Part shown: positions 1 through 60,506 of the stretch, piece by piece
Numbering within the stretch: position 1 is the stretch's first letter
Layout: the number at the start of each line of letters is the position of its first letter
DNA from: a virus
Taxonomy: Duplodnaviria > Caudoviricetes
Direction: 5' to 3' (one strand)
Length of the DNA stretch: 60,506 nt
IMG/VR virus record: IMGVR_UViG_3300036800_000125
Span: 1 to 60,506 of that record
Program-made: the position numbers and the translations under genes
Notes under the pieces: model-generated
The model's input: the letters and a program-made list of their open reading frames with translations, nothing else
Database searches by the model: none
What the model was told of the DNA's origin: nothing

Positions 1-220
1 CGCTAACGAGCAATTCCCAGTAATCACCCCGGTACGCCCATGGGCGTTCGATGTGTGGCATAACCAATCCTCTTGATCATCCCGGTTAAGGCGCATTAGC
101 CGATGGTCGGGACATGTGCAGGTGTCGTCTTCGTCTTCGTGCGGGGCTGGGTATTCGCCCCAGTCTTCACCGAGCAGCGCAGAAATCATCCGAGCCCCGG
201 CAGGGCTGGCATGGATTGAG

Positions 221-397
221 TTATCCAAGGTTCCACCTCCCGGTCACATAGTTCCATGCAACGAGAAGCATCTTGCGTGCCACCATCGCTGCGCACCAGG
301 CAACAACGAATGCAGGTGCTCCAGGGTAATGGATGTCCATGGCGATCTGTGCTGACCATACAGCCGTAGCAGATATGAAATCCATCAGAGGGTTCAT
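221..397 (-). CDS. small hypothetical hydrophobic protein
   Basis: ORF MNPLMDFISA...; ATG overlaps the upstream stop (ATGA), consistent with leftward operon packing. Confidence 0.5.
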   Translation of the reverse strand: MNPLMDFISATAVWSAQIAMDIHYPGAPAFVVAWCAAMVARKMLLVAWNYVTGRWNLG

Positions 398-585
398 ATT
401 TGACTGCCATTCCTGGATAGCCATTCCCAGAACGAACGCTGACCCTCATTTGAGTTGATCCAGGTACGGAACACATCTGCGACAAATCTGTTGGGCAATG
501 TTACTGTGACCTGGAAGTCCTGTGGTGCATCTCCTGTCGTGATTGGTTCATTCACGAATCGAGTCCTCGCAGTGAGTCCAGCCAA
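394..585 (-). CDS. hypothetical protein
   Basis: 63 aa ORF tightly packed in the leftward operon; start uncertain. Confidence 0.5.
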   Translation of the reverse strand: MAGLTARTRFVNEPITTGDAPQDFQVTVTLPNRFVADVFRTWINSNEGQRSFWEWLSRNGSQI

Positions 586-778
586 GGTCGTAGCCGCGCC
601 GTTCGGCTACGCCTGAGCAGGAGATTACTCGTTGAATTGCCTTCTCCAGAGCGATGCCGCCCGCCTGGATTCCGAATATAGTCAGAATGTCGGTGACAGC
701 GGCTTGAGCCTCCTCGCGCTCGGGGGTATTGGAAAAGTCGCTGTCCGCCCACATAATTGATGCGCTAGCCATCGTCAC
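548..778 (-). CDS. hypothetical protein
   Basis: 76 aa ORF, protein-like composition, AGGAGG upstream. Confidence 0.6.
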   Translation of the reverse strand: MTMASASIMWADSDFSNTPEREEAQAAVTDILTIFGIQAGGIALEKAIQRVISCSGVAERRGYDLGWTHCEDSIRE

Positions 779-1004
779 CCTCCTTTCTGGCCATCGGGTC
801 GAATATAGCCCAGAGCCCGCATCCTTTGCACTGTCGCTGGATATGGGTCTTAAGCATATCGTGTATCCACTGTAGCTTAACTGCCTGGTTGCCTATTGCT
901 CCTATCGGCTCGGGTGTATGTGGTTCGCATTCTTCCGGGAATAGAGGGGTGAAGTGACCCTCGACGATCTTGATGCGCTGAGGCACTTCTTGGCCAGGCA
1001 TCAT
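765..1004 (-). CDS. hypothetical protein with C-terminal CxxC (QRQCKGCGLWAIF)
   Basis: ATG overlaps the primase stop codon (ATGA). Confidence 0.65.
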   Translation of the reverse strand: MMPGQEVPQRIKIVEGHFTPLFPEECEPHTPEPIGAIGNQAVKLQWIHDMLKTHIQRQCKGCGLWAIFDPMARKEGDDG

Positions 1005-3013
1005 TCGTCGTCCCCTACCCTTGCCTTCTCTGTGGTCCAGTTCCATCCTCGGACGCCTGGCTTCCCCTTCTCGCGAACCGGGATCGAGCGAACGCCGAGG
1101 TGTTCTTTCGCCTTGTTGATATCGTCCTTGCGTGTTGACGCTCCGGCCTGCCGAAGGGCATCGATCACGTCGGCAGAGGGCCATGTGTTCCTTTCGCCGA
1201 ATAGTTCGAGCATGATCTCCTCCACCTCCTTCAGCCGTGTCGGCCCTCTGCCTCCACGCATTGCACCTTCGCCATCTGCCAGAACATCCGCTGTCACTCC
1301 GACCGCTAGATCGCCCCAATCTACCCTGCCGTGATAGGTTCCCTGGCGGTCACCTGTGAGGATCTCACTGTCAACGATATTATACCCCCAAACCCCGCCG
1401 ATACCCTCCTTCGACGTTAGGTTCGTATCGATGATGGCGATACCGAACTTGTCTTGGTGCCCTTCGGGCAGTTCTCCGGTAATCAGATGGACACGCGCCC
1501 GATTTTGGAATGCAGTACTGCCGCTTCCCCGATTCGCTGCTCCGGAGCCGCGTGCTTTGTTCAGGTGACGTATTGCTAGGCCAGCACAGCCCGTGTCATT
1601 AAGCACCACAGCAAGCGGACGGAGCGCCTGACGGACACTTGCATCATTGTGAGTCTGTACATCCTCGCCCAGCATGTCGGTGATCGGGTCGAAGATGGCC
1701 ATGCGTGCCTCGCACTCGATAATGGCACTCTTGATATGCTTGGCACCTTCGGGCAGACCCCAGTTGCGACGAACCGCGGCCGGACTTACTCGTGCTACTC
1801 GCTTGAGGTCTGCCCCGGCCGCCCGGAGGCGCGGCCGGATCGTCGTGTCCCATCCACCCTCATCTGTGAACAGCAACACGGTGATCGGATCGGTCTCGGC
1901 CGTGTCCTGATCCGGCATAGGGAATCCGCGCGTCGCCCTTGCAATTAGGTCATAGGTTATGAATGACTTCCCCTTGCCCTTGGCGCCGTCCATTAGCGAC
2001 ATCTCGCCGAACGCGAGCCGACCATACCAGAGCCATGCGAGGCTCCGCTCAGCGATGTCATCAACCCACTGAATCAGACCACGCCGTGTCGGACGGATGC
2101 TCGCTAGCTCGCGTTCTTCTTCTTCGGTTCCGTCTGGCAGCACCGTACCGCTACGGTGAAGGAGGCCGCGTAGATGCCAGTCGGGTCGAGAACGCCGTGC
2201 TGCCGGATACCAGGGGTCTTGGGTATTGTAAACCGGCATCTCACGAACGAGGAGGACGAGGTTGGCTACGATGGACACCTCGTCATGACCCATCCGCTCT
2301 AGCTCGTGGACGTACTTAAGGAGCGCTTGTCGCTGCTCTCCTCCCTCGGCAACGATGCAGTCCTTGCGGAGCGCATCCACCGGAGTCCGCCCTGAGCTAT
2401 AGACTCGATCTGCTGGGGATCCAAGTGATTCCAGTATGTAATCACGGAGGAGGGCGCATCCGATATCGGTGGCAGATTGTAGAGGTTGAACCGGATCATC
2501 TTTGGATCGGTAGTGGAGAACCTCTCCGGTGACCTTAGATGGTCGTACTGTCGGAGGAATGAATACAAATCCTCGTCCGGTACCATCGTCCTTGCCTCCC
2601 TGGAGGTCGAGTCCCTTGAGGAAGCCAGTATGCTTCCCTATGTTCAGCCCAGCGATATAGAGGTGGCGTCCACCGCTCGGCGTCGCCACCTCCCAGTAGA
2701 CTTCGGGTCCGTCTTCTCCGAGTTCCTTGCTGAGGCGCTTGAAGCTAAGAAGACCGCCATTTCGTGGATCGATATCTAGAACGTCAAATGTAGTGCCGGT
2801 CACGGCACACAGGGCCTCGCCTGGCCTCCAGCGGTCAACCTCGTCGTGGGATGGCTCCCTTTTCTGCCAGTTTCTCCAGCGACGATCGTTCTCGTCCGGG
2901 TTCCCATCAACCTTGAGGCGGCCACGGAATACAGCTATTCCGTAGTCGACAAGAAGGTGGGCGCGATTTAGGGCTTTCTCCGTCGCGGGGGTCGTACCTT
3001 CCGGTAGGATCAT
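1001..3013 (-). CDS. bifunctional DNA primase/polymerase (Prim-Pol) fused to RecA/AAA_25-type helicase
   Basis: VLDIDPRNGG and TPSGGRHLY Prim-Pol motifs; Walker A GAKGKGKS, Walker B IFDPI, RHLNK and GSTAF motifs. Confidence 0.9.
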   Translation of the reverse strand: MILPEGTTPATEKALNRAHLLVDYGIAVFRGRLKVDGNPDENDRRWRNWQKREPSHDEVDRWRPGEALCAVTGTTFDVLDIDPRNGGLLSFKRLSKELGEDGPEVYWEVATPSGGRHLYIAGLNIGKHTGFLKGLDLQGGKDDGTGRGFVFIPPTVRPSKVTGEVLHYRSKDDPVQPLQSATDIGCALLRDYILESLGSPADRVYSSGRTPVDALRKDCIVAEGGEQRQALLKYVHELERMGHDEVSIVANLVLLVREMPVYNTQDPWYPAARRSRPDWHLRGLLHRSGTVLPDGTEEEERELASIRPTRRGLIQWVDDIAERSLAWLWYGRLAFGEMSLMDGAKGKGKSFITYDLIARATRGFPMPDQDTAETDPITVLLFTDEGGWDTTIRPRLRAAGADLKRVARVSPAAVRRNWGLPEGAKHIKSAIIECEARMAIFDPITDMLGEDVQTHNDASVRQALRPLAVVLNDTGCAGLAIRHLNKARGSGAANRGSGSTAFQNRARVHLITGELPEGHQDKFGIAIIDTNLTSKEGIGGVWGYNIVDSEILTGDRQGTYHGRVDWGDLAVGVTADVLADGEGAMRGGRGPTRLKEVEEIMLELFGERNTWPSADVIDALRQAGASTRKDDINKAKEHLGVRSIPVREKGKPGVRGWNWTTEKARVGDDE

Positions 3014-3032
3014 AAGCGCGTTACCCTCTTCG

Positions 3033-3086
3033 CTAGCGTCGGCCGGAAACCTCGCTAGCTTACCCTACGCGGCCCCGGAGCGCTCG
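3033..3086. promoter_or_regulatory. overlapping divergent promoters
   Basis: minus CGAGCG-N18-TAAGCT (3057-3086); plus CTAGCG-N17-TAGCTT (3033-3061); lies between divergent genes and resembles the genome-wide consensus. Confidence 0.45.
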
Positions 3087-3126
3087 GCGTTCCGGGGTTC
3101 TGCGTTTCGCTCCTCGGAGGACCCGA

Positions 3127-3330
3127 ATGACCCTGAAGTGCCCTGTTCACCACCTTCCCCTACTGGCCGTTCGCCATGGTAAATTCTGGTGCCCTGACGG
3201 ACATGAATGCGGCAAGGTTGATCTGGACGAGGTATATATTGAATGCATCAGAGTTCTGGCTGGACCTCACGGATCAGGTCGCTTCGCTGGGAGCGCAGAT
3301 CAGTATACCGAGGGTGAATATGCCTCCTAA
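3127..3330 (+). CDS. small Zn-ribbon-like protein
   Basis: CPVH...CPDGHEC; GGAGG RBS. Confidence 0.65.
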   Translation: MTLKCPVHHLPLLAVRHGKFWCPDGHECGKVDLDEVYIECIRVLAGPHGSGRFAGSADQYTEGEYAS

Positions 3331-3865
3331 AGAGATACATGTCCTGGCTATCGATCCTGGAGTCACGACCGGCTGGGCACGATTTACCGTTCCTCGGCTG
3401 AGCATCTGGGGTAATGAGCCGAGCACAATACTCCGGTGGGAAACGGGCCAGCTACGCGGCCGAATCAGCGACCAGGTATGGGAAACATGCCGGCTTATCC
3501 GTGGGATCCAATCTCTTACCTACAAGATCGGGCCTGCGGTTGTCTGCGAAGACTTTGACTTCGGACGCCCGTTGAAGGATCCGGAAGTCTACACCCCCGT
3601 CTACTTCGCACAGCAGCTACGTTTCTGCTTCGAGAAGACGAACCTAACGAACGACTCTCTGCTATTTATGCAGGGCAGAGATATAGCAAAGTCTAGCTTT
3701 ACGGATGACCGGCTCGACGCGGCGGGGGTATGGGTCACGCGCGACCAGTCGGACCACGAGCGGGACGCCCTCCGCCACGGCCTGACCGCGCTCCGGCGAG
3801 CCAAGCGAAGCTTCAAGGTTCGGTGCAAGCTTTGGGATGCAAAGTATGTAGTCTACGGAGAATAG
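3320..3865 (+). CDS. RuvC-like Holliday junction resolvase
   Basis: VLAIDPGVTTGWA, central VVCEDF and C-terminal DHERDA acidic motifs of the RNase H/RuvC fold. Confidence 0.75.
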   Translation: MPPKEIHVLAIDPGVTTGWARFTVPRLSIWGNEPSTILRWETGQLRGRISDQVWETCRLIRGIQSLTYKIGPAVVCEDFDFGRPLKDPEVYTPVYFAQQLRFCFEKTNLTNDSLLFMQGRDIAKSSFTDDRLDAAGVWVTRDQSDHERDALRHGLTALRRAKRSFKVRCKLWDAKYVVYGE

Positions 3866-3880
3866 CGAAAGGCGATGCAG

Positions 3881-3915
3881 GAGCCCGGCTCCGGAGAAGT
3901 GAAGGAGCCGGGCTC
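3881..3915. terminator. hairpin between convergent genes
   Basis: GAGCCCGGCTCC / GGAGCCGGGCTC perfect 12 bp inverted repeat. Confidence 0.75.
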
Positions 3916-3921
3916 ATGCGT

Positions 3922-4491
3922 CTATGAGAGATCAAGTCGTCGGAGGGCGTCGGATGTGTTCATTACCGCTTCGGCCATTTCATGCAAATCCTTCGACGCA
4001 CGGGTGATCATGACCTTGTTCTCTGCGGCGATCGCCACCTCGCTCGCAACGGTTAGCGCGTGCAACAGCCAGCGTGTGTCCTCGCTGTCCCGGCCCAGGC
4101 CGCCCACGCCGATCAGGATACGCGCGCTGGCCTCAATGCCAGCATGATGCATGTCCCAATCGTAAGGACTTACGTTCAGATCCAGGCCATGAATCGGTTC
4201 CCAGCCGTCCCATACGTTAAACATGGTAGATCTGCCCGGAATCACTTCGTGGAGAACCAGGTGTCCGACGGCGATCGTCAGGTTGCCGCGGCCTCGGCGG
4301 CGCTTGAGGCGCTGGTTTCCATCCAGCGCAAAGTAAGCTTCCCTACTTTCTTTGCTCATGACCTTGACGACGATGTGTTCTGGCATGAGCCCGGTCGCCA
4401 GGTAACTAGCTGCCTCAGAGGCAGTCATCTGGTTTTCTGGCTTGTCCTTGTAGATGCGGACGCTCCGCTTGTCATGGTCAACGGGGGCCAT
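3922..4491 (-). CDS. hypothetical protein
   Basis: 189 aa ORF coupled to the upstream gene (TAATG). Confidence 0.75.
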   Translation of the reverse strand: MAPVDHDKRSVRIYKDKPENQMTASEAASYLATGLMPEHIVVKVMSKESREAYFALDGNQRLKRRRGRGNLTIAVGHLVLHEVIPGRSTMFNVWDGWEPIHGLDLNVSPYDWDMHHAGIEASARILIGVGGLGRDSEDTRWLLHALTVASEVAIAAENKVMITRASKDLHEMAEAVMNTSDALRRLDLS

Positions 4492-4823
4492 TACCTCTCC
4501 TGCTCTCGGGGTGGATACTTGTCCAGGAAGGCCATGTACTCGTCGGCGTTGCCAATGGTCTCGGCCAGGAACTCGTAGGCGATGGCACGCCGGGCGATGA
4601 AGCTTACGATCTGCTGGGCGAACGGGGCGAACATCACGTCACGGTCGTCAATCTCGAATCCCTTGACAGCCTTGCTGCGAATCCGTTCCGCCTGGCCCTC
4701 GATGCCGTTCGTCGCGGTGTAGATGTACCGCTCGGCGCGGTTGATCTCCCTGGCCGTGTATCGAACAGCCGGGTAGAGGTGGTGAGCCGTTACCTCGGGC
4801 GGGAATCGTACGTTAATCATCAT
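4491..4823 (-). CDS. hypothetical protein
   Basis: 110 aa ORF, AGGAGG RBS. Confidence 0.75.
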   Translation of the reverse strand: MMINVRFPPEVTAHHLYPAVRYTAREINRAERYIYTATNGIEGQAERIRSKAVKGFEIDDRDVMFAPFAQQIVSFIARRAIAYEFLAETIGNADEYMAFLDKYPPREQER

Positions 4824-4953
4824 CGTGCCTCCTGTAGTCTCTTGCTACCCATCGCGCGATCCTGCGTGCGCGGATCGCCCCTTCCTTATCGCCAGCGGCC
4901 AAGCGACGTTTAGCAATCATATACCAGCCGTCCCTCTGCTCTCTGGCGGTCAT
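4813..4953 (-). CDS. small basic hypothetical protein (46 aa, MTAREQRDGW...)
   Basis: translated by hand; GGAGG RBS; fills the operon gap. Confidence 0.55.
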   Translation of the reverse strand: MTAREQRDGWYMIAKRRLAAGDKEGAIRARRIARWVARDYRRHDDD

Positions 4954-4967
4954 CCAAGTCCTCCGAA

Positions 4968-5261
4968 TCACCGCTCCTTGAGCCGATCACGGATCATGGC
5001 GATGATCTCGGCGTCCGTCAGGTTGATCTGAAGCCTGGTCATCATGTCCTTGGTCGAGAAGCGCCGGAACACCTCGTCCATGAGAGCCCGGTCGTCCAGG
5101 GCCTCGATGCCGTCAAATTCCTCGATCCTGAACACCGCGAACGGAGCCCGAGAATTCTGGCTGCTAGAGGTTCCCAGGGTTCCCAGGTCACCATCGTTCT
5201 TGATAGTCGCTTTGATGCTGCCTTGATCATTCACCCGTAGGTGCAGATACATGAATGGCAT
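4968..5261 (-). CDS. hypothetical protein
   Basis: ORF with TAATG coupling to the upstream gene. Confidence 0.7.
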   Translation of the reverse strand: MPFMYLHLRVNDQGSIKATIKNDGDLGTLGTSSSQNSRAPFAVFRIEEFDGIEALDDRALMDEVFRRFSTKDMMTRLQINLTDAEIIAMIRDRLKER

Positions 5262-5557
5262 TATAGCCCCTTGCATATCGGGCAGATGCGTGCAGCACCG
5301 CCTTGGTTGTGGAGCTGGCGCTCCCTGTTCTTATCGCCCGGCAGCGTCCGAGCCACCTGCCATCCGATCCCCAGGCTCACAGCAATCGCTGGCAGCCGTC
5401 CCCCAGTCCCGGCCGCATGGTGCTGAAGGCGGGCCTCGAGATTCAGGGCCCATCCCCAGCAGTGGCGGGCGTGGCGTACCGGCCGGTCAAAGTGTAGCAG
5501 GTAGACCGTGCCCATGACGCCCGTGTTCGGGGGTGCGGAGAGCGGATGGTAGTTCAT
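5261..5557 (-). CDS. small GIY-YIG-like endonuclease
   Basis: VYLLHFDRP..HARH.WG.A.NLEARLQHH...RERQL...CPIC pattern. Confidence 0.75.
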   Translation of the reverse strand: MNYHPLSAPPNTGVMGTVYLLHFDRPVRHARHCWGWALNLEARLQHHAAGTGGRLPAIAVSLGIGWQVARTLPGDKNRERQLHNQGGAARICPICKGL

Positions 5558-5763
5558 CAGAGTCCGGCTGCCTCCCTTTTCTGCTCGTACTCGGCTCGGA
5601 TCTTCTCTGTCTCCTCGAAGTACCGGTCCATGTCGATCTTGCCGGTTTCCATCAGCTTCTGCAAGGCCAGCTTCTTCCTATCGAGCAGGAGCGCGGTCCG
5701 TTCCGTGTCGCGGAACGCTCCGATGGCCATGTCCGTCGTAATCTTGTTCCAGTCTGTTTCCAT
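5557..5763 (-). CDS. hypothetical helical protein
   Basis: METDWNK... 68 aa, coupled to neighbours. Confidence 0.7.
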   Translation of the reverse strand: METDWNKITTDMAIGAFRDTERTALLLDRKKLALQKLMETGKIDMDRYFEETEKIRAEYEQKREAAGL

Positions 5764-5764
5764 G

Positions 5765-6280
5765 TCAGTGGTCCTGGTAGGTGTGGGCCTGCTCGACGAA
5801 CCAGCGAGCGACGGTAACGATATCGCCGACCGGAAAGCCGAGGCCGATCTCCTCGACGACGAAGGGGCCCTCGTCCGGGAGGGTCTCCCAGCGGAAGTAC
5901 CAGGCCTCGCCATCCTGGTTTACCTGAATCTCACCTCGGCCGGAAAGCAGGCAGACGTACGGCTCCCCGTCGGCCGGTTGATGATACGTCCCGTCCGATA
6001 TGACGGCTATACCGGCTAGGTCGGATTGGGAGAACCGTCGCGACGGGGAGACGCCTACCCTTCCGGGTTCGTAAGGGATATCGAGCTGAGCACGCGCAGC
6101 ATCGAGCAGCATCTGCTGATTCGGCGTTGGCTTGATCTCCTCCATGTCGTCGATCGCCTGGTTAATGAAGCGGAGGGATGTCTGGTTGGGGAGGAGCCAG
6201 GTAAGGCGCTGGAGGACGTCCTGGGCGACCTCAGGCCGGAGCAGGCCGATACGGTCGCGTAGCTGGACCAGCTTGTTCAT
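5765..6280 (-). CDS. hypothetical protein (contains EIKPTPNQQMLLD)
   Basis: ATGA overlap with the upstream gene; GAGGG RBS. Confidence 0.7.
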   Translation of the reverse strand: MNKLVQLRDRIGLLRPEVAQDVLQRLTWLLPNQTSLRFINQAIDDMEEIKPTPNQQMLLDAARAQLDIPYEPGRVGVSPSRRFSQSDLAGIAVISDGTYHQPADGEPYVCLLSGRGEIQVNQDGEAWYFRWETLPDEGPFVVEEIGLGFPVGDIVTVARWFVEQAHTYQDH

Positions 6281-6648
6281 ATTGCCACCCTCAGGTCGCT
6301 GGTGCGAACCCAGTAGAATCCTTCGCTGTCGTAGGAGGCGCTGCCACGCGCCAGCGCCGGATCGAGTACCCACCGTGGCTCGGCCTCGCGGACACACTTC
6401 ATGGTGTCCTGCGGGTTTACATCATCGTGAGCGATGAGGTGGATCTCGTACTCGGTCGGTGTGAGCCGATAGGTTTTGTCTTGTTCTCGCCGGTCCGGAT
6501 TGCGATTGATGATATGCCTTACGAACCCGTCGGTCGCCCCGCACAGGAAAGCCTTGCTGGCCGAAGAGTCAAATTCCTCGTCGTAGAACCAGTCCTGATC
6601 GGTCTTGTTCTTGTCAGGAATCTCGGCGATCGTGATGTGGTACCTCAC
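6277..6648 (-). CDS. hypothetical protein
   Basis: GTG start overlapping the upstream TGA; GGAGG RBS. Confidence 0.7.
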   Translation of the reverse strand: MRYHITIAEIPDKNKTDQDWFYDEEFDSSASKAFLCGATDGFVRHIINRNPDRREQDKTYRLTPTEYEIHLIAHDDVNPQDTMKCVREAEPRWVLDPALARGSASYDSEGFYWVRTSDLRVAI

Positions 6649-7001
6649 GCCTCCTCCGCAGTGTGATAGCGGAGGATGTCGCCGAGCTTCTCCCAGAACG
6701 CAGCGGTGGCCCCGGCCTCCCAGGCCTCGGCACACACCTCGAGCATGTCGCTCTCCCCGTCGAGGCCGAGTGCGTCGCACAAGGTCTCCTGGGTGGTGTC
6801 GTCGGGCTGGTCGCCGTTCAGGTCGGGGACGTGGTACAGGTCCATCACCTGCGGGTCGCCGTCCTCGATGCCGGCGATCAGGCCGAGCATCTGTTCCTTG
6901 CTCAGGCGGTCAGGGGCGATGGCCCACTCCGCCGCGTTCGCGCCGGTTTCCCGGCCCCACTTCTCAGCGAGCACCTCTTGGGTGCTTCGGTCATCGTTCA
7001 T
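6645..7001 (-). CDS. acidic hypothetical protein
   Basis: 118 aa, D/E-rich, GC3-high codons. Confidence 0.75.
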   Translation of the reverse strand: MNDDRSTQEVLAEKWGRETGANAAEWAIAPDRLSKEQMLGLIAGIEDGDPQVMDLYHVPDLNGDQPDDTTQETLCDALGLDGESDMLEVCAEAWEAGATAAFWEKLGDILRYHTAEEA

Positions 7002-7132
7002 GTCAGGGCCCTCGCTTCCTCGTCGAGCGGGCAGCTGTTAAGATGCCCGTGGTTCTTCACACTACACTCCGGGCACCGGCCGGTAACCAGCCAGCGCAGC
7101 ATCCGGTAGTGCAACGATATTGCCGCCTTCAT
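6998..7132 (-). CDS. small Cys/His protein (CPEC..H..C)
   Basis: 44 aa translated by hand; ATGA overlap with the next gene. Confidence 0.5.
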   Translation of the reverse strand: MKAAISLHYRMLRWLVTGRCPECSVKNHGHLNSCPLDEEARALT

Positions 7133-7133
7133 G

Positions 7134-8342
7134 CTACACCACCTCGAATTCTAGCTCGGCGTCGGGCTCGTCGGGCTCGTCGGCGGCGGCGGCCTCCGTG
7201 GTCCGGAGCCGCGCGCTTAGGGCGTCCGCGCGGGCGAGGATAGGCGCGGCTACCCGGCCCCGTCCGGCCCCGTAGTCGCCCGCGAGGTTCTGCCCGGATA
7301 TGGTAGCGCTGGGCCCGATTGCTCGAACGGCCGTCGCGAGCAGGTAGTTCGAGGAGGAGGATATGTAGGGACGATCCTCCATCTCTTGTAGCTCGTCGAC
7401 CAAGTCGACGTTGAAGATGACCTCGGCCTCGTAGCGGCGCAGGATGGTAGCGACGTCGAGTAGCATCTGCTGGTTCGGCGTCGGCTTGATCTCCGTGGAT
7501 TCGTTCATGGCCAGGCGCAGGAACGCATCCATGATGAGCGCGGGCCAGCGACCCCCGGCCGCCCAGGCGGTCGAGAACATCAGGCCCCACGTCTGCTTCT
7601 TCCGGCTGCTGAGCGCGGGATGCAGCTTACGGACCTCGTTCTTGTTGTGCTCCTTGATCTCCTGCATGTGGCCGGTGAGCCAGTCACGGAGCGTGTCCTG
7701 GTAGGCGTGGCCCATCGCCTCGACATCTTCGTCGGCTGTGTCATCCTTGTGAATGTGCTTCGGCTTCGGGCTCATCCGGATCGGGATACAGCGGCTAAGG
7801 ATGTCACCGGGGACGCTGGTGTGGAGGCCGGACATCCACTGGACGCCGTAGCTGCTCGCTTCGTACAGGGTTCTGGATACGCTGTAGCTCAGCGTCGCGT
7901 TGCGCCGGTAGCTTTCACACTGGAACTTGTACAGGGGATTGGTCTTCCCCATGTCCCCGTTCTCGCCGTAGATCTTGCCGATCTCATCCAGGCCGAGGGT
8001 GTGGTGGCCCTTCCGGTTGTAGAACGCCTTGATCCCCGGCCAGGTACTGTCGGACATCCAGCCGCCATCGCTCAGCATCATAGCGGTGTCGAGGACGGTC
8101 GTCTTGCCCGCCTGCTCCTCGTGTGCCGTAACCAGGAAGTAGGGCAGCGTCGAGCTGGCCTCCGGGATGTAGCTCGCAGCGCAGCCCAGGACGATTGCCG
8201 TCATCTGCCATGGCTGCACATAGAGCAGCGTCTCGGCAAACTCGGCAACCTCATCCAGAATCTCGTCGCCCGGCCGCCCGGCGTTGGCCTTGGCCCGGCG
8301 TCGCGCTTTGAAGACTTCGTTGCGCTCGCGTACGGTAACCAT
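7134..8342 (-). CDS. DUF3631-like P-loop NTPase (replication-associated)
   Basis: AGKTT Walker A, LGLDE Walker B, DILSRCIPIRM and AAGGRWP segments typical of DUF3631-containing proteins. Confidence 0.7.
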   Translation of the reverse strand: MVTVRERNEVFKARRRAKANAGRPGDEILDEVAEFAETLLYVQPWQMTAIVLGCAASYIPEASSTLPYFLVTAHEEQAGKTTVLDTAMMLSDGGWMSDSTWPGIKAFYNRKGHHTLGLDEIGKIYGENGDMGKTNPLYKFQCESYRRNATLSYSVSRTLYEASSYGVQWMSGLHTSVPGDILSRCIPIRMSPKPKHIHKDDTADEDVEAMGHAYQDTLRDWLTGHMQEIKEHNKNEVRKLHPALSSRKKQTWGLMFSTAWAAGGRWPALIMDAFLRLAMNESTEIKPTPNQQMLLDVATILRRYEAEVIFNVDLVDELQEMEDRPYISSSSNYLLATAVRAIGPSATISGQNLAGDYGAGRGRVAAPILARADALSARLRTTEAAAADEPDEPDAELEFEVV

Positions 8343-8366
8343 ACGGGTACTCCTCTCGCTGATACC

Positions 8367-8396
8367 ATTATACCCCCGACCGGGCGCGGCCGGTAG
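8367..8396 (-). promoter_or_regulatory. phage promoter
   Basis: CTACCG-N18-TATAAT upstream of the 8342 start. Confidence 0.6.
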
Positions 8397-8414
8397 GGGG
8401 TACGTGGGTGGAGT

Positions 8415-8855
8415 TTATCCTAGGGGGTCGACGGTCCGGCGACCGAGGTCGGTTTCCCTGGCGAACGGCGCATCTCGAGGGAGCTCCTCGCGCCTGGGGA
8501 TGCCGTCGGCGTGGGACCATTCGCCCCGCGCGGTCAGGTAGGCGATGGCGTCGCGAGCGAGGTCACGCAGTTCGGCGTGGCTCAGGCTCATGATGCTGAC
8601 CATCGGGCCATCGGGATTGAAGCGCAGTTCGACCCCGGCTTCCTTGTGGTCATGCATCCAGACCTCGGCCGAAGCAAGCTCGACCGGGTGGTCGTACACC
8701 CGTGTCCGCTTCCAGTCTGTCTCGGCCTGCTGCCTGGCCCACATCGCGATGGCACGCTCGGGGATGTCTGCTCCCCCATGCTCCGTAACGATAGCAACCT
8801 TGTGGCGCTCGGTTGCGCGGGCGATGAATGACTCGCGGCCTTCGGAACTGTTCAT
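8415..8855 (-). CDS. hypothetical protein
   Basis: 146 aa ORF in the leftward operon. Confidence 0.7.
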   Translation of the reverse strand: MNSSEGRESFIARATERHKVAIVTEHGGADIPERAIAMWARQQAETDWKRTRVYDHPVELASAEVWMHDHKEAGVELRFNPDGPMVSIMSLSHAELRDLARDAIAYLTARGEWSHADGIPRREELPRDAPFARETDLGRRTVDPLG

Positions 8856-9112
8856 TTGTTGTAGAGCTCCGTAATCGGTGTGGTGGTTCGGGAGACGAGC
8901 ATGAAGGCGTTCCGGGCGTGGCGATTGGTAACGCCCTCCAGTCCGCCTGCCTCGGGGGAGCGGGCGTCGGGAGCGAGGTCGCTCGTCCGCCGCAGGTAGT
9001 TCTTCACCTCGCTGGCGAGACGAACCGGGGTGCGTCCTGGGTTACGCATCGTATGCAACTCGAGGATCGCCCGGTAGTGGATGTTACTGCTTGTGATAAT
9101 GTTGCTGGCCAT
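8852..9112 (-). CDS. hypothetical protein
   Basis: 86 aa, AAGGAG RBS, ATGA overlap downstream. Confidence 0.65.
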   Translation of the reverse strand: MASNIITSSNIHYRAILELHTMRNPGRTPVRLASEVKNYLRRTSDLAPDARSPEAGGLEGVTNRHARNAFMLVSRTTTPITELYNK

Positions 9113-9311
9113 GGCCGCTCCTTCCTCTTTTCTGAACTGTTGCGCTTCTGCTGCCGCATATGTAGCAGTACCAGCCGTCTCCGGCAGGGATGTAGTAGGG
9201 CCAGTGCCGGTGGGGCATGAATGCCATAATGCCGTAGGTGTCGTAGCGACGCTTCTGGCCTGCCAGCCAGTTACGCCAGTAGAACGTGTAGTACCAGTAG
9301 CTGCCTCTCAT
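9084..9311 (-). CDS. aromatic-rich hypothetical protein with CxxC
   Basis: 75 aa, W/Y-rich, WYCYICG. Confidence 0.5.
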   Translation of the reverse strand: MRGSYWYYTFYWRNWLAGQKRRYDTYGIMAFMPHRHWPYYIPAGDGWYCYICGSRSATVQKRGRSGHGQQHYHKQ

Positions 9312-9574
9312 CGCATCCTTTCCAGCACTTGGGCAATGTGCTCGGACGCTCGTTCTTTCTGCTCGTTACTGCCGAGCAGAAACATCAGAGCCCATCCGTA
9401 GACCAGGTCAGGGACGATCCCGATGAGCGGCGGTATCATCGCGGCCTCTGCTCAACCAGGGCCAGCAGGAGATCCCGCTTGGTCATGACACGACATGCCA
9501 TTATTCCTCCTTAGAGCTGGTAACTCCTCGCCCTGGCCGGGGTGCGGGCCCCGGCCTGAGCGACACGCGGCTAG

Positions 9575-9763
9575 CTAGAGGATTGGCATCGGGTCGGCGA
9601 GGGTGGTGTACTCGTAGACGATGCCGTCTTTTGTTACGCCAGTCCGGCCGCGATACCACCACAGCATAGCGTCGCCACCGGGGGTAGGCCATACATGGAG
9701 GTCCTGCTTGTTGAAGGGGATGTCGCCAACAGCCAGGGCGATGGCGGTGGCCTCGTAGTCCAT
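9575..9763 (-). CDS. small protein, LWWYRGxTG family (paralog of 15929-16177)
   Basis: shared motif F..DL...LWWYRG.TG...D..VYE.T. Confidence 0.75.
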   Translation of the reverse strand: MDYEATAIALAVGDIPFNKQDLHVWPTPGGDAMLWWYRGRTGVTKDGIVYEYTTLADPMPIL

Positions 9764-10764
9764 CAGCCTTCCCCTACCGCTCGGCTGCCCTGGTTCCCAA
9801 CACGGCTTGTGTTGTTAAGATCGGCGGTATTGGCCACATGGACGCCGCGCTCGAAGGCGGCCGGGTTGACAGGCTTGTAGCGATACTTGGGCCTGTTCTT
9901 GGATTCCGCCTTCAGCTCCTCGTCCGTAAGCTTACGGAACATGTCCGGGTTGTCCTTGCGGAACAGGGCGTCTAGGTCGTCAATGCGGGTTCGGAGGATA
10001 AGCTCGCTCCCGCCCGCGCGTCCGCTGGCCACCTCGCGCAACCGACGCGCTAGCTGGGATACGTAGCCGGAGGCGGACGACTTCCGGTGCGATTCGTTAC
10101 GGTCTCGCGCGGCACGCTGGTACGCGCGCTTGTAGTGGGAGCCGACCTGCGTCGCTGGCTGGATACGGCCGTCCTTGTGACGGTAGGGGATCTTCATCTC
10201 CTGCTGCGGCTGGCGCTCCCAGCTGGCTACCTTGTTCCAGCCATCGATGGCGGCGATCTCGAGCCAGTTGTACCCGGCCATGTGGAGGTTGTAGCAGTTC
10301 TCCTCGAGGGACTTGTGGGTCTCGAACCGGGGGATGAGCGCGCCGACCATGTGGAGGCGGAGTGTGGTGTACAGCAGCTCGAAGTAGCGGACGTCGCTCT
10401 CAAAGCCGTACACCTTCGCGAACCAGGAGCCATCGTGCCAGTCGGCGTACGTGCGTACCTTGCAGCGGCAGTGCTCTGCAACGGTCTCGCAGAGCGATCC
10501 GATGTACCCGAGGATGTCGCTGTATCCGCCGACCTCGACGGAGATGATGACCGGCTTGGATTGCTCTTGTCTTGGCCGGGCAGCGTCCGCCTGGGCTGCG
10601 TTAATGCTGTACTTAAGCATGAGCGCGTCCGCCATCTGGGCCGCCAGTGCGGCCTCGTGCGGCGGGGTGCTCTCGTGCTCGGCCTTGGCGATCAGGCCGC
10701 GCACCCTGGACAGGATCTTGTCCAGGTTAATCTCTGGATTCTGGTCCTGTGGCTGTGCTTCCAA
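9763..10764 (-). CDS. DUF2786-domain protein
   Basis: N-terminal DKILSRVRGLIAKAE...EAALAAQMADALMLKYSI matches the DUF2786 pattern. Confidence 0.8.
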   Translation of the reverse strand: MEAQPQDQNPEINLDKILSRVRGLIAKAEHESTPPHEAALAAQMADALMLKYSINAAQADAARPRQEQSKPVIISVEVGGYSDILGYIGSLCETVAEHCRCKVRTYADWHDGSWFAKVYGFESDVRYFELLYTTLRLHMVGALIPRFETHKSLEENCYNLHMAGYNWLEIAAIDGWNKVASWERQPQQEMKIPYRHKDGRIQPATQVGSHYKRAYQRAARDRNESHRKSSASGYVSQLARRLREVASGRAGGSELILRTRIDDLDALFRKDNPDMFRKLTDEELKAESKNRPKYRYKPVNPAAFERGVHVANTADLNNTSRVGNQGSRAVGEG

Positions 10765-10796
10765 CGGGGCCTCCTCGGGTAAGGGGTATGGGTAGA

Positions 10797-10827
10797 AGTA
10801 TACCGTAGATGACGTCGGTAAGGCTAC
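10797..10827 (-). promoter_or_regulatory. phage promoter
   Basis: GTAGCC-N19-TATACT; -35 lies in the arm of a long hairpin (about 10823-10869). Confidence 0.7.
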
Positions 10828-10877
10828 CCCTACGGCTACGCGGTTTAGCCGCGTAGCCGGACGGGTAGCGTGGCTGG

Positions 10878-11165
10878 TTAGTCTGCCAGGGGGTGCCGGG
10901 CACGGGTGGTTACGGTGGTGCCAGGTGCGTACGGGTAGGTAATGCCGGCGGCGACTAGGGAGGTGTTCACGTGCCGCCGACCGGCCGCGTCCTGGCCGTC
11001 CTGGGCACGGTAGGTAATCAGGAGCCAGCGCAGCTCTAGGGTCGGTGCAGTAGCGAGTTGTGCGGCGGTCCGTGCGCCGTATGTATGGGCATGGTACCTG
11101 GTTACCTCGGACAGCAGCTGCTCACGGGGGAGGGATTTCACTTCGGTTAGTAGCTGGTCGTACAT
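10878..11165 (-). CDS. hypothetical protein
   Basis: 95 aa, AGGAGGT RBS. Confidence 0.75.
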   Translation of the reverse strand: MYDQLLTEVKSLPREQLLSEVTRYHAHTYGARTAAQLATAPTLELRWLLITYRAQDGQDAAGRRHVNTSLVAAGITYPYAPGTTVTTRARHPLAD

Positions 11166-11193
11166 TTTACCTCCTACGGTTGGCGTTACCTCA

Positions 11194-11223
11194 ATTATAG
11201 CGTAACTGGACCAGTAGCGCTAC
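11194..11223 (-). promoter_or_regulatory. phage promoter
   Basis: GTAGCG-N18-TATAAT. Confidence 0.75.
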
Positions 11224-11264
11224 CCCCTCGGCCCCTAGCTTTTTACAGCTAGTGCGGGGGTAAG

Positions 11265-11504
11265 CTACTCGTCGTCGTCGCCGGAGCGGAACGTGGCGGT
11301 GCTAATGTCCTCGTACGGGGAGATCCGGCCGAACCGAGCTCCGTACGTCTGGCCGTTGTCCGTAACCACTTCGGCGTCCTCGCCGAAGGACGTAATCGCT
11401 CGGGTAATCAGGGATCGGAGATCGGCCAGGGTCATCGGGTTGTCGATCTGGTATGCGCCGTAACCGAGGTTGTCCTCGATAGGCAGCACTACACGGTCTG
11501 CCAC
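11265..11504 (-). CDS. hypothetical protein
   Basis: 79 aa, GGAGGT RBS. Confidence 0.75.
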   Translation of the reverse strand: MADRVVLPIEDNLGYGAYQIDNPMTLADLRSLITRAITSFGEDAEVVTDNGQTYGARFGRISPYEDISTATFRSGDDDE

Positions 11505-11514
11505 TGTACCTCCG

Positions 11515-11808
11515 TTACATTCTTCCGGTGTTCTGTACCAGCCATCCGCTGGCGTCGCGCGGGTTGTCGAGGAGCTTCTCGGCCTCCCGCTGCGCCTCGT
11601 TCTTGTGCCTGCAGTTGTAGACCGGGTCGCCGTACAGCACGACGTCCCATCCGCCGGTGGCTGCTGGACGTACCTCGATGTGGTCGATGGTGCTGTATCT
11701 GTTCTGGGTGCTGCCCTCGCGCTCCATCTTGTACGCGAGCGTGCCGTAGGCGATGTAGTACGAGGTCCAAACTGTTCCTCGGCCGTTTACCTTGGCGATT
11801 GTGGCCAC
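11515..11808 (-). CDS. hypothetical protein
   Basis: GTG start after GAGAGGA; protein-like C-terminal part of the track ORF. Confidence 0.65.
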   Translation of the reverse strand: MATIAKVNGRGTVWTSYYIAYGTLAYKMEREGSTQNRYSTIDHIEVRPAATGGWDVVLYGDPVYNCRHKNEAQREAEKLLDNPRDASGWLVQNTGRM

Positions 11809-11888
11809 GGTGTTTGCTGTCCTCTCTGGCAGGGTACTGCTAGCCCTAAGACCGAGTGGTACGTGGCCACTCGGTCCCAGGCTACGCA

Positions 11889-12677
11889 CTACTCGCCGGT
11901 GTCGGTCGTGTCGGCTTCGGTGGTCTCGGCGGCGGCTTCGGTGGCCGGTGCTTCCTCCGCGCTGTTGGCGGCGTCGTTCTCCTCGCGCCAGTCGCTGCGG
12001 TCCGGGCGGGGGAGCACGGCGAGGAAGCGCTTGCGGTCGGTGGGCATCCCGTGCAGCCACTGGGCGACGCACTGGCGGATCTCGTCGTCACCCTTGTACC
12101 CGGCGTGGATGAGCACGGCGGCGGCGCTGTCGGGGTCCGCGAGGTTGGCGTCGAGGATGTCCTGGACGACTCGTCCAGCAGCTTCAGCCACGAGCGTGGC
12201 GAGCTCGGTCTTGGCCGCCTTGCGGGCGCTGGCCGCGGTGGCGCTGGCGGTGCCTGTGGCTGCTCCCTTGGCGATTGCTGGCAGTCCTGCCAGACAAGTG
12301 TGGAACTGGACGCTCTGGGTGTAGTTATGCTTGTTTAGCCAGGACATGGGGGCCTCCGCCTCGTCGGCGGCGGTCTTGCCCTTGGGGGTGTCGTCCTGGT
12401 ATGTCTCGTGGATCTGGTCGGACCAGACCTCCATGATGACCTCGCGCTGGTTGCGGACGCCCTCGATGGTGTAGTCATCGAGGCCAGCGTAGCTGGAGCG
12501 CTTCTTTGCGGCCGCGTACTGCTTGCAGCCTTGCAGGTGGATGACCCAGTCGTAGTCGCCCTTGCCCATGAGCAGGGCGTTGACGGTGACTGGCGTCTTG
12601 AGGGTCGCTGCCTTGGCCTGTGGTGCCGGGGCGGCAACCGCAACGGCGGGTCTTGCCTGTCCTGCCTTGGTAGTCAT
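11889..12677 (-). CDS. Ala-rich hypothetical protein with acidic tail
   Basis: 262 aa, AAGGAA RBS, own promoter. Confidence 0.8.
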   Translation of the reverse strand: MTTKAGQARPAVAVAAPAPQAKAATLKTPVTVNALLMGKGDYDWVIHLQGCKQYAAAKKRSSYAGLDDYTIEGVRNQREVIMEVWSDQIHETYQDDTPKGKTAADEAEAPMSWLNKHNYTQSVQFHTCLAGLPAIAKGAATGTASATAASARKAAKTELATLVAEAAGRVVQDILDANLADPDSAAAVLIHAGYKGDDEIRQCVAQWLHGMPTDRKRFLAVLPRPDRSDWREENDAANSAEEAPATEAAAETTEADTTDTGE

Positions 12678-12769
12678 TGTTCGTTCCTTTCTTGCTGTCT
12701 CCTGGCCCCTCGGGGCCCTTTACCGGGGGTACCGGGGCCCTTGCTCCCCGCGTCGCTCCCACTAACCCC

Positions 12770-12799
12770 ATTATACGCTACGCGCTGTAACCGCGCTAC
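12770..12799 (-). promoter_or_regulatory. phage promoter
   Basis: GTAGCG-N18-TATAAT. Confidence 0.75.
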
Positions 12800-12822
12800 C
12801 CCTTACCATAGATTACCGCTGG

Positions 12823-13179
12823 TTATTTTCGGTTATTTTTATTTTTCCGATAGGCTTCGCTGCGACGATTCCGGGCAGCCTCACGGTGGGAAAGGTAGCC
12901 AGTGTCGCGCTGCGCGCGGTGGAGTATGTTCGCAACGGTAATGTGGTCGTAGGTGCGTATGTCTCCATTCAATTCGTACGATATTTCCGCTGCATATCTG
13001 GACAGTAGTGCTATTTCCGGTGTAACTCCTTCCAGATGAGGGCCCTGGGGGAGCTGGGCTACACGGCGGAGATAGGCGGTAACATCGTCCATCGCCTGTC
13101 CGAATGATAGTTCTGGGTTCTGTGTCATGTGAAGGCGGAGGATTACAGTGATGGCTGCATTGGTAGTTCTCTTGTCCAT
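12823..13179 (-). CDS. hypothetical protein, basic C-terminus, lower GC
   Basis: 118 aa; ATG 7 nt below a -10 box (probably leaderless). Confidence 0.65.
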   Translation of the reverse strand: MDKRTTNAAITVILRLHMTQNPELSFGQAMDDVTAYLRRVAQLPQGPHLEGVTPEIALLSRYAAEISYELNGDIRTYDHITVANILHRAQRDTGYLSHREAARNRRSEAYRKNKNNRK

Positions 13180-13186
13180 GATGAAT

Positions 13187-13217
13187 AGTATATACCCTTC
13201 GTATAAGTGATGGCTAC
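13187..13217 (-). promoter_or_regulatory. phage promoter
   Basis: GTAGCC-N19-TATACT. Confidence 0.6.
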
Positions 13218-13551
13218 GGTAAGTATACTATATTCTCCGCCGTACCTACCCCGGGGGGTCCCTAAACTATAAGGGTATTTGCCATGGTCAATGCCATGTT
13301 TTTTGAATTTAGGGGGAGGTCCCTAAACCCCTTGTGCAATTGTGGCTAGAGGGTGTTCGTGTGTGAAGTTTTCAATGAGGGTACAGGAGAGTATGAACGG
13401 CTGGAAACCATGGCTGCAGTGCTGTTAAGCTTGATTTCCTATTATTCTAGTATTATTTATTATATACATATGGAGAAAGTAAGGAGGTTAGGGACCTAGG
13501 TCGGGCACACGGGCCTAACGTTTCCGCTTCTAAACTATTTGCATGAAATGG

Positions 13552-13612
13552 CCATTTTTCAACCAACTTTCGGCCATTTTTCTACCATTTTCTAGCCATT
13601 TTCTCCATTTTC
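13552..13612. repeat. six CCATTTT(T)C-like units at about 11 bp period
   Basis: copies at 13552, 13563 (degenerate), 13574, 13585, 13596, 13605. Confidence 0.85.
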
Positions 13613-14055
13613 TATGACTCGCCCGGGATTCCTGGTGTCGACTTCTAACGTCGGCTTTACCTATTAGGGACGAAACCGGGCGTGCAAACTACGCTCAGTA
13701 ACCGGAATCTCCAGCGAATTACATCGCCACAGGTACCTAAACGGTCGATCAGATCTACCCCCCCTGTCTCCGAGCTTCGAAGCGTTACTGGCGACTACGA
13801 TTGCTTTGTCACTGCAACTACGTAGCGTAACCATTTCCTGCAGGAAATTGGCAACAGGAAAATTAAAACGTTTTAATTCCGAAATTCTAAACTACTCCAA
13901 ATTCCCACCGTTTACTGCCTTTTCACCATAAGTTACTGGTGAGTACGGTTTCCATATGGAACGGTACTCAGTACCCTTCCATATGGCGTTCGAATGGCCG
14001 TAGCGTGGAGTAAATCGGCCCTAGTGATACCACTATTCGGCCGTATCCAGCCACT

Positions 14056-14090
14056 AAAAACGACCCCACCCCGAAGGGCAGGGCCGTCTT
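14056..14090 (-). terminator. Rho-independent terminator of the early cassette
   Basis: 13 bp stem with G-U pairs, UUCG loop, U-tail (GACGGCCCTGCCC-TTCG-GGGTGGGGTCGTT-TTT). Confidence 0.85.
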
Positions 14091-14136
14091 TCTGGCGTTC
14101 TCCTACGCTTTTCCGCCGCCGCTCGTGTAGTTTTGC

Positions 14137-14256
14137 CTAGAACTCCTCTCTGGACGTGCGAATCTGGAGGACGAGGCACCAGTAGGCGAGGGATGCGTTG
14201 AACAGCATCTTGGCTGCACGCGTGTAGTAATACAGCGTGGCTTCGTAGATGGTCAT
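14137..14256 (-). CDS. 39 aa hydrophobic peptide
   Basis: translated by hand, MTIYEATLYY...; GGAGG RBS. Confidence 0.55.
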   Translation of the reverse strand: MTIYEATLYYYTRAAKMLFNASLAYWCLVLQIRTSREEF

Positions 14257-14288
14257 TGAGCCTCCATGAGGCTAGGTGTGGATTCGTG

Positions 14289-14355
14289 GGGCTAGGTTGC
14301 CCGGCCAGCCCTGGAACGATACTGAGTACCGTTCCAGGACCAGCCTAGCGGACTA
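14289..14355 (-). repeat. two-hairpin intergenic element, copy A
   Basis: TAG-NN-CGCTA-[hairpin]-GGGCAACCTAGCCC on the minus strand. Confidence 0.8.
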
Positions 14356-14529
14356 TCCTTCGTTGGTGACGACGATCAGGATGGAATTGCCGTATCGAGA
14401 CCAGGTTCCTGCATAGCTCAGGCCTCGACTTTTTTCGCAGTCGGCAGTCCAGGTACCATTTTCGTCTGGGAACACTCGGGCGGTGGGGTCCTTGACCTCG
14501 TCCTGAACAGCCTTGATGATGTCTTCCAT
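14353..14529 (-). CDS. 58 aa hypothetical protein
   Basis: translated by hand, MEDIIKAVQD...; abuts the upstream stop. Confidence 0.6.
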   Translation of the reverse strand: MEDIIKAVQDEVKDPTARVFPDENGTWTADCEKSRGLSYAGTWSRYGNSILIVVTNEG

Positions 14530-14530
14530 C

Positions 14531-14881
14531 TCAGGCCATGTGGATGGTGATCGGGCTCATGTCCTCGGCGCAGTCCTCGGTGCGGATGGCGGCCGCCAGG
14601 GTCTCGAGCGCCAGAGCGACGTCTTCGCGGTCCAGGCCATCGCCTAGTGCGGTCCGCGCCGCCAGTTCCGAGTAGCGCTGGAGCATCAGGAAGGCCTCGC
14701 TGGCCGTTACGGAGGTCGGGCCCTCCATCCGGCCGCCGTGCGTTTCGTACTGGAACGCGCTGTCCTGGTGGGCGTTGTAGGCGTCGGCCGCATTGGTGTT
14801 GTCGTACGGGCCAAGACCGAGCTCCTGGTTCATGCGCTCGCCATCGGCCTCGTAGTCGGATTGGTCAAGGTCTTTGGGCAT
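14531..14881 (-). CDS. acidic hypothetical protein
   Basis: 116 aa, AAGGAG RBS. Confidence 0.75.
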   Translation of the reverse strand: MPKDLDQSDYEADGERMNQELGLGPYDNTNAADAYNAHQDSAFQYETHGGRMEGPTSVTASEAFLMLQRYSELAARTALGDGLDREDVALALETLAAAIRTEDCAEDMSPITIHMA

Positions 14882-14883
14882 CG

Positions 14884-15216
14884 CTACTCCTTGAAGGGTA
14901 CGGACTGGTATGTGACGCCGACGTCTGGGAAGTGCTGGGCGTTGGCTATGCCGCCGACGTCGTCGATGAGCGAGCAGACGGCCATCATGTCATCGCCGAG
15001 GTCGACATCCACGCCGTTGAGCAGGATGCGGCCGGTGTCGTTGAACTCGATGGTGATTGCGCTTCTTCCGTGGTCGCCGTCATCCTCGCAATCGATGGAG
15101 GAGACGTGTTCGCACAGGTAGATCGACTTCACAGTGTCGGCGTTGTGGTAGACCAGCGTTACATCCACTGGTTCTTCCAGCACCCAGGCGGGCAGATGGT
15201 TGATCATTTCGGGCAT
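14884..15216 (-). CDS. acidic hypothetical protein
   Basis: 110 aa, GGAGGAG RBS. Confidence 0.75.
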   Translation of the reverse strand: MPEMINHLPAWVLEEPVDVTLVYHNADTVKSIYLCEHVSSIDCEDDGDHGRSAITIEFNDTGRILLNGVDVDLGDDMMAVCSLIDDVGGIANAQHFPDVGVTYQSVPFKE

Positions 15217-15219
15217 GTT

Positions 15220-15381
15220 TTACTCCTCCACTACCAGGGTGGGCTCGCCGTTGTGGTCGGTCACATCGAGCACGGTCTCGCAGTAGGGGACGCGCTCGGC
15301 CTTGGCGATGGCCTCATCGACGTCGGCGGCCTCGATGTCGCTGCCGTAGATGCCGTTGATGGTCATGGTTCGGAATTTCAC
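15220..15381 (-). CDS. 53 aa acidic protein
   Basis: translated by hand, VKFRTMTING...; AAGGGG RBS. Confidence 0.6.
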   Translation of the reverse strand: MKFRTMTINGIYGSDIEAADVDEAIAKAERVPYCETVLDVTDHNGEPTLVVEE

Positions 15382-15412
15382 ATCTCGCCCCTTTCCTTTT
15401 GGTTATAGCTCA

Positions 15413-15442
15413 AGTATAGCGTATACCGGCTGGTAACGCTAG
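15413..15442 (-). promoter_or_regulatory. phage promoter
   Basis: CTAGCG-N18-TATACT, next to a long hairpin (about 15441-15480). Confidence 0.75.
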
Positions 15443-15489
15443 CCCTAGCGTAGAAAATTTGCAACTTTCTACGCTGGGCTACGCGCGGC

Positions 15490-15648
15490 CTAGCTGAAGA
15501 CGAATCCGTAGGCGTCGAAGGTGAGCGTTGCCTGGAACATGGTAAGTTCTTCGTAGGTCCTGCCCCACATGTATATGGACAGGTAATCGATGTTCATCGG
15601 TGCCAGCCCGTCGCGGGCACACCCTGCCTTGTACTCGTCGAGGGTCAT
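15490..15648 (-). CDS. 52 aa hypothetical protein
   Basis: MTLDEYKAGC..., ATGA overlap. Confidence 0.65.
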   Translation of the reverse strand: MTLDEYKAGCARDGLAPMNIDYLSIYMWGRTYEELTMFQATLTFDAYGFVFS

Positions 15649-15932
15649 TCTTCCTCCCAGTCGTAGATGCCGAGTGAGGCGATGTGGTCGGTGAGGTACT
15701 GCGGGGCAAGTTGCACCCCGAGTGGTCGCCACTGGAAGGTGAACTTGAGGTGGGCGCAGTTCCGGTGGGCCTTGAGGGTGCGCAGGCCGACGCGGGCGGA
15801 GGGCAGGTCGTAGATCGGACGGCCGCCGTACTCCGTGCCGAAGTACACGACCGGCGTGTGGTTGGATTGCGTGAGCCAGCAGACCCCGGGATTGCGGATC
15901 GCACGCTGGCTGCGTGGCTTGCGGTAGATCAT
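15645..15932 (-). CDS. hypothetical protein
   Basis: 95 aa, ATGA overlaps at both ends. Confidence 0.7.
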   Translation of the reverse strand: MIYRKPRSQRAIRNPGVCWLTQSNHTPVVYFGTEYGGRPIYDLPSARVGLRTLKAHRNCAHLKFTFQWRPLGVQLAPQYLTDHIASLGIYDWEEE

Positions 15933-16177
15933 GGTTGCTCGTCCTCCGGTGGGGTCATGAGCCGGTCAGGCGTGTGCTCGTACACCTCGTCGTCTACCAT
16001 GTTGTAGTAGCCGGTAGCACCTCGGTACCACCAGAGCACGACGGAGCTGTCCTCTGGGTGCTCGTCGATTGTGAGGTCTTCTGGTGTGAAGTCGCGCTGC
16101 CCCGGGCGTCGGAGGTCTTCCTCCAGCGCGTTGGAGATCGCCATCCATGCCTTGAAGCTGCTGGCGTTCGCTTCCAT
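15929..16177 (-). CDS. small protein, LWWYRGxTG family (paralog of 9575-9763)
   Basis: GAGGAG RBS; shared motif. Confidence 0.75.
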   Translation of the reverse strand: MEANASSFKAWMAISNALEEDLRRPGQRDFTPEDLTIDEHPEDSSVVLWWYRGATGYYNMVDDEVYEHTPDRLMTPPEDEQP

Positions 16178-16193
16178 GGTACTCCTCCTCTTT

Positions 16194-16249
16194 GGGCTAG
16201 GCAGCCCGGCCGGAGCTCCGTGGCAGCGGAGCGCCAGCCTAGTGGCCTA
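16194..16249 (-). repeat. two-hairpin intergenic element, copy B
   Basis: TAG-NN-CACTA-[hairpin]-GGGCTGCCTAGCCC. Confidence 0.8.
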
Positions 16250-16507
16250 GCGGATGAGGCTGGTGGCGGGGCACCAGTAGGTGCCATCCTTCTTGGCCTT
16301 GACGGTGCAGAAGATGGATCCGTCGAAACTGCCGTACATGATCCACTTGCCGACACCGAACTGCGGTTCTTCGTAGATGTTGTTGTCGTCGTCCTTGATG
16401 TAGTACTCTGCGTTGGCCGGGTCGGCGTAGGCCGGGTCAACCGTGGCCCACCGGCGACGGAAGTGGTCAGCGGCGGCCGCACGGGCGGTGGGGAAGTTCG
16501 TTTCCAT
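16247..16507 (-). CDS. hypothetical protein
   Basis: 86 aa; ATG 6 nt below a -10 box. Confidence 0.75.
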   Translation of the reverse strand: METNFPTARAAAADHFRRRWATVDPAYADPANAEYYIKDDDNNIYEEPQFGVGKWIMYGSFDGSIFCTVKAKKDGTYWCPATSLIR

Positions 16508-16513
16508 AGCCTT

Positions 16514-16544
16514 ATTCTACCTCCATGCTGACTAGTAAGGCTAG
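16514..16544 (-). promoter_or_regulatory. phage promoter, probably leaderless
   Basis: CTAGCC-N19-TAGAAT-AAGGCT-ATG; near-duplicate of 17341-17386. Confidence 0.7.
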
Positions 16545-16593
16545 CCCCTAGCCGGAAAATTTTCTGCAATTCTCCGGCTACGGGCGAACCCGG

Positions 16594-16662
16594 CTAGCGA
16601 CGAGGTGTTGCGAAGAATGCGGTGAACAGGATGATGACGCCGATCAGGGCAAGGCCGAACAT
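16594..16662 (-). CDS. 22 aa single-TM peptide (MFGLALIGVIILFTAFFATPRR)
   Basis: translated by hand; starts just after the upstream TAG. Confidence 0.45.
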   Translation of the reverse strand: MFGLALIGVIILFTAFFATPRR

Positions 16663-16666
16663 GCGG

Positions 16667-16867
16667 CTAGGCTCCGATGGGCTGGGCGTCTTGCAGGAAG
16701 CGGGCCCAGCCACCGGCGTAGTGGCGGCTGATGCCCCGGATGACTTGCTCGTCGGTCAGGGAGCCGAGGCTGCCCTCACCCCAGGAGCAGTCGGCGATCC
16801 AGTCGCGCGCGGCCTTGATGTCAGCCGGGGTGAGGGTTGACGTTGTTAGCGGGTAGCGCTTGGCCAT
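16667..16867 (-). CDS. hypothetical protein
   Basis: 66 aa, GGAGG RBS. Confidence 0.75.
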   Translation of the reverse strand: MAKRYPLTTSTLTPADIKAARDWIADCSWGEGSLGSLTDEQVIRGISRHYAGGWARFLQDAQPIGA

Positions 16868-16897
16868 GGTAAGCCTCCGTGAGGCTGGTAGGGAGCT

Positions 16898-16947
16898 GGG
16901 CTAGGTCGCCCGGGCAGTGCCCCGTAGGGCACCACCCTAGCGCGCTA
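16898..16947 (-). repeat. two-hairpin intergenic element, copy C
   Basis: TAG-CG-CGCTA-[hairpin]-GGGCGACCTAGCCC. Confidence 0.85.
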
Positions 16948-17343
16948 GAGCTCCTGGCGGGGCACATCCCGCCCGCAGTGGTAGCAGTGCTCACTTGCGT
17001 TATCCGGGTTAGCGAACACCCCGGGATGGATACAGTCGCGCGTCACGGATTCGCCGTAGTTCAGGTTCAGGGTTGCGGCCTCGTCAGCCGCCCCCAGCAC
17101 GACGGGCAGGTCATCGCCGAAGTCACGGATCAGATCAGAGCAGCCGCCCCACTCAGCCCAGACCACGGCGAGCGGGCGGAGGTCGTCAAAGACGAGCAGG
17201 ACGGCCGGGAACAGGCCGACCGTACCGGCGGGCTGGTAGGTAAAGCCGCCGGGGGAGATGGTACCGCGCGTTATCGTCACGGGCGAGCCGTCACGGAACC
17301 AAAGCGGCAGTTCAGCCGGGGGAACCGGCAGGTTTTCATTCAT
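16945..17343 (-). CDS. hypothetical protein, C-terminal Cys/His cluster
   Basis: 132 aa; CIHP...HCYHCG. Confidence 0.75.
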   Translation of the reverse strand: MNENLPVPPAELPLWFRDGSPVTITRGTISPGGFTYQPAGTVGLFPAVLLVFDDLRPLAVVWAEWGGCSDLIRDFGDDLPVVLGAADEAATLNLNYGESVTRDCIHPGVFANPDNASEHCYHCGRDVPRQEL

Positions 17344-17349
17344 AGCCTT

Positions 17350-17379
17350 ATCGTACCTCCTATTGGCTAGTAAGGCTAC
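17350..17379 (-). promoter_or_regulatory. phage promoter, probably leaderless
   Basis: GTAGCC-N18-TACGAT-AAGGCT-ATG. Confidence 0.7.
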
Positions 17380-17424
17380 CCCCTAGACTGGTAACGTTGC
17401 GTTACCAGCCCGAGGGAAGCACGG

Positions 17425-17733
17425 CTAGCGCCAGTCAGAGCGGTCAGGAACGGGCAGGTCAGCGGTAGGCCAGCCGAGCGCGGGGGAGGACAGGTGGTGA
17501 AGCTGGTTCGAGATGAGCTTGGCGACTTCGGCCTGAAGCTCAGCGGGCACCAGTTCGGTGACCAGGGTACCGGCGGCCAGGATGATCGCCAGGTCGACGT
17601 CACGCCGCCAGTCGGTCGCCGTACGCGGCTTGACCGTTACGGTCCGCGCGGGGTGAGCCTTGGCGAAGGCCTGCGGGTCCCGCTGCGCCAGTTCGAAGGC
17701 GGACCGGAGCGCGAGGAGCGATGAAGTTGTCAT
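17425..17733 (-). CDS. hypothetical protein
   Basis: 102 aa, GAAAGG RBS. Confidence 0.7.
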   Translation of the reverse strand: MTTSSLLALRSAFELAQRDPQAFAKAHPARTVTVKPRTATDWRRDVDLAIILAAGTLVTELVPAELQAEVAKLISNQLHHLSSPALGWPTADLPVPDRSDWR

Positions 17734-17754
17734 GGTAGTGCCTTTCTCGGTTTT

Positions 17755-17807
17755 GGGCTAGGTCGCCCGGGCGGTACCCCCGGAGGGGGTATCACCCTAG
17801 CGCGCTA
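17755..17807 (-). repeat. two-hairpin intergenic element, copy D
   Basis: near-identical to copy C outside the hairpin tip. Confidence 0.85.
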
Positions 17808-18095
17808 GGCAAAGTCACCGAGGCACCCGGAGCAGGTACCGTTAGCCGACCGCGTTACGAAGTGACGGTCACAGATATTAGACTGGCCCTTACGCGGGCC
17901 CCGTAGGACTACGGGGCGGTAGCCGCCGCTTAGCGCGCGGTCAGCTAGCGCGTCAAGTACGTAGGCCGGGGGCATCGCGCTACCGGGATCGCACTCACAT
18001 TTTTCGTAGTTCATTAGCTGGGTAGGCGTATAGGGCCTACGGTTAGCGGCTAGTAGCTTCAGTTTTTGGGGACTAGGCCCCTTACGCCCGCTCAC
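17805..18095 (-). CDS. first gene of the early cassette; C-terminal Zn-finger-like (CDRHF...GTCSGC)
   Basis: 96 aa; AGGGG RBS; unusual CTA/GTA codon use. Confidence 0.65.
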   Translation of the reverse strand: MSGRKGPSPQKLKLLAANRRPYTPTQLMNYEKCECDPGSAMPPAYVLDALADRALSGGYRPVVLRGPRKGQSNICDRHFVTRSANGTCSGCLGDFA

Positions 18096-18196
18096 TTTTT
18101 ACCCCTACCCCTTACGTACGCGGGCCCTAGCGGGCCCTACCCGCGCGGTACGCGGGCCCGGGGGCCCCGCCCGCTACCTTTTTAGCTATTACCTAA

Positions 18197-18226
18197 AGGT
18201 TACCCCCTACCTAGGCAAAAAGCTAC
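18197..18226 (-). promoter_or_regulatory. phage promoter heading the early cassette
   Basis: GTAGCT-N18-TAACCT. Confidence 0.6.
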
Positions 18227-18391
18227 CTTTTGCGGTAACGAAATGGTAACGTTAGCTAGTACCTTAGGACCTACCCCCTACCGGGCCCTACCCCGAAATT
18301 GCCCCTACCCGGCCTGGAGCGGGCCCCTAAGTGGACTTCTACCTACCCCCGTCCTACCCGCCCGGTCGGCGTCCCGGGCCCGTAAAATGCC

Positions 18392-18518
18392 ATCGTTCGG
18401 TCCTTCGTACGACCTAACGACTGGAATTCGTACGGTCGTACGTATGACCTGGACCGGTCGTACGGTCGTTCGTATCATTCGAGTTAGAACCGCCGGTCGT
18501 TCGGTCGTTCGTACGTTC
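18392..18518. repeat. cluster of GGTCGT(A/T)CG / TCGTACG short repeats
   Basis: multiple imperfect tandem copies visible. Confidence 0.75.
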
Positions 18519-18579
18519 AGTCCCGCAAGTTGGCGAAAAATCTGAACAGTCATGGTTATACCCTGGAATAGTTCGAAAA

Positions 18580-18623
18580 TCCCAAAAAGTGCAAAACGAT
18601 CGCAATTTCCCAAAAAGTGCAAA
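18580..18623. repeat. 16 bp direct repeat TCCCAAAAAGTGCAAA x2
   Basis: 18580-18595 and 18608-18623, within a run of A-tracts. Confidence 0.85.
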
Positions 18624-18704
18624 CACAATTTCCAAATTGTACTTCATGCAACCGGTTGACCAGCGGATTAGGCGAAACCCCCGTTAGGGGGTAACCTACT
18701 ATCT

Positions 18705-18902
18705 ATGGGTCGGCACATAGGGTATGTAATCCCGCAAGAAGAGAAGGATAAGATCGCTGCGACGCAGCGTCGCACCTGGGCGCTCAAACGCCGTCCATGG
18801 ACCGATGCTTCCCGCATGATCCTCGCCGCCATTAGCGACGGTGACCAGGCCCTGGCCCACGAGATCCTCGATGCTTACATGAACACAGAACAGGAGGGGT
18901 AA
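18705..18902 (+). CDS. hypothetical protein (probably leaderless)
   Basis: 65 aa; TAACCT 7 nt upstream of the ATG. Confidence 0.7.
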   Translation: MGRHIGYVIPQEEKDKIAATQRRTWALKRRPWTDASRMILAAISDGDQALAHEILDAYMNTEQEG

Positions 18903-19495
18903 TGGAAGCAGCAGAAGCAGCACAAAGCCTTCTTAGAGATGTTCTCGAGTCGCTCTGTCGGCGAGACGGCCTTCCGCTGGACAGCATCGTCGAGCCTGGT
19001 AAGCCAGCCAGGAACTACGAGCTTGCCGAACGCCTTGGTATCGGTCATGTTTTCGGCATCGGCCCCTGTTCTCCCGAAGAGCAGGTTGATGATCTTCGAA
19101 GGAAGGAGGAATGGTTCCAGGACAACGTAGGCGATCCAGATCTCTATGGAGGCTTCTCCCCGCTCGAGCAGGCCAGCCTCGGTCTCGGTAAACTGACATT
19201 CGAGTACCGTCCTGGCGATCACAAGGACGCCAACGGCAACTGGCGTGGCCCGGAAACGGTCGTACGAGGACAGGGCAGCAGCATGCTCGATCCGGACGAT
19301 ATCATCATCGATCGCCTCCATCGTTACTACGGCGGCATCCGCCCGATCTCGACGAAACCCGGCCAGCAGTATCCGGCCACGCCGAACTACGATTGGACAT
19401 GGAACCTCACCCGGGACCAGGTCGAAGACGCCCTCGATATTACGCTCAACGGGAACGCCAGCAAAGAGGAGAGCGACGACAGCGATGGAAATTAA
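18902..19495 (+). CDS. hypothetical protein
   Basis: 197 aa, TAATG coupling. Confidence 0.75.
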   Translation: MEAAEAAQSLLRDVLESLCRRDGLPLDSIVEPGKPARNYELAERLGIGHVFGIGPCSPEEQVDDLRRKEEWFQDNVGDPDLYGGFSPLEQASLGLGKLTFEYRPGDHKDANGNWRGPETVVRGQGSSMLDPDDIIIDRLHRYYGGIRPISTKPGQQYPATPNYDWTWNLTRDQVEDALDITLNGNASKEESDDSDGN

Positions 19496-20057
19496 CGAAT
19501 CTGTCTGGGTGGTTACGGCTCCTGGGATGTTGGTCGGGGCCCGTATCCTGGGCAAGGCATATGACAGAGGAGCCAAAGGCCACAGCGGAAAGACCTGGCT
19601 CGATGTATGTATCCTTGGGCAGCATCTTCCACAGATGTACAGCAACGGCGATATCCGGATCCTCACAAGCGAGAATTGTCCTGCGCTTGGGCTCTGCCCG
19701 GAGTGCTTCGGCTTCGGGGACATGGACGACCCGCCCGCAGACAATTTTCTCTCGCTCGCGCGTTCGATTGACCAGATGGCGAACCTTTGCACTACATGCG
19801 GTGGAAGCGGACGTCCGGCAATTCGGGTGAGCGTACATCGGGAACCCAACGCCACCGAATATGTTCCGCCGACCGGCACGATAACCACTGTTCCGCATGC
19901 ATACATTCCGCCGTTGTCCGACGAGCTGCTCGGTTTCTATGCTGAACCCGAGATGAGGACGCTGTTCGGGTCAAATCCCGACGACTGCCTCGCCTGCGGC
20001 CTCCCTCCAGGCGACGAGAAGCACGCGCGCGGCACTTTCGCGAACATCCATAATTAA
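19485..20057 (+). CDS. protein with DnaJ-type CxxCxGxG Zn-finger repeats
   Basis: CPECFGFG ... CTTCGGSG; additional CLACG. Confidence 0.7.
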   Translation: MEINESVWVVTAPGMLVGARILGKAYDRGAKGHSGKTWLDVCILGQHLPQMYSNGDIRILTSENCPALGLCPECFGFGDMDDPPADNFLSLARSIDQMANLCTTCGGSGRPAIRVSVHREPNATEYVPPTGTITTVPHAYIPPLSDELLGFYAEPEMRTLFGSNPDDCLACGLPPGDEKHARGTFANIHN

Positions 20058-20064
20058 GGCCATC

Positions 20065-20208
20065 ATGATAGCGAGCAGCATAACCAAGAACGCGAGCGAT
20101 GCGGTTATCATCCTCGTGATCGTCCTCGGCGCGCTCGTGACGATTATCGCCATGGTCATTGCGATGGCTATCGGTTCGGCCATCCGTGTGCTCCGGCGCG
20201 GGTGGTAA
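20065..20208 (+). CDS. 47 aa single-pass membrane protein
   Basis: translated by hand; long hydrophobic stretch followed by RR. Confidence 0.55.
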   Translation: MIASSITKNASDAVIILVIVLGALVTIIAMVIAMAIGSAIRVLRRGW

Positions 20209-20210
20209 CG

Positions 20211-20489
20211 ATGGCAGGAAAACAGAAGTCCATGAAGCTTGCGCTGTGCCTATCTGCTCTGGCTCCCGGTCTTGGGGCCTGGTACGCGCAGGCACCGATC
20301 ATGGGCATCTTTGCCGCGTCTGCCTCGGCGGGGTCTTGGTTTGCGGTGTTCGTCTGGTCCGTTCCATGGTTCGGATGTGTCTCGTTCTTTTGTTCTACCT
20401 TTATCAGCCTCCAGGTAACAGCAGATTCCGTGAACACCTACAATAACAGACACAACAGCAGAAGGAATACCAGCCATGCCCGAGATTGA
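20211..20489 (+). CDS. membrane protein
   Basis: hydrophobic segments. Confidence 0.55.
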   Translation: MAGKQKSMKLALCLSALAPGLGAWYAQAPIMGIFAASASAGSWFAVFVWSVPWFGCVSFFCSTFISLQVTADSVNTYNNRHNSRRNTSHARD

Positions 20490-21024
20490 GCAGACGATCC
20501 CCAAGCCCTGGGACCACCGGATCCTCGTCCGTCCGCAGACCGAGGACGCACCGGAAGGGGCGCTGATCGCCTACTGTACCTGTGGCGAGTACACTCGCCA
20601 GTACTCAACGAACATGGACGCGCTCATTGCGGTGAAGGATTCGACGGATCACCTGACGTCTCATCCGCTCAAGCCGCTGTCTATAGTCCAGGTGGGGGAA
20701 GATGGGTCCAATGGCGATGTCCTGCTCGTGATGGGCGTGCCGGGGATGGGAGGAGAGGAGACCGTCCACATGACGGTTGCCGTTTCCGCCGACATATACG
20801 ACGACAACGTGGCCCTGGCGAAGTGGCTCGGCCCCATCGGCAGCCCTGTCCACTACGGTGCCGAGCAGCAGCGTCGCTTCGAGCAGGAGCACAGAGGCCA
20901 GGTTAAGATTATCGGCGACGCCCAGGAGATTCCGGGCGGCCTGCAGGGTCTGCTCGGCTTCTTGCAGGGGCTTCCGCAGCAAGGGCAGCAAGAGGGTGAC
21001 AACGATGACACACACAGCCACTAG
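20476..21024 (+). CDS. hypothetical protein
   Basis: 182 aa, AAGGA RBS. Confidence 0.75.
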   Translation: MPEIEQTIPKPWDHRILVRPQTEDAPEGALIAYCTCGEYTRQYSTNMDALIAVKDSTDHLTSHPLKPLSIVQVGEDGSNGDVLLVMGVPGMGGEETVHMTVAVSADIYDDNVALAKWLGPIGSPVHYGAEQQRRFEQEHRGQVKIIGDAQEIPGGLQGLLGFLQGLPQQGQQEGDNDDTHSH

Positions 21025-21301
21025 CGTCGCTATCTGGATGTTCCTGGTCGGCTTCCCCTTCCTCGCGGCCTGGGGCGTGCTCTATCAGACCGCCCGAAAG
21101 AAGAAGGGCCTCGGCCCGGTGACGCCGCGCTACCACGGTCCGTTGGCCTCCAGCCATGACAAGCGCACCGGACAGCGTGCCCTCGTCGCCGAGGCGGAAC
21201 AGCGCGCGAAGTACGCAGTCGACACGGACCAGCCTGCCTATGTGCAGCGCTACGAGGAAGCCCGGCATCGTCGCCTAGCACGTCGCTATGGAAATTCGTG
21301 A
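21005..21301 (+). CDS. membrane-anchored protein
   Basis: N-terminal TM followed by RKKK. Confidence 0.7.
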   Translation: MTHTATSVAIWMFLVGFPFLAAWGVLYQTARKKKGLGPVTPRYHGPLASSHDKRTGQRALVAEAEQRAKYAVDTDQPAYVQRYEEARHRRLARRYGNS

Positions 21302-21585
21302 AACGCGACCAAATTGCCACAGGCATATACTGGATCGGCCTCGGCCTCCTTATCGATGTGCTGCTAATCGCAGCAACCAGTTCGCACCCGAGCGCGATGA
21401 ATCATAACGCAAGGGACTGGATCGTTATTGCTTGTGGCCTGATCTCGTTCACGACCGGCGGACTCTTGCATTTCTTCGACTGGGGCAAGAGGGCGGGGAG
21501 AAGCAGCCGAGATGGAACCCGCTCGTTACGAGATCGTTACCAGCAATATTCCCGAAACTCCCCGCGCGCCGCGCGGGTAGGCTAG
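21298..21585 (+). CDS. 2-TM membrane protein
   Basis: two hydrophobic helices; GTGA overlap. Confidence 0.65.
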   Translation: MKRDQIATGIYWIGLGLLIDVLLIAATSSHPSAMNHNARDWIVIACGLISFTTGGLLHFFDWGKRAGRSSRDGTRSLRDRYQQYSRNSPRAARVG

Positions 21586-21639
21586 CGTATCGCTAGCGAC
21601 TGGAAAACCAGCCGCGACCATTAACAGGAGGCATCCTTA

Positions 21640-22461
21640 ATGCGAGCAGTAAAGAGATTGGCAGCGATCGCCGGGGCGGTGTTCCTGCTCGGGACACTCG
21701 GCTTCGGTACCGCGCAGATGGCGCACGCTGCGCCCCTGCCGGCCAACATTGTTACGACCGACCTCGGTGGCGTCGCCAGCGTTCCGACCGGCGGCCCGTT
21801 CAACACGAACAAGACCCTCGTCGGCACCGTGGACCTGACGGCCGGGACCTACACGGTGAGCGTGAACGCCAAGGCGACGCCGAACGCGGTGACCACCGGG
21901 GCGGTGTTCCCGCAGTTCTTCGTGTACAACGGTGCGGCCCTGCCCACCTGGACGAACGATCTGTTCAACGTTGGCAACGGCTCGCTGGAGCAGTTCACCA
22001 CGAGTCCGCTTCCGTCCAACCTGATCGACTCCTACTACAGCGGGTCGGGCGTGGTCACGGTTCCGGCTGCCGGGGAGACGCTGGACGTGTACGCCTTCGG
22101 GTACGACAGTGGTGGCGGCCTCGGCAGCTACAAGCTCGACGACCTGACCGTGACCGCCACCAAGGCGTACACCCACACCGTGCACCCGTACATCTACGGC
22201 GGGCACATCGTCTCGGTCAACAGGAATGATGTGGTGCTCGGCTGGAAGTTCGGTGGCGGCGCGCAGTACGCCTGCACCCGGACCTTCGGGTACAAGATGA
22301 GCGTTAACGGCAGTCCGCACCTCGGGCTGTCCGGCGGCGACGAGGGCTTCTGGTCGGGGCTGGCTCCGGGGCACACGTACGACATGGAGATCTACCCCTG
22401 CACATACCAGCGCGTCCAGACCGGCCCGGTCGGCTGGATCAACCTGGTGACCACCAACTAA
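21640..22461 (+). CDS. secreted beta-rich protein with FN3-like C-terminus
   Basis: Sec signal peptide MRAVKRLAAIAGAVFLLG...AHA; SGLAPGHTYDMEIYP FN3 signature. Confidence 0.75.
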   Translation: MRAVKRLAAIAGAVFLLGTLGFGTAQMAHAAPLPANIVTTDLGGVASVPTGGPFNTNKTLVGTVDLTAGTYTVSVNAKATPNAVTTGAVFPQFFVYNGAALPTWTNDLFNVGNGSLEQFTTSPLPSNLIDSYYSGSGVVTVPAAGETLDVYAFGYDSGGGLGSYKLDDLTVTATKAYTHTVHPYIYGGHIVSVNRNDVVLGWKFGGGAQYACTRTFGYKMSVNGSPHLGLSGGDEGFWSGLAPGHTYDMEIYPCTYQRVQTGPVGWINLVTTN

Positions 22462-22482
22462 CAACCGCCACCCCGAGAGGCA

Positions 22483-22911
22483 ATGATGTACAGCCACCGC
22501 CCAGAGCGTCCTAGACAGTCGTTCGGCCATGCCGACACCGAGACGCTCTGGGCGGTCGGTTCTCCCCCGGCCACATCGGTACCCTGGAGAGGGCATATGG
22601 GACCACCTGGACAGGATCCATACCAGAAGCCGCCGAACAGGGGCCCTGGACAGGATCCCCGCCAGCCGCCGACCCTACTTGGCCACATTCAGCCGCCGGA
22701 TCCAAGGCAGCAGACGCAGCCGCAACAGCAGCCGGTCTTCGTCCCGGTGTCCAGCGAGCTACAGATCGCCTACACGCGCCAGATGGCCAAGGATATCCAC
22801 ACGATCCGTACCCTGGCGCTCTGGGCCTTCTTCCTATCCCTCGTTTTTGCCGTGGTCATGATAGCCATCGGCACGGACATCTCGTCCACCCTGAGCAACA
22901 TCCATCTGTAG
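22483..22911 (+). CDS. Pro/Gln-rich protein with C-terminal TM (start may be 22597)
   Basis: low-complexity N-terminus, hydrophobic C-terminus. Confidence 0.65.
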   Translation: MMYSHRPERPRQSFGHADTETLWAVGSPPATSVPWRGHMGPPGQDPYQKPPNRGPGQDPRQPPTLLGHIQPPDPRQQTQPQQQPVFVPVSSELQIAYTRQMAKDIHTIRTLALWAFFLSLVFAVVMIAIGTDISSTLSNIHL

Positions 22912-22925
22912 GAAGGTAACCCGAA

Positions 22926-23708
22926 ATGCCTAGCGAGACCCTTAGCGGAAACCAGATCCAGAACATCGTCGAGACCCCCGTGACCGGCCTGAAGGGGCGG
23001 ACCCCAAGGCAGCAGATTCTCGAGGAGAAGCCCGACAACGGCGGGCGCGAGAAGGAGCCGGTGTTCATTATCGACCGCTCACGCTCGAACCTCGAGCCCG
23101 TCGACCCCGAGGGCACGATGACCAAGGCGGAGTTCCTCCAGCAGGCGATCCCGCTGGCGGCCAAGCTCCTCGCCGGCACCGACTCCCAGGCCGCTCACGA
23201 GGTCGGTACCGACAAGGGCGGCGTCCGGTCGTTCGCGTTTAACGAGCCGGGCGAGTTTCAGGGGTGGGATCCGGAGGAGCACGAGTTTAGCGACCCGCGC
23301 GACCTCGGCGACCTCCACGAGGGCAACGTCGTCGAGGTGCTGGGCAACGAGGACGACTGGAACGGGCGCACCTACCCGATGCCCGCCGTGCGGGCGAGCG
23401 AGAAGGCGTTCCAGGGCGAATTCGGCAGCCGTCCGATGCGCAGCCGTCCGACCCAGATGGTCGTCTACTGGGGCGACGGTCAGATTACCACCCAGGAGGA
23501 AGAGGAGGCGTTCGAGAACTGGGTGAGCCAGGCGGACGAGTTCCTGGTCATCGCCATCGTCCTAATCGGCTTCGGGCCGGGGCACGACGCGGCCGTGAAG
23601 GCGTTCCGCCGCATCGCCGAGAAGAACGCCTACGTGTCGGTGCTCGCGCTGACCGGCGTGGCCTCCGCCAACGAGGCCGCGCTCGACGTCCAGCTCATGG
23701 CGGCGTAG
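22926..23708 (+). CDS. vWA-like domain protein
   Basis: FIIDRSRS MIDAS-like DxSxS, VVYWGDG, IVLIGFG. Confidence 0.65.
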   Translation: MPSETLSGNQIQNIVETPVTGLKGRTPRQQILEEKPDNGGREKEPVFIIDRSRSNLEPVDPEGTMTKAEFLQQAIPLAAKLLAGTDSQAAHEVGTDKGGVRSFAFNEPGEFQGWDPEEHEFSDPRDLGDLHEGNVVEVLGNEDDWNGRTYPMPAVRASEKAFQGEFGSRPMRSRPTQMVVYWGDGQITTQEEEEAFENWVSQADEFLVIAIVLIGFGPGHDAAVKAFRRIAEKNAYVSVLALTGVASANEAALDVQLMAA

Positions 23709-23831
23709 ACGGTACCTAAGACCCCCGCCCGGTAGCCAGCGGGTGGTGCGACCTGTGATATTCTACCGGGCGGGCCAACCCTCCACCCAGACCCCGGCGA
23801 GGAGGTCTGGGTGGAGCCATTTAGAGGAGCG

Positions 23832-24140
23832 ATGATGAGACATCCCATTTACCTGGACGGACCTTGGAAGGGAACTGATCACCCTATCGGGGAAGGGTTT
23901 GACCACGTGGTCGTCCCAGTAATCCCGCCAATCGAAGGGATGCTCTCCGGTGATTCCGGTCCGTACCAGATCGTCTATCGACTACGACAATTCCATATAT
24001 TCTCTGGTGGATCACAGTTCTCTCTGTGGTTCGCCTACCGGGGCCCATATGAGCCTTCGGTCGAGCTTCTGGTTGATGCTATTTTCAAGCCAGAAGTAAT
24101 AGCAATGGGCGAGCTTGAATTGCCCCCGATAACCGAATAA
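23832..24140 (+). CDS. hypothetical protein
   Basis: GAGGAG RBS; YLDGPWKG start motif. Confidence 0.65.
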   Translation: MMRHPIYLDGPWKGTDHPIGEGFDHVVVPVIPPIEGMLSGDSGPYQIVYRLRQFHIFSGGSQFSLWFAYRGPYEPSVELLVDAIFKPEVIAMGELELPPITE

Positions 24141-24153
24141 AGGTACTAAAAAG

Positions 24154-24200
24154 ATAGCCCTCCCTGCGGAGTAGCGGTAAATGGCAGGGAGGGCTATAGT
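24154..24200 (+). promoter_or_regulatory. promoter embedded in a 14 bp hairpin, leaderless start of the packaging operon
   Basis: ATAGCCCTCCCTGC/GCAGGGAGGGCTAT inverted repeat; GTAGCG-N18-TATAGT-N6-GTG. Confidence 0.7.
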
Positions 24201-24206
24201 TGTGTT

Positions 24207-24782
24207 GTGGCCCAGCGCAGAATTCGCACCGATGTCGATACCCCCGCCGGTGTGCGGAAGGCCGCCCGGACATCGGTTGGTGCGACGCCGGTCACGATTC
24301 TCAACCGCGGTCGTCTGCGTCTAGAACTCATCCGCGACCTTGCTATGGGTGAGTGGTCCCATGCGAGTATTGCGAAGCGGCTTGGTGTTGACACCGCCGA
24401 TATTACAGACTTTGCAGAGAAGTATGTCCAGGATATTAGCGAGGTACGTTCCGCGCTCGCTGGGCAGCTAGCCATTGAGGCCGCTGGCCTCTGGATCTCG
24501 AAGAAGCAGAATCGCATTGCCGAACTGCAGGCAGACTTCGACGAGCTGAACGATGTCTTGGTTTCGATGAGGGCAGGAACATATCGCCCGACTGACAATG
24601 ATGGCACAAACCTCGGTTCACGGCGACACCGAGGCATTCTTAAGTCCAAGATGGACCTGCTTCGCGCGGTGGCCGATGAACTGAGCCCGCGCGGTGCGGG
24701 CGCAACGGCAGGCTCGCCTGACGATCCGAACATCGTCCACTACATTATCGAAGCGGGCGATGTAACGGAGGCGCTTCGGTGA
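24207..24782 (+). CDS. putative terminase small subunit (HTH plus coiled coil)
   Basis: SHASIAKRLGVD HTH-like segment; position upstream of TerL. Confidence 0.55.
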   Translation: MAQRRIRTDVDTPAGVRKAARTSVGATPVTILNRGRLRLELIRDLAMGEWSHASIAKRLGVDTADITDFAEKYVQDISEVRSALAGQLAIEAAGLWISKKQNRIAELQADFDELNDVLVSMRAGTYRPTDNDGTNLGSRRHRGILKSKMDLLRAVADELSPRGAGATAGSPDDPNIVHYIIEAGDVTEALR

Positions 24783-25009
24783 TAAAAGCAGCAGACAACT
24801 GGACAGAAGCCCAGATCGACGAGTTTGCTGAGCAATGGAGGAAGAAGGCGAGTCGGGGCAAGGTCAAGGTCATCCCGCCGCTCCCGCTCCGTACCCGCGT
24901 CCGCCTTGCAGCGGAGTCCGTGATCCATACGATCGCCTATCGGCTGTCCAAGAACCACTGGCGCATGGCCGTGTACCTCTACAAGGCATGTGGGATGTGG
25001 TCGTTATGA
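24779..25009 (+). CDS. hypothetical protein
   Basis: 76 aa, GTGA overlap. Confidence 0.65.
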   Translation: MIKAADNWTEAQIDEFAEQWRKKASRGKVKVIPPLPLRTRVRLAAESVIHTIAYRLSKNHWRMAVYLYKACGMWSL

Positions 25010-25263
25010 CACAGCCATCCCACACCCCTCCCCCAACCAGCCCGCCCATGAAGTGGCGGGTGGTCGTGGCTAATTCTGCAGACGAAGCGCGATCCGGTAC
25101 CGCCTATGTAATCGCGTTGACATCCCTCATCGTCTGGCTTGTCCAGTACTACGGCTTCCACGGAAACATGCCGGGCGCGGTCAGCGCGGCTCTCTACGTG
25201 GTCATCCCGACGACGTTCGGTTACCTCGCGTCCCACGTCGCCTTCAAGAAGGTGACGCTGTGA
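25006..25263 (+). CDS. 2-TM membrane protein (holin-like)
   Basis: two TM segments, basic C-terminus. Confidence 0.6.
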   Translation: MTQPSHTPPPTSPPMKWRVVVANSADEARSGTAYVIALTSLIVWLVQYYGFHGNMPGAVSAALYVVIPTTFGYLASHVAFKKVTL

Positions 25264-25448
25264 GCACAGACGCTATCCGTTGGCTGACACCGATCCGTAC
25301 ATCCGGCATGAATGTTCGCTGGTCCTGCAAAGCGGCAAACTCGATCCTTGAACACTCTCGCTCGGTCATCCTTCCGAATGGCACTAGGATCCCGAGGGAG
25401 ACCGCGCTTGATACATGGACGCGGCTGACGGACGGGTACACGCTATGA
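25260..25448 (+). CDS. hypothetical protein
   Basis: overlap-coupled on both sides. Confidence 0.55.
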   Translation: MSTDAIRWLTPIRTSGMNVRWSCKAANSILEHSRSVILPNGTRIPRETALDTWTRLTDGYTL

Positions 25449-25861
25449 AGCCGCAGACGCTCGATGAGCGCGCAGCACTGTGTTACTTCTCCCGTTTCGA
25501 TACCTGCAGCGATACGGCTTCGGTAAGCGTGTTGTGCAAGGTTGAGGGAACCGAGTTTCACGCCTGTGCACGACACTGGAGTGAGTGGACCCGGAGTGCG
25601 GTCAACGATAGCCTCCTTTCCGCGCACTGTCCCCGGTGTGCGCCCGCATACATCGCCCGGCGCGAGTCTCAGGCCAGTAATACGGCGGTCACCGTCGCCG
25701 ACGAGCCGATTACCGGGCCCCTAGCCGACGCCATCGACAATGCGATGCATGCAGAGGGCGTCCTCGCTCCAGAGCGGGCACGGATCCTCCGGCGGCTCGC
25801 CGCGAACACCGACGCCTATGTAGCCGCGGTCATGTCCAGGCAGAATGGGGCGATCGAGTGA
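25445..25861 (+). CDS. Cys-rich hypothetical protein
   Basis: ATGA overlap; CARH, CPRC. Confidence 0.65.
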   Translation: MKPQTLDERAALCYFSRFDTCSDTASVSVLCKVEGTEFHACARHWSEWTRSAVNDSLLSAHCPRCAPAYIARRESQASNTAVTVADEPITGPLADAIDNAMHAEGVLAPERARILRRLAANTDAYVAAVMSRQNGAIE

Positions 25862-26061
25862 GCACCCTGGGCAACAACCCGCGAGCGAATCCTGGCGATG
25901 CCGACTGCCTCGCCGCTGGCAACTGCCTTGCTACCGAGCCGAGAGAGATCCGTCTCTGCGACCAGTACATGATGTGCATCATTGACTACAAGGCACGCAC
26001 AGGAATGCTTCCTCAGGCTCCGCATGCACGGGATGACCCGGAGAGGAGGAGCGTTGCCTAA
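25858..26061 (+). CDS. hypothetical protein
   Basis: 67 aa, overlap-coupled. Confidence 0.5.
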   Translation: MSTLGNNPRANPGDADCLAAGNCLATEPREIRLCDQYMMCIIDYKARTGMLPQAPHARDDPERRSVA

Positions 26062-27415
26062 AGTTGAGCATCGTTTCGCCCCCCGGGGCGCTTGCAAGGA
26101 CCTCTTCTCCTGCCGCGACCCTGAGGTCCTTGTTGCTGGTCCGGCCGGGACTGGAAAGAGCCGTGCATGTCTAGAGAAACTCCACCTCATGTGCCTGATG
26201 AATCCAGGGATGCGCGGCCTAATCTGCCGCAAGACGGCGACCTCACTCTCGTCTACAGCACTTGTTACCTGGCGGAAGTTTGTCGTCGCGGAAGCACTGA
26301 ACTCCGGCGATGTGAACTACTATGGCGGCTCCGCCCAGGAACCGGCCTCCTATCGCTATCGGAACGGCTCGACTGTCGTTATCGGCGGCCTGGACAAGAT
26401 CGAGAAGATCATGTCATCGGAATACGACCTGGTGTATGTCCAGGAAGCGACGGACCTGACCGAGAACGACTGGGAAAGCATCACGACCCGGCTTCGTAAC
26501 TGGCAGGTCTCGTTCCAGCAGCTACTTGGTGACTGTAACCCGTCGCATCCGACGCACTGGCTCAAGAATCGCTGCGATCTGGGCCAGACGACGATGTTCC
26601 ACTCAACTCACGAGGACAACCCGATCCTGTTCGCGGACGGCCAGATGACCGAGCGGGGCCGCGCCTATCTTTCCAAATTGGACCGGCTAACCGGCGTCCG
26701 GCACAAGCGACTGCGCCTGGGCCTTTGGGTGGCTGCCGAGGGTGTCATCTATGAGGAATTCTCCGGCGAACATATGCTTGATGGCATCCCGGAGGAATGG
26801 CGAAAAGGTGAAGCGCTTGACCACGCAGGAATCCCAATCTCATGGCGACGGTACTGGGCCGTCGACTTCGGGTTCACCAACCCATTCACATGCCAGTGGT
26901 GGACCGAGGACCACGACGGACGTCTCTACATGTATCGCGAACTCTACCATACACGTCGGACTGTTGACCAGCATGCAAAGACTATCATGGCAGCGGTGGC
27001 TCCTGACGGGCGGTGGCTTGAGCCGCAGCCCACTGTCATTACGTGTGACCACGACGCAGAAGGACGGGTCGTTCTCGAGCGCGAAACCGGCCTTAGTACC
27101 TCCCCGGCTCATAAGGCCGTGACCGAGGGAATTCAAGCCGTTCAGGTACGGCTCCGGGACACGGGAGATGGCCGCCGCCGAATCTATCTCCTTCGTGATG
27201 CGCTGATCGAGAAAGATCCAGAGCTCGAGGACGCAAGTAAGCCAACCTGCCTGTACGACGAGATTCCTGGCTATGTCTGGTCGCGCAAGAAGAGCTCTGG
27301 CGAGCCAAAAGAGCAGGATGAGCCGAAGAAGGAAGATGACCACGGGGCCGATGCGATGCGCTACGTAGTCGCCGAGCGTGATTTTGGTATCCGAGCCTTG
27401 TTTAGGAGCGTGTGA
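26054..27415 (+). CDS. terL: terminase large subunit (PBSX/Terminase_3-like)
   Basis: GPAGTGKS Walker A, VYVQEA Walker B, DCNP, VDFGFTNP and DDHGADAMRY nuclease motifs; TTG start after GAGGAG. Confidence 0.93.
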   Translation: MPKVEHRFAPRGACKDLFSCRDPEVLVAGPAGTGKSRACLEKLHLMCLMNPGMRGLICRKTATSLSSTALVTWRKFVVAEALNSGDVNYYGGSAQEPASYRYRNGSTVVIGGLDKIEKIMSSEYDLVYVQEATDLTENDWESITTRLRNWQVSFQQLLGDCNPSHPTHWLKNRCDLGQTTMFHSTHEDNPILFADGQMTERGRAYLSKLDRLTGVRHKRLRLGLWVAAEGVIYEEFSGEHMLDGIPEEWRKGEALDHAGIPISWRRYWAVDFGFTNPFTCQWWTEDHDGRLYMYRELYHTRRTVDQHAKTIMAAVAPDGRWLEPQPTVITCDHDAEGRVVLERETGLSTSPAHKAVTEGIQAVQVRLRDTGDGRRRIYLLRDALIEKDPELEDASKPTCLYDEIPGYVWSRKKSSGEPKEQDEPKKEDDHGADAMRYVVAERDFGIRALFRSV

Positions 27416-27416
27416 C

Positions 27417-27575
27417 ATGTTCTCTATCCTCGCCGGGATCTTCCTGGTCATCCTCGCTTGTGTTCTGTGGTTCGGTCACATATCCCTGGAACATTCCATG
27501 GCCATCGTGATCGGCATCATCGGCGTGATTATCGCCCTGTATGGCGTTGTGCCGGACAGTTGGAGGCATCTGTAA
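27417..27575 (+). CDS. small 2-TM membrane protein
   Basis: AGGAG RBS; hydrophobic. Confidence 0.65.
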   Translation: MFSILAGIFLVILACVLWFGHISLEHSMAIVIGIIGVIIALYGVVPDSWRHL

Positions 27576-27889
27576 TGGCAGACAAAGAGAGCATCGAAGA
27601 GTTCGCCAAGAAGATCGGCGAAGCGGCTCAGAGCGAGATCAAGACGGGCGTCGTCCGTCCGGGCGATACCATCATCGTTGGGTTCAGTCGGCGGATCAGC
27701 GAGCAAGAGAATCACGAGATTCAGGACCGTCTGCATTTCTTTCTTCCGGATGTTCGTCTCGTGGTATTCCCCGAGGTCGAGGGGATCCGGGTCTACCGGC
27801 CGGACGGGGAAGGCATGTTATGTCTGTTATTGGGGAAAGCAGAAGCAGGCATGTTGTCCAGGTGGAAACTGAATATGCCGGTTTCGTAG
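27575..27889 (+). CDS. hypothetical protein (VVRPGD family, paralog 1)
   Basis: TAATG coupling; motif shared with the next ORF. Confidence 0.7.
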   Translation: MADKESIEEFAKKIGEAAQSEIKTGVVRPGDTIIVGFSRRISEQENHEIQDRLHFFLPDVRLVVFPEVEGIRVYRPDGEGMLCLLLGKAEAGMLSRWKLNMPVS

Positions 27890-28062
27890 TCCGGCCGGGC
27901 GACAAACTGATCATCGCCCTTGCTCGTGATATCAGCACGGAAGAGCGCAACGAGATCGAGATGGGGATCGGAGCGAAGCTGCCCGGCATCCAGGTGATCG
28001 CTGTTGACGGAGCGATCGGGATGGCCGTCTACCGCTCGGAAGGGAATAATCGTCGTGGCTGA
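27820..28062 (+). CDS. hypothetical protein (VVRPGD family, paralog 2)
   Basis: aligns with the preceding ORF. Confidence 0.7.
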   Translation: MSVIGESRSRHVVQVETEYAGFVVRPGDKLIIALARDISTEERNEIEMGIGAKLPGIQVIAVDGAIGMAVYRSEGNNRRG

Positions 28063-28372
28063 TAGCCTGGAGCAGTACCTAGACGATGTGCGAAAGAGCA
28101 TGTCTGATCTGCACCCGAACATCGCTAAGTACCCAGACATCGCCGCTATGGTCGTCCAGGAGACGGCGTACGGCATGTGGCGCAAGCATCGCGTGTACGA
28201 CCGAACCGAGATCATCTTTGGCGCACTCACACCGGATGGCAAGGCTGGATACACGATCGCCTTCCACGACCAGCGCCAGGCGGGCCGCGTCACATCGATT
28301 ACGCTCACGGCGGTTGAGTTCCGTGAGCTGGTCGAAAAGGGCGAGAAGATGCTTGCAGAGGACGGAGGCTGA
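28055..28372 (+). CDS. hypothetical protein
   Basis: GTG start; TGATG coupling downstream. Confidence 0.65.
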   Translation: MADSLEQYLDDVRKSMSDLHPNIAKYPDIAAMVVQETAYGMWRKHRVYDRTEIIFGALTPDGKAGYTIAFHDQRQAGRVTSITLTAVEFRELVEKGEKMLAEDGG

Positions 28373-28635
28373 TGGCACAGCATGCGCTCCATGCGCTTCC
28401 TCCGGTAGAGACCAGGCGGACTCGCTCACTCCAGTCCGTCCGGAAGAGGCTGGCCGCTCTTGGTGCGGTCTTCGAGCGGCCAGCCTCGATAGCTGTCGGT
28501 CACCTCAAGGAACACGGCTACTTCTTCCTCGCTGCCGGGTTTGCTGATGCTGCCGGGTTTGATCACTCGATGTTTACCGGCCTCATCGTGACGGCTGCAT
28601 CGTTCCTGGCTGTTGAGTGGAGGGTGAGCCGGTAA
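28372..28635 (+). CDS. small membrane protein preceding portal
   Basis: C-terminal hydrophobic hairpin; typical position. Confidence 0.65.
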   Translation: MAQHALHALPPVETRRTRSLQSVRKRLAALGAVFERPASIAVGHLKEHGYFFLAAGFADAAGFDHSMFTGLIVTAASFLAVEWRVSR

Positions 28636-30059
28636 TGCCAAGAACTTCAGCGCTCGGCGAACTGGGTCGTTCTCTTCGCAATCTTGCTGCGAACAGTCCA
28701 GTTCCCTTTGCTGACCGCTGGAGCGGAACTGGCAATGGCCTGTATGGGAGCGGCATACAGGACCGGAATACCATGATGCACGCGATGGACGGACAGAGCA
28801 CTCTGTACGCCATCGTTCAGCTTCTGTCCACCGGCAGCCAGGCGTACGGCGGCTGGAAAATGTACAAAACCGATCAGGATGGCCGCGTCCGCTATGCAAG
28901 GACGGACAAGGGGAGCGACCAGCGAATTGAGGTTCTGCGGCACCAGGCACTCAAGCTATGGAAGCGACCGAACCCGTTCATGACGGGCGAGCACTTCCGA
29001 GAGATTGGCTGGCAGCACATGGAGCTGGTCGGCGAGTGGTACTGGGTGATCAACCGGGGTCCTACCGGCCTGGGGATCCCCCTGGAGATTTGGCCGGTCA
29101 GCCCGGCGCGGATGGAACCGATCCCGGACAGGGAGAAATTCCTGGCTGGATGGGTCTACACCGGCCCTTCCGGCGAGCAGGTGCCGCTGAGCACTGATGA
29201 GGTTATCCAGGTCAAGTATCCGTGCCCCTCTGACATCTACCGGGGCATGAGTGCTGTTCAGTCCCTGCTCGCGGATATCGACTCGACTAAGTACAGTGCC
29301 CAGTGGTCTCGCAACTTCTTCCTCAACTCGGCGGTGCCCGGTGGAATCGTCACCTTTGCCAAGCGGCTCACAGACACAGAGTTCAACGAGTTCACGGCCC
29401 GCTGGCGTGAACAGCATCAGGGCGTGGCTCGCGGACATCGCGTGGGTATTCTTGAGCAAGGTGCTACCTGGGAGCCCAATACCTATACCGTCCGTGACAT
29501 GCAGTTCTACGAGCTGCGAACTCTGGGGCGGGACATCATCCGAGAAGCCTATCGTGTGCACCAAGCAATGCTGGGCCAGTCAACGGACGTCAACCGTGCG
29601 AACGCTGAGACTGCAGAAGAAGTCCATATTGCCTGGCACGAGATCCCGAGGCTGAATCGTCTCAGGACCATCGTCAACGAGTTCTACCTTCCAATGTTCG
29701 GACCGACAGGATCCGAGCGGGAGATGGACTACGATGACCCGAGGCCGTCAAGCGCTAATGACGCCAATGATGAACTGACGGCTAAGTCCAATGCCGTGTC
29801 TGTCTTGGTTTCTGCCGGGTATGATGCTCAGGATGCGGCTGAGGTGGTTGGGCTTCCTCCGATGAGATGGAATCCTCCGGCTATTACCACCGGGGCCAAG
29901 CCTCACGCCGACTCTGACGGGGTTGACAATCCTCCGAATCCGAAGAATGCGTCCAGATTGTCGCATCCGGAAAATCATGACAATTACGACCTAGAGCGGA
30001 ATGTCGCCACCTGGGTGAAGGAAGTCTGCGATTACGGGAGAGTGAAGGAACTGGTATGA
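28635..30059 (+). CDS. portal protein (HK97 family)
   Basis: RPNPFMTG, LVGEWYW, YRGMSAV, FFLNSAVPGG, NRANAE motifs; position after TerL. Confidence 0.92.
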   Translation: MPRTSALGELGRSLRNLAANSPVPFADRWSGTGNGLYGSGIQDRNTMMHAMDGQSTLYAIVQLLSTGSQAYGGWKMYKTDQDGRVRYARTDKGSDQRIEVLRHQALKLWKRPNPFMTGEHFREIGWQHMELVGEWYWVINRGPTGLGIPLEIWPVSPARMEPIPDREKFLAGWVYTGPSGEQVPLSTDEVIQVKYPCPSDIYRGMSAVQSLLADIDSTKYSAQWSRNFFLNSAVPGGIVTFAKRLTDTEFNEFTARWREQHQGVARGHRVGILEQGATWEPNTYTVRDMQFYELRTLGRDIIREAYRVHQAMLGQSTDVNRANAETAEEVHIAWHEIPRLNRLRTIVNEFYLPMFGPTGSEREMDYDDPRPSSANDANDELTAKSNAVSVLVSAGYDAQDAAEVVGLPPMRWNPPAITTGAKPHADSDGVDNPPNPKNASRLSHPENHDNYDLERNVATWVKEVCDYGRVKELV

Positions 30060-31522
30060 ACCGTAACACGCCCTGGCGGACGACCAGGGGAAGCCGCATC
30101 GTGGCCCTCGCTCAGGGACACAATGACTGGTACAAGATCAAGAACTCCAACGACGGCCCGGCTCAGCTGAGCATCTATGACGAGATTGGGTTCTTCGGGA
30201 TCACCGCCCACGACCTGATTTCTGATCTTGCCAGCATCACCGGCCCGATCGATGTCCATCTCAACTCGCCTGGCGGCGAGGTCTGGGATGGCCTGGCCAT
30301 CTACAACTGTCTCATGGCACGCGATGCCGTGACCATCTATGTTGACGGTATCGCTGCATCGATTGCCTCGGTGATCGCGATGGCCGGGGACAAGATCTGC
30401 ATTGCCCCGACCGCCCAGATGATGGTGCATAATGCTTTCTCGATGGCGATCGGCGATGCCAAGGATCTGCGGGAGATGGCCGACCGGCTCGAGGAGAACA
30501 CGGCGAACATTTCCACCATCTACGCGGCGCGGACCGGCCTCACGGCTGACCACTGGCTCGGCGTCATGGAGAAGGAGGGGTGGTACCGGGGCCAGGAAGC
30601 AGTCGATGCCGGGCTGGCGGACGAGCTGACGGAGCTCAAGGTCAAGGGCAAGGCCGCGGTCGCCGCCTCTGCAGCCAACTTCGATATGTCGGTGTACCAG
30701 CGTCAGCCAACGGCCAACGTGAGCTATGCCAAGGGTGGCATCCTTCCCAAGGGTGCGGACACGGTCACGGGTGGTGAGGACGAGGGTGTGGTCCAGGATG
30801 CTGCACACCACCCATACCATGGTCGCTTCGATGTCCATCACGAGCCGACGACCGGGAGCCACAGTCATAACCATGCCGATTTCGGGTTCGGTGATGGCGA
30901 CGATGGCATTCATGCTCATTCGCACACTCACGACAACGATGCCGTGCACATTCACAAGCACATGAGCCATGACCACAACCATGGTCACGAGGAGCCACAC
31001 AGCCACGCTCACGAGGAGGGACAGGAGAACTGGGGCCCTCATGACCACCCGCACACGCATCACGTGACTGATCCGGATCATGATGGCGACAACGATTCTT
31101 CGGCCTCGGGCGACACTGACCACGACTACGTGCTTCCTGATGGCTCGCCTGGACCGGCTGCCATGTCGAATGCGGCCTACGACAGTACCAGCTGGGATGG
31201 TAGCGCGGCGATGAGCTCGTGCCATAGCGCTTCCGACTTCCGTTCCATCTGTGCCGGCCAGCACAGCGCGGGCGAGCCGGACCAGCGACAGCACTGGGCC
31301 CTTCCCCACCACAAGCATCCCGGCTCACCGCCGAACAAGGCCGGGGTTACAGCGGCCCTGGGTCGATTGAACCAGACCCAGGACCTTACCAACAAGTCGG
31401 CCGCTGAGTCGCACCTGAAGGCGCACCAGCGGGCATGGGCTTCGGACACCAGCGACGAGGCCGACACGGTGATCTACTCCGACGCGGATGCAGCAGCGCT
31501 GCTGAGCGCACTGAAGGGATAA
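30056..31522 (+). CDS. ClpP-type capsid maturation protease with His-rich C-terminal extension
   Basis: HLNSPGGEVWDG, GIAASIAS (catalytic Ser), MMVHNA, EAVDAGLAD. Confidence 0.9.
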   Translation: MNRNTPWRTTRGSRIVALAQGHNDWYKIKNSNDGPAQLSIYDEIGFFGITAHDLISDLASITGPIDVHLNSPGGEVWDGLAIYNCLMARDAVTIYVDGIAASIASVIAMAGDKICIAPTAQMMVHNAFSMAIGDAKDLREMADRLEENTANISTIYAARTGLTADHWLGVMEKEGWYRGQEAVDAGLADELTELKVKGKAAVAASAANFDMSVYQRQPTANVSYAKGGILPKGADTVTGGEDEGVVQDAAHHPYHGRFDVHHEPTTGSHSHNHADFGFGDGDDGIHAHSHTHDNDAVHIHKHMSHDHNHGHEEPHSHAHEEGQENWGPHDHPHTHHVTDPDHDGDNDSSASGDTDHDYVLPDGSPGPAAMSNAAYDSTSWDGSAAMSSCHSASDFRSICAGQHSAGEPDQRQHWALPHHKHPGSPPNKAGVTAALGRLNQTQDLTNKSAAESHLKAHQRAWASDTSDEADTVIYSDADAAALLSALKG

Positions 31523-31525
31523 CTA

Positions 31526-32932
31526 ATGGCACCAACCATCACGCTGCCCACCCGCATGGAGGAGCTGGAGGAGATGCTCTCCAATCCTCAGCAGGTGCGG
31601 GACATGATGAACACGCCCGGCCAGTTCAAGGAGTTCATCGGGCTCTACGCCAAGAAGCAGTGGGAGAAGGACAACGATCTACAGAAGCAGATCCAGGAGC
31701 AGGTCCAGATGGCGATGGCGGAGTTCGCCACGCAGAACGGCATGGGCGGCTCTCGGCTGAACTTCTCCAATGCGCTTCCGGCTGAACTCGGTGGCGCCGC
31801 CAAGGCCGTGTCCCACGGCAAGGGCGCGGCCTATAACAAGGGTTCCTGGGGTGCGAAGCTCGAGACAGAGATGGGCGAGGCGCAGTTCGAGAACTCCGCC
31901 GAGTTCTTCCAAACCATTTGGCCCCGGTATGAGACGCTGCGTAACTCCCAGGCGCTGGGGGCGAAGCGCTCGAAGCTTCTCCAGGTTCAGAACTCCTTCG
32001 GTTCCGAGGTGCCGGCCGACGGTGGCTTCCTGATCCCGGAACGGCTCCGCTCGGAGATCCTGCAGGTGGCGTTGGAGAGCGCGATCGTTCGGCCGCGCGC
32101 TCAGGTCATACCGATGGACTCGCTGCGCGTGCCGATCCCCATGATCGACGTGACCAGCAACGTTTCGTCCGTGTTCGGCGGGATCGTCTGCTACTGGACC
32201 GAGGAAGCGGCGCAGCTAACGGAGAGCCAGGCGAGCTTCGGCCGTGTCGTGCTCGACGCCAAGAAGCTGACCGCCTACGCCGAGGTGCCTAACGAGTTGC
32301 TGGCGGACGCGCCCGCGTTCTCCTCCTTCTTCGACACCATCTTCCCGCGCGCGATCGCCTGGTTCGAGGACATCGCCTTCATGACCGGCACGGGCGTCGG
32401 CGAGCCGCTCGGCTTCATTAACTGCCCCGCATCGGTGAACGTGGCGGCGGAGGCAGGCCAGGCCACCCACACCATCGTCTGGGAGAACGTCATCAAGATG
32501 TTCGCCCGGATGCTGCCGACCGCCCTCTCCCGTGCAATCTGGATCTGCTCCATCGATACCTTCCCCGAACTGGCGACGATGGCTCTGTCCGTCGGCACCG
32601 GCGGTGGCCCGGTCTGGATGGGCAACTACACCAACCCTGGCGCGGCGACCCCGCCCGTCACTATCCTCGGCCGCCCGGTGTACTTCACGGAGAAGACTTC
32701 CGCGCTGGGCACTGCCGGTGACATCAACTTCGTGGACCTGGGGTACTACCTCGTCGGTGACCGCCAGATGATGCAGTCGATGTCGTCCGAGCACTACAAG
32801 TTCCAGAACGACAAGACGGCGTTCCGTGTCATCGAGCGCCTCGACGGTCGGCCCTGGATCCAGTCGGCGATCACCCCGCACAACAACTCGACCAACACCC
32901 TGACCCCGTTCGTCCAGCTCGCGGGTCGTTAG
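31526..32932 (+). CDS. major capsid protein (HK97 fold)
   Basis: DGGFLIPE, ELLAD, GTGVGEPLG, TILGRPV, ERLDG motifs. Confidence 0.95.
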   Translation: MAPTITLPTRMEELEEMLSNPQQVRDMMNTPGQFKEFIGLYAKKQWEKDNDLQKQIQEQVQMAMAEFATQNGMGGSRLNFSNALPAELGGAAKAVSHGKGAAYNKGSWGAKLETEMGEAQFENSAEFFQTIWPRYETLRNSQALGAKRSKLLQVQNSFGSEVPADGGFLIPERLRSEILQVALESAIVRPRAQVIPMDSLRVPIPMIDVTSNVSSVFGGIVCYWTEEAAQLTESQASFGRVVLDAKKLTAYAEVPNELLADAPAFSSFFDTIFPRAIAWFEDIAFMTGTGVGEPLGFINCPASVNVAAEAGQATHTIVWENVIKMFARMLPTALSRAIWICSIDTFPELATMALSVGTGGGPVWMGNYTNPGAATPPVTILGRPVYFTEKTSALGTAGDINFVDLGYYLVGDRQMMQSMSSEHYKFQNDKTAFRVIERLDGRPWIQSAITPHNNSTNTLTPFVQLAGR

Positions 32933-33071
32933 CAAGCTCCCTGCCGGGCAGGCAACGCTAGCCTGAAAGAGCGCTGGGCCGTCGGCTCGGCAGGGGTCGG
33001 GTAGGATTTTGGAAGACAAATCCGAATTAGCAGTAGTGCATTAACGCCCACTACCAAGAGAAGAGTTTCAA

Positions 33072-33581
33072 ATGGCAGGAATGGAAGCCCTCGGTCGCCT
33101 CTTCAATGTGATCCCGGCCGCCTCGGCCAAGCCCATCAAGATGCGCGGTGCATCTGGCGTCGCACTCCTCGCGTGGAATGCAACCGCGAGTGTTACGACC
33201 ACGCTGACGCTGACCCAGGACTCCACATTTGGTGGCAGCTTCTCCAATGGTGCGTTCGCCATTAAGAACGTGTACTGGACGAGTGCCCTCGACGGTACCG
33301 CCGCCTGGAACAAGGCGACATACAACCCCGGTACTGCTCCGTGGACCGGTACTTCGGCGAACAACGTGAGCGGACCGGCCAACGCGATCACGTTCAACAA
33401 TACCGCCCAGAACTTCGCAACGGCGGCGTGCATCCTCGTGCACGTTTTCACATCCGAACTGTCCGATCCGTACGACTACATCAAGGCCACGATGACGGGC
33501 TCGGGTGGTTTGTGCGTTGCCATCCTGAACGACCTCGTCGTTCAGCGTGGCCCGGCCAATCTTGAGATCCTGGGTGCCTAG
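33072..33581 (+). CDS. putative capsid decoration/virion protein
   Basis: beta-rich 169 aa directly after the capsid gene. Confidence 0.6.
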   Translation: MAGMEALGRLFNVIPAASAKPIKMRGASGVALLAWNATASVTTTLTLTQDSTFGGSFSNGAFAIKNVYWTSALDGTAAWNKATYNPGTAPWTGTSANNVSGPANAITFNNTAQNFATAACILVHVFTSELSDPYDYIKATMTGSGGLCVAILNDLVVQRGPANLEILGA

Positions 33582-33584
33582 CCC

Positions 33585-34067
33585 ATGAGCTCGCTGACCG
33601 GCTACTCCATCAAGCAGCTGATGCCCTACAAGGGCGTCGGGGCTGCACCTAACATCGCTGTCCAGCCGGGCAAGATTCTGCCGGCGACGGCGACCGGGAC
33701 GATCTTCACGGTGACCGGATCCGTCGTGGTTCTTGGTCTGGTGGCTGTCGTCTCTACTGTGTTCGCGGCCACGGCTGTGAATATCTCCGTTGGCATCACC
33801 GGAGCGAATGCAGCGATCGCTGCTAATCCGGCGGCCGCATTCAACGCGACGGCAGCCGGTGGGGTAATCCAGATGCCGGCTGTGCTCGGCGGGGTCCTTC
33901 CAGCCGCTGTAGCGGCGAAGGGCTCGGCTGCCAGCCTGGATGCGTTCGTTCTCAAGGGGACGAACGTGACCATCACCACCGACGCCACCAACACCGGCGC
34001 GCTTACCTGGGCTCTGCTCTGGGTCCCGCTTGCGCGTAAGACGCCCGGTTCGGTTACGGCTCCCTAG
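33585..34067 (+). CDS. virion protein (paralog of the next gene)
   Basis: LPATATGTIFTVTG ... TGALTWALLWVP. Confidence 0.7.
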   Translation: MSSLTGYSIKQLMPYKGVGAAPNIAVQPGKILPATATGTIFTVTGSVVVLGLVAVVSTVFAATAVNISVGITGANAAIAANPAAAFNATAAGGVIQMPAVLGGVLPAAVAAKGSAASLDAFVLKGTNVTITTDATNTGALTWALLWVPLARKTPGSVTAP

Positions 34068-34076
34068 GAGGATCTG

Positions 34077-34583
34077 GTGTCCGCCCTTCCGCGCCCGGCC
34101 GAACTGTTCGGTGCGTACTACGGCATGCTGGTTACGGGCGGACCGAAGACGCTGCCCGCCTCGACCACCGGACACATTTTCACGGTGTCCGGTGGCCGGG
34201 TAATCGTGACCACCCTGACCGGTGTTGTCACGACAAACATCCAGTCACAGACGACGACGCTATCCGTCGGCAATACGCCGACTGGTGGCTCGGCCTCGAC
34301 CACATCATTCTGCACCGCGCTGGACCTGACCGGGAAGGCGGCCGGGGTTTCCCTGGCCGTCCCCCAGGCCAAGACCAGCGCCCTGCTCGCGAGTGGCGCC
34401 GACGGTACGCTTCTGTGGAGCACATCAGCTGGTGCGCAGGGCATCCTAATTTCAAATGGCGGCCTCCTGCTCGTACCAGCCGGAACTATCGATGTGACCA
34501 CCGCGGCCACTAGTACCGGAGCTATTCAGTGGTCCGTCACCTATGTCCCGTATGATGCGGGCGCAACCATCACCGCACTGTAG
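34077..34583 (+). CDS. virion protein (paralog of the previous gene)
   Basis: LPASTTGHIFTVSG ... TGAIQWSVTYVP. Confidence 0.7.
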   Translation: MSALPRPAELFGAYYGMLVTGGPKTLPASTTGHIFTVSGGRVIVTTLTGVVTTNIQSQTTTLSVGNTPTGGSASTTSFCTALDLTGKAAGVSLAVPQAKTSALLASGADGTLLWSTSAGAQGILISNGGLLLVPAGTIDVTTAATSTGAIQWSVTYVPYDAGATITAL

Positions 34584-34594
34584 GAGATGAGACG

Positions 34595-34720
34595 ATGCCC
34601 CGTATTACAACGGCGGATGTAAGCAATTCCGACGCTCAGAAAGAAACAACCGAGCTAGTCCGTCAAGGCAAGCTTTGGATCACTATGTACTGGCCGCCGC
34701 TCGCGAGGCCAAGTAAGTAG
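34595..34720 (+). CDS. 41 aa hypothetical protein
   Basis: translated by hand; AGGAG RBS. Confidence 0.45.
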   Translation: MPRITTADVSNSDAQKETTELVRQGKLWITMYWPPLARPSK

Positions 34721-34728
34721 GAGGCAAC

Positions 34729-34956
34729 GTGTGGGACTGTGATCATTGCGGCTGCCAGGCGATCGCGGGCACGATCACCGTGTGCCCGATGTGCGGAACC
34801 CCACGAGAAGAGGTCGTGCCTGCGGAGTCGTCTGCATCGGATGCCTCCTCGCCCGCGATCGCCGTCGTGGACGACCGAGAGACGCCGCAGGCACCAGGTT
34901 CAGAAGAGACAGACGAAGAAGACTGGGGGTCGGCCAAGAATGGCAAGGTCAACTAG
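34729..34956 (+). CDS. RanBP2-like Zn-finger protein with acidic tail
   Basis: WDCDHCG...CPMCGTPR; AGGAGG RBS. Confidence 0.7.
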   Translation: MWDCDHCGCQAIAGTITVCPMCGTPREEVVPAESSASDASSPAIAVVDDRETPQAPGSEETDEEDWGSAKNGKVN

Positions 34957-35554
34957 TGCGGGGTCGAGCAACAACCCCCTTGAAAGGTGGGATGCGCTAC
35001 GTCGTGGTACCAGCTCCTCGACATCCGAAAGTGGGCTCGACAAGAGTGGCACTTCTGGAACGACCGACCGCCCATCGCCTGCCCCAACTGTGGAGAACCC
35101 CTCCTCACCGGCCCAAGTTCCCAGCCCAGCACCACTCTCTACTGCCGATTCGACGGATGGCAGTGGCCAAGAGACTACATCCAGCCCAGCGAGCCCGTCG
35201 GGCTCTTCGGAGGACTCAGCAGCGCTGAAGGAAGCTACCCCGGACCAGGTCCTGGAGGCTGATCTTGACGTTCCTGAGCCAGAGCCAGCCGTTGAGCCGT
35301 ACGCCGGCATCAGCGGCTTCGAGGCGATGGAACTAGCCCGAGACGAATACGCAAAAGGCAACCTTGACGAGTCCGAGCGACTTCTTGCGATAGCCGAAAA
35401 GCGGGGCGAGAACGCTTCGGCCGTCGCTAGGGCGCGCGGCTATATCGCCGGGGCCCGCGCGCGAGCCGTAGGGGCCGCTCCGTCCGAAAACGGGGCCTCC
35501 GGGGCCGGTCCGGGCGAGGCGGATCCGTCGACGGGCGGGTTCCTCGTCCCGTAA
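34940..35554 (+). CDS. Ser/Pro-rich protein with C-terminal helical (TPR-like) segment
   Basis: 204 aa from ATG 34940; ELARDEYAKGNLDESERLLAIA. Confidence 0.55.
   Translation: MARSTSAGSSNNPLERWDALRRGTSSSTSESGLDKSGTSGTTDRPSPAPTVENPSSPAQVPSPAPLSTADSTDGSGQETTSSPASPSGSSEDSAALKEATPDQVLEADLDVPEPEPAVEPYAGISGFEAMELARDEYAKGNLDESERLLAIAEKRGENASAVARARGYIAGARARAVGAAPSENGASGAGPGEADPSTGGFLVP
34987..35262 (+). CDS. Zn-ribbon protein nested in an alternative frame
   Basis: SWYQLLDI...ACPNCGEPL...YCRFDGWQWPRD. Confidence 0.6.
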   Translation: MGCATSWYQLLDIRKWARQEWHFWNDRPPIACPNCGEPLLTGPSSQPSTTLYCRFDGWQWPRDYIQPSEPVGLFGGLSSAEGSYPGPGPGG

Positions 35555-35628
35555 GCTACGCTTAACCCACAACCGCAGAGACGGCCAGCCTACCCGCGAG
35601 GGTTCTCAGCAAGAAAGCAAGGCAACGG

Positions 35629-36744
35629 ATGGCTATTACGAGAGCCTGCTACGCTACCCGCGAGCAGGCGAGACGAGCGCTAGACGTACAGCAGTCGGCG
35701 TACAGCGATTCAGTCATCGATCGCAAAATTCAATCCGCCTCGGGAGCGGTTGACCGTCTCTGCATGCGGAAATTCTTCCCCATCCTGACGACGTACAGAT
35801 GGGACTGGCCTAACTACCAGTATGCGTACCCCTGGCGGCTATGGCTTGACCAGAAGGAGCTCGCAGGGGATCCGGCGAACGCACCGGGTGGACAGATTGT
35901 TAGCGGGACATTCCTTCCGTCGCCTATTGTGATCCCGGTTGGCCAGTACATCCTCGGGCCAGTGGACGGAGCACCGTATACCGAACTTCAGTTGCGGCGC
36001 GATACCAATGCGACTTTCGGGAACAATACTACGCCACAGTTGGATATCGGTATTACCGGCTATTTCGGATACTGGATACAGACTCAGGTTGTTTCGTCGC
36101 TTGCCGCGGCGATCACGTCGACGACGCAGTCATCGGTCCAGGTCGGACCGAACAGCGGGGCGGACGCCGGTAGCACGCTGGTAATCGATAGCGAGCGCCT
36201 GCTCGTGACGGACAGTCAGTACATAAACACCAGCATCAGCCCTTCGTTTGGGTGTACTACCGCCTCAGCTGCTGACAATACGATGACAGTTGCTGATGGG
36301 ACGAAGTTTGCCACTGGCGAGGTTATTCTGCTCGACAGCGAGTGGATGCTTATCCAGTACATCCTCGGGAACAACATGATCGTCAAGCGTTCGTATAGCG
36401 GCTCCGTGCTCGCGACGCATAGTTCGCCGCCTATCTGGGCTAAGCGCCAGCTTACGGTGACACGCGGGTTCCTGGGCACCACGGCCGTCACGCATTTGAA
36501 TAATGCATCGGTATCTGTTGATGTATATCCAGATCTCGTGACCGATCTGACGGTGGCCGAGTTTGCTGTCGGTTCGATTCAGGAGCCGCAGGGCTATGCC
36601 AACCAGCAGCAGTCGAATTATTACGGACAGTCGCAGCGAGGCCAGGGACAGCAACGGGAATCATTCCCCGGTCCGGGCATCCAAGATCTTAGGAACAACT
36701 GTTTCGAAGCATACGGACGCAAGGCCAGAAGTCGGGTGGTTTGA
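35629..36744 (+). CDS. head-to-tail adaptor with beta-rich insertion
   Basis: CYATRE...ASGAVDRLCMRKF, ITGYFGY; repeated IDSERL/LDSEWM-VxRG modules. Confidence 0.7.
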   Translation: MAITRACYATREQARRALDVQQSAYSDSVIDRKIQSASGAVDRLCMRKFFPILTTYRWDWPNYQYAYPWRLWLDQKELAGDPANAPGGQIVSGTFLPSPIVIPVGQYILGPVDGAPYTELQLRRDTNATFGNNTTPQLDIGITGYFGYWIQTQVVSSLAAAITSTTQSSVQVGPNSGADAGSTLVIDSERLLVTDSQYINTSISPSFGCTTASAADNTMTVADGTKFATGEVILLDSEWMLIQYILGNNMIVKRSYSGSVLATHSSPPIWAKRQLTVTRGFLGTTAVTHLNNASVSVDVYPDLVTDLTVAEFAVGSIQEPQGYANQQQSNYYGQSQRGQGQQRESFPGPGIQDLRNNCFEAYGRKARSRVV

Positions 36745-37229
36745 TGGGATTTATCATCGTCGTCGATGTGGGTGATCAGGGGCCGGTATTTGACGGTCGC
36801 TGGGAGGGCATCATGTCCGCCTACGATCGTCATGTTGAGGATCACATCGGGGACATTGCGGTCCATAGGATTCGTACCTACCTGCCGACGCAGTACATGT
36901 ACCTTGGGTTCAATGGTGGCGATCCGGTTCACAACCCCGTCCCAAAGGATGCCGGGTATCTAGTTGCCCATGTTGTATCTCACCGGGACACCACGGACGC
37001 CGTCTTGGTGACGGATGGCGGATACCCCGGGATGATCTATGGTCCTTGGATCGAGGGTGTTGGCCCGGGCAACTTGTACTTCGGTATGGCAGGAAGAGCA
37101 GCGCGCGGTCTTTCCCCGCGCTTCCCTGGCTACCATGCTTTCCAGAAGATCAGCTTTGAGCTGAATATGGAGGCGGCCGACCTCGCCCAGGAAGAACTAC
37201 CACCGTACCTGGCGGCGCTCAATGAATAA
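36741..37229 (+). CDS. neck/head-tail protein (HK97 gp10-like)
   Basis: IYGPWIEGVG...RFPGYHAF; position. Confidence 0.6.
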   Translation: MMGFIIVVDVGDQGPVFDGRWEGIMSAYDRHVEDHIGDIAVHRIRTYLPTQYMYLGFNGGDPVHNPVPKDAGYLVAHVVSHRDTTDAVLVTDGGYPGMIYGPWIEGVGPGNLYFGMAGRAARGLSPRFPGYHAFQKISFELNMEAADLAQEELPPYLAALNE

Positions 37230-37240
37230 CGAGGCTCCAT

Positions 37241-37660
37241 ATGGCACAGCATGAGGTCAAGCTCTCTGAGGACTCGATCGCCGAGATCCGAAAATTGCGA
37301 GCCGAGGTCAGGGCAATGCGAACCGTTGTGACGGCACGGAGGATGCCTCACGGATGGCTTCGGATCGTGATCAAGGATTTGGAGACCAACCCGCACACGC
37401 AGTACAAGGTGCACTATTACGGAATGCTGTACTGGCTGGTTAACTTCCCTGCCGTGGCGCTATTGTTCTTCTTTGCACCGAGCGTCTGGCTCAAGTGGGG
37501 AATTTTCATTACGCTGTTTTACAGCATCTATGCGAACTTCGCGACGGACTACGGCGCGATGTCTTCAGCGATGGCCGCCTTCGGGCAGGATCCATTGCCG
37601 GAGATCCCATCATCGGCTCATGTGGAGGCAAAGAGCGATGGACAGCCTGAAGTGTCTTGA
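37241..37660 (+). CDS. 2-TM membrane protein
   Basis: hydrophobic central region. Confidence 0.65.
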   Translation: MAQHEVKLSEDSIAEIRKLRAEVRAMRTVVTARRMPHGWLRIVIKDLETNPHTQYKVHYYGMLYWLVNFPAVALLFFFAPSVWLKWGIFITLFYSIYANFATDYGAMSSAMAAFGQDPLPEIPSSAHVEAKSDGQPEVS

Positions 37661-37910
37661 GTGTGTTACCGAGTACCTCCTTCGCGTGGCTACGCTCGAG
37701 GAGGGCACGCTAGAGCCAGGAGAGCCGCATTACTCATGGTCTGAGGTCGAGGACGCCGAAACGATGGTTCCGTCATGGCAGCAGAACATAGTCGGGCCCG
37801 GACAGATGGTAGTCGCCTGCGTTGCCGTTCCCGCCTGCCTCAAGCACATCAAGATACAGAAGCCGACGCCGCAGCAGATGGCCAGCCGTAACGGGCTGAT
37901 CGTTTCCTAG
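37638..37910 (+). CDS. Cys-containing hypothetical protein
   Basis: GGAGG RBS; CLEC...CLKH. Confidence 0.6.
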   Translation: MDSLKCLECVTEYLLRVATLEEGTLEPGEPHYSWSEVEDAETMVPSWQQNIVGPGQMVVACVAVPACLKHIKIQKPTPQQMASRNGLIVS

Positions 37911-37923
37911 GAAGGAGCCGACA

Positions 37924-38400
37924 TTGCCTGCAGTCTTTAACGATGCGGCGATCAACGAGGTGATCGATAAGATCATCAGCTATGCGTTGGCCAGCGGCCG
38001 GTTTGACAGCGTTAACGGTCACGAACCAAAATCGGCTCCGGGCAACAATGTCACGTTCGCATTGTGGGTGCAGTCAATAAACCCGGCACGACTGAGTGGC
38101 CAGGCTGCGACGTCGATTGTTGTGCTGTTCCAGGGCAGAGTCTACATCCCGTTCACACAGATGCCGTATGACATGATCGATCCACAGGTACTGGCTGCGG
38201 TGACTGACCTGATGGGAACGTTCAGCGGCGACTTCGACTTCGGAGGGGTAGCGGATGTACGGGAGGTAGACTTGCTCGGAGCGAACGGTACAAAACTCTC
38301 TGCTAACGCCGGGTATGTAGAGATAGATCGGAGGATGTACCGTATCATGACAATCAACATCCCTATCGTTATCAACGATGCATTTGTGCAGGTGGCGTGA
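37924..38400 (+). CDS. tail terminator-like protein
   Basis: HEPKSAPG, YRIMTINIP; position before the tail tube genes. Confidence 0.65.
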   Translation: MPAVFNDAAINEVIDKIISYALASGRFDSVNGHEPKSAPGNNVTFALWVQSINPARLSGQAATSIVVLFQGRVYIPFTQMPYDMIDPQVLAAVTDLMGTFSGDFDFGGVADVREVDLLGANGTKLSANAGYVEIDRRMYRIMTINIPIVINDAFVQVA

Positions 38401-39356
38401 TGGCAAAGCAATCGGGCCTCGGAGACAACATCTACGTTGGCGGCTATGACCTGTCCGGCGACGTCACCTCGATCGACAAGATCAGCGGCCCAACGGCGCT
38501 CCTCGAGGCGACGACCATTAAGCAGCTCGCTGAGTCTAGGCTCCCGGGCAAGCGTGATGGCAACATGCAGTTCACTACGTTGTTCGATAACACCGGGACC
38601 ACGAATACACCGTCCGTTCCGGCGACCACCGTGGTGCAGCTCAATACCAATACCTGGCCCGTGTTCGTGACGATTACTGGCGGCGCACTCACGTTCGTCT
38701 TCGTCAACGGAGTCCAGGTTGGTACGACAGCAGGTACCTATGTAGTTCCGGCCGGTCAGGGGATATCGATCACCTACTCCTCGGCTCCAACCTGGGCCTG
38801 GTCTGGGGTACTAGCCGAGCACAATGCGTTGTCGGTGCTTCCCCGGACAGATGTGGTAGCCAGCTATCTACGCGGAAATGCGCTGGGGAATCCGGCAGCT
38901 TGCTGCAACGGTGTCCAGCTGAACTACGATGGCACAAGAGACAACACTGGTCAGCTGACGATGCAAACCGAAATTGATGCTGATGGGTTCGGAGTCGAGT
39001 GGGGGTATCAGCTAACGGCTGGCCTCCGGGCTGACACCGCGGCTACGGTGGGTGCAGCCTACGATGACACGAGCGGGTCTGGCGGTACCGCCTTCGGAGC
39101 CCAGGCATACCTCCAACTCGTGGCGCTGGTCGGTACGAACGTGGATGTGTCCATTACCCATGCGACCACCTCGGGTGGCAGCTACACCCCGCTCATCGAC
39201 TTCGGCAGCAAGACAACGCGCGGCTCGTTCCGCGGATCGGTTAGCAATATTACGGCCGTCAATGAGTTTCTCAAGGTGGTAACGACTGGAACTTTCACCT
39301 ACGCACAGTTCGCCGTGGTGTTTGTACGTAACCTAGCGGCGGGGAAGGTGTTCTAG
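38400..39356 (+). CDS. tail tube-like/minor tail protein
   Basis: MAKQSGLGDNIYVGGYDLSGD; tail module position. Confidence 0.65.
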   Translation: MAKQSGLGDNIYVGGYDLSGDVTSIDKISGPTALLEATTIKQLAESRLPGKRDGNMQFTTLFDNTGTTNTPSVPATTVVQLNTNTWPVFVTITGGALTFVFVNGVQVGTTAGTYVVPAGQGISITYSSAPTWAWSGVLAEHNALSVLPRTDVVASYLRGNALGNPAACCNGVQLNYDGTRDNTGQLTMQTEIDADGFGVEWGYQLTAGLRADTAATVGAAYDDTSGSGGTAFGAQAYLQLVALVGTNVDVSITHATTSGGSYTPLIDFGSKTTRGSFRGSVSNITAVNEFLKVVTTGTFTYAQFAVVFVRNLAAGKVF

Positions 39357-39842
39357 ATGTCGCACATGGTTCAGGTACCGTTCGGTCGGGCGATGGTCAG
39401 CCGTCTCGCTCCGGATGCCGGTCCCGAGCATTTCAAGACATTCACATGGTCCGCTCCGGTTCGGACACACTGGCGTCCCGCTACATGCGAGGAGTACAAG
39501 TGTGACGGCATCGTCCATGGGTTCGTAACCACAGTCGACACGAGCACGGACCGAGGAAGGAAGCAGTATCACTTCCTAACGCACGACAAGGAGCGAACGC
39601 ACAGCATGCAGCGGGTCGGTCCAACACTGTTCAAGTTCATTTACAAGCCGGGGAATCCATGCTTCAACCGAGAAGGTCATCGCGTGCCGATTGGTCGTCC
39701 GCCGTTCTATCTGGTGAGCGGTGGCGACTGGCGCGGTAACCCGCGTAGAATCCAAACGCTCTACCATCGCCGACCAGAGGACTGGGTCGACCAGTTCGCC
39801 AACCACCAGAATGATATAGCAGAAGCCTTCCGGAGAGGATAA
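39357..39842 (+). CDS. hypothetical protein in tail module
   Basis: 161 aa; GGDWRGNP. Confidence 0.7.
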   Translation: MSHMVQVPFGRAMVSRLAPDAGPEHFKTFTWSAPVRTHWRPATCEEYKCDGIVHGFVTTVDTSTDRGRKQYHFLTHDKERTHSMQRVGPTLFKFIYKPGNPCFNREGHRVPIGRPPFYLVSGGDWRGNPRRIQTLYHRRPEDWVDQFANHQNDIAEAFRRG

Positions 39843-39846
39843 TACC

Positions 39847-40275
39847 ATGGCAAAGACTAGCGGCCTTGGCGGCGTCATCATCGTTCAGGATGCCGTTCCG
39901 ACCGCGAGGACCATCACCAACGACATCACAAACTACTCGTTCACCACACCTCGCAACACCCAGGACACCACCGGCGTCGACAAGTTCGCCAACGAGCGCC
40001 TGCTCCTGCTCGCGGACTATACCGTGACGCTGAACGGCGTGTTCAACACCGCGGCCAACCAGTCGCACGACGTGTTCAAGACGGTCACCTCAACGTCGGT
40101 CACGCGCAGCGTGGAGATCGACCCGATCGGCGCGAGCTCCGGGATGCCGACCCTGGTCAACAATTGTCTGCTCACCGATTACCAGATCACCCGTGCCAAC
40201 ACGGGCGAGCTCACCTTCCAGGTTCCCGGCTCGCTCGCGGACGGTACCGTTCCGGCCTGGGCAACTCACGCATAA
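39847..40275 (+). CDS. major tail (tube) protein
   Basis: QDTTGVDK.ANERLLLLAD, LADGTVPAW; directly upstream of the chaperone and tape measure. Confidence 0.75.
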   Translation: MAKTSGLGGVIIVQDAVPTARTITNDITNYSFTTPRNTQDTTGVDKFANERLLLLADYTVTLNGVFNTAANQSHDVFKTVTSTSVTRSVEIDPIGASSGMPTLVNNCLLTDYQITRANTGELTFQVPGSLADGTVPAWATHA

Positions 40276-40302
40276 CCGACTCTTTCTGTAACGGAGGCTA
40301 CA

Positions 40303-40737
40303 GTGGGATTCACACCGGAACCGACGATCCTCAAGATCGTCTTTGACGAGGACACTCCGTTGCACGGCTTGGTGATCCGTGCCAGGCCTTGCACGATTGG
40401 CGAGTGGAACCAGCTTCTCTCGGGAGCGGACGATGAAATCAAGACGGGAAAGGAACGTGTAGAGAACGAGGACAAGCTGGCCAGCGTCTTCCTAGAACAC
40501 GCTGTAAGCTGGGACCTGGAGATCCCTCCGGGGACTCCGGTTCCGCTGACTCTTGATGGGTGGCATACCCTGGAAAGAAGCTGGGGCAATCTGATCATCA
40601 CGGCATGGCAGTTCGCCATGGTCGGCATCCCAAAAACCTCAGAGAACGGCTCGAGCTCTGGCGTACCTTTGGAGGAAGCATCACTCGGGCTGGCGAGCAT
40701 ATCGGAAAGCCTTCCGAACTGGGAAGGGCCGAACTAG
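40303..40737 (+). CDS. tail assembly chaperone
   Basis: SWDLE motif; canonical position. Confidence 0.7.
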   Translation: MGFTPEPTILKIVFDEDTPLHGLVIRARPCTIGEWNQLLSGADDEIKTGKERVENEDKLASVFLEHAVSWDLEIPPGTPVPLTLDGWHTLERSWGNLIITAWQFAMVGIPKTSENGSSSGVPLEEASLGLASISESLPNWEGPN

Positions 40738-40874
40738 TCGTCGGTCTCTGTGAGAAGTTTGGGACGCTTCCTCGGGCCGGAGGCATCCTGGACCAGCCAG
40801 CAGACTTCATCAGGATGATGCAGATTGTAAGTCTTGGACGGAGAGAGGAGGGGGTAGAGGACTATGGCGAATGA
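40698..40874 (+). CDS. probable -1 frame extension of the tail assembly chaperone (entry point uncertain)
   Basis: open -1 frame ...KPSELGRAELVVGLCEKFGTLPRAGGILDQP... with no clear start of its own. Confidence 0.5.
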   Translation, partial: HIGKPSELGRAELVVGLCEKFGTLPRAGGILDQPADFIRMMQIVSLGRREEGVEDYGE

Positions 40875-43800
40875 AGTGGAAATTCGCATCACCGCGAACG
40901 ACATGACTGGACCTGCATTTGCAGGTGCGATGGGTCGCCTGTCCGCACTCAAGAAGGCGGCGGATGATGTCGCTGGTGACAGGCAAATGCAGTTCAATAT
41001 CGGTGATGCGATGGCCAAGCTCGCCGCGCTGAAGGCGCTTGCTAGCGGAATCAGCCTGGGTAAGGTGGATAGTAGCGCGCTCGGGGCCTCGCTCACCGCT
41101 CTCCGCTCCAAGATTCAATCGCTGGGTATCGCCGACCTAGCTGACGTTAATGTTCAGCCAGGTCGGCTGATGACTCAGCTGCAGCTAATCAAGCGACTGA
41201 TCACCCAGGCAGGAATTTCCGATGTCCTCGACTTTAACCTGACGCCTGCTGACCTGACTTCTCAGCTGGAAAAGCTTGGCCACATGCAGTATGAGGTCCC
41301 GGTCAAGTTTGATGTATCTCACATGCCTAATCTAGGCGATATCGGATCAGAGCAGTTTACGATTCCGATCAAGTTTGATGTATCAAAGATCCCGGTCTTC
41401 GGACAGACCGGGACGGTTATCAACATACTGCAGCATGGCCAAACCATGCCGATCCTCGATATCCCGGCCAACATTGATATCAAGAACATTCCGGTTGTTG
41501 GCGCGACACAGAACATCAACAAGGGGAATAGTGCCAGCAATATCCTCCAGGTCGTCGCAGCAGAGAAGGCGCTTCAAGCCGCGAACGAGGCGGTCGCCCA
41601 TTCGGCTTCGGATGCGGATGTTCAGCTGAGTCCTCTGATGCAGAGGATGCTTGCCCTGGCGGCCGATGTTGACTCCGGAACCAAGTACATGGGCGGCTTC
41701 GGAGATGCGCTTGTTTCCCTTCTCCCGTATCTTGGCATGCTTTCAACGGTGATACTTGCTAACTCTTCCGGCCTCCGTGGCTGGGGTAGTGCAATAACTA
41801 CGGTAGCAACAAATATCGGATCAGGGCTTCTAGTAAGTACAATAGCTGCCGGCAATGCGATCAAGAACCTTGACGACAATATATCTCTTGGCATACCGAT
41901 GTGGCAGTCGGCCGGTAATCTATGGTTTGGTCTTGGCGGCCATATCCAGTTGTTCGCCGGTGCACTAACCCATGTTGGCATTCCGGCCTTTATCTCGACT
42001 GCTTCTGGCCTTCATCTGCTTACCGATGGTATCATCGAAGTTGGTGCAACTCTGATCCCGGCCATCATTGGTCTTGGTGCGTTTGCTGCTGCAGCTGTTG
42101 ATACCACCAATGTAATTCAGAACCATTTCAAGAATATGAATATTGCAATCGATGCGACCGGTAAGACTGTTTACCCGTTGACCGGATCGTTTTCTGCAAT
42201 GAACAAGGCAGCCCAGCCCGAGGTATACGTCTTGCTTGGCGAAGGGCTGCAAGTTGTAAACAAGAATGCAGGAATACTGCAGACAATCGCCCTCGCGGCC
42301 GGTAAATCTCTTGACGATCTCGGTGCACGTTTCACCTACGCGATGACGAGCGGCGGTGGGTTCGGTACTTTCATGAAGAATTCGGCTACCGACCTTTCTG
42401 GCTGGGGTACCCTGATCGGGAACATCGGCGGGATCATCGGAAACTTCCTCAAGGTGATGCCTGGGTATGCCGAGATCATCCTGAATGTCGCGAACGCGGT
42501 GACACACCTAGCAGAGAACATTACCGGCTCTGGGCTAGGCCAGGGAATCCTTTCCGTCGCCCTGGCGATGCATGGTTTTATCCTGTACGCGGGTCTTATT
42601 GGCACCGGCGCAGCTGTCCTGATTTCCCGGACGCTCCCCGCGCTCGCGCTTGGAATTTACAAAGTTGGAGCGGCATTCGATGTCATGGGTGCAAGTTCTG
42701 TAGCTGGTGCACTCAAGGGGTTCGCTGTGCAGGCAGAGGATGCCGCTACACTCCCATGGGGATGGATAACGCTTGCGGCAGCTGGTATTGGGGTATTGGT
42801 TTATCAATTCCTTAATGCAAAGAGCGCAGCCCAGCAGTTCGCTGATGCAGCCCAGAAGACTATCGAGCAGACTAAGCTATCTAGTCTTGGCAATACGTTG
42901 TCATACAGCATGATGGGTTATGCAGCAGCTCTTGGCCAGGCTACGGCGCAGACGACGAAACTTCAGGCAGCTACCGCTCACACTCAGCTGGTTGATGTTG
43001 GGAAAAGCGTTCAGCAAGTTACGGTTTACTCAGCAGCTACATATACGGCTATGCAAAACGTTTCCGACTACGCAGCTGCTCTTAATGTTGCCAGGCAGGA
43101 CCAAGCTACATACAATTCAAATCTAGCGATGGCTGCGAAAGTATTCGGTAGCAATCAGGCTGCTCTTGCCGCCCTAACGAATGCCGGCATCACCAGCACT
43201 CAGATGCTCACGACGAGCAAGCAGCAAATGGCCGAGAATATCATCGAGGCTCAAGCGTACAATGATGCTCTTCGGGCACTCACCAATGGAACCGGTGAGT
43301 ATGGTGCGATGATAAATGCGTTGTCTGGTCCGGAACAGTATCTTGGCGATTTCCTAAAGAACATACAGACGGCCACTGCAGCTCAGGACGCCGCAATGGC
43401 GATCGTTACTGCAGGCGTCACGGCATTCGATACATACGGCCAGGGGCTTCATACTATTGGCGTCAACGCCGCCGTTGCGGGTGCATCAATCGGCGGTCTG
43501 AACGATCAGAGTTTTGCACTGAATGCTTCGTTTTATGCCGAGGAGACGAATGCACAGAAGGTCATCGATGCCCTAGAGCAGCAAGAAACATCGGCTAAGA
43601 ACATGACTGCGGCAACAGCGACCATGGCTAGTGAGCTGCTTTTTAATGCAGGCAGCAATAATACGGCACGGGCTTCAATTGTTGCCATGATTAATAACGC
43701 TCTCGGGCCCGGTACCGTCAGCCTTCAGACGCTGAATACCTGGGTTGGCAAGAACAGTACATCGTTTCAAGGGCTTAGCACTATTATCGATCAGGCATCC

Positions 43801-45111
43801 GTGAAAGCAGGAACACTAGCCAACATTCTGCAGACTCAGCTGAATGCTCAGTTCCAGGCAGACTTGCTTCAGTCTTCCGGCGCAACGACCGCGATGAAGA
43901 ACTTCACGGATGCGATCGTCAATAGCGGCAATAATAGCAATGCAACAAAAAACGCACGAGCGACATTGATCGGCGATCTTGAGAAAACCGGGATGTCTGC
44001 TACGGATGCCAAGAACTATGTGAATAATTTGCAGACACAGATCGATAGTCTGCATGGCAAGTCGGTTTCCGTCACCACGCCAAATGCTCCAAATGCCAAG
44101 CAGCAAGTGCTTGACTTGAACAACAGCATTCTACATCTGCAGAATCACACATCCATCGTACGTGTTGTGGGCCAAGGGTCGGGTGCGATTACCGCGACGG
44201 AAAACATCTTCGGGATGAAAACCCAGAAACTGGGAAGCCTGACATTCGTTGCAGGGGGCGGCCCGATCAAGGGCCAGGGAGGCCCTAAGCAGGACAACCT
44301 GCCCGTTATGGCTTCCGCTGGTGAGTGGATGATGCAGGCTAGCGCCGTCGACAAGTACGGCACTGGGTTCATGGCCGCTGTCAATGCTGGCAAGTATGCC
44401 AACGGTGGCCTGATAAATACTAACCAGTTCGCTGGTGCATCGACCTGGATGGGCAACGATGGGTCGGCGTTCATCAAGGGCGCGGCTAACGCCGGGGCGC
44501 CAGCGCTGATGAGCGCGTTCCTGGCAGCAGCGGCCAAACAAGCAGCAGCAATGGCTGCCGCTTCAGTTCCGACGATCGCAACGGCAGGAAGCAGCGGCGG
44601 GATTATCGCTACCATGATGAGGAACATGGCCGCCGCTCGTGGATGGACTGGTACACAGTGGAGTGCGCTATACGACGTGGAAATGCGCGAGGCCGGGTTC
44701 AACATGACTGCGACCAACCCGACGTCCGGTGCCTATGGCCTCGCTCAGTTCATCAATGGCCCAAGCGAGTATGCACAGTATGGCGGAAACAGCACGACGG
44801 CAACCGGCCAGATTACCGGCATGCTCAACTACATCGCTCAGCGATACGGCAATCCAATAAATGCCTGGGCTCACGAGCAGGCGTATAACTGGTATGACCA
44901 TGGCGGCATCCTCAAGCCGGGTGCGACCATGGCCTACAACGGGACCGGCCAGAACGAGTACGTGGTCGGTCCCCAGGGTCTTACCGTCGGGCTTCAGGTC
45001 GCGAGCGGCGGAAGCTCAGCCTTTGAGTCGTTCATGCTCGAGATGATAAGGAACTTTGTCCGTATCAAGGGCGGCGGAAACGTCCAGACAGCATTCGGAA
45101 GGAATAAGTAA
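40864..45111 (+). CDS. tape measure protein with C-terminal lytic transglycosylase domain
   Basis: 1415 aa Ala/Gly-rich helical protein; REAGFN..ATNPTSGAYGLAQF and YIAQRYG SLT motifs. Confidence 0.92.
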   Translation: MANEVEIRITANDMTGPAFAGAMGRLSALKKAADDVAGDRQMQFNIGDAMAKLAALKALASGISLGKVDSSALGASLTALRSKIQSLGIADLADVNVQPGRLMTQLQLIKRLITQAGISDVLDFNLTPADLTSQLEKLGHMQYEVPVKFDVSHMPNLGDIGSEQFTIPIKFDVSKIPVFGQTGTVINILQHGQTMPILDIPANIDIKNIPVVGATQNINKGNSASNILQVVAAEKALQAANEAVAHSASDADVQLSPLMQRMLALAADVDSGTKYMGGFGDALVSLLPYLGMLSTVILANSSGLRGWGSAITTVATNIGSGLLVSTIAAGNAIKNLDDNISLGIPMWQSAGNLWFGLGGHIQLFAGALTHVGIPAFISTASGLHLLTDGIIEVGATLIPAIIGLGAFAAAAVDTTNVIQNHFKNMNIAIDATGKTVYPLTGSFSAMNKAAQPEVYVLLGEGLQVVNKNAGILQTIALAAGKSLDDLGARFTYAMTSGGGFGTFMKNSATDLSGWGTLIGNIGGIIGNFLKVMPGYAEIILNVANAVTHLAENITGSGLGQGILSVALAMHGFILYAGLIGTGAAVLISRTLPALALGIYKVGAAFDVMGASSVAGALKGFAVQAEDAATLPWGWITLAAAGIGVLVYQFLNAKSAAQQFADAAQKTIEQTKLSSLGNTLSYSMMGYAAALGQATAQTTKLQAATAHTQLVDVGKSVQQVTVYSAATYTAMQNVSDYAAALNVARQDQATYNSNLAMAAKVFGSNQAALAALTNAGITSTQMLTTSKQQMAENIIEAQAYNDALRALTNGTGEYGAMINALSGPEQYLGDFLKNIQTATAAQDAAMAIVTAGVTAFDTYGQGLHTIGVNAAVAGASIGGLNDQSFALNASFYAEETNAQKVIDALEQQETSAKNMTAATATMASELLFNAGSNNTARASIVAMINNALGPGTVSLQTLNTWVGKNSTSFQGLSTIIDQASVKAGTLANILQTQLNAQFQADLLQSSGATTAMKNFTDAIVNSGNNSNATKNARATLIGDLEKTGMSATDAKNYVNNLQTQIDSLHGKSVSVTTPNAPNAKQQVLDLNNSILHLQNHTSIVRVVGQGSGAITATENIFGMKTQKLGSLTFVAGGGPIKGQGGPKQDNLPVMASAGEWMMQASAVDKYGTGFMAAVNAGKYANGGLINTNQFAGASTWMGNDGSAFIKGAANAGAPALMSAFLAAAAKQAAAMAAASVPTIATAGSSGGIIATMMRNMAAARGWTGTQWSALYDVEMREAGFNMTATNPTSGAYGLAQFINGPSEYAQYGGNSTTATGQITGMLNYIAQRYGNPINAWAHEQAYNWYDHGGILKPGATMAYNGTGQNEYVVGPQGLTVGLQVASGGSSAFESFMLEMIRNFVRIKGGGNVQTAFGRNK

Positions 45112-45311
45112 TGCATCCAGCAGTAGAGCAGATCCTGCGGCACTTCGAGTACGATCACCTACCTGAGCGATTGCAGTGGGTATCCAAGCCATTTCGTCGT
45201 CTGGCTCATGATCTGGCTGATCAGCTCGAAGGGCCCGAGCTTATCGTAGGGCTTCGCAAGCTTCTCGAGGCCAAAGACTGCATGGTTCGTGCAGCTCTAG
45301 ATAAGGAGTAG
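45111..45311 (+). CDS. small helical-hairpin phage protein (possible Acb2/Tad1-like)
   Basis: FEYDHLP..LQ.VSKPF..LA...E...LRKLLEAKD..VRA. Confidence 0.7.
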   Translation: MHPAVEQILRHFEYDHLPERLQWVSKPFRRLAHDLADQLEGPELIVGLRKLLEAKDCMVRAALDKE

Positions 45312-45314
45312 GAA

Positions 45315-45794
45315 ATGGCCGTTACCTCGCACGTCTATCCCAAGGCACAGGACGCGATCAACAAGAAGACCATCAGTCTGACTGGAGACACGTTCAAGGT
45401 TGGCCTTTGCACCGGAGATGCATCGGCATGGACGAGTACGCAGCAGGCTTACCAGTACATCTCCGATATCACCGGGGCTTACACCGAGGTTGTTACCGGC
45501 GGCGGTTACACATCTGGTTATTCTGGACGCGTGACGCTATCTACCCTAACGCTAACGATCACCGGGAACAAGGAGGTATGGACCTGTACTAGCCCGGCTC
45601 CGATCAGTTTCGGGTCATCAACAACGATTTCAGCTCGGTGTATGTTCGTGGCTGACTACACCATCGGATCAACCGATGCGAACACCCCGGTTGTCGCAAT
45701 AATCGACTTCGGTGGTACTGTAGCATCGACCGCTGGAGCATATACATACACCGTTGATGCCGTAAACGGCCTTGCATACTGGAATGCCGTCTAA
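45315..45794 (+). CDS. minor tail/virion structural protein
   Basis: DTFKVGL, EV..GGYT, IDFG motifs; position after the tape measure. Confidence 0.7.
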   Translation: MAVTSHVYPKAQDAINKKTISLTGDTFKVGLCTGDASAWTSTQQAYQYISDITGAYTEVVTGGGYTSGYSGRVTLSTLTLTITGNKEVWTCTSPAPISFGSSTTISARCMFVADYTIGSTDANTPVVAIIDFGGTVASTAGAYTYTVDAVNGLAYWNAV

Positions 45795-45842
45795 TTCCCT
45801 GCAAGAGAATGAAGCCATAGCCATAGCCCAGTTTGGATCCTG

Positions 45843-48800
45843 ATGGTTGCTCTTGCACAATCGGTGGTCACCGGCTCGGGTACTACCGGCACGACGCTGA
45901 CGCTTACCCTCGGCAGCGCAACAACAGCGGGTAACTGCCTGGTCGTGTGCATCAGCTCTCATACCGGCGCAACTAACAACCCCACCATCAATGGTGTCAC
46001 GCTCGGTGGGTCGGCGGACAACTTTGCGTCCATCCTCTCAACCGGCGGCCTGACTGACGAGTCCTTCTCGGCTATATGGGCGGACCCACTCTGCGCGGGC
46101 GGGCAGACATCGGTCGTCATCACCTTTGGCAGCGGAACGAGCCCGCGTTACCTAGCGTCCGTATATGAGTTCTCCGGACTAGCCATCACCATCGCCGCAC
46201 TACCAGACAAGAGCGCGGCAGCAGCCACAGGGTCAAATGGTACGTCTTGGTCTTCGGGTTCGACGGCCACTACGTCGCAGGCTGTCGAATTGTGGATTGG
46301 TCTGGTCACCAGTGACAGCACTACAATCACCGGCCCGGCTAGTCCGTGGGTCAACACCGCCGAGATCATCCCGTCCGGTGCCGCGAGCGACTTCATGTCC
46401 GGCTATCAGATCCGCAGCAGCACGGGGGCGGCGGCTTATGCGGGTACATTTAGTCCGCTCGGTTACTACAATGCTGCTGTTGTAGCTCTGTACTCTGCAA
46501 CGAATGTTATGGGTGTCGCTGCGCAGGTAACTGTGACGGCTGGGGTCGGCACCTTTGCCGGTGGGGCGAATATATCTGGTGTCGCCGCCCAAGTGACTGT
46601 CACGGCTGGGGTCGGAACATTCCATGCCGGTGCCGGTGTAACCGGAATTGCTGCGCAGGTTACTGTCACGGCTGGGATTGGAACTTACTCCATCAACGTC
46701 GGCGTATCTGGCGTTGCTGCGCAGGTGACGGTCACGGCTGGCATTGGAACAATTTCTTCCGGCTCGCCAAATGCTGCCATCATAGGTACAGCAGCACAAA
46801 TCAATGTGACTGCGGGGATAGGATCCGCTGTCGCGGTTGCTGCAGGATCTGGCGTAGCGGCCAATGTCACTGTTACGGCTGGCATTGGTATTTTTGCAGC
46901 AGCTGGTGGCATTACCGGAATTGCATCGCATGTTACCGTTACAGCCGGAATCGGAACAATTTCTGCAGGCGGTATGGTCAATGGATCTGCCGCCCAGGTC
47001 ACCGTGACGGCCGGGATCGGGTCGTTTGATTTCAGCGCTGCTATCGTCGGCGTTGCCGCCCAGGTCACCGTGACGGCCGGGATCGGGCTTCCTGCAGGAA
47101 CTCCAATATTCCCCAAGTCTCCGCTCGGAACAAAGATCGAGCTGAATATCAATGGTACATGGAGGGATATCACCACCTATGTGTACCTCAGAGACAATAT
47201 TAACATATCGGATATCGGGCGTCCGAATGAGTCATCGACCATCCAGCCTGGCCAGTGTACCCTAACGCTAAATAATCGGGACGGTCGGTTTTCTCCGAAG
47301 TATTCGCCTGGTGCCTACTATCCGTACATCCAGCGTAATACCCAGCTACGAGTTTCTGTACTTGCTGCTTCATCAACGGGATTTGCCTACAGCGGTTACC
47401 GATTCTACGGTGAGGTTTCCGAATGGCCTCCGGTATCGGACATCACAGGGAATGATATCTATGTTCAGATTACCGCATCTGGAATATGGCGTCGTCTTTC
47501 TCGGGCCAGCGCTAACATCGGTTCGGCTTATACCCGGTACAACAATACGCTAAATGGTTTGGCCGGATACTGGCCGATGGAGGATGGTTCCGGATCGCTC
47601 GACTTCTCGCCAGGGGTTCTTGGCGGCTCGGTAATGGCATTCACATCAGGTACGCCGAATCTGGCCGCGACCGCGGCATTCCCCGGCTCGAACGCCATCC
47701 CAGCGCTTAATGGTGCGGTACTCACCGGGCCTATTTCCACCTCTGGTTCTCACACGATTAACCGTTTTCGATTCCTCGTTTTTGTTCCTTCGGGTGGAGA
47801 CAGTGGCATCCCGGCGAACAGTGTCCTCGCGTCATTGCACACTAACGGTACCGTCAATCGTGTCGATATCCTCCTGGGTGCAGCTGGTGGCGGACCGTTT
47901 GTTATCAAAGGGTATAACTCCGGCGGAACGAACACATTCACCGGAACGACCGGATCTGTTAATGTATTCGGGATCGTTATCCTTGCCGAGATAAGCCTTT
48001 CTAATTCAGGATCAAATGTCGCCTGGGCCCTTACACTGTACCTGCCGGGAACAAGCAGTCCGTACGGGAGCGCGAGCGGGACTCTGTCCTCTGCATCTGT
48101 TGGGAATGCGACATCGATAGTCTTTAATAGCGGTGCAGCGTATAAAGGCACAGCAGTGGGCCAGGGGATCGTGCTATACGATACCAGTCCATCGCTCGTT
48201 ACGGCTGCCGATGCCCTCCAGGGACACCAGGGAGAGACAGCGCTTGCCCGATTCGTTCGGATCTGTACCGAACAGGGCATAGCTACTGAGACTATTGGAT
48301 CAAGCTCGGTACAGATGGGTCCACAGTACGACGGAACATTCGCGGCTGTATTGCAGACAATCGAAAATAGCGACCAGGGACTACTCTACGAGACACGAGA
48401 TCAACTTGGCCTCGGCTACCGTGCATACAACTCGATGGTTGATCAGTCGCCTGCCGTCACGATCGACTACTCAGCTCACATGCTCTCGGCTGTACCGACC
48501 ACGACCTATGACGATCAGGGTGTCGTCAATGATGTCACGCTGAATAACTATGACGGCTACTCGTATCGGTTGCAGCTAGCTTCCGGTGCGATGTCTATTA
48601 ATCCCCCTCCGAATGGCGTTGGTGACTATCCAGGGCAGCCTCTTGGTGTCAATCTGTATGCGACTGGCGAAGCTGCAGCCATAGCCCAGGTTGCCAAGCG
48701 AGTCTTGAATCCCGGTGTCGTTGATGAGCTGAGGATACCCAACCTCGCAGTCAATCTTGCTAGATCTGCCGTTGCTTCTCTATTCGGTACTATCCCCGCC

Positions 48801-50042
48801 TTGTTCGTGGGCGATTACGTCGCTCTCTCAAATCCTCCTTCTTGGCTGTCCAGTACCAATCCGTCCAAGCAAATTGTCGTCGGGTATGCAGAGACGCTAA
48901 GCAACTATGAGTGGACTATCGTATACAATACGATACCAGAGGTTGGCTATGAGTCCGCGTTCAATCCGGGGACGACGGTTGGCGGCCGTACTTCGGGGTC
49001 CCCCGTCACAGGTGGCCAGGCCGGGAGCGTTAGCGGCGCGGATATTGGCGGCGGTGCTATTACTACCGGTGGCCTCGCCGGGTACGTCACATCAGCGAGT
49101 ATCGGCGGTATTACCTCCTCTGTTGGGACAATTGCTCCGATCGACCCAAACACGGGCGACATATGGATCGATGCTGCCAATGGCTACCAGATCAAACGGT
49201 TCGATGGATCCAACTGGATTCCGATCACATTTACCGCCTCCAGTGTACTTGCGGCAGGCTCGATTACGGCCGCCCAGATTGCAGTCGGAACGATCACCGC
49301 TTCGTTGCTCGCGGCGGGAATCGTTGTTGCGGGCATCGTCAATGCGACGACCATCACCGGAGCGAGCATTGTTGCGTATGGTTCTACCGGGGAACTGCTT
49401 GCATACTCCGGAATACCAGCAACCGGAAACCTTCTCATGTCGGCTTCTGCCGCCGCAGGGACGGACGGCAATGCCAACAACTATCTGGCTGGTTTTACAA
49501 TATACGGTTCGAACGGCAGCAAGATACACATTTACACGAGCGGTACTGCGGCGGTCATGGAGCTGCCATCCGGCGGCGCTAGCGAGGCATCACCGTCTCA
49601 GATGAAGATGACCGTTTTCAATCAGGGTGCCGGAAACGAGCATGTTGAACTGAGGATTGGCGGGCCGGTATCTTCATACGATAACAACTCGGTTAATGTA
49701 GTGATGGACTCTTCGGCTGCCGATGGGTCTTCTACCTATAACGGCGTTCTGGAAGTCGGTGGCAGTTCGGCGGCTGGCTGGGGACCGGGCACGCTCGGCA
49801 CGCAACTTACCGTCACACACCAGCTGCTGATCGGTGGTGCAACAGGTGGCGCCCAGGTTGAGACATCGGGTAATGTTCACGTTGGCGGAAGTATCATTAT
49901 CGGCGCTGGTTCATTCCCTGTAGCTGCACCGAGTGCCGCAGGAGCGCCTAGCAGTACATATAACTCAGCTTGGGCATCATCTGTCACGAATGTAGTCAAT
50001 AATCTTCGTACACAGCTGATACTCGCCGGCATAATTTTCTAA
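45843..50042 (+). CDS. large minor tail / receptor-binding protein
   Basis: 1399 aa G/S/T-rich; WRDIT, LTLNNRDGRFSP, YWPMEDG (LamG-like), GDIWID modules. Confidence 0.85.
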   Translation: MVALAQSVVTGSGTTGTTLTLTLGSATTAGNCLVVCISSHTGATNNPTINGVTLGGSADNFASILSTGGLTDESFSAIWADPLCAGGQTSVVITFGSGTSPRYLASVYEFSGLAITIAALPDKSAAAATGSNGTSWSSGSTATTSQAVELWIGLVTSDSTTITGPASPWVNTAEIIPSGAASDFMSGYQIRSSTGAAAYAGTFSPLGYYNAAVVALYSATNVMGVAAQVTVTAGVGTFAGGANISGVAAQVTVTAGVGTFHAGAGVTGIAAQVTVTAGIGTYSINVGVSGVAAQVTVTAGIGTISSGSPNAAIIGTAAQINVTAGIGSAVAVAAGSGVAANVTVTAGIGIFAAAGGITGIASHVTVTAGIGTISAGGMVNGSAAQVTVTAGIGSFDFSAAIVGVAAQVTVTAGIGLPAGTPIFPKSPLGTKIELNINGTWRDITTYVYLRDNINISDIGRPNESSTIQPGQCTLTLNNRDGRFSPKYSPGAYYPYIQRNTQLRVSVLAASSTGFAYSGYRFYGEVSEWPPVSDITGNDIYVQITASGIWRRLSRASANIGSAYTRYNNTLNGLAGYWPMEDGSGSLDFSPGVLGGSVMAFTSGTPNLAATAAFPGSNAIPALNGAVLTGPISTSGSHTINRFRFLVFVPSGGDSGIPANSVLASLHTNGTVNRVDILLGAAGGGPFVIKGYNSGGTNTFTGTTGSVNVFGIVILAEISLSNSGSNVAWALTLYLPGTSSPYGSASGTLSSASVGNATSIVFNSGAAYKGTAVGQGIVLYDTSPSLVTAADALQGHQGETALARFVRICTEQGIATETIGSSSVQMGPQYDGTFAAVLQTIENSDQGLLYETRDQLGLGYRAYNSMVDQSPAVTIDYSAHMLSAVPTTTYDDQGVVNDVTLNNYDGYSYRLQLASGAMSINPPPNGVGDYPGQPLGVNLYATGEAAAIAQVAKRVLNPGVVDELRIPNLAVNLARSAVASLFGTIPALFVGDYVALSNPPSWLSSTNPSKQIVVGYAETLSNYEWTIVYNTIPEVGYESAFNPGTTVGGRTSGSPVTGGQAGSVSGADIGGGAITTGGLAGYVTSASIGGITSSVGTIAPIDPNTGDIWIDAANGYQIKRFDGSNWIPITFTASSVLAAGSITAAQIAVGTITASLLAAGIVVAGIVNATTITGASIVAYGSTGELLAYSGIPATGNLLMSASAAAGTDGNANNYLAGFTIYGSNGSKIHIYTSGTAAVMELPSGGASEASPSQMKMTVFNQGAGNEHVELRIGGPVSSYDNNSVNVVMDSSAADGSSTYNGVLEVGGSSAAGWGPGTLGTQLTVTHQLLIGGATGGAQVETSGNVHVGGSIIIGAGSFPVAAPSAAGAPSSTYNSAWASSVTNVVNNLRTQLILAGIIF
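46512..47093 (+). repeat. nine repeats of about 22 aa (GxAAQVTVTAGIG) in the tail protein
   Basis: counted in the translation; the last two share an identical 33 nt stretch. Confidence 0.9.
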
Positions 50043-50051
50043 GGAGAATCG

Positions 50052-50261
50052 ATGGCCCAAATGTTGCATGTAGATGCTAATAAGGTTGTTAGTGTTCTCA
50101 AAGAGCAGCTTTCCGAAGCTCATATGCAGAATGCTATCCTACAGGTTGCTCTGGCCGATGCACAAGAGAAGGCGGCAGATCTCATGAAAGAGATTGCTAT
50201 GGACAGAGCCAAAGAGGGGAATCCTCCGGAAGATGATTCCACGAACGAGCAAGAGGAATAG
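50052..50261 (+). CDS. small coiled-coil protein
   Basis: AAGGAG RBS. Confidence 0.7.
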   Translation: MAQMLHVDANKVVSVLKEQLSEAHMQNAILQVALADAQEKAADLMKEIAMDRAKEGNPPEDDSTNEQEE

Positions 50262-50299
50262 GGCGACTACAAGTCTCCCGCGAATCAAAATGAGATGAA

Positions 50300-50557
50300 G
50301 TGTCAGCAACTGAGATCATCACCCTTCTAGGTGGTTCTAGTGGCGCCGTAGCCATTTTGATGCTTGCTCTTTTCATTACGGGACAGATAGTTCCGAGGAG
50401 TAGGATAGACGAGGTGAGGAGGGAGGTGAGGGAAGCAAAAGAGGAGCGAGATGAATGGAAGAAGATAGCAGAGAACGAAAGGCTACGGGCTGATGCCGGT
50501 GTAGCGGCCGGCCAGGTCGTTAGGGACGTTATGATGGCTCTCCGTAAGGAGCTTTAG
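50300..50557 (+). CDS. membrane protein of the lysis cassette
   Basis: TM, then GQIVPR..., coiled coil with RDEWK. Confidence 0.7.
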   Translation: MSATEIITLLGGSSGAVAILMLALFITGQIVPRSRIDEVRREVREAKEERDEWKKIAENERLRADAGVAAGQVVRDVMMALRKEL

Positions 50558-50559
50558 TA

Positions 50560-50805
50560 ATGTGGCCATTCAGGAAGAGAGGGAAGTTGCCCAGTGGGGG
50601 GATAGACGGGGGAATAGAGCACGCCCGGCGTATGCGTATCGAGTCGGAAGAGAGACTAGAGCATGCCAACCGGACGGTGATAAGGCCGCTCAGAGAGATG
50701 CACGATGAGAACCATGTATCGGAGCTACTCGATGAGCTAATATACCGAGCAAGGGAACGAGGAAGTAGGAATGACCCAGGCCCATCTGATAATAAACATC
50801 TTTAA
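50560..50805 (+). CDS. hypothetical protein (lysis cassette)
   Basis: MWPFRKR...ENHVSE; AAGGAG RBS. Confidence 0.7.
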   Translation: MWPFRKRGKLPSGGIDGGIEHARRMRIESEERLEHANRTVIRPLREMHDENHVSELLDELIYRARERGSRNDPGPSDNKHL

Positions 50806-51142
50806 CGATGGCGTGTTCACTGCGTTTATCGTTTGCCTAGCATTTCCGGCAGTGGGGCTGCCGAAGATAGGGTTCTGGCCTTGGTACAAAAGTGAGTGGG
50901 GGTGGAATATAGTCTCGCTGGAGGAGGCCATCACCCTGGCGTTGCTTCCTGTATGGATACGCCGATTCATCCATCTCGATGTGTCACCGTTGATATGGGG
51001 CTGGATTGACGCCGTATCGATATGGATGATACCCGTCATCGTCCTATGGCGTGTATATATCATATGGAAAACACAGAGGTACAACAAGAAGGACGCCAAG
51101 GACAACGGAAACCAGGAAGAAGTACAGGAGATTTCAAAGTGA
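50771..51142 (+). CDS. 3-TM membrane protein, putative holin
   Basis: three hydrophobic segments, PWYKSEWG, charged tail; adjacent to the endolysin. Confidence 0.65.
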   Translation: MTQAHLIINIFNDGVFTAFIVCLAFPAVGLPKIGFWPWYKSEWGWNIVSLEEAITLALLPVWIRRFIHLDVSPLIWGWIDAVSIWMIPVIVLWRVYIIWKTQRYNKKDAKDNGNQEEVQEISK

Positions 51143-51969
51143 GCACAATCATCGACTTCAGCACATCACGGCCGACTATCTCCCAGCTCAAGACGGCGAA
51201 CGTCACGTCGGTCGGGCGCTACATCGGATGGGACGGTGTCAGCGGCTACCCGAACACCGGAAAGAACCTCACCAAGGCAGAGGCGGCTATTTATGCTGCT
51301 AGTGGAATATCCATGTTCCTCGCCTTCGAGTATTACGCGAACGCGCCCGCCCTGGGGGCTGAACAGGGACGTAATGATGGCGAGCTTGCTACCGAGCAGC
51401 TCACTCAGATCAATGCTCCAACAACGGCAGGGGTGTACTTCGCCGTCGACTACGACATCCCTGACTACGAGCCCGGCACACCGAACGACCCCGCGCACGC
51501 CCGCGCTAAGCTGGGCCCGATTGGCGATTACTTCGCCGCAATCAAGGCGCTGAAGCCGCTCTACCGGATCGGTGTGTACGGCGGCTACTGGGCGGTGAAG
51601 CGGCTGTTCGATGCGGGCCTTGTGACCCTCGGCTGGCAGACGGTGGCCTGGTCCGGCGGTAACGTCGACAGCCGGATTAGCCTGCTCCAGACCACGGCCA
51701 AGTCACCGATCTCCTACGCCGACATCAACGTTCACGAGTCGAAGAACGCCGACTGGGGACAGTGGCCTGAGCCGACCAAGCCTCCGGCTCCCGGCTTCAT
51801 CGTCGTCCCTGATGTTCGTAAGATGGACGCATATCTCGCCACGGTCGCGCTCGAGAAGGCCGGACTTCACCCGCACGGTAACCCGCTCCCGGTCGTCACG
51901 ACGCAATCTCCCGCTCCGGGCACTCACGTTGCGGCTGGAACGACCGTCAGCCTTACCTACAACCAGTGA
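51139..51969 (+). CDS. endolysin: DUF1906/Rv2525c-like glycoside hydrolase plus C-terminal PASTA domain
   Basis: VGRYI, KNLTKAE, YFAVD, GVYGG, WQTVAWSGG; VPDVR...LEKAGL...QSPAPG..V..GTTVSL. Confidence 0.85.
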   Translation: MSTIIDFSTSRPTISQLKTANVTSVGRYIGWDGVSGYPNTGKNLTKAEAAIYAASGISMFLAFEYYANAPALGAEQGRNDGELATEQLTQINAPTTAGVYFAVDYDIPDYEPGTPNDPAHARAKLGPIGDYFAAIKALKPLYRIGVYGGYWAVKRLFDAGLVTLGWQTVAWSGGNVDSRISLLQTTAKSPISYADINVHESKNADWGQWPEPTKPPAPGFIVVPDVRKMDAYLATVALEKAGLHPHGNPLPVVTTQSPAPGTHVAAGTTVSLTYNQ

Positions 51970-51989
51970 TTGATAAGGAGCAGGGTGAC

Positions 51990-52430
51990 ATGGTAGAGAT
52001 GCGACAGGAAGCACCGTACCCGCATGCGCTCGCTGATCTGGTCGATCGTCTTGACTACAAAGGGTGGCGGGTGTATCTTGCAGACATAGACCGAGGGCAG
52101 GGGTCTAAGGGCCTCACTCTAGTCATCACCCGTGAGGGGTCCGACACCTATCACCCCGAGAAGACCATCAAGGTCAATCACTACATGCCGGTACCGCCTG
52201 CTGCGTTCAATTCGAAGTCATGGCAGCGATGGCTATTCGAACAGTTCCTGCTCGTGGAAAGGCACGAGTGCGCCGAGTTCTTCGTGATTGATGGGGAACG
52301 CCCCTACGCCCCGAACCATGGCTACGGCGAGGATCCATACGTCATCCACGACCCAACAACTGACGAGGCTCGACGGACGTCGTTCCGGAATGTTATCGAC
52401 GACGACGGCACCGGACGTAGCAGGTCGTAG
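51990..52430 (+). CDS. hypothetical protein
   Basis: AAGGAG RBS; VERHECAEFF motif. Confidence 0.75.
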   Translation: MVEMRQEAPYPHALADLVDRLDYKGWRVYLADIDRGQGSKGLTLVITREGSDTYHPEKTIKVNHYMPVPPAAFNSKSWQRWLFEQFLLVERHECAEFFVIDGERPYAPNHGYGEDPYVIHDPTTDEARRTSFRNVIDDDGTGRSRS

Positions 52431-52437
52431 ACGTGAA

Positions 52438-52467
52438 GCAGCCCCGGTCGGGGCGGACCGGGGCTGC
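52438..52467. terminator. hairpin between convergent operons
   Basis: GCAGCCCCGGTC / GACCGGGGCTGC. Confidence 0.8.
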
Positions 52468-52470
52468 GGT

Positions 52471-52572
52471 CTAGAGGACGATAGCGATGATGATGGCGGC
52501 CAAGAGCGTAGCCGCCGCGGTTATGCCGATCTGAAGGATGCCGTGCCGGGCGAGCTCCTTAACGAGCGTCAC
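52471..52572 (-). CDS. 33 aa single-TM peptide
   Basis: translated by hand; GTGA overlap with the NlpC/P60 stop. Confidence 0.5.
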   Translation of the reverse strand: MTLVKELARHGILQIGITAAATLLAAIIIAIVL

Positions 52573-53033
52573 AGTCGCACCACCCGGTAGTACATGGTCG
52601 GATGCCAGTAGGCGTTCCAGTGATGAGCTTCAACGCGGGTGCCCGGCTCAAGCGCGCCGAGCGTTACGTCGTGACCACCGTCAACCAGCTCGACGTGGCC
52701 GCTGCCGTAGAAGGCGAGATCTCCGGCGCGCGGGAGCCACGTCCGTACGAGGATGCTGCTAGCCAGCATCCCGTAGGTGGTCCGGGGCATGTTGACGCCG
52801 GTCTGGTGTGATGACCAGTAGACCAGGCCAGAGCAGTCGAACGTTCCCGGTCCCGCTGATCCGTAGACATACCAGTCACCGATACGGGTCTGCGCCACAG
52901 CGAGAATACGACTGCCCAGCGTCCCGCTGCTCGCGTACGCTTGCGTAGCGAAGAGGCCACACATGCAAGATAGCGAGAGCAGGACGGCCAGGACCGGAGC
53001 CGCAAGGCGACGTGAGATCTTAGCAACCGTCAT
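52569..53033 (-). CDS. secreted NlpC/P60 peptidoglycan endopeptidase
   Basis: signal peptide; YVYGSAGPGTFDCSGLV, GDLAFY, GHVEL. Confidence 0.92.
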   Translation of the reverse strand: MTVAKISRRLAAPVLAVLLSLSCMCGLFATQAYASSGTLGSRILAVAQTRIGDWYVYGSAGPGTFDCSGLVYWSSHQTGVNMPRTTYGMLASSILVRTWLPRAGDLAFYGSGHVELVDGGHDVTLGALEPGTRVEAHHWNAYWHPTMYYRVVRL

Positions 53034-53886
53034 AAGGACTCCAGTTGTTAGCTCCACCGGCGGTCGCCATGGCGTTCGCGAATACCTGGTTCTGCTCGGC
53101 CACCGAGGCATTGCCGAAGCTGGACGCACCACCTCCGTACGCGATCCAGGTCGAGTAGCTGAACTGGTAGAGCCCGTAGTGTCCGCTCGCGTTCATGACC
53201 TGGGAGTTACCACCGGACTCGGCCGCGATCACACATGACTGGAAGCTGCTGCTTCCGGTGTACGAGATGGTAGGAGCCGAAGTTGTCGGAGCTGAAGTTG
53301 AAGCCGAGCGATGAAGTTCAGAGCAGGGGATGTCGTACCCGTCTCCGTCGCCATCTCCGCACTGGTAGGTCTGCGACTGCACGCCAGAGCGTCCCACCGA
53401 AGTGGTAGCGGACACCGTGTGAGCGGGCCGTTGCGGCTGAGGAGGCGAAACAGGAGACATAGCGCTCGGTGCGGCCAGAACGCGAGGGACAGTCGGTATG
53501 ACCAGAGTCTGGCCGACGTAGATGATGTTGGCGTACTTGATGATCTTCTTGTTGGCCCAGTAGATGGTCGTCCAGTACTTGGACGAACCGTAGATCTGAG
53601 CAGAGATGGAGCTGAGGGTGTCTCCGGTGTTAACCTGGTACAGGCTTGTTTCGGACACCGCCTTCCCGGCAACGGTAGCTGGCTTTACGACGGTGGGGGT
53701 TAGCCTGACCGGCTGAAGCCGAACAGGCTGTATCCTGACTGCCACGGTTGCCGCGCTAGCTCCGGGCATTGGGCCGCCCGCTGCGAAGTAGGGGATACCG
53801 CACACCACGAGGGTCAGGCACAGTGCTACAATAACGCACCGGCCGACGTCAGACCATCCTATCAGTTCACGATTGAGCATTATCAT
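53020..53886 (-). CDS. secreted LysM plus resuscitation-promoting-factor-like transglycosylase
   Basis: YQVNTGDTLSSIS...IYWAN...IYVGQTLVIP LysM; CVIAAESGGN...YGLYQF...TW...GG...AS..EQ Rpf core. Confidence 0.88.
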   Translation of the reverse strand: MIMLNRELIGWSDVGRCVIVALCLTLVVCGIPYFAAGGPMPGASAATVAVRIQPVRLQPVRLTPTVVKPATVAGKAVSETSLYQVNTGDTLSSISAQIYGSSKYWTTIYWANKKIIKYANIIYVGQTLVIPTVPRVLAAPSAMSPVSPPQPQRPAHTVSATTSVGRSGVQSQTYQCGDGDGDGYDIPCSELHRSASTSAPTTSAPTISYTGSSSFQSCVIAAESGGNSQVMNASGHYGLYQFSYSTWIAYGGGASSFGNASVAEQNQVFANAMATAGGANNWSPYDGC

Positions 53887-54169
53887 CCGATCCTAACAGG
53901 GACCCGCCATATACTGCAGCGGGACTGGTGAAGGATGACGCTACTCTCCGGTAGCCTGGCCATAACGGCCGAATTACGATTCCGTTACGAACCCGTTATG
54001 AACCGGAACGTCAGCCTCGCTTGGGTCGGTAGGGCCGGTATAGGCGGCGACGGGCCCGTCGGGCGCGTGGCGGGGCGGTGGCTACGGCTAGAGAAAAGGG
54101 GGTCCGTCGGCTACCGGGTAGGGGGCGCGGCGGCCGAGCCTTTAGGGCGAGGCTCCGGGATTCTTGCCT

Positions 54170-54325
54170 AGACGTGAAGACAGGCTCCGGCGGCTATTCG
54201 CAAGAGTAGCCGGAGCCTGTCTTCGGGGAGATCAGCAATGATGCTGCGCGCGGAGAGTTGCACGGGAGGTTACATGGGGCTCCTTCCTCCGGGGACAGGG
54301 ACATCGTCCTAGTAACCAGTATACG
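54170..54325 (-). ncRNA. candidate small RNA / minigene transcript
   Basis: bounded by a consensus promoter and a terminator; contains SD-AUG-UAA. Confidence 0.4.
54176..54224 (-). terminator. long hairpin terminator
   Basis: 15 bp perfect stem GAAGACAGGCTCCGG/CCGGAGCCTGTCTTC; same CTTCACGTCTA tail as the 52438 hairpin. Confidence 0.8.
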
Positions 54326-54331
54326 CTAGCT

Positions 54332-54361
54332 AGTATACGCCGCGTCCGGGCGGGTGGCTAG
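54332..54361 (-). promoter_or_regulatory. phage promoter
   Basis: CTAGCC-N18-TATACT; a second TATACT at 54318-54323. Confidence 0.7.
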
Positions 54362-54367
54362 GGGTTA

Positions 54368-54787
54368 TCAAAATTGCCTTTCGTGCCCGACATGCTCGCC
54401 GTCTGACTGCCAGACTACACGAGCGATGCCTACTGACTTGGCAACCCGATAGCACATGAAGCAGGGCTCGCTGTTGACGTACAGCGTGGCGCCTCCGCAT
54501 AGGGCCGAACCGGCCATGAGCATGGCCGCCATCTCCGCATGAACGGTGATGCAATCGCTGTAGTCTGGTTGTCCCTGGCCGGGTGGCAGGGTGCCGCGTG
54601 GGCATCCGCCTTCGATACAGGTCGGCTTGTCCTTCGGCCCTCGGTTATAACCATGACCAACGATACGGACGTTACCGTGGTACTCGATAGCGATGATCGC
54701 ACCGACGTCGCGATGGGTGCAGCGGGCGAGCGACGCGAGCGACCGACAGACCATAATCATGGCGCGGTCATGGGATACTGATCTCAT
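54368..54787 (-). CDS. dCMP deaminase
   Basis: VGAII, GYN, VHAE, PCFMC zinc deaminase motifs. Confidence 0.9.
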   Translation of the reverse strand: MRSVSHDRAMIMVCRSLASLARCTHRDVGAIIAIEYHGNVRIVGHGYNRGPKDKPTCIEGGCPRGTLPPGQGQPDYSDCITVHAEMAAMLMAGSALCGGATLYVNSEPCFMCYRVAKSVGIARVVWQSDGEHVGHERQF

Positions 54788-55002
54788 GGCTCTCCGTGTT
54801 CATGCTCGAGGTCGATACGCCAGCGATGTAGATGCCCATGGAACAGGCGCCAGAGGCGTACGAGGTGGTGATCGCTCAGGACATTCTGCATACCCATGAG
54901 ATACCCGAGCGAATCGGAGTGACGATTCTCCATGTGCTTGGCGAAGTTCTTGTCGGTCATGTTCTCGGTTGCGGTAACGAGCACGCGCTCTAGAATGGCC
55001 AC
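54784..55002 (-). CDS. His-rich hypothetical protein
   Basis: 72 aa, ATGA overlap. Confidence 0.65.
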   Translation of the reverse strand: MAILERVLVTATENMTDKNFAKHMENRHSDSLGYLMGMQNVLSDHHLVRLWRLFHGHLHRWRIDLEHEHGEP

Positions 55003-55286
55003 CCGAATATGCTCCTCAGGATGATCCCGGTGATGGGTCCGAATGTCATCTCTAGCACAATGATGACGAGGACAATCAAGATGAATTCAAAGCGGCTAGT
55101 CTTTGGCGGCACATCGATTCGAAACCAGTACCACCAAGGTTTCGGATCGCCGCTATCCCCGAGATTATTAAGTTCTTGTTCCAGCCGAGCGATCTCTTCC
55201 TGGCGTTCTTCCCCGGTAACCTCACCATCCTCGACTGCCTTCATTCTTTTGTTGATCTCGTCCATTTTCTGCTCAGTCGGGGTCAA
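54990..55286 (-). CDS. membrane protein
   Basis: N-terminal coiled coil, C-terminal TM. Confidence 0.65.
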   Translation of the reverse strand: MTPTEQKMDEINKRMKAVEDGEVTGEERQEEIARLEQELNNLGDSGDPKPWWYWFRIDVPPKTSRFEFILIVLVIIVLEMTFGPITGIILRSIFGWPF

Positions 55287-57573
55287 TGACGTAGATCCTC
55301 TCTGCCATTAGCGGGGTACCGAACCCGGCGATTCTATTGCCTACACACACCACGACATCATGGTTTACCGCGATCGTTTCTATCGTACGCTTTAGCGCTG
55401 GAAATCTAAAGCGGTTCACCCGAAGATATACTTCTTCGTCAGTCGTGTCAAAGCACCGTATAGAGCAGTAGGCGAGCAGGTCCGGACGCTTGAGGGTCTT
55501 GAGAATCGTCTCGACCTCCTCGCCGGTTCGCGAGCGGCGGTTCTCTACGGCATCCTGGTAGTTGATCTCTCGGACCATCCCCATGTAGACAACGCGCGGA
55601 CCCTTCCCGTAGGCAGCCTTGGCGTTCGCCCCGTAATTCTGCTCTACCTGGATCTCAGCCGTTTGCGTCCCGTCATGCGTTGGCCTTGGCACTTCGAAAT
55701 GACGGGCGGAACGTCCGCGTTCCTTGGTTATCCAGGCGAGAGCTTTAGCCAGAGACTTCTTGGTTCGGTTCAGCTCGAAAGGATCTTCGGCTGTTGCGAA
55801 CTCATGCATCTTCAGGACGGTCTTCGGGCCGATGCCCGGTACGATCTGCATATCTGACCAGTTCTGCCAGCCGCCTTCCGGCCGGTGCTCCTCGATCTTC
55901 TCGCTGGTCTTTGCTGCGATGCCGGTGATCTGTTCCCATCCGGCTACAAGCATCGGTTTGCCGGTCTCGCCCTCGTAGGCTCCGATCCAGCTACGGCTGC
56001 TCATTGATAGTCGGGGTGGACTGATCGCTATCCCGTGGTTCTGGGCGTCCTTCATCAGCTTGAAGCGGCTCTCTGCGTCTCCCTCCTTTGCGAGGGAGGC
56101 TGCATAGAACTCCAGCGGGTAGTGGGCCTTCAACCATGCACACCATAGCCCCAGGATTGAGTAGGAAACCGAATGGGCATAGACAAAAGCATATGTGCCC
56201 GAAGTAACAAGTCTCTTCCAAATTCTCTGGGCTGTCTTCTCGTCGATTCCATGTAGCCGGAATGCTCCCTCCACAAAGTTGCCCATTGAAACATTGAAAG
56301 CCGCTTCGCCGATCTTCTTGGCGATGATTCGTCGGATCTCGTTCGCGTTCGTCCAATCGAATCCGCCTACCTCTCGAACGATTTGGAGGATCTGCTCCTG
56401 GTATATGATTTGGCCGCGCGTGTGAGCTGTGATGCGATCTGTGATCGGATGAAAGCGCTCTGGCTTCCTTCGTCCGTGCTTGACATCGCAGTACTCCGCT
56501 GTCGTACCAGAGAACAGTGGCCCCGGACGAGATAGCGCATTGATGTCAATGACTTCTCCAAAGTTGTCTGGAGATACATCACGGTTGACAAGGCGGGTAG
56601 CTCGACCCTCAAACTGAAAGATGCCCGTGACATCACCCCGTTTGAATACCGCGAGTGCGTCGGGATCATCGTCAGGTATCGCATACAAATCCTCCAGGGT
56701 AAGGTTAGCTAGCTCAAGGCAGTTGGCTATGATTCCCATCGTACTCAGACCAAGCAGGTCCATCTTGATCATGCCGGCGTACTCAACGTCATACTTATCG
56801 ATGCTCAGGACGGAACGGCCGTCCCGGTCGTACACGCTACATACATCGGTCAACGGGGTATTAGAGACGATCAGCCCAGCCGCGTGAATACTCATTCCGC
56901 GGACGTTACCCTCAAGCCGGGTCGCCTGCATGATCTTCGGGAACTGATCAGCGATCGCCTGAGCGGCCGGGAACATTTCGAACGTGTCTTGCAGGCTAGC
57001 GCTGAAGCGGGAGTCACCGCCCGAGCGCTCGATAACCCGTTTGCTTACTTCGGTCTTGGCCCAATGCGGGATCCCGTAGACTCGGCAGGTGTCGTCGAGC
57101 GAGTTCTTTCCACGGTATCGTACAAAGTTTGCAACAGTTCCGACACATTCAGGTCCATACCGAGCGGCCATGTAATCGCGAACTTCGTACCTCCGTTCAT
57201 CCGATATGTCAAGGTCAATGTCCGGCGGGTCGGTTCGGGTGACATCGATAAACCTCTCGAACAGGAGATGTGGGTAGCGGATAGGATCCACCTCGGTGAT
57301 GCGAAGGAGCCAGCTCACCACGGAGGCGGCGACAGAGCCGCGCCCCGGACCCATCGGGATGCCGGAGTCCTTTGCACGACGGACCATGTCGCTCGTGGCG
57401 AGGAAGAAGTCGATATAATCCTTGTCGGTGATCAGGCCCATCTCATACTTGACGCGCCCGGCATACCAGTCCTGATCCTTCTGCGGTCGCTGACTGATCT
57501 TCCGATACTTCCAGCCAAATCTAAGCCACTGCCATATGAGTTCTTCAGAGCTGACCGTAACGTTCGTCTGCAT
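55273..57573 (-). CDS. dnaE: DNA polymerase III alpha subunit, catalytic/C-terminal part
   Basis: GPGRGS, LLFERF, PDIDLD, HAAGL, KMDLLGL, GIFQFE, RPGPL, YQEQ, YAF..AHS, WLKAHYP. Confidence 0.93.
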   Translation of the reverse strand: MQTNVTVSSEELIWQWLRFGWKYRKISQRPQKDQDWYAGRVKYEMGLITDKDYIDFFLATSDMVRRAKDSGIPMGPGRGSVAASVVSWLLRITEVDPIRYPHLLFERFIDVTRTDPPDIDLDISDERRYEVRDYMAARYGPECVGTVANFVRYRGKNSLDDTCRVYGIPHWAKTEVSKRVIERSGGDSRFSASLQDTFEMFPAAQAIADQFPKIMQATRLEGNVRGMSIHAAGLIVSNTPLTDVCSVYDRDGRSVLSIDKYDVEYAGMIKMDLLGLSTMGIIANCLELANLTLEDLYAIPDDDPDALAVFKRGDVTGIFQFEGRATRLVNRDVSPDNFGEVIDINALSRPGPLFSGTTAEYCDVKHGRRKPERFHPITDRITAHTRGQIIYQEQILQIVREVGGFDWTNANEIRRIIAKKIGEAAFNVSMGNFVEGAFRLHGIDEKTAQRIWKRLVTSGTYAFVYAHSVSYSILGLWCAWLKAHYPLEFYAASLAKEGDAESRFKLMKDAQNHGIAISPPRLSMSSRSWIGAYEGETGKPMLVAGWEQITGIAAKTSEKIEEHRPEGGWQNWSDMQIVPGIGPKTVLKMHEFATAEDPFELNRTKKSLAKALAWITKERGRSARHFEVPRPTHDGTQTAEIQVEQNYGANAKAAYGKGPRVVYMGMVREINYQDAVENRRSRTGEEVETILKTLKRPDLLAYCSIRCFDTTDEEVYLRVNRFRFPALKRTIETIAVNHDVVVCVGNRIAGFGTPLMAERIYVIDPD

Positions 57574-57913
57574 CAATCGCCTCCTCGCCAGCCGCGATCT
57601 CCGCTTTGATCGCCTCAACATGATCGCCGTGATTGTAGCAGACTAGCTGAGTGCTGCCATCTTCATTCGTGACCAGATGGAACATATCACCCTGGCACTC
57701 AACGCACCTAATCATCATCAACTTAATCGCCTCTCCATCTTCTAGCTTACCATACACCCCGAGTTCCTTGAGTTGCCCTGATGTCACGGCAATGACCTTC
57801 AAGACGACCAGGGCGGCGAGGTCGATAGTCGGGCGGCCGAGCGGCCAATCCCTGATAACTTCCCAGGCGGCATCGAGCTGCGGCTTGAGTTCGTCAAGGA
57901 GAGCGAGGTTCAT
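57545..57913 (-). CDS. hypothetical protein with CxxC...CxxH
   Basis: ORF between the dnaE parts. Confidence 0.65.
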   Translation of the reverse strand: MNLALLDELKPQLDAAWEVIRDWPLGRPTIDLAALVVLKVIAVTSGQLKELGVYGKLEDGEAIKLMMIRCVECQGDMFHLVTNEDGSTQLVCYNHGDHVEAIKAEIAAGEEAIDADERYGQL

Positions 57914-57918
57914 CTCCT

Positions 57919-58092
57919 CTACCAGTTTACGTGACCGTACACGACGAGCTGCAGGAGTATCTCTATTGCCGATCCGACCGCCAGTATGACCACGGCGATC
58001 TTTAGCTGCTCCCATATCCCCCACCCGATGTAGGTTAGCCAAGCTGATATTTTTCGGGCACGCGCTCGCGTAGGCTTACCAGTTTGTCCCAT
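57919..58092 (-). CDS. small membrane protein
   Basis: hydrophobic C-terminus; start uncertain. Confidence 0.45.
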   Translation of the reverse strand: MGQTGKPTRARARKISAWLTYIGWGIWEQLKIAVVILAVGSAIEILLQLVVYGHVNW

Positions 58093-58400
58093 AGAACTCG
58101 CTCCGTTTCGTTCCAGTCTCCGGTGAAGTGCTGGATGGCCAGAACACCGCAAGCAACGACATCGGCCAATTCGCCGAGAAGTTCTTCCCTGTGTTCCCAG
58201 AACCCCAAGTCACTCTCCTTGCGAGGATTCTGTCCAGTCATCAATATGAATGCCTCGACTACCTCGCCAGCTTCTTCTGTGATCTTTGCTATTCTTGCCC
58301 AATCCTGGGCTAGCGATGGGCGCTGGTATTCTATAGGAACGTCACTATCGATCCAGTTGTTGACCTCGGTAACGGCCTTGCCGACTTCGCTCATGTCCAT
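58035..58400 (-). CDS. MazG-like nucleotide pyrophosphohydrolase
   Basis: KITEEAGEV...GQNPRK...ELADV. Confidence 0.82.
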   Translation of the reverse strand: MDMSEVGKAVTEVNNWIDSDVPIEYQRPSLAQDWARIAKITEEAGEVVEAFILMTGQNPRKESDLGFWEHREELLGELADVVACGVLAIQHFTGDWNETERVLWDKLVSLRERVPEKYQLG

Positions 58401-58404
58401 GACT

Positions 58405-58812
58405 CTATGCTCTCTTCCTGTGTCTTCCGCATACACATCCAGGATCGCATTTCTTCCCGGGCTTCGTGTGCTTTCCGCATTTGCAACCTTCGGCACATTC
58501 CCCTGTCGTATGCGGATTCGAGATACCCTTCTTGGCGGCTGATATTTTCTCCCTGGTCTCTTCCGTGTGTTTACGTCCTTTGTTGTCGTATCGCATATGG
58601 CACAGGGTACATCTTGGCTCGTAGTTTTGTACATCGAGCCTGTCGGTATCGTGAATACTTGACCAGTCTTCTGCTATACAACCGCAATCTACGCAATTGT
58701 GTTCGTCGGCATCTCCGCGAACTCTTCTGACTCTTTTATGCATCCCATTGCGACCTACTTTGTCCCCAACCCATCTAGGACTTTCCGAACCTATCTGCCC
58801 CTTGCGTCCCAC
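58405..58812 (-). CDS. HNH-type homing endonuclease with NUMOD3-like motif
   Basis: CVDCG...NYEPRCTLCHMRYD; GRKHTEETREKISAAKKG. Confidence 0.75.
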   Translation of the reverse strand: MGRKGQIGSESPRWVGDKVGRNGMHKRVRRVRGDADEHNCVDCGCIAEDWSSIHDTDRLDVQNYEPRCTLCHMRYDNKGRKHTEETREKISAAKKGISNPHTTGECAEGCKCGKHTKPGKKCDPGCVCGRHRKRA

Positions 58813-59787
58813 GGTTCCATATCCTTCGGGGTGATCGGATAACGCAATTTCTCTGCTTTCGGAAGAACAACATTGCATCGGTCTGCGATAATGACCGTAT
58901 TCTCGATCGCCTCTATTGCTTGTTTATTGCCAATTCCGGTTTTTAGCAACCTACTCCTCAGTTCCGTGTCTGAATCTGGCAGGCACAAAGGCACCGAGTA
59001 ATTCCATTCGCGCATGGCATCGTCAACGCTCGCCTTACCGCGATGAACCGCATGAAGGACTGCTTGCATCTCCGAGTCTTCCATGCGCGGGTAGTGAACA
59101 TCGAATGTTACCACGAGCGGGACATCCCACCGTTTACTCAGCTGGGCATAGGCGGTATTGATAGCGCAGGTGCGGGGGAGTTCGTAGAACGGCTGGATCT
59201 CTAGGAAGTATCGGTCTCCGAAGAGCCTGGAGAATCGCTCGATGATCCTTCCGGCAGCTTCAAAGTCAGGGTCGTCGTTATGCTCAGGATTTCCCTTTCC
59301 TCCAAGGAGGGAGCAGGCGAGGAGACTTCCAGAGCATCCAGAAAGAGCGACAATGTCTCCGGAAAGTTCCGCAAGGTTACCCCCGGATACTGTAGGGTGG
59401 TAATAGTAATCTCGATACGATCGTTCGACGATTTGATTGAGGTTTCGATAGCCACGGGCGGTGGCAGCGAGTAGCGTGAGGTGGTGCTTGTAGGCGGATC
59501 GGACGGGGAGGAGCTCGACTTCTCCTCTTCGCTGAACGAGCCGTCGTTCGTCATTTTCTTCCAGTACCGATCCACAGTATACCTCACATCCAAATATAGG
59601 TTTGACTCCTATTTCCACAGCAGCCTTTTCGAACTGGAAATGACTGGACACGTTGCCATAATCCATGTTCAGTCAGGGCCATGGCTGAATAGCCTAGTTC
59701 TGCTGCCCGCTGAACATGCTGCGCCGGGGTACCAAAACCGTCACCAAAGCTGAACGTGGAGTGGTGGTGTAGTGAAACTGGCATCAT
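58791..59787 (-). CDS. dnaE: DNA polymerase III alpha N-terminal PHP domain, frameshifted at about 59656-59666
   Basis: HHHSTFSFGDG and ALTEHG in one frame; NVSSH, KPIFGCE, HLTLLA, LSGC, YFLEIQ, DVHY in the next. Confidence 0.85.
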
Positions 59788-59810
59788 CCGGCATCACCTC
59801 CTTCCATACG

Positions 59811-59996
59811 CTATCGATCTTCCTCGACTACTATTTCCATAACATTGCTCGTATACGGAATCTGATGCTTGTCTGTGGTGTAAGGGTACACCTGCTTTTT
59901 GGGTAGCGTTACCAGGGTGTAAGCGACCGTTCGCTCAACGTGACTGGCTTCATAGGTTGTCACGCTTCCATCAGACCAGTGAATGTGAACCTTCAC
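59811..59996 (-). CDS. hypothetical protein
   Basis: GTG start overlapping the upstream TGA. Confidence 0.6.
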   Translation of the reverse strand: MKVHIHWSDGSVTTYEASHVERTVAYTLVTLPKKQVYPYTTDKHQIPYTSNVMEIVVEEDR

Positions 59997-60382
59997 CAGT
60001 GAACCTCTCTTGGGCCGAAGTCCTGCTCTACGTCTGCGGGGACGCCGCGCCGCGTACTGATCAGGCCGCTCCCGGTACAAGTACTGCAGCTACGGATGTT
60101 CGCCTGGCGCGGGCCGAGCGTCATCCTGCCGGCGATGACCATGCGGACGTTTACCGGGATTGGCCCCCAGCCGGTATCGTGGTGAAGATACTGGACACCC
60201 ACGGTACAGTGCGGGCACTTCTTCTCATAGTAGGCGGGGTTGGCGTAGCGACGGATGACGAGACGGCTCCGGCGATTTGCAATACAGAACACCAGGTAAC
60301 CGATCATGGCCAGTGTGAAGAACCCGAGCCAGAGTATTATCCAGAACATTTCACTCCTTGACGGCCGGGTTCCCCCACTCAC
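59993..60382 (-). CDS. membrane-anchored protein with DnaJ-type Zn finger
   Basis: N-terminal TM; CPHC...CSTCTGSG. Confidence 0.65.
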   Translation of the reverse strand: MSGGTRPSRSEMFWIILWLGFFTLAMIGYLVFCIANRRSRLVIRRYANPAYYEKKCPHCTVGVQYLHHDTGWGPIPVNVRMVIAGRMTLGPRQANIRSCSTCTGSGLISTRRGVPADVEQDFGPREVHW

Positions 60383-60506
60383 CCCAGCCGTTGTCTTCCG
60401 AGCGGAGATAGAAGCCGATCATGATGATTCGCTCTTTCGTCGAATAGCATTTTTCATTGCAGATATCCTATTCGCCTCGTGTTCCGGCGTTCTATTCAAT
60501 GCTGCC

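Follow-up and report, generated by a model that had tools for sequence, protein, structure and literature searches.

A predicted promoter element with an unusual −35 box precedes most early genes in an uncultivated soil phage and its close relatives

Which element drives the early genes of this phage, and what recognises it? An earlier note on the 60,506 nt of DNA analysed here (the whole stretch, hereafter the window) had described a promoter, STAGCS-N18/19-TANNNT, in at least 11 intergenic copies. We searched both strands of the window for this motif and compared the counts with 100 dinucleotide-preserving shuffles. The N18 form matched 8 times against a shuffle mean of 1.03 (sd 1.04), and 0 of the 100 shuffles reached 8; the N19 form matched 4 times against a mean of 0.84, a count that 2 of the 100 shuffles reached. 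The remaining spacers from 10 to 29 gave 0–3 matches each, apart from N13 with 7. Several of the N13 matches listed, which are part of that total, appear to be the same promoters matched 5 nt upstream, where TACGCT precedes TATAAT.

All 12 N18/N19 matches lie outside predicted genes, in a window with 17.6% non-coding bases. On our gene map, which is crude and in which inspection revealed one false plus-strand gene (14932–15408), a gene start on the same strand lies within 700 nt of 11 of the 12 exact matches. By inspection, eight window sites lie 6–92 nt from a start codon, and the site at 54332 has no start nearby. Nine of the 11 copies reported earlier were recovered as exact matches with unchanged coordinates (10797, 11194, 12770, 13187, 15413, 16514, 17350, 24171 on the plus strand and 54332). 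The three exact matches beyond the earlier list, at 17732–17761 on the minus strand and at 15445–15475 and 53951–53980 on the plus strand, are all misplaced or misoriented; their number is close to the chance expectation and they look like chance matches. We also built a weight matrix from 42 sites of four metagenomic relatives, with the window left out; under it, copies from the earlier list made up the top eight of the window. The copies and the folds beside them are given below, with bit scores from this matrix and z-scores against 100 mononucleotide shuffles.

8367..8396, minus strand: predicted promoter, variant CTACCG-N18-TATAAT, 24 nt before the ATG of a DUF3631 gene (7134–8342); 15.2 bits
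8373–8400: palindrome over the −35 box of the preceding promoter, up to the −10 edge; z −2.6
10797..10827, minus strand: predicted promoter, GTAGCC-N19-TATACT, 32 nt upstream of the start of a DUF2786 gene (9763–10764); 23.7 bits
10834..10858, minus strand: GC-rich hairpin directly upstream of the promoter at 10827, terminator-like and without a T run; z −5.8
11194..11223, minus strand: predicted promoter, GTAGCG-N18-TATAAT, 28 nt upstream of a 95-aa ORF (10878–11165); 20.8 bits
11235–11252: hairpin upstream of the promoter at 11223; z −5.2
12770..12799, minus strand: predicted promoter, GTAGCG-N18-TATAAT, with a 92-nt leader to a 262-aa ORF (11889–12677); 27.8 bits, the highest-scoring copy
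13187..13217, minus strand: predicted promoter, GTAGCC-N19-TATACT, −10 end 7 nt upstream of the ATG of a 118-aa ORF (12823–13179); 13.5 bits; leaderless layout
15413..15442, minus strand: predicted promoter, CTAGCG-N18-TATACT, 31 nt upstream of the GTG of a 53-aa ORF (15220–15381); 22.4 bits
15447–15475: hairpin upstream of the promoter at 15442; z −4.9
16514..16544, minus strand: predicted promoter, CTAGCC-N19-TAGAAT, −10 end 6 nt upstream of the ATG of an ORF at 16247–16507; 17.6 bits; leaderless layout
16551–16578: hairpin upstream of the promoter at 16544; z −4.8
17350..17379, minus strand: predicted promoter, GTAGCC-N18-TACGAT, −10 end 6 nt upstream of the ATG of an ORF at 16945–17343; 16.3 bits; leaderless layout
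17388–17408: hairpin upstream of the promoter at 17379; z −4.0
24171..24200, plus strand: predicted promoter, GTAGCG-N18-TATAGT, −10 end 6 nt upstream of the GTG of a 191-aa ORF (24207–24782); 17.3 bits; leaderless layout
24156–24195: palindrome enclosing the −35 box of the promoter at 24171 and reaching the −10 edge; z −3.2
54332..54361, minus strand: predicted promoter, CTAGCC-N18-TATACT, next leftward gene start 445 nt downstream; 25.6 bits
54176–54224: 49-nt hairpin with a perfect stem on the downstream side of the promoter at 54332
18197..18226, minus strand: doubtful copy, GTAGCT-N18-TAACCT, poor −10 box, no gene start on the same strand within about 460 nt; 12.8 bits
3057..3086, minus strand: tentative extra candidate, variant CGAGCG-N18-TAAGCT, 43 nt upstream of a primase-polymerase gene (1001–3013); 15.9 bits

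The two variants in the earlier list fared differently. The copy at 8367 is backed by a counterpart in the related record G001 that has a canonical CTAGCC box and a palindrome of its own, and the copy at 18197 is weak. The candidate at 3057..3086 had not been on that list. The −10 boxes in the window are TATAAT (three), TATACT (four), TATAGT, TAGAAT and TACGAT. The sites cluster at 8.3–17.4 kb, with others at 24.2 and 54.3 kb, and the structural block at 26–52 kb has none, so that the description of the motif as genome-wide was too broad. The terminase gene lies downstream of the ORF at 24207–24782, which gives a weak helix-turn-helix match. Canonical TTGACA-type promoters showed no enrichment at 8–26 kb (8 against 5.1±2.2).

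We then asked how far the motif is conserved. Four metagenomic records (G001, G002, G003 and G005) and the window itself (G000) form the five TAG-type records. All five have a sharp peak at N18, with 8 matches in the window, 17 in G003, 10 each in G001 and G005 and 6 in G002, against 0–8 at adjacent spacers. Whole-record matches exceed those of a backwards control: 14 against 1 in G001, 22 against 1 in G003, 17 against 1 in G005 and 6 against 3 in G002. Among the 71 matches in the five records, whose non-coding share is 15–19%, 56 are intergenic, and 53 are both intergenic and within 700 nt of a gene start on the same strand. These 53 curated sites share the consensus a-GGG-S-TAGC-S, 16 nt, s-G-TAtAcT. 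The box stands at N18 from the −10 box in 41 and at N19 in 12 of them, and in 44 the base right before the −10 box is G. TATACT, TATAAT or TATAGT forms the −10 box in 28 of the 53, TANNNT being imposed by the search pattern. An alignment of all 117 TATA[ACG]T sites from six records showed a single signal upstream, made up of T at −23, A at −22 and C at −20. At a hexamer spacing of 17 from oriented intergenic TANNNT, TAG occurred in 5/66, 12/58, 8/50, 9/59 and 7/36 cases in the five records and was the commonest trinucleotide, jointly so in the window; TTG occurred there in 0 of 269.

Placement is conserved as well. The motif lies upstream of the gene for the 262-aa protein in all three records shown, including the orthologues in G001 and G002, and upstream of the DUF2786 gene in four of the five TAG-type records shown, G001, G003 and G005 among them; in both cases the spacers differ. 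No N18 peak was found in 80 actinomycete prophage loci (1.46 Mb in total), and the box is absent from phages Dagobah and phiC31. These results indicate that a repeated putative promoter precedes most early genes in this phage and its close relatives. The elements are probably the main promoters of these phages, which would form a small clade infecting Actinomycetota in soil.

Is the box then a −35 element in its usual place? The record G004 (the IMG/VR record behind L039) belongs to the same portal clade (support 100/100; internal branching unresolved), and its structural genes are largely shared with the window. Its promoters likewise consist of a 6-nt box, N18/19 and TANNNT, and three listed sites have a G ahead of the −10 box, but they carry CTTGCS after A-rich bases, whereas the window has STAGCS after GGG. 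CTTGCS stands at the matching offset: 4 of 38 oriented intergenic TANNNT in G004 have TTG and 1 of 38 has TAG, a comparison that covers about 5–6 known sites, three of them near-copies of one another. Since G004 has CTTGCS at the same offset, the box most likely takes the place of an ordinary −35 element in which A has replaced T. A report on S. lividans (PMC6742748) describes TGAC at 18–19 nt from TANNNT and about 20% of mRNAs as leaderless. The offset of CTTGCS in G004 and this gap in S. lividans make the long spacer of the earlier description a product of the register chosen: read as the hexamer TAGCSN, the same 53 sites have the usual spacer of 17 (41 sites) or 18 nt (12 sites). With this reading, all that is new is the second −35 position, where A stands instead of T, and the upstream GGG.

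The proposal of a promoter of the sigma-70 type whose −35 box is non-canonical therefore stands for the −10 box and for placement, and not for the long spacer. TANNNT, a hexamer spacer of 17±1 with TAGCSN and a position upstream on the gene strand are found as in sigma-70 promoters; TTGnnn at −35 is missing, in favour of TAG. Actinobacterial promoters of the primary sigma (sigma-70, HrdB or SigA) are also alike in hexamer spacings of 17–18, in some −10 boxes ending 6–7 nt from AUG or GUG, and in leaders with GGAGG-type ribosome sites. They differ from the elements described here, which have TAGC(S) rather than TTG or TGAC, a GGG run 5′ of the box and, in most sites, a G directly before the −10 box.

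Leaderless layout, as had been claimed, was found at four copies in the window: the distance from the −10 end to the start codon is 7 nt at 13187 and 6 nt at 16514, 17350 and 24171. Start codons 6–7 nt past the −10 box were also found in four curated copies of the relatives and in one further G005 copy, which the intergenic filter had dropped. By their spacing, these copies would fit the leaderless-gene layout of Actinobacteria.

The association with hairpins was likewise borne out. Strong hairpins (z −4.0 to −5.8) lie 5–12 nt upstream of the box at the promoters at 10827, 11223, 15442, 16544 and 17379, and at 8396 and 24171 a palindrome spans the box itself. No significant fold was found at 12799, 13217, 18226 and 54361 (z −1.1 to +1.8). 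None of the five upstream hairpins is followed by a T run or appears among the terminator-like rows of a terminator scan. From their position at gene ends, they most likely mark the ends of the preceding transcription units.

In the model that we infer for transcription, its start sites, the terminator role of the hairpins and the reader of the box, bacterial RNA polymerase with a primary-type (group 1/2) sigma would bind the −10 box TAtAcT, in which A (position 2) and T (position 6) are invariant and which has a G just upstream. Transcription would start 6–8 nt past this box. Where the start codon falls exactly at the start site, the mRNA would be leaderless; otherwise it would have a leader of about 20–130 nt with a ribosome site of the GGAGG type. 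In the normal −35 register (TAGCSN, spacer 17–18), either region 4 of sigma or a protein substituting for it would recognise the box (a)GGG-S-TAGC-S. The upstream hairpins would end the preceding unit, giving terminator–promoter cassettes between the small early genes.

Who reads the box is a matter of several readings. A sigma supplied by the host, with a region 4 that tolerates or prefers A as the second −35 base, is a serious candidate at slightly below an even chance, and we favour it because these phages show no TTG-type promoter that could drive the first synthesis of a phage factor. Most portal relatives at 40–51% identity are prophages from Streptomyces and related actinomycetes, and an Rpf-like protein shares about 50% identity with proteins from Trebonia. 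In five actinobacterial genomes, the TAG-type leaderless pattern never exceeded a control that was not matched for stop-codon depletion (28 against 29, 4 against 16, 9 against 24, 3 against 10 and 20 against 32). Against the same kind of control, the TTG-type pattern was clearly in excess in two genomes (49 against 11 and 45 against 19). Ordinary actinomycete promoters thus differ from those of the phage, which weighs against the host primary sigma. The same contrast speaks for a phage protein that acts on the host primary sigma, by remodelling its region 4 or taking that region's place, or that is a divergent sigma in its own right, so that polymerase reads GGG-S-TAGC-S instead of TTGnnn and keeps the host-type −10 box. 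A reader of this kind, an unrecognised phage protein, is a possibility that we rate as distinctly the less probable, and explanations other than these two together receive slightly less weight still. The box is about 9–10 nt long, asymmetric and specific to the clade, most early proteins belong to no known family, and phage T4 offers a precedent. In T4 middle promoters, a MotA box used with AsiA (sigma appropriation) replaces the −35 element, and the host −10 box is kept. The elements here resemble them in the host-type −10 box, the phage-specific box in place of −35 and the many copies across non-structural genes, but they hold the exact −35 register, whereas the T4 box is centred near −30, and T4 has canonical early promoters, of which these phages show none. 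The same absence of TTG argues against a phage factor, as no canonical promoter is seen that could first make it; all records are, however, fragments (CheckV completeness 48–77%), so that the gene of a factor or canonical early promoters could lie off-contig. Searches for the phage activator or sigma factor that the earlier note had offered as a second possibility returned no sigma: Sigma70 r2 had no match in 11 records (G000–G005, G014, G021, G024, G025 and G028), Sigma70 r4 none in the window, the sole record searched, and Sigma70 r4_2 a single sub-threshold match (22.7 bits, cut-off 25.7) in a G001 ORF without a counterpart in the window. WhiB was not found in the five TAG-type records, and neither MotA nor AsiA families among 79 predicted proteins (Pfam, E≤1e-3) or 21 rescanned ones (E≤1), though divergent analogues of the two may exist. 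An activator or adaptor may be involved but has no candidate gene, and no small gene is common to all five TAG-type records yet missing from G004.

It is rather unlikely that the promoters run on the −10 box and its upstream G alone and that the box serves as an operator, where a repressor or timing regulator would bind over the −35 position. The −35 box of actinobacteria is often weak, and the asymmetric sites lie between genes and point in the direction of transcription. Moreover, the core CTAGCC recurs in a second repeated element between genes, one that lacks a −10 box, and the window has 12 intergenic GGSTAGCS boxes of which 6 lack a −10 box at N18/19. Such repeated asymmetric repressor sites (stoperators) occur in mycobacteriophage L5 and its relatives, and one copy overlaps a −35 box. 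They too are short, lie in small intergenic gaps and follow the direction of transcription; the elements here differ in their fixed 18/19-nt distance to the −10 box, a trait of promoter elements that an operator does not need, and in that coding DNA, too, contains the box by itself. Coding DNA holds 11 of the 23 GGSTAGCS boxes in the window, which argues that the box is not selected as a stand-alone site. These promoters offer no alternative −35 candidate, and the predicted window proteins include no repressor or integrase family. The suggestion that the box is modification-proof, avoiding TG, TC, GA and CA because the phage DNA is modified there and the host sigma needs an unmodified box, has become highly improbable. 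Its sole support is that these dinucleotides are absent from STAGCS, whereas TTGACA contains three; but they are not avoided genome-wide (strand-symmetrised odds ratios 1.02 for CA/TG and 1.14 for GA/TC), GA and CA occur in the −10 boxes TACGAT, TAGAAT and TACACT and in the spacers, no DNA-modification family was found among 79–83 predicted proteins, and a modified T would leave the specific choice of A unexplained. TAG words are enriched between genes (CTAGC 46 against 19.5 expected), and three of the 12 exact matches look accidental; a chance or compositional artefact of TAG-rich intergenic DNA is nevertheless the least credible reading, contradicted by the shuffles, by the sharp peak at a single spacer in the window and four relatives, by the recovery of the sites with a matrix from other genomes and by their conserved placement before orthologous genes.

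With the elements read as promoters, these phages have TAGC where bacteria normally have TTG, and something unusual must therefore read the box.

The window record is linear, 60,506 bp long and 64% complete by CheckV. Its genes were mapped crudely from codon usage, which left 17.6% of the bases non-coding and gave the following blocks.

Gene blocks on the codon-usage map
1-18 kb, minus strand, leftward gene block
18.7-52.4 kb, plus strand, rightward gene block
52.5-60.5 kb, minus strand, leftward gene block

The terminase, portal, protease, capsid, tail, tape-measure and lysis genes lie in the rightward block, and the primase-polymerase, a split DnaE-type polymerase and many small family-less ORFs in the leftward blocks. 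The lysis genes carry Rv2525c-like, PASTA, LysM, Rpf-like and NlpC/P60 domains, the Rpf-like protein being ~50% identical to Trebonia proteins. Relatives of the portal (40–51% identity) come mostly from Streptomyces, Kitasatospora, Nonomuraea and Streptosporangiaceae genomes. Judged from sequence, the lysis domains, the portal relatives and the Trebonia match point to Actinomycetota as the probable host. Among isolates, Streptomyces phage Dagobah has the most similar capsid (47%); no near-identical isolate turned up when 10000-18500 was compared by megablast with 50,697 phage records, and Rfam (gathering threshold) and a tRNA scan gave zero matches in the window. The DnaE-type polymerase (55273-59666, minus strand) is divided into a PHP-domain ORF (58791-59666) and the polymerase body (55273-57573). 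The ~1.2 kb between the halves hold two small ORFs and, judged by eye, an HNH endonuclease-like translation; in the related record G002 both parts are nearly adjacent.

An earlier note had proposed a promoter motif, STAGCS-N18/19-TANNNT, composed of a −35-like box, a spacer and a −10 box. With the N18 spacer the motif matched eight times in the window, compared to 1.03±1.04 times in 100 dinucleotide shuffles, none of which reached eight; with N19 there were four matches against 0.84±0.84. Other spacers gave 0–3 matches each, except for N13 with seven, several of which appear to be the same promoters viewed through an upstream TACGCT. All 12 of the N18 and N19 matches are intergenic on the crude gene map, which together with the excess over the shuffles indicates that the motif is real. 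Nine of the 11 sites originally listed are exact matches, named here by their left coordinate. Of the two variants, CTACCG at 8367 has good support and GTAGCT at 18197 is a weak copy. Another three exact matches (17732-17761, minus; 15445-15475, plus; 53951-53980, plus) are all misplaced, and their number is about what chance predicts. The minus-strand ORFs 15220-15381 and 14884-15216 would be transcribed from the site at 15413; a plus-strand "gene" mapped there was rejected on inspection as an antisense artefact. Promoter 54332, a strong one, has no ORF behind it. Some 108 nt downstream (54176-54224, minus strand) is a hairpin of 49 nt whose 16-bp stem is perfect; it has no Rfam match, and a short non-coding transcript may arise here.

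We then measured the distance from the −10 box to the start codon.

Distance from the −10 box to the start codon, by site
8367, 24 nt
10797, 32 nt
11194, 28 nt
12770, 92 nt
13187, 7 nt
15413, 31 nt
16514, 6 nt
17350, 6 nt
24171, 6 nt

The distances of 6–7 nt at 13187, 16514, 17350 and 24171 agree with the earlier proposal of leaderless transcription at four sites, and would fit leaderless mRNAs. The remaining listed copies have longer leaders that contain GGAGG-like sites. The association with hairpins was likewise recovered: five boxes have a strong hairpin 5–12 nt upstream (z −4.0 to −5.8), and at 8396 (site 8367) and 24171 a palindrome spans the −35 box up to the −10 edge. In the counterpart of 8396 in the relative G001, the palindrome layout is retained with different arm sequences. 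Since a T run is absent after every one of these hairpins, we infer a possible terminator role from their position.

A portal protein search found 41 related IMG/VR loci, of which five long records were searched in full. Counts of the reversed pattern served as a backwards control.

Motif matches versus backwards control, by related record
G001, 14 vs 1
G002, 6 vs 3
G003, 22 vs 1
G004, 1 vs 5
G005, 17 vs 1

The spacer histogram showed a sharp N18 peak in the window (G000), G001, G002, G003 and G005, hereafter the TAG-type records, and no N18 peak for the motif in G004. Matches in the TAG-type records were intergenic in 56 of 71 cases, and 53 of those were also within 700 nt of a same-strand gene start. 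The consensus of the 53 curated sites is a-GGG-S-TAGC-S, 16 variable bases and s-G-TAtAcT. A G immediately precedes the −10 box in 44 of them, the box itself is TATACT in 20, and the spacer is N18 in 41 and N19 in 12. With a matrix built from the 42 non-window sites, eight of the originally listed sites took ranks 1–8 in the window. When all 117 TATA[ACG]T sites from six records were aligned without bias, the sole upstream signal was T at −23, A at −22 and C at −20. The motif also recurs upstream of orthologous genes, namely the 262-aa gene (G000, G001, G002), the DUF2786 gene (G000, G001, G005 and, as GTAGCT, G003) and the DUF3631 gene (G000, G001), with unrelated spacer sequences between orthologues. 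Neither 80 actinomycete prophage loci (1.46 Mb in all; no N18 peak) nor phages Dagobah and phiC31 showed the motif. The strict form GGGSTAGCS-N16-SGTATACT occurred in just 19 stretches in all of IMG/VR; among the 16 new records that it retrieved, G021, G024 and G025 resemble further users and the rest resemble chance, and these three and G014 probably also use the motif. These comparisons show a real, conserved and clade-specific family of predicted promoters. A contig (C741) of G032, a MAG labelled Planctomycetota, holds four same-strand hits within 14 kb, and a second G032 contig encodes a portal 83% identical to that of the window. Both probably come from phages of this clade and were binned into a MAG unrelated to them, so C741 is not evidence on the host.

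The −10 box is TATAAT-like and keeps an invariant A and T at positions 2 and 6, a mark of sigma-70 promoters. This would argue for its reading by region 2 of a primary-type sigma factor. The motif is a variant of the sigma-70 promoter type and not a new kind of element.

The register of the −35 box was examined with the help of G004, which falls within the same portal clade as the window (support 100/100; the internal branching of the clade is not settled) and whose promoters read (A)A-CTTGCS-N18/19-TANNNT. For the oriented TANNNT boxes between genes, we counted the trinucleotides found at a hexamer spacing of 17. TAG was the top trinucleotide in all five TAG-type records, jointly so in the window (5/66, 12/58, 8/50, 9/59 and 7/36), and TTG was found in 0 of 269. 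In G004 TTG leads with 4/38 and TAG occurs once, though this evidence is thin because three of the G004 sites are near-copies. A Streptomyces lividans promoter-mapping study gives a consensus of TANNNT and TGAC separated by an 18–19 nt gap (PMC6742748). Based on this gap and the offset of CTTGCS in G004, we favour reading the box as a −35 hexamer, TAGCSN, followed by a spacer of the usual 17–18 nt; the hexamer differs from the actinobacterial TTGCSN in its second base. An alternative register one base over, aligning TAGC to TGAC, is possible. G004 (L055-L057) has two promoter styles of its own, at ~9,950-16,100 and 17,500-21,100: its leftward block uses extended −10 boxes of the TGGTACAAT type, and its rightward genes are preceded by near-identical copies of AACTTGCG-N18-TGTGGTAGACT.

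Which protein reads the box was approached through the gene content of the phages. No candidate gene for a phage sigma factor or activator came to light: Sigma70 region 2 gave zero hits in 11 records searched, region 4 zero hits in the window, the sole record searched, and region 4_2 one sub-threshold hit, in G001. There was no WhiB gene in the five TAG-type records and no MotA or AsiA family member among the predicted proteins of the window. An unrecognised phage protein reading the box is rather unlikely in our judgement. The TAG-type phages lack any TTG-type promoter at spacing 17, so a phage adaptor would have no obvious route to be made first. Moreover, the gene order of the window suggests that the ends of G005 may be adjacent, in which case only part of the tape-measure gene would be missing from that record, leaving little room for a hidden early region. 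That the box is an operator overlying −10-only promoters we consider improbable, as its spacing to the −10 box is fixed and 11 of the 23 GGSTAGCS boxes in the window fall in coding DNA. The idea of a modification-proof sequence was not borne out by dinucleotide odds ratios (CA/TG 1.02, GA/TC 1.14).

A reader supplied by the host, as an unusual or alternative primary-type sigma factor, has in our estimate a chance approaching even. A TTG-type leaderless signal was detected in two of five actinomycete genomes (49 vs 11 and 45 vs 19); ordinary actinomycete genomes showed no TAG-type leaderless signal against a control not matched for stop-codon depletion. GSTAGCS- and STTGCS-N18-TANNNT were both below their backwards controls in five actinobacterial genomes, an insensitive test, and the pattern counts were again below control in five MAGs with related phage contigs; one of these, G034, is an unpublished record on which we base no conclusion. 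We tentatively put forward that this soil actinophage clade has a TAGC-for-TTGC −35 specificity, conferred either by an as yet unrecognised phage protein taking over sigma region 4 or by a host primary-type sigma whose −35 reading is altered.

Two genes were considered individually. The 262-aa early protein does not look like a sigma factor, judged by its composition. It had no IMG/VR relatives by pattern search, and an iterative search of six records showed that it shares a domain with a 102-aa protein and is absent from G005. The 229-aa gene (3176-3865, plus strand), the sole conserved gene opposing the leftward block and present in all five relatives, was first taken for a possible regulator and then set aside, since the ESM Atlas groups its product with RuvC-like resolvases (score 0.94). 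The 162-nt gap between it and the primase gene has TAGC boxes on both strands.

Features in the primase gap region
3057-3086, minus strand, extra candidate promoter with box CGAGCG preceding the primase-polymerase gene (weight-matrix hit)
3033-3061, plus strand, CTAGCG-N17-TAGCTT

The surroundings of the early genes contain other repeats. A second repeated intergenic element consists of CTAGG(C/G)TGG, an inner GC hairpin and then CCGGGCnnCCTAGCCC.

Copies of the second intergenic element
14257-14352, minus strand, clear copy
16178-16250, minus strand, clear copy
16868-16948, minus strand, clear copy
17734-17815, minus strand, clear copy
11809-11892, possible copy

The element lies 15–35 nt upstream of where the small gene that follows has its ribosome site and ATG, and its four clear copies in the window have none to match them in the five relatives. 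It has a CTAGCC core and lacks a −10 box at N18, barring a chance TACCAT overlapping the ATG (17732). Its role could be that of a terminator, a site of processing or a regulator site. Between the divergent blocks, a gap of 971 nt (17734-18704) is packed with direct repeats: four copies of the ~21-nt CCGGTCGTWCGGTCGTTCGTA at 18389-18513, several CCCTACCC / GGGTAGG units at 18100-18380, and TCCCAAAAAGTGCAAA, repeated exactly at 18580 and 18608. This iteron-like layout may mark a replication origin or control region. A stretch of ~1.46 kb (12678-14136) has lower G+C and few called genes; it includes a putatively leaderless 118-aa ORF (12823-13179) and, at 13549-13613, a 22-nt unit that occurs three times, TGGCCATTTTTCTACCATTTTC.

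Full-text literature searches, which were not exhaustive, turned up no account of phages with a −35 box of the TAGC type; the SD13 promoter of phiSASD1 is presented as a canonical sigma-70 promoter (PMC13722658). How a virus exploits or redirects the host polymerase can be read from phage promoter families. Here, ~50 sites in five diverged genomes hold the host-like −10 box and have one core base of the −35 box swapped. The A-for-T swap, together with a sister phage that has the ordinary base, amounts to a clean experiment of nature on how the −35 box is recognised, in which the TTGC boxes of G004 would be the natural control for the changed box. The rule a-GGG-S-TAGC-S-N16-sG-TAtAcT offers a guide for annotating these uncultivated phages, both their transcription units and their leaderless genes, and if the host sigma merely tolerates the box, the value of the finding is that of a modest annotation aid. 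The motif may also provide orthogonal promoters for actinomycete engineering. It could indicate a new sigma-region-4 specificity or a sigma-hijacking protein in Actinomycetota; if the TAGC-for-TTGC reading is true, it would represent a new promoter-recognition specificity in this phylum, whichever branch applies.

Follow-up and report, generated by a model that had tools for sequence, protein, structure and literature searches.

At four junctions between early genes, the phage analysed here carries an RNA hairpin of a family that is absent from Rfam, for which no description was found in the literature searched, and which is conserved even between phages that share no detectable proteins. The element is a real family that recurs in many uncultured phages of actinobacteria. 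Structure prediction favours reading it as one interrupted hairpin of 19-27 bp and about 55 bases, with the consensus (C)UAG-N4-CUAG-[variable stem]-(C)GGGC-NN-CCUAG-CCC, in which the first UAG is the stop codon of the upstream gene. We propose, with a probability of about 0.45, that it is a putative intercistronic hairpin for the processing or stabilisation of mRNA. The window, meaning the whole stretch of DNA that was analysed, is 60,506 nucleotides long and comes from a virus record that is 64% complete.

Four copies lie on the minus strand of the window, where the initial annotation had placed them. They are listed here with the neighbouring P-type modules, which alternate with copies D, C, B and A along the window.

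17755..17808, minus strand: copy D, consisting of CTAG, CGCG, CTAG, an 11-bp variable stem with a UCC loop, CGGGC, GA, CCTAG and CCC
17344..17425, minus strand: P-type module (a neighbour, outside the element) with a hairpin and a promoter-like TAGCCT-17/18 nt-TAnnnT
16898..16948, minus strand: copy C, with the stop codon TAG (16945-16947) of a 132-aa ORF and a C(UACG)G tetraloop capping the variable stem
16508-16594, 15382-15490 and approximately 11170-11230: other P-type modules, recognized by a hairpin and promoter-like hexamers
16194..16250, minus strand: copy B, with the stop codon TAG (16247-16249) of an 86-aa ORF and the lower stem CUAGGC/GCCUAG
14289..14356, minus strand: copy A, with the stop codon TAG (14353-14355) of a 58-aa ORF, ATAG instead of CTAG and a 20-bp perfect variable stem
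17755..17768 (D), 16898-16911 (C), 16194-16207 (B) and 14289-14302 (A), minus strand: the 3' box, exact matches to GGGCNNCCTAGCCC

The 3' box can pair in two ways, as the 3' strand of the lower stem or as a small hairpin (GGGC-loop-GCCC). Its exact sequence, GGGCNNCCTAGCCC, matches the window four times, always on the minus strand, against a mean of 0.01 in dinucleotide shuffles, none of 100 of which reached four. With up to two mismatches allowed there are 12 matches against 9.05 expected, which is the level of chance, so that only exact copies were counted. No fifth copy of the element was found in the whole virus record, and a covariance-model scan of the window at E ≤ 1 detected no copy beyond the four. 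The initial description of a four-copy element is accurate for the window but not as the size of the family, which has members in at least 26 other contigs. The fixed anchoring at a stop codon holds in four of four copies, each having the TAG that ends the upstream ORF 5 nt before CTAGG. In copy D this TAG (17805-17807) ends a 96-aa ORF (17805-18095), and 21 nt separate the element from the ATG (17733) of a 102-aa ORF; copy B is followed after 16 nt by an ATG at 16177, and copy C by a small hairpin enclosing the SD (16872-16886) and then an ATG at 16867. The distance from box to start codon in the window copies is 16-32 nt. Copy A has an orthologue in metagenome contig L050 whose stem is almost the same.

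Predicted folding is stronger on the minus strand than on the plus strand, with z-scores of -5.5, -3.9, -4.0 and -3.4 versus -1.9, -2.7, -1.4 and -2.6 for copies A to D. Minimum free energies and covariance-model scores are -44.1 and 50.3 bits for copy A (z -5.47), -44.2 and 62.4 bits for B (z -3.86), -44.7 and 53.4 bits for C (z -3.95), and -34.4 and 54.4 bits for D (z -3.36; E 1.3e-14). The minimum-energy folds of B, C and D are single long interrupted hairpins in which the CUAG of the stop codon pairs with the 3' CUAG; only that of copy A has the hairpin H1 together with the small GGGC/GCCC hairpin. The initial drawing of two hairpins therefore stands as one of two mutually exclusive folds, the small 3' hairpin being the alternative to the long one, but it is not the minimum-energy fold of B, C and D; the CUAGG/CCUAG pairing that had been offered as an alternative exists and is the better-supported lower stem. 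Coexistence of both folds as a pseudoknot is, by our reasoning, sterically unlikely. The base of H1 covaries as annotated, C-G in copies A and B and G-C in C and D of the alignment. The better folding of the minus strand, real covariation and strand-specific G.U pairs agree with the annotated RNA or single-stranded DNA structure of this strand.

A covariance model of the kind initially recommended (R1, cut-off E < 1e-5) was built and used to scan viral and metagenome sets; it recovered 54 copies, 43 of them distinct, in the window, 21 viral contigs and five metagenome contigs. There are one to four copies per phage, and one to three per near-complete phage genome. Among the 43 distinct copies, 94.9% of the cells are paired, compared with 72.9% in shuffles and at most 48.8% in slid controls; both sides have changed in 17 of 23 pairs, and none of 500 shuffles reaches the observed level. 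Compensatory changes also distinguish the orthologous copies of related phages. Lower-stem pairs vary (UA:24/CG:8/GC:5 and GC:28/UA:3), as does the outer pair of the small hairpin (GC:26/UA:6/GU:5), which is absent in one subtype (five distinct copies) and has lost its inner pair in another. A single U.G wobble is shared by all 43 distinct copies, amid adjacent pairs that covary; its position was not required by the search patterns, by which the conserved box positions were partly imposed. Across copies, G.U cells number 178 and A.C cells 10, and this excess, with the invariant wobble, points to a single-stranded form of the sense strand. The helix has a median length of 23 bp (range 19-27), about two turns, and the terminal loop is a tetraloop in 36 of 43 distinct copies, 11 being UNCG and five GNRA, classes to which about 5% of random tetraloops are expected to belong. 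The interiors of the copies are unrelated to each other in sequence. No protein is common to the window phage and the lower-GC phages at E ≤ 1e-5, and the element is nevertheless conserved in sequence across such phages; 185,579 prokaryote genomes yielded five matches, none with its architecture.

Searches of Rfam 15 gave no match at the gathering score on the whole window, none on the element at E ≤ 10 in 14000-18200, and none at E ≤ 1 for the copies in L010, L012, L037 and L052, in agreement with the earlier judgement by eye that it does not fit the hammerhead, HDV, pistol or twister cores.

The first TAG ends an ORF of at least 45 aa outright in 25 of 38 distinct contexts, and in six further contexts an ORF of 49-112 aa has its end at this TAG, alongside a longer frame that continues across the element. 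Every copy has the sense orientation and is followed, at 16-50 nt, by an RBS and start codon. The copies occupy junctions without a promoter in early operons, in many cases following the first gene downstream of a promoter-like P module, and are kept at orthologous sites in relatives. No promoter-like site was found at the four junctions of the window, as had been annotated, the hexamers TAGCCT-17/18-TAnnnT being located in the P-type modules. An early suggestion that the element bounds shuffled gene cassettes gains support from comparison of gene swaps, because gene indels of relatives end exactly at its 5' edge. A 58-aa gene is absent in L050 and a 30-aa C-terminal extension is absent in L053, each with its boundary exactly at the first (C)TAG; T and P modules have been exchanged after the g102 orthologue with the same boundary; and cassette order is shuffled in L052.

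Similar behaviour is described for the PeSL promoter/stem-loop cassettes of T4-type phages (Arbiol et al. 2010, PMC2839356; Comeau et al. 2014, PMC4122927), which, in the accounts given there, are repeated motifs starting from an upstream stop codon, form stem-loops that include G-T pairs, are situated between small early ORFans and mark indel or replacement junctions between related phages, as the element does in L050, L053, L051/L054 and L052 versus the window. The element differs from PeSLs in having no promoter part (P-type modules have one), in conserving a stem base rather than hexamers, and in its actinobacterial hosts; no sigma-70-like early promoter within the motif was found at the four junctions.

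In the proposed role in mRNA processing or stabilisation, the element would act in cis as a structured part of the polycistronic early mRNA of actinobacterial phages, with a conserved lower stem that begins on the upstream UAG and a variable upper stem often capped by an extra-stable tetraloop. When the terminating ribosome leaves the stop codon, the full helix could form and might be cut by a host double-strand-specific or structure-specific ribonuclease, RNase III being the obvious candidate, or might instead block exonucleases. The upstream and downstream cistrons would thereby gain separate hairpin-protected ends and separate stabilities, and the lower stem may, as a by-product, be a short homology patch for the exchange of early-gene cassettes. 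The structure, its strand, conservation and position and the module exchanges are observed; cleavage, the cleaving agent and the effect on expression are inferred. The RNase III sites R0.3-R1.3 of the T7 early region are irregular hairpins of about two turns that lie between cistrons, several per operon, combine variability in the upper stem with stronger conservation below it, and leave protective hairpins on the mRNAs. By description, the element resembles them as an intercistronic irregular hairpin of early mRNA with a helix of roughly 20 bp or more, and it is unlike them in starting its helix on the stop codon, in its invariant U.G wobbles and in keeping its sequence across phages without detectable shared proteins. 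RNase III by itself does not explain the invariant lower stem and wobble, because sequence conservation is not required of its substrates. Neither a cognate phage protein nor an RNase III of phage origin was found in the record (64% complete).

A transcription attenuator, factor-independent or factor-assisted, that causes partial termination after the promoter-proximal gene and is relieved by a ribosome at the stop codon is an unlikely alternative. In this view the ribosome would open the lower stem and allow RNA polymerase to continue, so that expression of the distal genes would depend on translation of the first one. Such a function would suit a GC-rich hairpin (-34 to -45 kcal/mol) in mid-operon, often after the first gene behind a P module, that translation must open because the stop codon lies in its 5' strand, and the stem-loops of T4 PeSLs act as terminators according to the description in PMC2839356. 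However, the 3' flank of the copies is CCC followed by A-rich sequence with no U-tract, which mycobacterial RNA polymerase needs in vitro according to the work reported in PMC3993855; none of the seven terminator-like sites in 13000-19500 is any of the four copies; and a terminator needs no invariant lower-stem sequence, while the downstream genes have no promoter of their own.

It also seems improbable that the element is primarily a DNA-level one, either a CTAG-targeting hairpin repeat or a PeSL-like homology patch, mobile or recombinogenic, with a hairpin that either is incidental or functions in single-stranded DNA. CTAG lies at both ends of the element and provides the stop codons, indels and replacements end at the first (C)TAG, and the shuffled cassette order of L052 has its parallel in the shuffling that T4 PeSLs mediate, as these are described in PMC2839356 and PMC4122927. 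Yet the many dispersed, near-identical copies in either orientation that characterize REP/MITE-like or CTAG-targeting repeats were not found: each phage has one to four copies with unrelated interiors, and 54 of 54 copies are in the sense orientation though CTAG is palindromic. Flank comparisons among relatives revealed no precise empty site, the one apparent case being a whole-cassette replacement, and the window (record 64% complete) contains neither a Y1 transposase nor a tyrosine recombinase. RNA-type tetraloops are in excess, which would be unexpected for DNA hairpins, and none of the five matches in prokaryote genomes has the architecture of the element. Integron attC sites offer only the analogy of an ORF and a 3' hairpin with conserved ends; the element ends in CTAG, not in the GTTRRRY of the GTTRRRY/RYYYAAC core sites, and a search of the window for an integron-type tyrosine recombinase (PF00589) gave no match.

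In the lower-GC relatives, hammerhead type II-like ribozymes are located directly after stop codons in the same early operons, with covariance scores of 32.2 bits (L012), 35.9 (L032), 28.8 (L011) and 30.4 (L031) that are all below the Rfam gathering score of 37, the hammerhead of L023 having been spotted by eye only. Homologues of one gene are preceded by a hammerhead in L011 and by this element in L022. One homologous small gene is followed by a hammerhead in L011, L023 and L031 and by a CTAG-bracketed hairpin, a variant outside the recognition of R1, in L029 and L015. Hammerheads and related CTAG-bracketed hairpins thus appear, from sequence comparison, to replace each other at orthologous junctions. 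Such exchange is no proof of equal function, as in the window lineage the element also trades places, downstream of one and the same gene, with P modules that bear promoters. According to one proposal, phage hammerheads that occur in clusters process long transcripts into mRNAs of gene length (Perreault et al. 2011, PMC3088659); as described there, they share with the element the slot between a stop codon and the following RBS, in which the two are swapped, whereas the element is a single helix without Rfam match or hammerhead core, the hammerhead being a three-way junction.

It is quite unlikely that we are dealing with a new catalytic or ribosome-gated RNA, in the form of a minimal self-cleaving motif or of a switch with folds selected by the ribosome on the UAG; such an RNA would replace hammerheads and cut early transcripts only after the upstream gene had been translated. 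A new class of self-cleaving ribozyme, or the substrate half of such a ribozyme, cutting between cistrons in place of hammerheads is very unlikely in its own right. Twister, pistol and hatchet were recognised by proximity to known ribozymes, according to PMC6765202, and this element shares slots and operons with hammerhead-like ribozymes, swaps with them, has no Rfam match, and has non-Watson-Crick features (the U.G in 43 of 43, an adjacent conserved U.G and an A.G) and two alternative folds each with some covariation. Those folds cannot coexist, however, and essentially one helix with 1x1 mismatches and few conserved unpaired nucleotides provides no multi-helix junction or pseudoknot for an active site. 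Very doubtful, too, is a termination-gated switch or nut/put-like protein-binding operator whose folds alternate with a ribosome on the stop codon and whose recognised form would control next-gene translation or antitermination through a conserved host or phage protein: the mutually exclusive folds covary, invariant sequence lies where a protein could read it, the one to four copies per genome are promoter-proximal and an H2-like hairpin is also present in the L015 variant, but the subtypes lacking the small hairpin or its inner pair, the absence of a shared protein at E ≤ 1e-5 and the position of the next gene's start region outside the element all count against it.

RNA-level control is almost unexplored in actinobacterial phages, whether of soil Streptomyces-like hosts or of freshwater low-GC lineages, and the element has sharp features in a stop codon built into a helix, an invariant wobble and two competing folds. 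Its exchange with hammerheads provides a hypothesis for both, the segmentation of early polycistronic mRNA, which would bear on the long-standing question of the purpose of bacterial and phage hammerheads. How these phages shuffle their early-gene cassettes can be seen from its behaviour at junctions, and synthetic biology in actinobacteria could draw on it for compact insulator or processing parts.

Another repeat of actinophages, the SAS/ESAS of Cluster K mycobacteriophages, is a GGG...CCC box preceded by an inverted repeat, with its function given as unknown in the account of Pope et al. (2011, PMC3203893). The Cluster K 13-mer, GGGATAGGAGCCC, has two matches in the window at up to two mismatches against 2.19 expected, neither in the region of the element. 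As described in that paper, SAS/ESAS resemble the element in occurring in one orientation in the non-structural region; SAS, however, lies 3-7 bp from a start codon and contains the SD, whereas the element is anchored at a stop codon, and the arms of ESAS are conserved in sequence without compensatory change, whereas those of the element covary.

Four copies of a stop-codon-anchored RNA hairpin are located on the minus strand of the window, where the sequence reads as the initial annotation had stated:

14289-14356, minus strand, copy A of the element
16194-16250, minus strand, copy B of the element
16898-16948, minus strand, copy C of the element
17755-17808, minus strand, copy D of the element

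The plan common to the copies is (C)TAG-N4-CTAG-[variable hairpin]-(C)GGGC-NN-CCTAG-CCC. The 3' box, GGGCNNCCTAGCCC, has four exact matches, all on the minus strand (14289-17768), against an expectation of 0.01, and none of 100 shuffled sequences reached four; with two mismatches allowed, the 12 matches are at the level of chance (9.05 expected), so that only exact copies of the box matter. In every window copy the upstream ORF ends with a TAG five bases 5' of CTAGG. Folding of the sense strand gave z-scores of -3.4 to -5.5 relative to shuffles, and the opposite strand was not much better than shuffles (-1.4 to -2.7). A covariance model of the element (R1), built from the four window copies and 15 others, found no further copy in the window, a record of 60.5 kb with an estimated completeness of 64%.

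The element is not confined to this phage. Viral contigs were scanned for an exact pattern, CTAGG separated by a gap from the 3' box; 30 loci matched, and a second pattern gave six further viral loci. Inspection of the 30 assigned the whole plan to 15, including two features outside the pattern: a second CTAG at equal N4 spacing and the long hairpin. Five contigs genuinely related to the window phage (L050-L054; 65-83% nucleotide identity) came from a metagenome scan. R1 recovered 54 copies (43 distinct) at E<1e-5, distributed over the window, 21 viral loci and the five metagenome loci; the conserved boxes are partly imposed by the search patterns, and many of the R1 copies were not picked by any pattern. 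Near-complete phage genomes possess one to three copies each, clustered near one end. Two viral contigs, L029 (~12400-12486, minus strand) and L015 (~1040-1115), have a CTAG-bracketed variant (CCTAG-TAGAGAG-stem-TCCGC-AACTAG-GCGGG) that R1 misses, and the superfamily therefore extends past the 54 counted copies. Among 185,579 prokaryote species, each represented by one genome, the second pattern occurred in five places, none of which had the architecture or scored above 24.4 bits with R1.

The lower-GC phages (GC 0.44-0.54) encode WhiB-like proteins and are therefore phages of actinobacteria. They share no ORF with the window at E<=1e-5. The portal protein closest to that of the window belongs to Streptomyces phage Dagobah (39.7% identity), in which R1 scores at best 14.2 bits. 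BLAST searches of GenBank phages with the window region, or with a 61-nt copy at E<=10, returned nothing relevant, and GenBank record OX376640.1 contains no copy. As queries, a 262-aa window protein found no relatives, and a 132-aa window protein matched by its last 30 residues only, in two contigs without the element (L048 and L049). No cognate protein emerged: WhiB, Y1 transposase, tyrosine recombinase and RNase III were not found in the window.

Several features point to an RNA structure. In the 43 distinct copies, aligned to R1 and thus leaning towards the structure of the model, 94.9% of cells are paired, compared with 72.9% in shuffles and at most 48.8% with slid partners; 17 of the 23 pairs have changes on both sides, and none of 500 shuffles matched the observed pairing values. 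An independent MAFFT alignment of 19 copies has 94.2% of cells paired and double changes in 13 of 23 pairs. There are 178 G.U cells and only 10 A.C cells, and the constraint is therefore exerted on one strand, of sense polarity, rather than on duplex DNA. Both the strand-specific G-U pairs of the initial annotation and the covariation in homologues on which it had staked the structure are thus borne out. Tetraloops cap 36 of the 43 copies (11 UNCG, five GNRA), and such an excess of stable loops specific to RNA favours RNA over single-stranded DNA. The helix is 19-27 bp long (median 23). Four pairs into the variable stem, among neighbours that covary freely, a U.G wobble is present in all 43 copies; in the middle stem, another U.G and the A.G mismatch next to it are nearly invariant.

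The minimum-energy fold of copies B, C and D is a single long interrupted hairpin, in which the 3' CUAG pairs with the CUAG of the stop codon, followed upwards by a short middle stem (CGCU/GGCG or CU/GG) and the variable stem. The two hairpins originally drawn, a long H1 and a small GGGC/GCCC hairpin, are predicted for copy A alone, which has a 20-bp upper stem. The two forms need the same 3' strand and hence compete. Lower-stem pairs covary among the 43 distinct copies (UA:24/CG:8/GC:5 and GC:28/UA:3), and the outer pair of the small 3' hairpin shows some covariation (GC:26/UA:6/GU:5). Because the small hairpin is absent from one subtype of the element and weakened in another, the long hairpin is the universal form and the small one a possible alternative state. 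A simultaneous pseudoknot between the loop of the small hairpin and the 5' UAGG was judged sterically implausible by reasoning rather than computation.

In 25 of the 38 distinct contexts, the first TAG of the element terminates an ORF of 45 aa or more outright; in six others an ORF of 49-112 aa stops there beside a longer spurious frame, and in five copies the stop is 5 nt earlier. All copies are in sense orientation, with a ribosome-binding site (RBS) and start codon 16-50 nt downstream, and the flanking genes are diverse small ORFs. These junctions lack promoters, as had been noticed at the outset, and promoter-like hexamers are located instead in separate P-type modules.

P-type modules of the window, a repeated intergenic module alternating with the four element copies
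17344-17425, minus strand, P-type module
16508-16594, minus strand, P-type module
15382-15490, minus strand, P-type module
~11170-11230, minus strand, P-type module

Each module starts on the CTAG stop of the upstream gene with a hairpin whose centre is A/T-rich, continues with CTAGGGG(C/G)TAGCCTTACTAG, and has a -10-like TAnnnT 17-18 nt past TAGCCT. The modules are probably promoters, since relatives retain the -10-like hexamer upstream of leaderless and leadered genes alike; in two of the modules ATG follows the hexamer by 6 nt, and these two genes are probably leaderless. The P-type module looks like an actinophage counterpart of the PeSL cassettes of T4. Its -35-like arm, AGCCTTA, has a complement, TAAGGCT, immediately upstream of ATG, and the two covary in L052 (AGCCCTA/TAGGGTT).

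The element itself matches no Rfam family, the outcome of a check that the initial annotation had proposed. Rfam scans of related loci did, in the same early operons, detect sense-strand sequences resembling hammerhead type II, the scored matches all lying under the Rfam gathering score of 37.

Hammerhead type II-like sequences in contigs found by search
L012:5569-5628, minus strand, 32.2 bits
L032:1256-1321, minus strand, 35.9 bits, CUGAUGA box degenerate
L011:672-729, plus strand, 28.8 bits
L031:2644-2701, plus strand, 30.4 bits
L023, recognized by eye

Core motifs (CGAAAC, GUC and CUGAUGA) can be recognized, the last excepted in L032, and the stems covary among L011, L023 and L031. These sequences start 0-2 nt from the upstream stop codon (on CTAG in three) and are followed by an A-rich spacer and RBS, as is the element; the contigs that bear them are of freshwater-type low-GC actinophage. 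A gene with a hammerhead upstream in L011 has a homologue in L022 with the element upstream. One homologous gene for a small membrane protein is followed by a hammerhead in L011, L023 (by eye) and L031, and in L029 and L015 by a CTAG-bracketed hairpin that has a small 3' hairpin of its own. It is proposed in PMC3088659 that hammerheads clustered in phages cut long transcripts into gene-length mRNAs, and proximity to known ribozymes is put forward in PMC6765202 as a productive clue to new ones.

The favoured reading of the element is a putative intercistronic mRNA processing and stabilising hairpin, with a probability of 0.45. A ribosome could reach the stop codon only by melting the lower stem; upon its release a helix of ~23 bp would form, which might be cut by a host structure-specific RNase or might block exonucleases, leaving the cistrons with separate, protected ends. 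Processing and stabilisation would account for the strand, loops, helix length, position, missing promoter and U-tract, and hammerhead company. The invariant lower stem and wobble are unexplained by processing alone and argue for a specific reader, whether protein, ribosome or the RNA itself; they keep alive the possibilities that the element is an attenuator, a switch or a ribozyme. The literature searched yielded no description of the element; it is placed with a known kind, the hairpins between cistrons of phage early mRNAs, and a smaller probability is given to its being of an altogether new category.

Exchange between related phages occurs at the element. Where both flanks are conserved, the element is at the orthologous site with equal length; comparisons among related phages yielded no precise empty site, the one apparent case being replacement of a whole upstream cassette. 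The 5' edge is the precise limit of indels: the 58-aa gene of the window is missing from L050, whose preceding gene ends in the first CTAG of the element, as does the gene in L053 that lacks the 30-residue C-terminal extension of the 132-aa protein. This zinc-ribbon-like extension (window 16945-17037; CIHPGVF...HCYxCGRD) recurs with 67-70% identity at L048:2064-2153 and L049:6001-6090 at the C-terminal end of a gene that is unrelated in all other respects, and is a small mobile protein module whose fusion point lies directly ahead of the element. After the orthologue of a 102-aa gene, the window, L052 and L053 have the promoter module, and L051 and L054 the element; cassette order differs in L052. 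Gene swaps at these boundaries, for which the initial annotation had suggested looking, are thus present in L050-L054 as indels and replacements. They are best explained by recombination using the conserved stem as a homology patch, for which the T4 PeSLs are a precedent as portrayed in PMC2839356 and PMC4122927. Recombination is regarded as a consequence of the element and not its purpose, because copy number is low, orientation strict and the interiors differ, and because no transposase, integrase or empty site was found.

Other identities fared worse. C-CCA is found directly 3' of the helix in three of the four window copies, and an RNase P or tRNA-like reading was set aside because the 5' cut would remove the stop codon. 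Read-through or bypass was set aside because no constant multiple of three separates the first TAG from the last, and every downstream gene is provided with an RBS of its own. A suspected link to the phiC31 early terminators, reportedly U-less (Ingham, 1995), gained no support, R1 finding nothing in phiC31 (best 12.6 bits). The element has no U-tract, as a canonical terminator would, and no promoter, as a PeSL would; the 3' box is not itself a promoter, TACCTA being without the final T of TAnnnT and a -35 falling in the variable stem. A mimic of CRISPR repeats was discounted because the copies differ in stem sequence, and membership in the SAS/ESAS group was rejected by comparison with the features outlined in PMC3203893.

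The region has further peculiarities. CTAG is dense at 14000-18000 (27 of the 138 window occurrences in 4 kb), where every junction with a structured module has TAG as the stop codon. Downstream of copies A and C, the Shine-Dalgarno GGAGG of the next gene lies inside a perfect small hairpin (AGCCUC-AUG/ACG-GAGGCU) on the minus strand, at 14259-14273 and 16872-16886 respectively. The leftward early operon is separated from the rightward genes by a large non-coding region (18100-18700) with many GGTAGGG motifs and, at 18389-18513, four direct repeats of ~21 nt resembling CCGGTCGTACGGTCGTTCGTA; it is possibly an operator array or an origin.

What the first reader, a model, noticed from the sequence alone, without database searches (positions are those of the whole stretch)
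18096..18330. Promoter DNA is purged of TG/TC/CA/GA dinucleotides: possible footprint of dinucleotide-specific DNA hypermodification
Seen: by manual reading, 18096-18215 (120 nt) contains no TG, TC, CA or GA, so A follows only T or A and T precedes only A or T. Ordinary DNA of this GC content would have one at roughly every fourth position. Partial depletion recurs around promoters: 8370-8403, 10817-10859, 11218-11267, 12770-12807, 15413-15492, 16530-16597, 17365-17427, 21562-21597 and 54310-54367. It also appears inside coding ends (about 7205-7275 and 35400-35570) and in the first early gene, which uses CTA/GTA codons; the early cassette mostly stops with TAG. It is absent from the repeat blocks at 13.3-14.0 kb and 18.4-18.65 kb, so it is not a generic non-coding bias. 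Established, from memory: 5-hmU-derived thymidine hypermodifications (phiW-14, ViI, M6 type) are reported to prefer TS dinucleotides, and Mu Mom modifies A in an S-A context. Inference: virion DNA carries a bulky modification at TS/SA, and DNA that RNA polymerase must bind is kept free of it. The dCMP deaminase, MazG-like enzyme and private DnaE fit nucleotide-pool rewiring.
Basis: partly seen in the sequence, partly recalled or inferred. Interest (0 to 1): 0.9.

Follow-up and report, generated by a model that had tools for sequence, protein, structure and literature searches.

The report
TS-free DNA islands in phage control regions
The regulatory DNA of this soil phage and some of its relatives almost never lets a T be followed by G or C, a strict and conserved sequence rule that has no established explanation and might mark DNA kept free of a base modification.

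Summary
Window 18094-18216 (123 nt) holds no TG, TC, CA or GA. In 200 Markov simulations the longest such run averaged 28 nt and never exceeded 41. A GC-independent test of S/W junction polarity gives 50 against 6, p = 3e-11.

The run lies in a 459-nt depleted segment inside the 971-nt non-coding region between two divergent gene arms. The record is an incomplete (64%) actinophage-like virus from soil. Weaker depletion recurs in short promoter/hairpin cassettes of the small-ORF arm.

Three relatives (G001, G002, G005) show the same rule at the same genomic position, although the sequences there cannot be aligned. Other relatives and unrelated phages do not.

RNA structure, helical phasing, restriction-site avoidance, codon or mutational bias and GC content do not explain it.

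It lacks gene support in the window and in more complete relatives. Two phages with TS-linked modification (M6, PhiW-14) show no such depletion.

The mechanism is open. Modification avoidance is my best guess, at about 0.3.

The parts
18094..18216 (.). Longest run without TG, TC, CA or GA (123 nt). Every A/T run in it starts with T and ends with A.
17873..18331 (.). Main depleted segment (459 nt). Observed/expected is 0.26-0.39 for the four dinucleotides and 2.77 for TA. A+T content (about 40%) is close to the record's average. G exceeds C on the minus (early-sense) strand.
17734..18704 (.). 971-nt region without a convincing ORF, between the minus-strand small-ORF arm (first gene 17425-17733) and the plus-strand arm (first gene 18705-18902).
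18389..18513 (.). Four copies of a 21-nt direct repeat (CCGGTCGTACGGTCGTTCGTA type, spacing 30-39) next to the depleted segment. Not depleted. Iteron- or operator-like.
18222..18250 (-). Short element GTTACC-ATTTC-GTTACC followed by a hairpin and T-run. It is the only stretch of the segment that is nearly identical in relative G005, and it carries some of the few remaining CA/TC steps.
10796..10883 (-). Intergenic cassette holding an inverted repeat (GGCTACGCGG...CCGCGTAGCC) and a promoter-like site (GGGGTAGC, about 20 nt, TATACT). 8 'bad' steps in 88 nt.
11166..11264 (-). Intergenic cassette with promoter-like site GGGGTAGC-19 nt-TATAAT. Fraction of the four dinucleotides is 0.10.
12678..12822 (-). 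Intergenic cassette with promoter-like site GGGGTAGC-19 nt-TATAAT. Fraction is 0.14.
15413..15492 (-). Intergenic cassette with promoter-like site GGGCTAGC-19 nt-TATACT. 6 bad against 22 good junctions.
16508..16597 (-). Promoter-like site GGGCTAGC-20 nt-TAGAAT. It is followed after 6 nt by the ATG at 16507, which implies a leaderless start. Depletion here is weak (8/16 in 16530-16597).
17344..17424 (-). Promoter-like site GGGGTAGC-19 nt-TACGAT. It is followed after 6 nt by the ATG at 17343. Fraction is 0.12.
8343..8414 (-). Intergenic cassette with TATAAT. Fraction is 0.14.
54305..54368 (.). Depleted palindromic stretch (GCGTATACTAGCTAGCGTATAC) next to the dCMP deaminase gene (54368-54787, minus strand). 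3 bad against 17 good in 54310-54367.

Best explanation
Shown: the non-coding control DNA of the presumed early arm obeys a strand-symmetric rule. This DNA is the ~0.46-kb stretch between the divergent arms plus the short promoter/hairpin cassettes between small ORFs. In it, T is followed only by A or T, which on the other strand means A is preceded only by T or A. A/T therefore occurs as TA, TTA, TAA or T(n)A islands in G+C runs. The rule is kept by purifying selection while the sequence itself turns over.

Inferred: single transitions from TA or CG would create TG/CA all the time, so each 5'-TS-3' step must carry a cost in this DNA but not in coding DNA.

The reading I think most likely: TS is the context read by an enzyme that acts on duplex DNA. 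The best candidate is a context-specific modification of T, or of the paired A. The control DNA has then evolved to offer that enzyme no sites. This would let host RNA polymerase and regulators read it on the injected genome. In effect it would be an inverse CpG island.
For: - The rule is real and extreme.
- It is roughly strand-symmetric in three genomes and in unidirectional cassettes. Residual sense-strand counts are TG 20, TC 24, CA 34 and GA 49 (GA includes Shine-Dalgarno sites), against CT 75, AG 105, GT 86 and AC 95.
- It is conserved at the syntenic control region of G001 (590 nt with 28 'bad' steps, ending sharply at the ribosome-binding site of the first gene), of G005 (237 nt plus 9 further short segments between its genes) and of G002.
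- blastn aligns no part of window 17.7-18.7 kb to those genomes.
- Coding DNA is not depleted, at synonymous sites included. Neighbouring repeats are not depleted either.
- DNA upstream of the -10 elements is more depleted (47 bad against 124 good) than the 40 nt downstream (45 against 63).
- The dinucleotide set equals the TS specificity inferred for 5hmdU-derived hypermodification (PMC6449724). The 3' neighbour of T is also what phage T-dioxygenases read: NTC or NTG (PMC13229309).
Against: - No known modification gene was found in the window or in G001, G002 or G005: ThyA, Tet_JBP and N6_N4 methylase are absent. ParB is present only with an HTH domain. A GNAT appears only in G005 and is borderline.
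- tblastn found no homologue of the M6 pathway.
- ThyX in G005 and a thymidylate-synthase-like protein in G002 point to ordinary T.
- No ORF of the window is shared by the carriers and absent from the non-carriers G003 and G004.
- M6 and PhiW-14, where TS-linked modification is documented, do not deplete TS in their intergenic DNA. The step 'modification leads to depletion' therefore has no precedent.
- A 0.46-0.59 kb fully depleted stretch is far larger than a polymerase footprint.
- Two of the promoter-like -10 hexamers contain GA (TAGAAT, TACGAT).
Confidence: 0.3

Rival explanations
1. Motif-array reading. The control DNA is a dense array of short oriented TA-centred protein-binding words (GGGTAGG, CCGGTA, GGTAAC, GGGGTAGC as an upstream promoter element) set in G+C-only filler. 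The lack of TS/SA would be a by-product of what those proteins read, and no modification is involved.
For: - Direct k-mer repetition exceeds Markov simulations that obey the rule. G000 has 62 8-mer pairs against 10.5 +/- 5.5; G001 has 62 against 30; G005 has 26 against 9.6.
- About half of each segment is covered by repeated 8-mers (0.44, 0.55 and 0.49).
- The words are oriented: GGGGTAG occurs 12 times in sense and once in antisense; GGTAGCG 9 against 1.
- The composite GGG[GC]TAG[CG]-18 to 20 nt-TAnnnT occurs 7 times, all on the minus strand between 10.8 and 18.3 kb. The Markov expectation is 0.4. G001 has 6, all on its early-sense strand.
Against: - The repeated words differ between G000, G001 and G005, yet the rule is the same.
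- TA occurs in 10 to 12 different NTAN contexts per genome.
- The composite promoter motif is rare in G005 and G002 (1 each), although both show the depletion.
- Binding sites do not explain why the filler between them never drifts to an isolated A or T.
Confidence: 0.25
2. Translation-silent zone. The DNA is transcribed as long leaders or spacers. It is selected to lack start codons (NTG) and Shine-Dalgarno cores (GGAG, GAGG) and to be rich in TAG/TAA stops on both strands.
For: - The four absent dinucleotides are the ones needed for NTG and GGAGG on either strand, and the enriched one makes TAG/TAA.
- In 17873-18331, NTG occurs 4 (+) and 8 (-) times against a mean of 19.8 for windows of the same length. 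TAA+TAG occurs 24 and 34 times against 6.5.
Against: - GA/TC is depleted in all contexts, not only purine-rich ones. AAGGGG-type words that could still pair with the anti-Shine-Dalgarno sequence are common (read).
- The depletion is about equal on both strands, even in cassettes inside one-directional operons.
- It is stronger upstream of the -10 than in the transcribed 40 nt.
- In G001 it lies mostly upstream of the nearest promoter-like site.
Confidence: 0.12
3. DNA-mechanical reading. Isolated TA steps in G+C runs give the control DNA a special flexibility or melting profile, for instance to exclude or recruit nucleoid proteins.
For: TA is 2.8 to 3.6 times over-represented, while A+T content stays near the genome mean.
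Against: - TA spacing shows no helical phasing.
- By recalled nearest-neighbour values (not from a call), the excluded steps CA/TG and GA/TC have nearly the same stacking energies as the allowed AC/GT and AG/CT.
- Selection for TA steps does not explain the removal of isolated A or T.
Confidence: 0.08
4. Local mutational process. A context-dependent W-to-S bias (T to C before S) acts on unconstrained DNA.
For: Such a process would leave TA as the only stable A/T island (reasoning only).
Against: - Synonymous sites of genes show no depletion; the flanking genes give z = -1.1 and +0.05.
- Other non-coding DNA is not depleted: 13.3-14.0 kb, 18.4-18.65 kb and the late intergenic gaps.
- The border in G001 is sharp at the ribosome-binding site.
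Confidence: 0.04

Closest known systems
TS-specific thymidine hypermodification of phages M6, ViI and PhiW-14 (5hmdU route with 5hmdU DNA kinase)
   Same: The dinucleotide class is the same: T followed by G or C, on both strands (PMC6449724).
   Different: None of the pathway genes was found. Relative G005 has ThyX. M6 and PhiW-14 do not clear TS from their intergenic DNA.
Post-replicative phage T-dioxygenases (5mYOX; with or without a ParB-like activator)
   Same: Specificity is set by the base 3' of T (NTC or NTG). The route works on ordinary T, so it is compatible with ThyX and dCMP deaminase (PMC13229309).
   Different: No Tet_JBP domain at E <= 1 in six records. The ParB of G002 and G005 has the HTH domain, which the activator class is reported to lack.
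PeSL cassettes of T4-type phages (early promoter plus stem-loop between small early genes)
   Same: Short intergenic modules with an inverted repeat and a promoter-like site, lying between many small, poorly conserved ORFs. For PMC2839356 I saw only the search listing.
   Different: PeSLs are not described as obeying a dinucleotide rule (recalled, not checked). Here a 0.46-0.59 kb region obeys it too. Mobility was not tested.
CpG islands of vertebrate promoters
   Same: A promoter-linked island whose dinucleotide content differs from the rest of the genome because of DNA modification (recalled textbook knowledge).
   Different: The sign is inverted: here the island lacks the dinucleotide. The organism is a phage, and no modification has been shown.
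Restriction-site avoidance in phage genomes
   Same: Short words are removed because an enzyme targets them.
   Different: Avoidance is genome-wide and concerns 4-6-mers. Here 16 four-base palindromes occur at about the expected counts, and the depletion is local.

Membership tests
5hmdU-derived thymidine hypermodification system (M6 type) | dUMP hydroxymethylase (ThyA homologue) | tested here: not met
   PF00303 six-frame search: 0 matches at E <= 1 in G000 and in G001, G002 and G005. M6 gp58 by tblastn: best E = 0.048.
5hmdU-derived thymidine hypermodification system (M6 type) | 5hmdU DNA kinase and downstream tailoring enzymes | tested here: not met
   tblastn of M6 gp49, gp51-56 and gp59 against G000, G001, G002 and G005: best E = 0.042, nothing significant. 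This is a pairwise search only, so remote homologues could be missed.
5hmdU-derived thymidine hypermodification system (M6 type) | Modified T at TS sites in virion DNA | not testable with these tools
   Only one run holds the window, and it is kept as contigs.
5mYOX T-dioxygenase pathway | Tet/JBP-type Fe(II)/2OG dioxygenase | tested here: not met
   PF12851: 0 matches at E <= 1 in G000 and in G001-G005.
5mYOX T-dioxygenase pathway | ParB-like activator without a DNA-binding domain | tested here: not met
   No ParB_N in G000. The ParB of G002 and G005 carries HTH_ParB.
Mom-type adenine modification | GNAT-fold modification enzyme | tested here: not met
   PF00583: none in G000, G001 or G002; one match of 21.1 bits (cut-off 20.7) in G005 only. 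Mom itself was not used as a query.
PeSL-like promoter/stem-loop cassette | Promoter plus inverted repeat between small early ORFs | tested here: inconclusive
   The composite promoter-like motif occurs 7 times against 0.4 expected, and inverted repeats are visible. The generic terminator scan is at chance level, 11 against 10.6. No transcript data.
Canonical sigma-70/SigA promoter | TTGACA-like -35 element at 16-18 nt from a TAnnnT | tested here: not met
   None of the 8 consensus hits in 8-22 kb lies at any of the 7 promoter-like cassette sites found. The upstream element there is GGGG[GC]TAGC.
Structured non-coding RNA | Rfam match, or folding energy beyond shuffles | tested here: not met
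   0 Rfam matches at gathering score. Only one chance-level miRNA hit. z = +0.64 and +0.93. No tRNA.

The most novel reading that the evidence does not exclude
A clade of uncultivated soil actinophage-like viruses carries a TS-specific DNA modification made by enzymes of no known family. Their early control DNA has evolved into modification-free islands. If so, a base modification and its sequence context could be read from genome sequence alone.
Probability: 0.2. Interest if true: 0.85.

Novelty: new variant of a known kind. Interest (0 to 1): 0.62.

Why it matters
A rule this strict means that about half of all point mutations in this DNA are being removed by selection. Whatever reads 5'-TS-3' steps is therefore important to these phages.

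If it is a modification, the islands would be the first sequence-only footprint of context-specific phage DNA modification. They would be an inverse of CpG islands, and they would point to unknown enzymes.

If it is not, the islands define an unusual regulatory grammar, with a non-canonical upstream promoter element (GGGGTAGC).

Four literature searches returned no paper whose listed title or abstract opening describes such local depletion in a phage.

Tried and rejected
Explanations tested and rejected:
- Chance or GC content, by Markov simulations and the junction polarity test.
- Structured RNA.
- Helical phasing of TA.
- Genome-wide palindrome avoidance.
- Synonymous-site or mutational bias.

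Searches that found little or nothing:
- No DNA match in the phage collection.
- The DUF3631 protein and the 197-aa protein at 18902-19495 found no relatives in viral contigs. The 132-aa protein at 16945-17343 found only two short matches.
- The 20-nt conserved element found only G005.
- Pfam and PHROGs on ORFs of the window gave no function for most of them.
- The protein atlas gave nothing usable for two ORFs.
- Run search: one DNA holder, which may be the source; no RNA holder listed. Read laying was not used, because contigs cannot show modification.

Other points:
- The apparent segments in G006 and G008 are Gly-rich coding repeats, not this feature.
- A weak glucosyltransferase-like hit (phrog_842, E = 4e-5) occurs in G002. 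Its homologue is in non-carrier G003 and not in G000, G001 or G005.
- Of PhiW-14, only the first 50,000 of 157,486 nt were scanned. ViI was not scanned.
- My gene map comes from a home-made codon-score caller, and some calls are wrong. For example, it preferred 54539-54781 (+) over the deaminase ORF.
- Of the 33 Pfam families hit by the G005 ORFs, only 25 were shown.

Full report
**What the window is.** The 60,506-nt window is a whole virus record. It is classed as linear, with a CheckV completeness of 64%. Several genes tie it to phages of actinobacteria:
- a Prim-Pol/AAA_25 protein (1001-3013, minus strand);
- DUF3631, DUF2786 and a terminase;
- a DnaE core (55273-57621, -) with a separate PHP protein (58791-59666, -);
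- a dCMP deaminase (54368-54787, -);
- a LysM/RPF-type transglycosylase.

DnaE is 48% identical to that of Mycobacterium phage PBI1-type phages. The terminase is 61% identical to that of Thermobifida phage P1312. One coded run from a soil metagenome holds the window.

Genes run leftward from 17733 and rightward from 18705, so 17734-18704 is a divergent non-coding region. Synteny with relatives shows that the contig ends cut the replication module between Prim-Pol and PHP.

**The observation.** The stretch 18094-18216 (123 nt) has no TG, TC, CA or GA. These four dinucleotides make up 26.1% of all steps in the record.
- In 200 Markov simulations the longest free run averaged 28 nt and never exceeded 41.
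- Six runs of 30 nt or more were seen, against 0.3 expected.
- To remove any effect of GC content I compared the four 'bad' S/W junctions with their mirror images CT, GT, AC and AG. Across the record the good share is 0.47. In 18072-18263 the count is 50 good against 6 bad, p = 3e-11.
- The 459-nt segment 17873-18331 has TA at 2.8 times expectation and the four dinucleotides at 0.26-0.39.
- Its A/T runs are mostly TA (28), TTA (8) and TAA (3). In the record as a whole, isolated A or T make up 55% of such runs.

The rule is therefore that every A/T run starts with T and ends with A, on both strands.

**Smaller segments.** These lie in the intergenic gaps of the leftward arm: 8343-8414, 10765-10877, 11166-11264, 12678-12822, 16868-16944 and 17344-17424, with fractions of 0.10-0.14. 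Another lies at 54305-54368.

- the two 'coding end' segments are not significant once GC content is controlled;
- gene 17425-17733 has no CTA codon and one GTA codon;
- TAG ends 11 of 22 genes in that arm.

**What the cassettes contain.** On the sense (minus) strand, seven sites between 10.8 and 18.3 kb read GGG[GC]TAG[CG], then 18-20 nt, then TAnnnT (TATAAT, TATACT, TAGAAT or TACGAT). No such site lies on the other strand, and 0.4 are expected by chance.
- Two of these sites put an ATG 6 nt after the -10 hexamer (16507 and 17343), which suggests leaderless starts.
- The generic sigma-70 scan does not find these sites.
- The 66 nt up to the -10 hexamer hold 47 bad against 124 good junctions. 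The next 40 nt hold 45 against 63.

**Relatives.** Capsid and DnaE searches of viral contigs gave 84 loci. Only two of them, L032 and L031, have a free run of 40 nt or more. I then fetched whole contigs.

Carriers of the feature:
- G001 has a 590-nt segment with 28 bad steps. It ends exactly at the ribosome-binding site of the first gene of its early-sense arm.
- G005 (93% complete) has a 237-nt segment at the divergent junction and nine further depleted segments between genes. It also has a 123-nt free run.
- G002 is a circular assembly with a 97-nt end overlap. It has depleted stretches at the syntenic junction, with free runs up to 54 nt, but it does not reach p < 1e-5 in the polarity test.

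Non-carriers: G003 and G004 (same structural module, different early arm), the distant G007 and G010, PBI1 and P1312 have none. The hits in G006 and G008 are Gly-rich coding repeats.

blastn aligns none of window 17.7-18.7 kb to the carriers. One short element, GTTACCATTTCGTTACC, is shared with G005. The rule is conserved; the sequence is not.

**What it is not.**
- Not a structured RNA: no Rfam family, no tRNA, and folding no better than shuffles (z = +0.64 and +0.93).
- Not phased bending: TA spacing shows no periodicity.
- Not restriction avoidance: 16 four-base palindromes occur at about the expected counts.
- Not a mutational or codon bias: genes show no synonymous depletion. The flanking genes give z = -1.1 and +0.05. 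Genes of the leftward arm between 7.1 and 17.7 kb lean slightly negative and structural genes slightly positive.
- Not a generic property of non-coding DNA: the repeats at 18.4-18.65 kb, the 13.3-14.0 kb block and the late intergenic gaps are normal.

**Motif content.** The segments hold more direct k-mer repeats than Markov sequences that obey the rule. In G000 there are 62 8-mer pairs against 10.5. About half of each segment is covered by repeated 8-mers. The repeated words differ between genomes:
- GGGTAGGG and TAGGGCCCGCGTA in G000;
- TCGTTAGCCTAGGTAAC in G001;
- AAAGGCCGGTAAGGG in G005.

TA sits in 10-12 different contexts per genome. Binding-site arrays are therefore present, but the rule is wider than any one of them.

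**The modification idea.** The recalled literature holds.
- Resistant restriction sites in M6, ViI and PhiW-14 DNA share TG or TC, and the authors infer TS specificity of the 5hmdU DNA kinase (PMC6449724).
- Phage T-dioxygenases prefer NTC or NTG (PMC13229309).

The match with the dinucleotide set found here is exact, and strand symmetry fits an enzyme that acts on duplex DNA.

The gene evidence is negative, however.
- ThyA, Tet_JBP and N6_N4 methylase are absent from the window and from G001, G002 and G005.
- ParB_N is absent from the window. The ParB of G002 and G005 has an HTH domain.
- A GNAT occurs only in G005, at the cut-off.
- Ten M6 proteins give no hit.
- G005 has ThyX. The homologous G002 ORF matches PHROG thymidylate-synthase families. 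The G001 homologue was seen by blastp only.
- MazG is one sub-threshold match at 58134-58292.
- No ORF of the window is shared by the carriers and missing from the non-carriers.
- As positive controls, M6 (whole genome) and the first 50 kb of PhiW-14 have no window at or below 7%. M6 intergenic junction counts are about even; its two longest runs are one 36-37-nt repeat.

**Verdict.** The feature is real, strongly non-random and conserved as a rule in one clade. Single transitions would constantly create TG or CA from TA and CG, so selection must remove TS steps from this DNA while tolerating them elsewhere.

A context-reading enzyme on duplex DNA, most plausibly a modification, explains the symmetry and the restriction to regulatory DNA best. 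It has no gene support and no precedent in the known TS-modified phages, so I give it 0.3. Motif arrays (0.25), a translation-silent zone (0.12), DNA mechanics (0.08) and local mutation (0.04) follow, and the rest is unknown.

Supplementary files of the cited papers could not be seen and may hold site-level data on TS specificity.

Noticed in passing
window 13180-14136: A 957-nt stretch without a convincing ORF. It is A+T-rich for this genome (GC 0.47), has many TA steps, and holds sigma-70-like consensus hits on the minus strand. It is not depleted of TS. Its function is unknown; an origin or an RNA gene is possible.
   Followed up: partly
window 18389-18513 and 18580-18623: Four copies of a 21-nt direct repeat (spacing 30-39) with a 22-nt inverted repeat, then two exact 16-nt repeats (TCCCAAAAAGTGCAAA) 28 nt apart. 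They look like iterons or operators beside the depleted segment.
   Followed up: partly
window 17343 and 16507 (minus strand): Two small genes start with an ATG 6 nt after a -10-like hexamer (TACGAT or TAGAAT, then AAGGCT). This implies leaderless mRNAs.
   Followed up: no
window 17734-17813, 16868-16944, 16178-16246, about 14289: A repeated leader element on the minus strand: a hairpin followed by CCGGGC(G/T)(A/G)CCTAGCCCA, directly upstream of ribosome-binding sites.
   Followed up: no
window ends (1 and 60506): The record is about 64% complete. Its ends interrupt the replication module. Relatives G001, G002 and G005 carry an exonuclease (phrog_1218), a Sak4-like AAA_24 ATPase, a Rossmann-type protein (phrog_8720) and ThyX between Prim-Pol and PHP.
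   Followed up: partly
window 55273-57621 and 58791-59666 (minus strand): The DnaE-type polymerase is split. The PHP domain is a separate 291-aa protein, and two small ORFs lie between it and the core. One of them has a sub-threshold MazG match.
   Followed up: partly
window 17805-18095 (minus strand): This 96-aa GTG ORF lies inside the depleted DNA. It has a low coding score (4.0) and no homologue in nine relatives, so it is probably not a gene.
   Followed up: partly
G002 contig 16917-18696 (locus L090): A ParB-like gene with an HTH domain is followed by a 295-aa ORF with a weak match to a glucosyl-HMC glucosyltransferase family (phrog_842, E = 4e-5). A homologue occurs in G003 but not in G000, G001 or G005.
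   Followed up: partly
Pseudomonas phage M6, record positions about 3489 and 29642 (loci L124 and L123): Both large intergenic regions of M6 hold the same 36-37-nt AAGT/TAAG-type repeat (GGGGGTT(T)AAGGTAAGTAAGTTAAGTAAGTTAAG). These are its two longest TS-free runs.
   Followed up: no
G008 contig 14873-15136; G006 contig ends: Long GCCGTAGCC/GCCGTCGCC repeats. On the reverse strand they encode Gly-Gly-Tyr and Gly-Asp repeat proteins in distant relatives.
   Followed up: no
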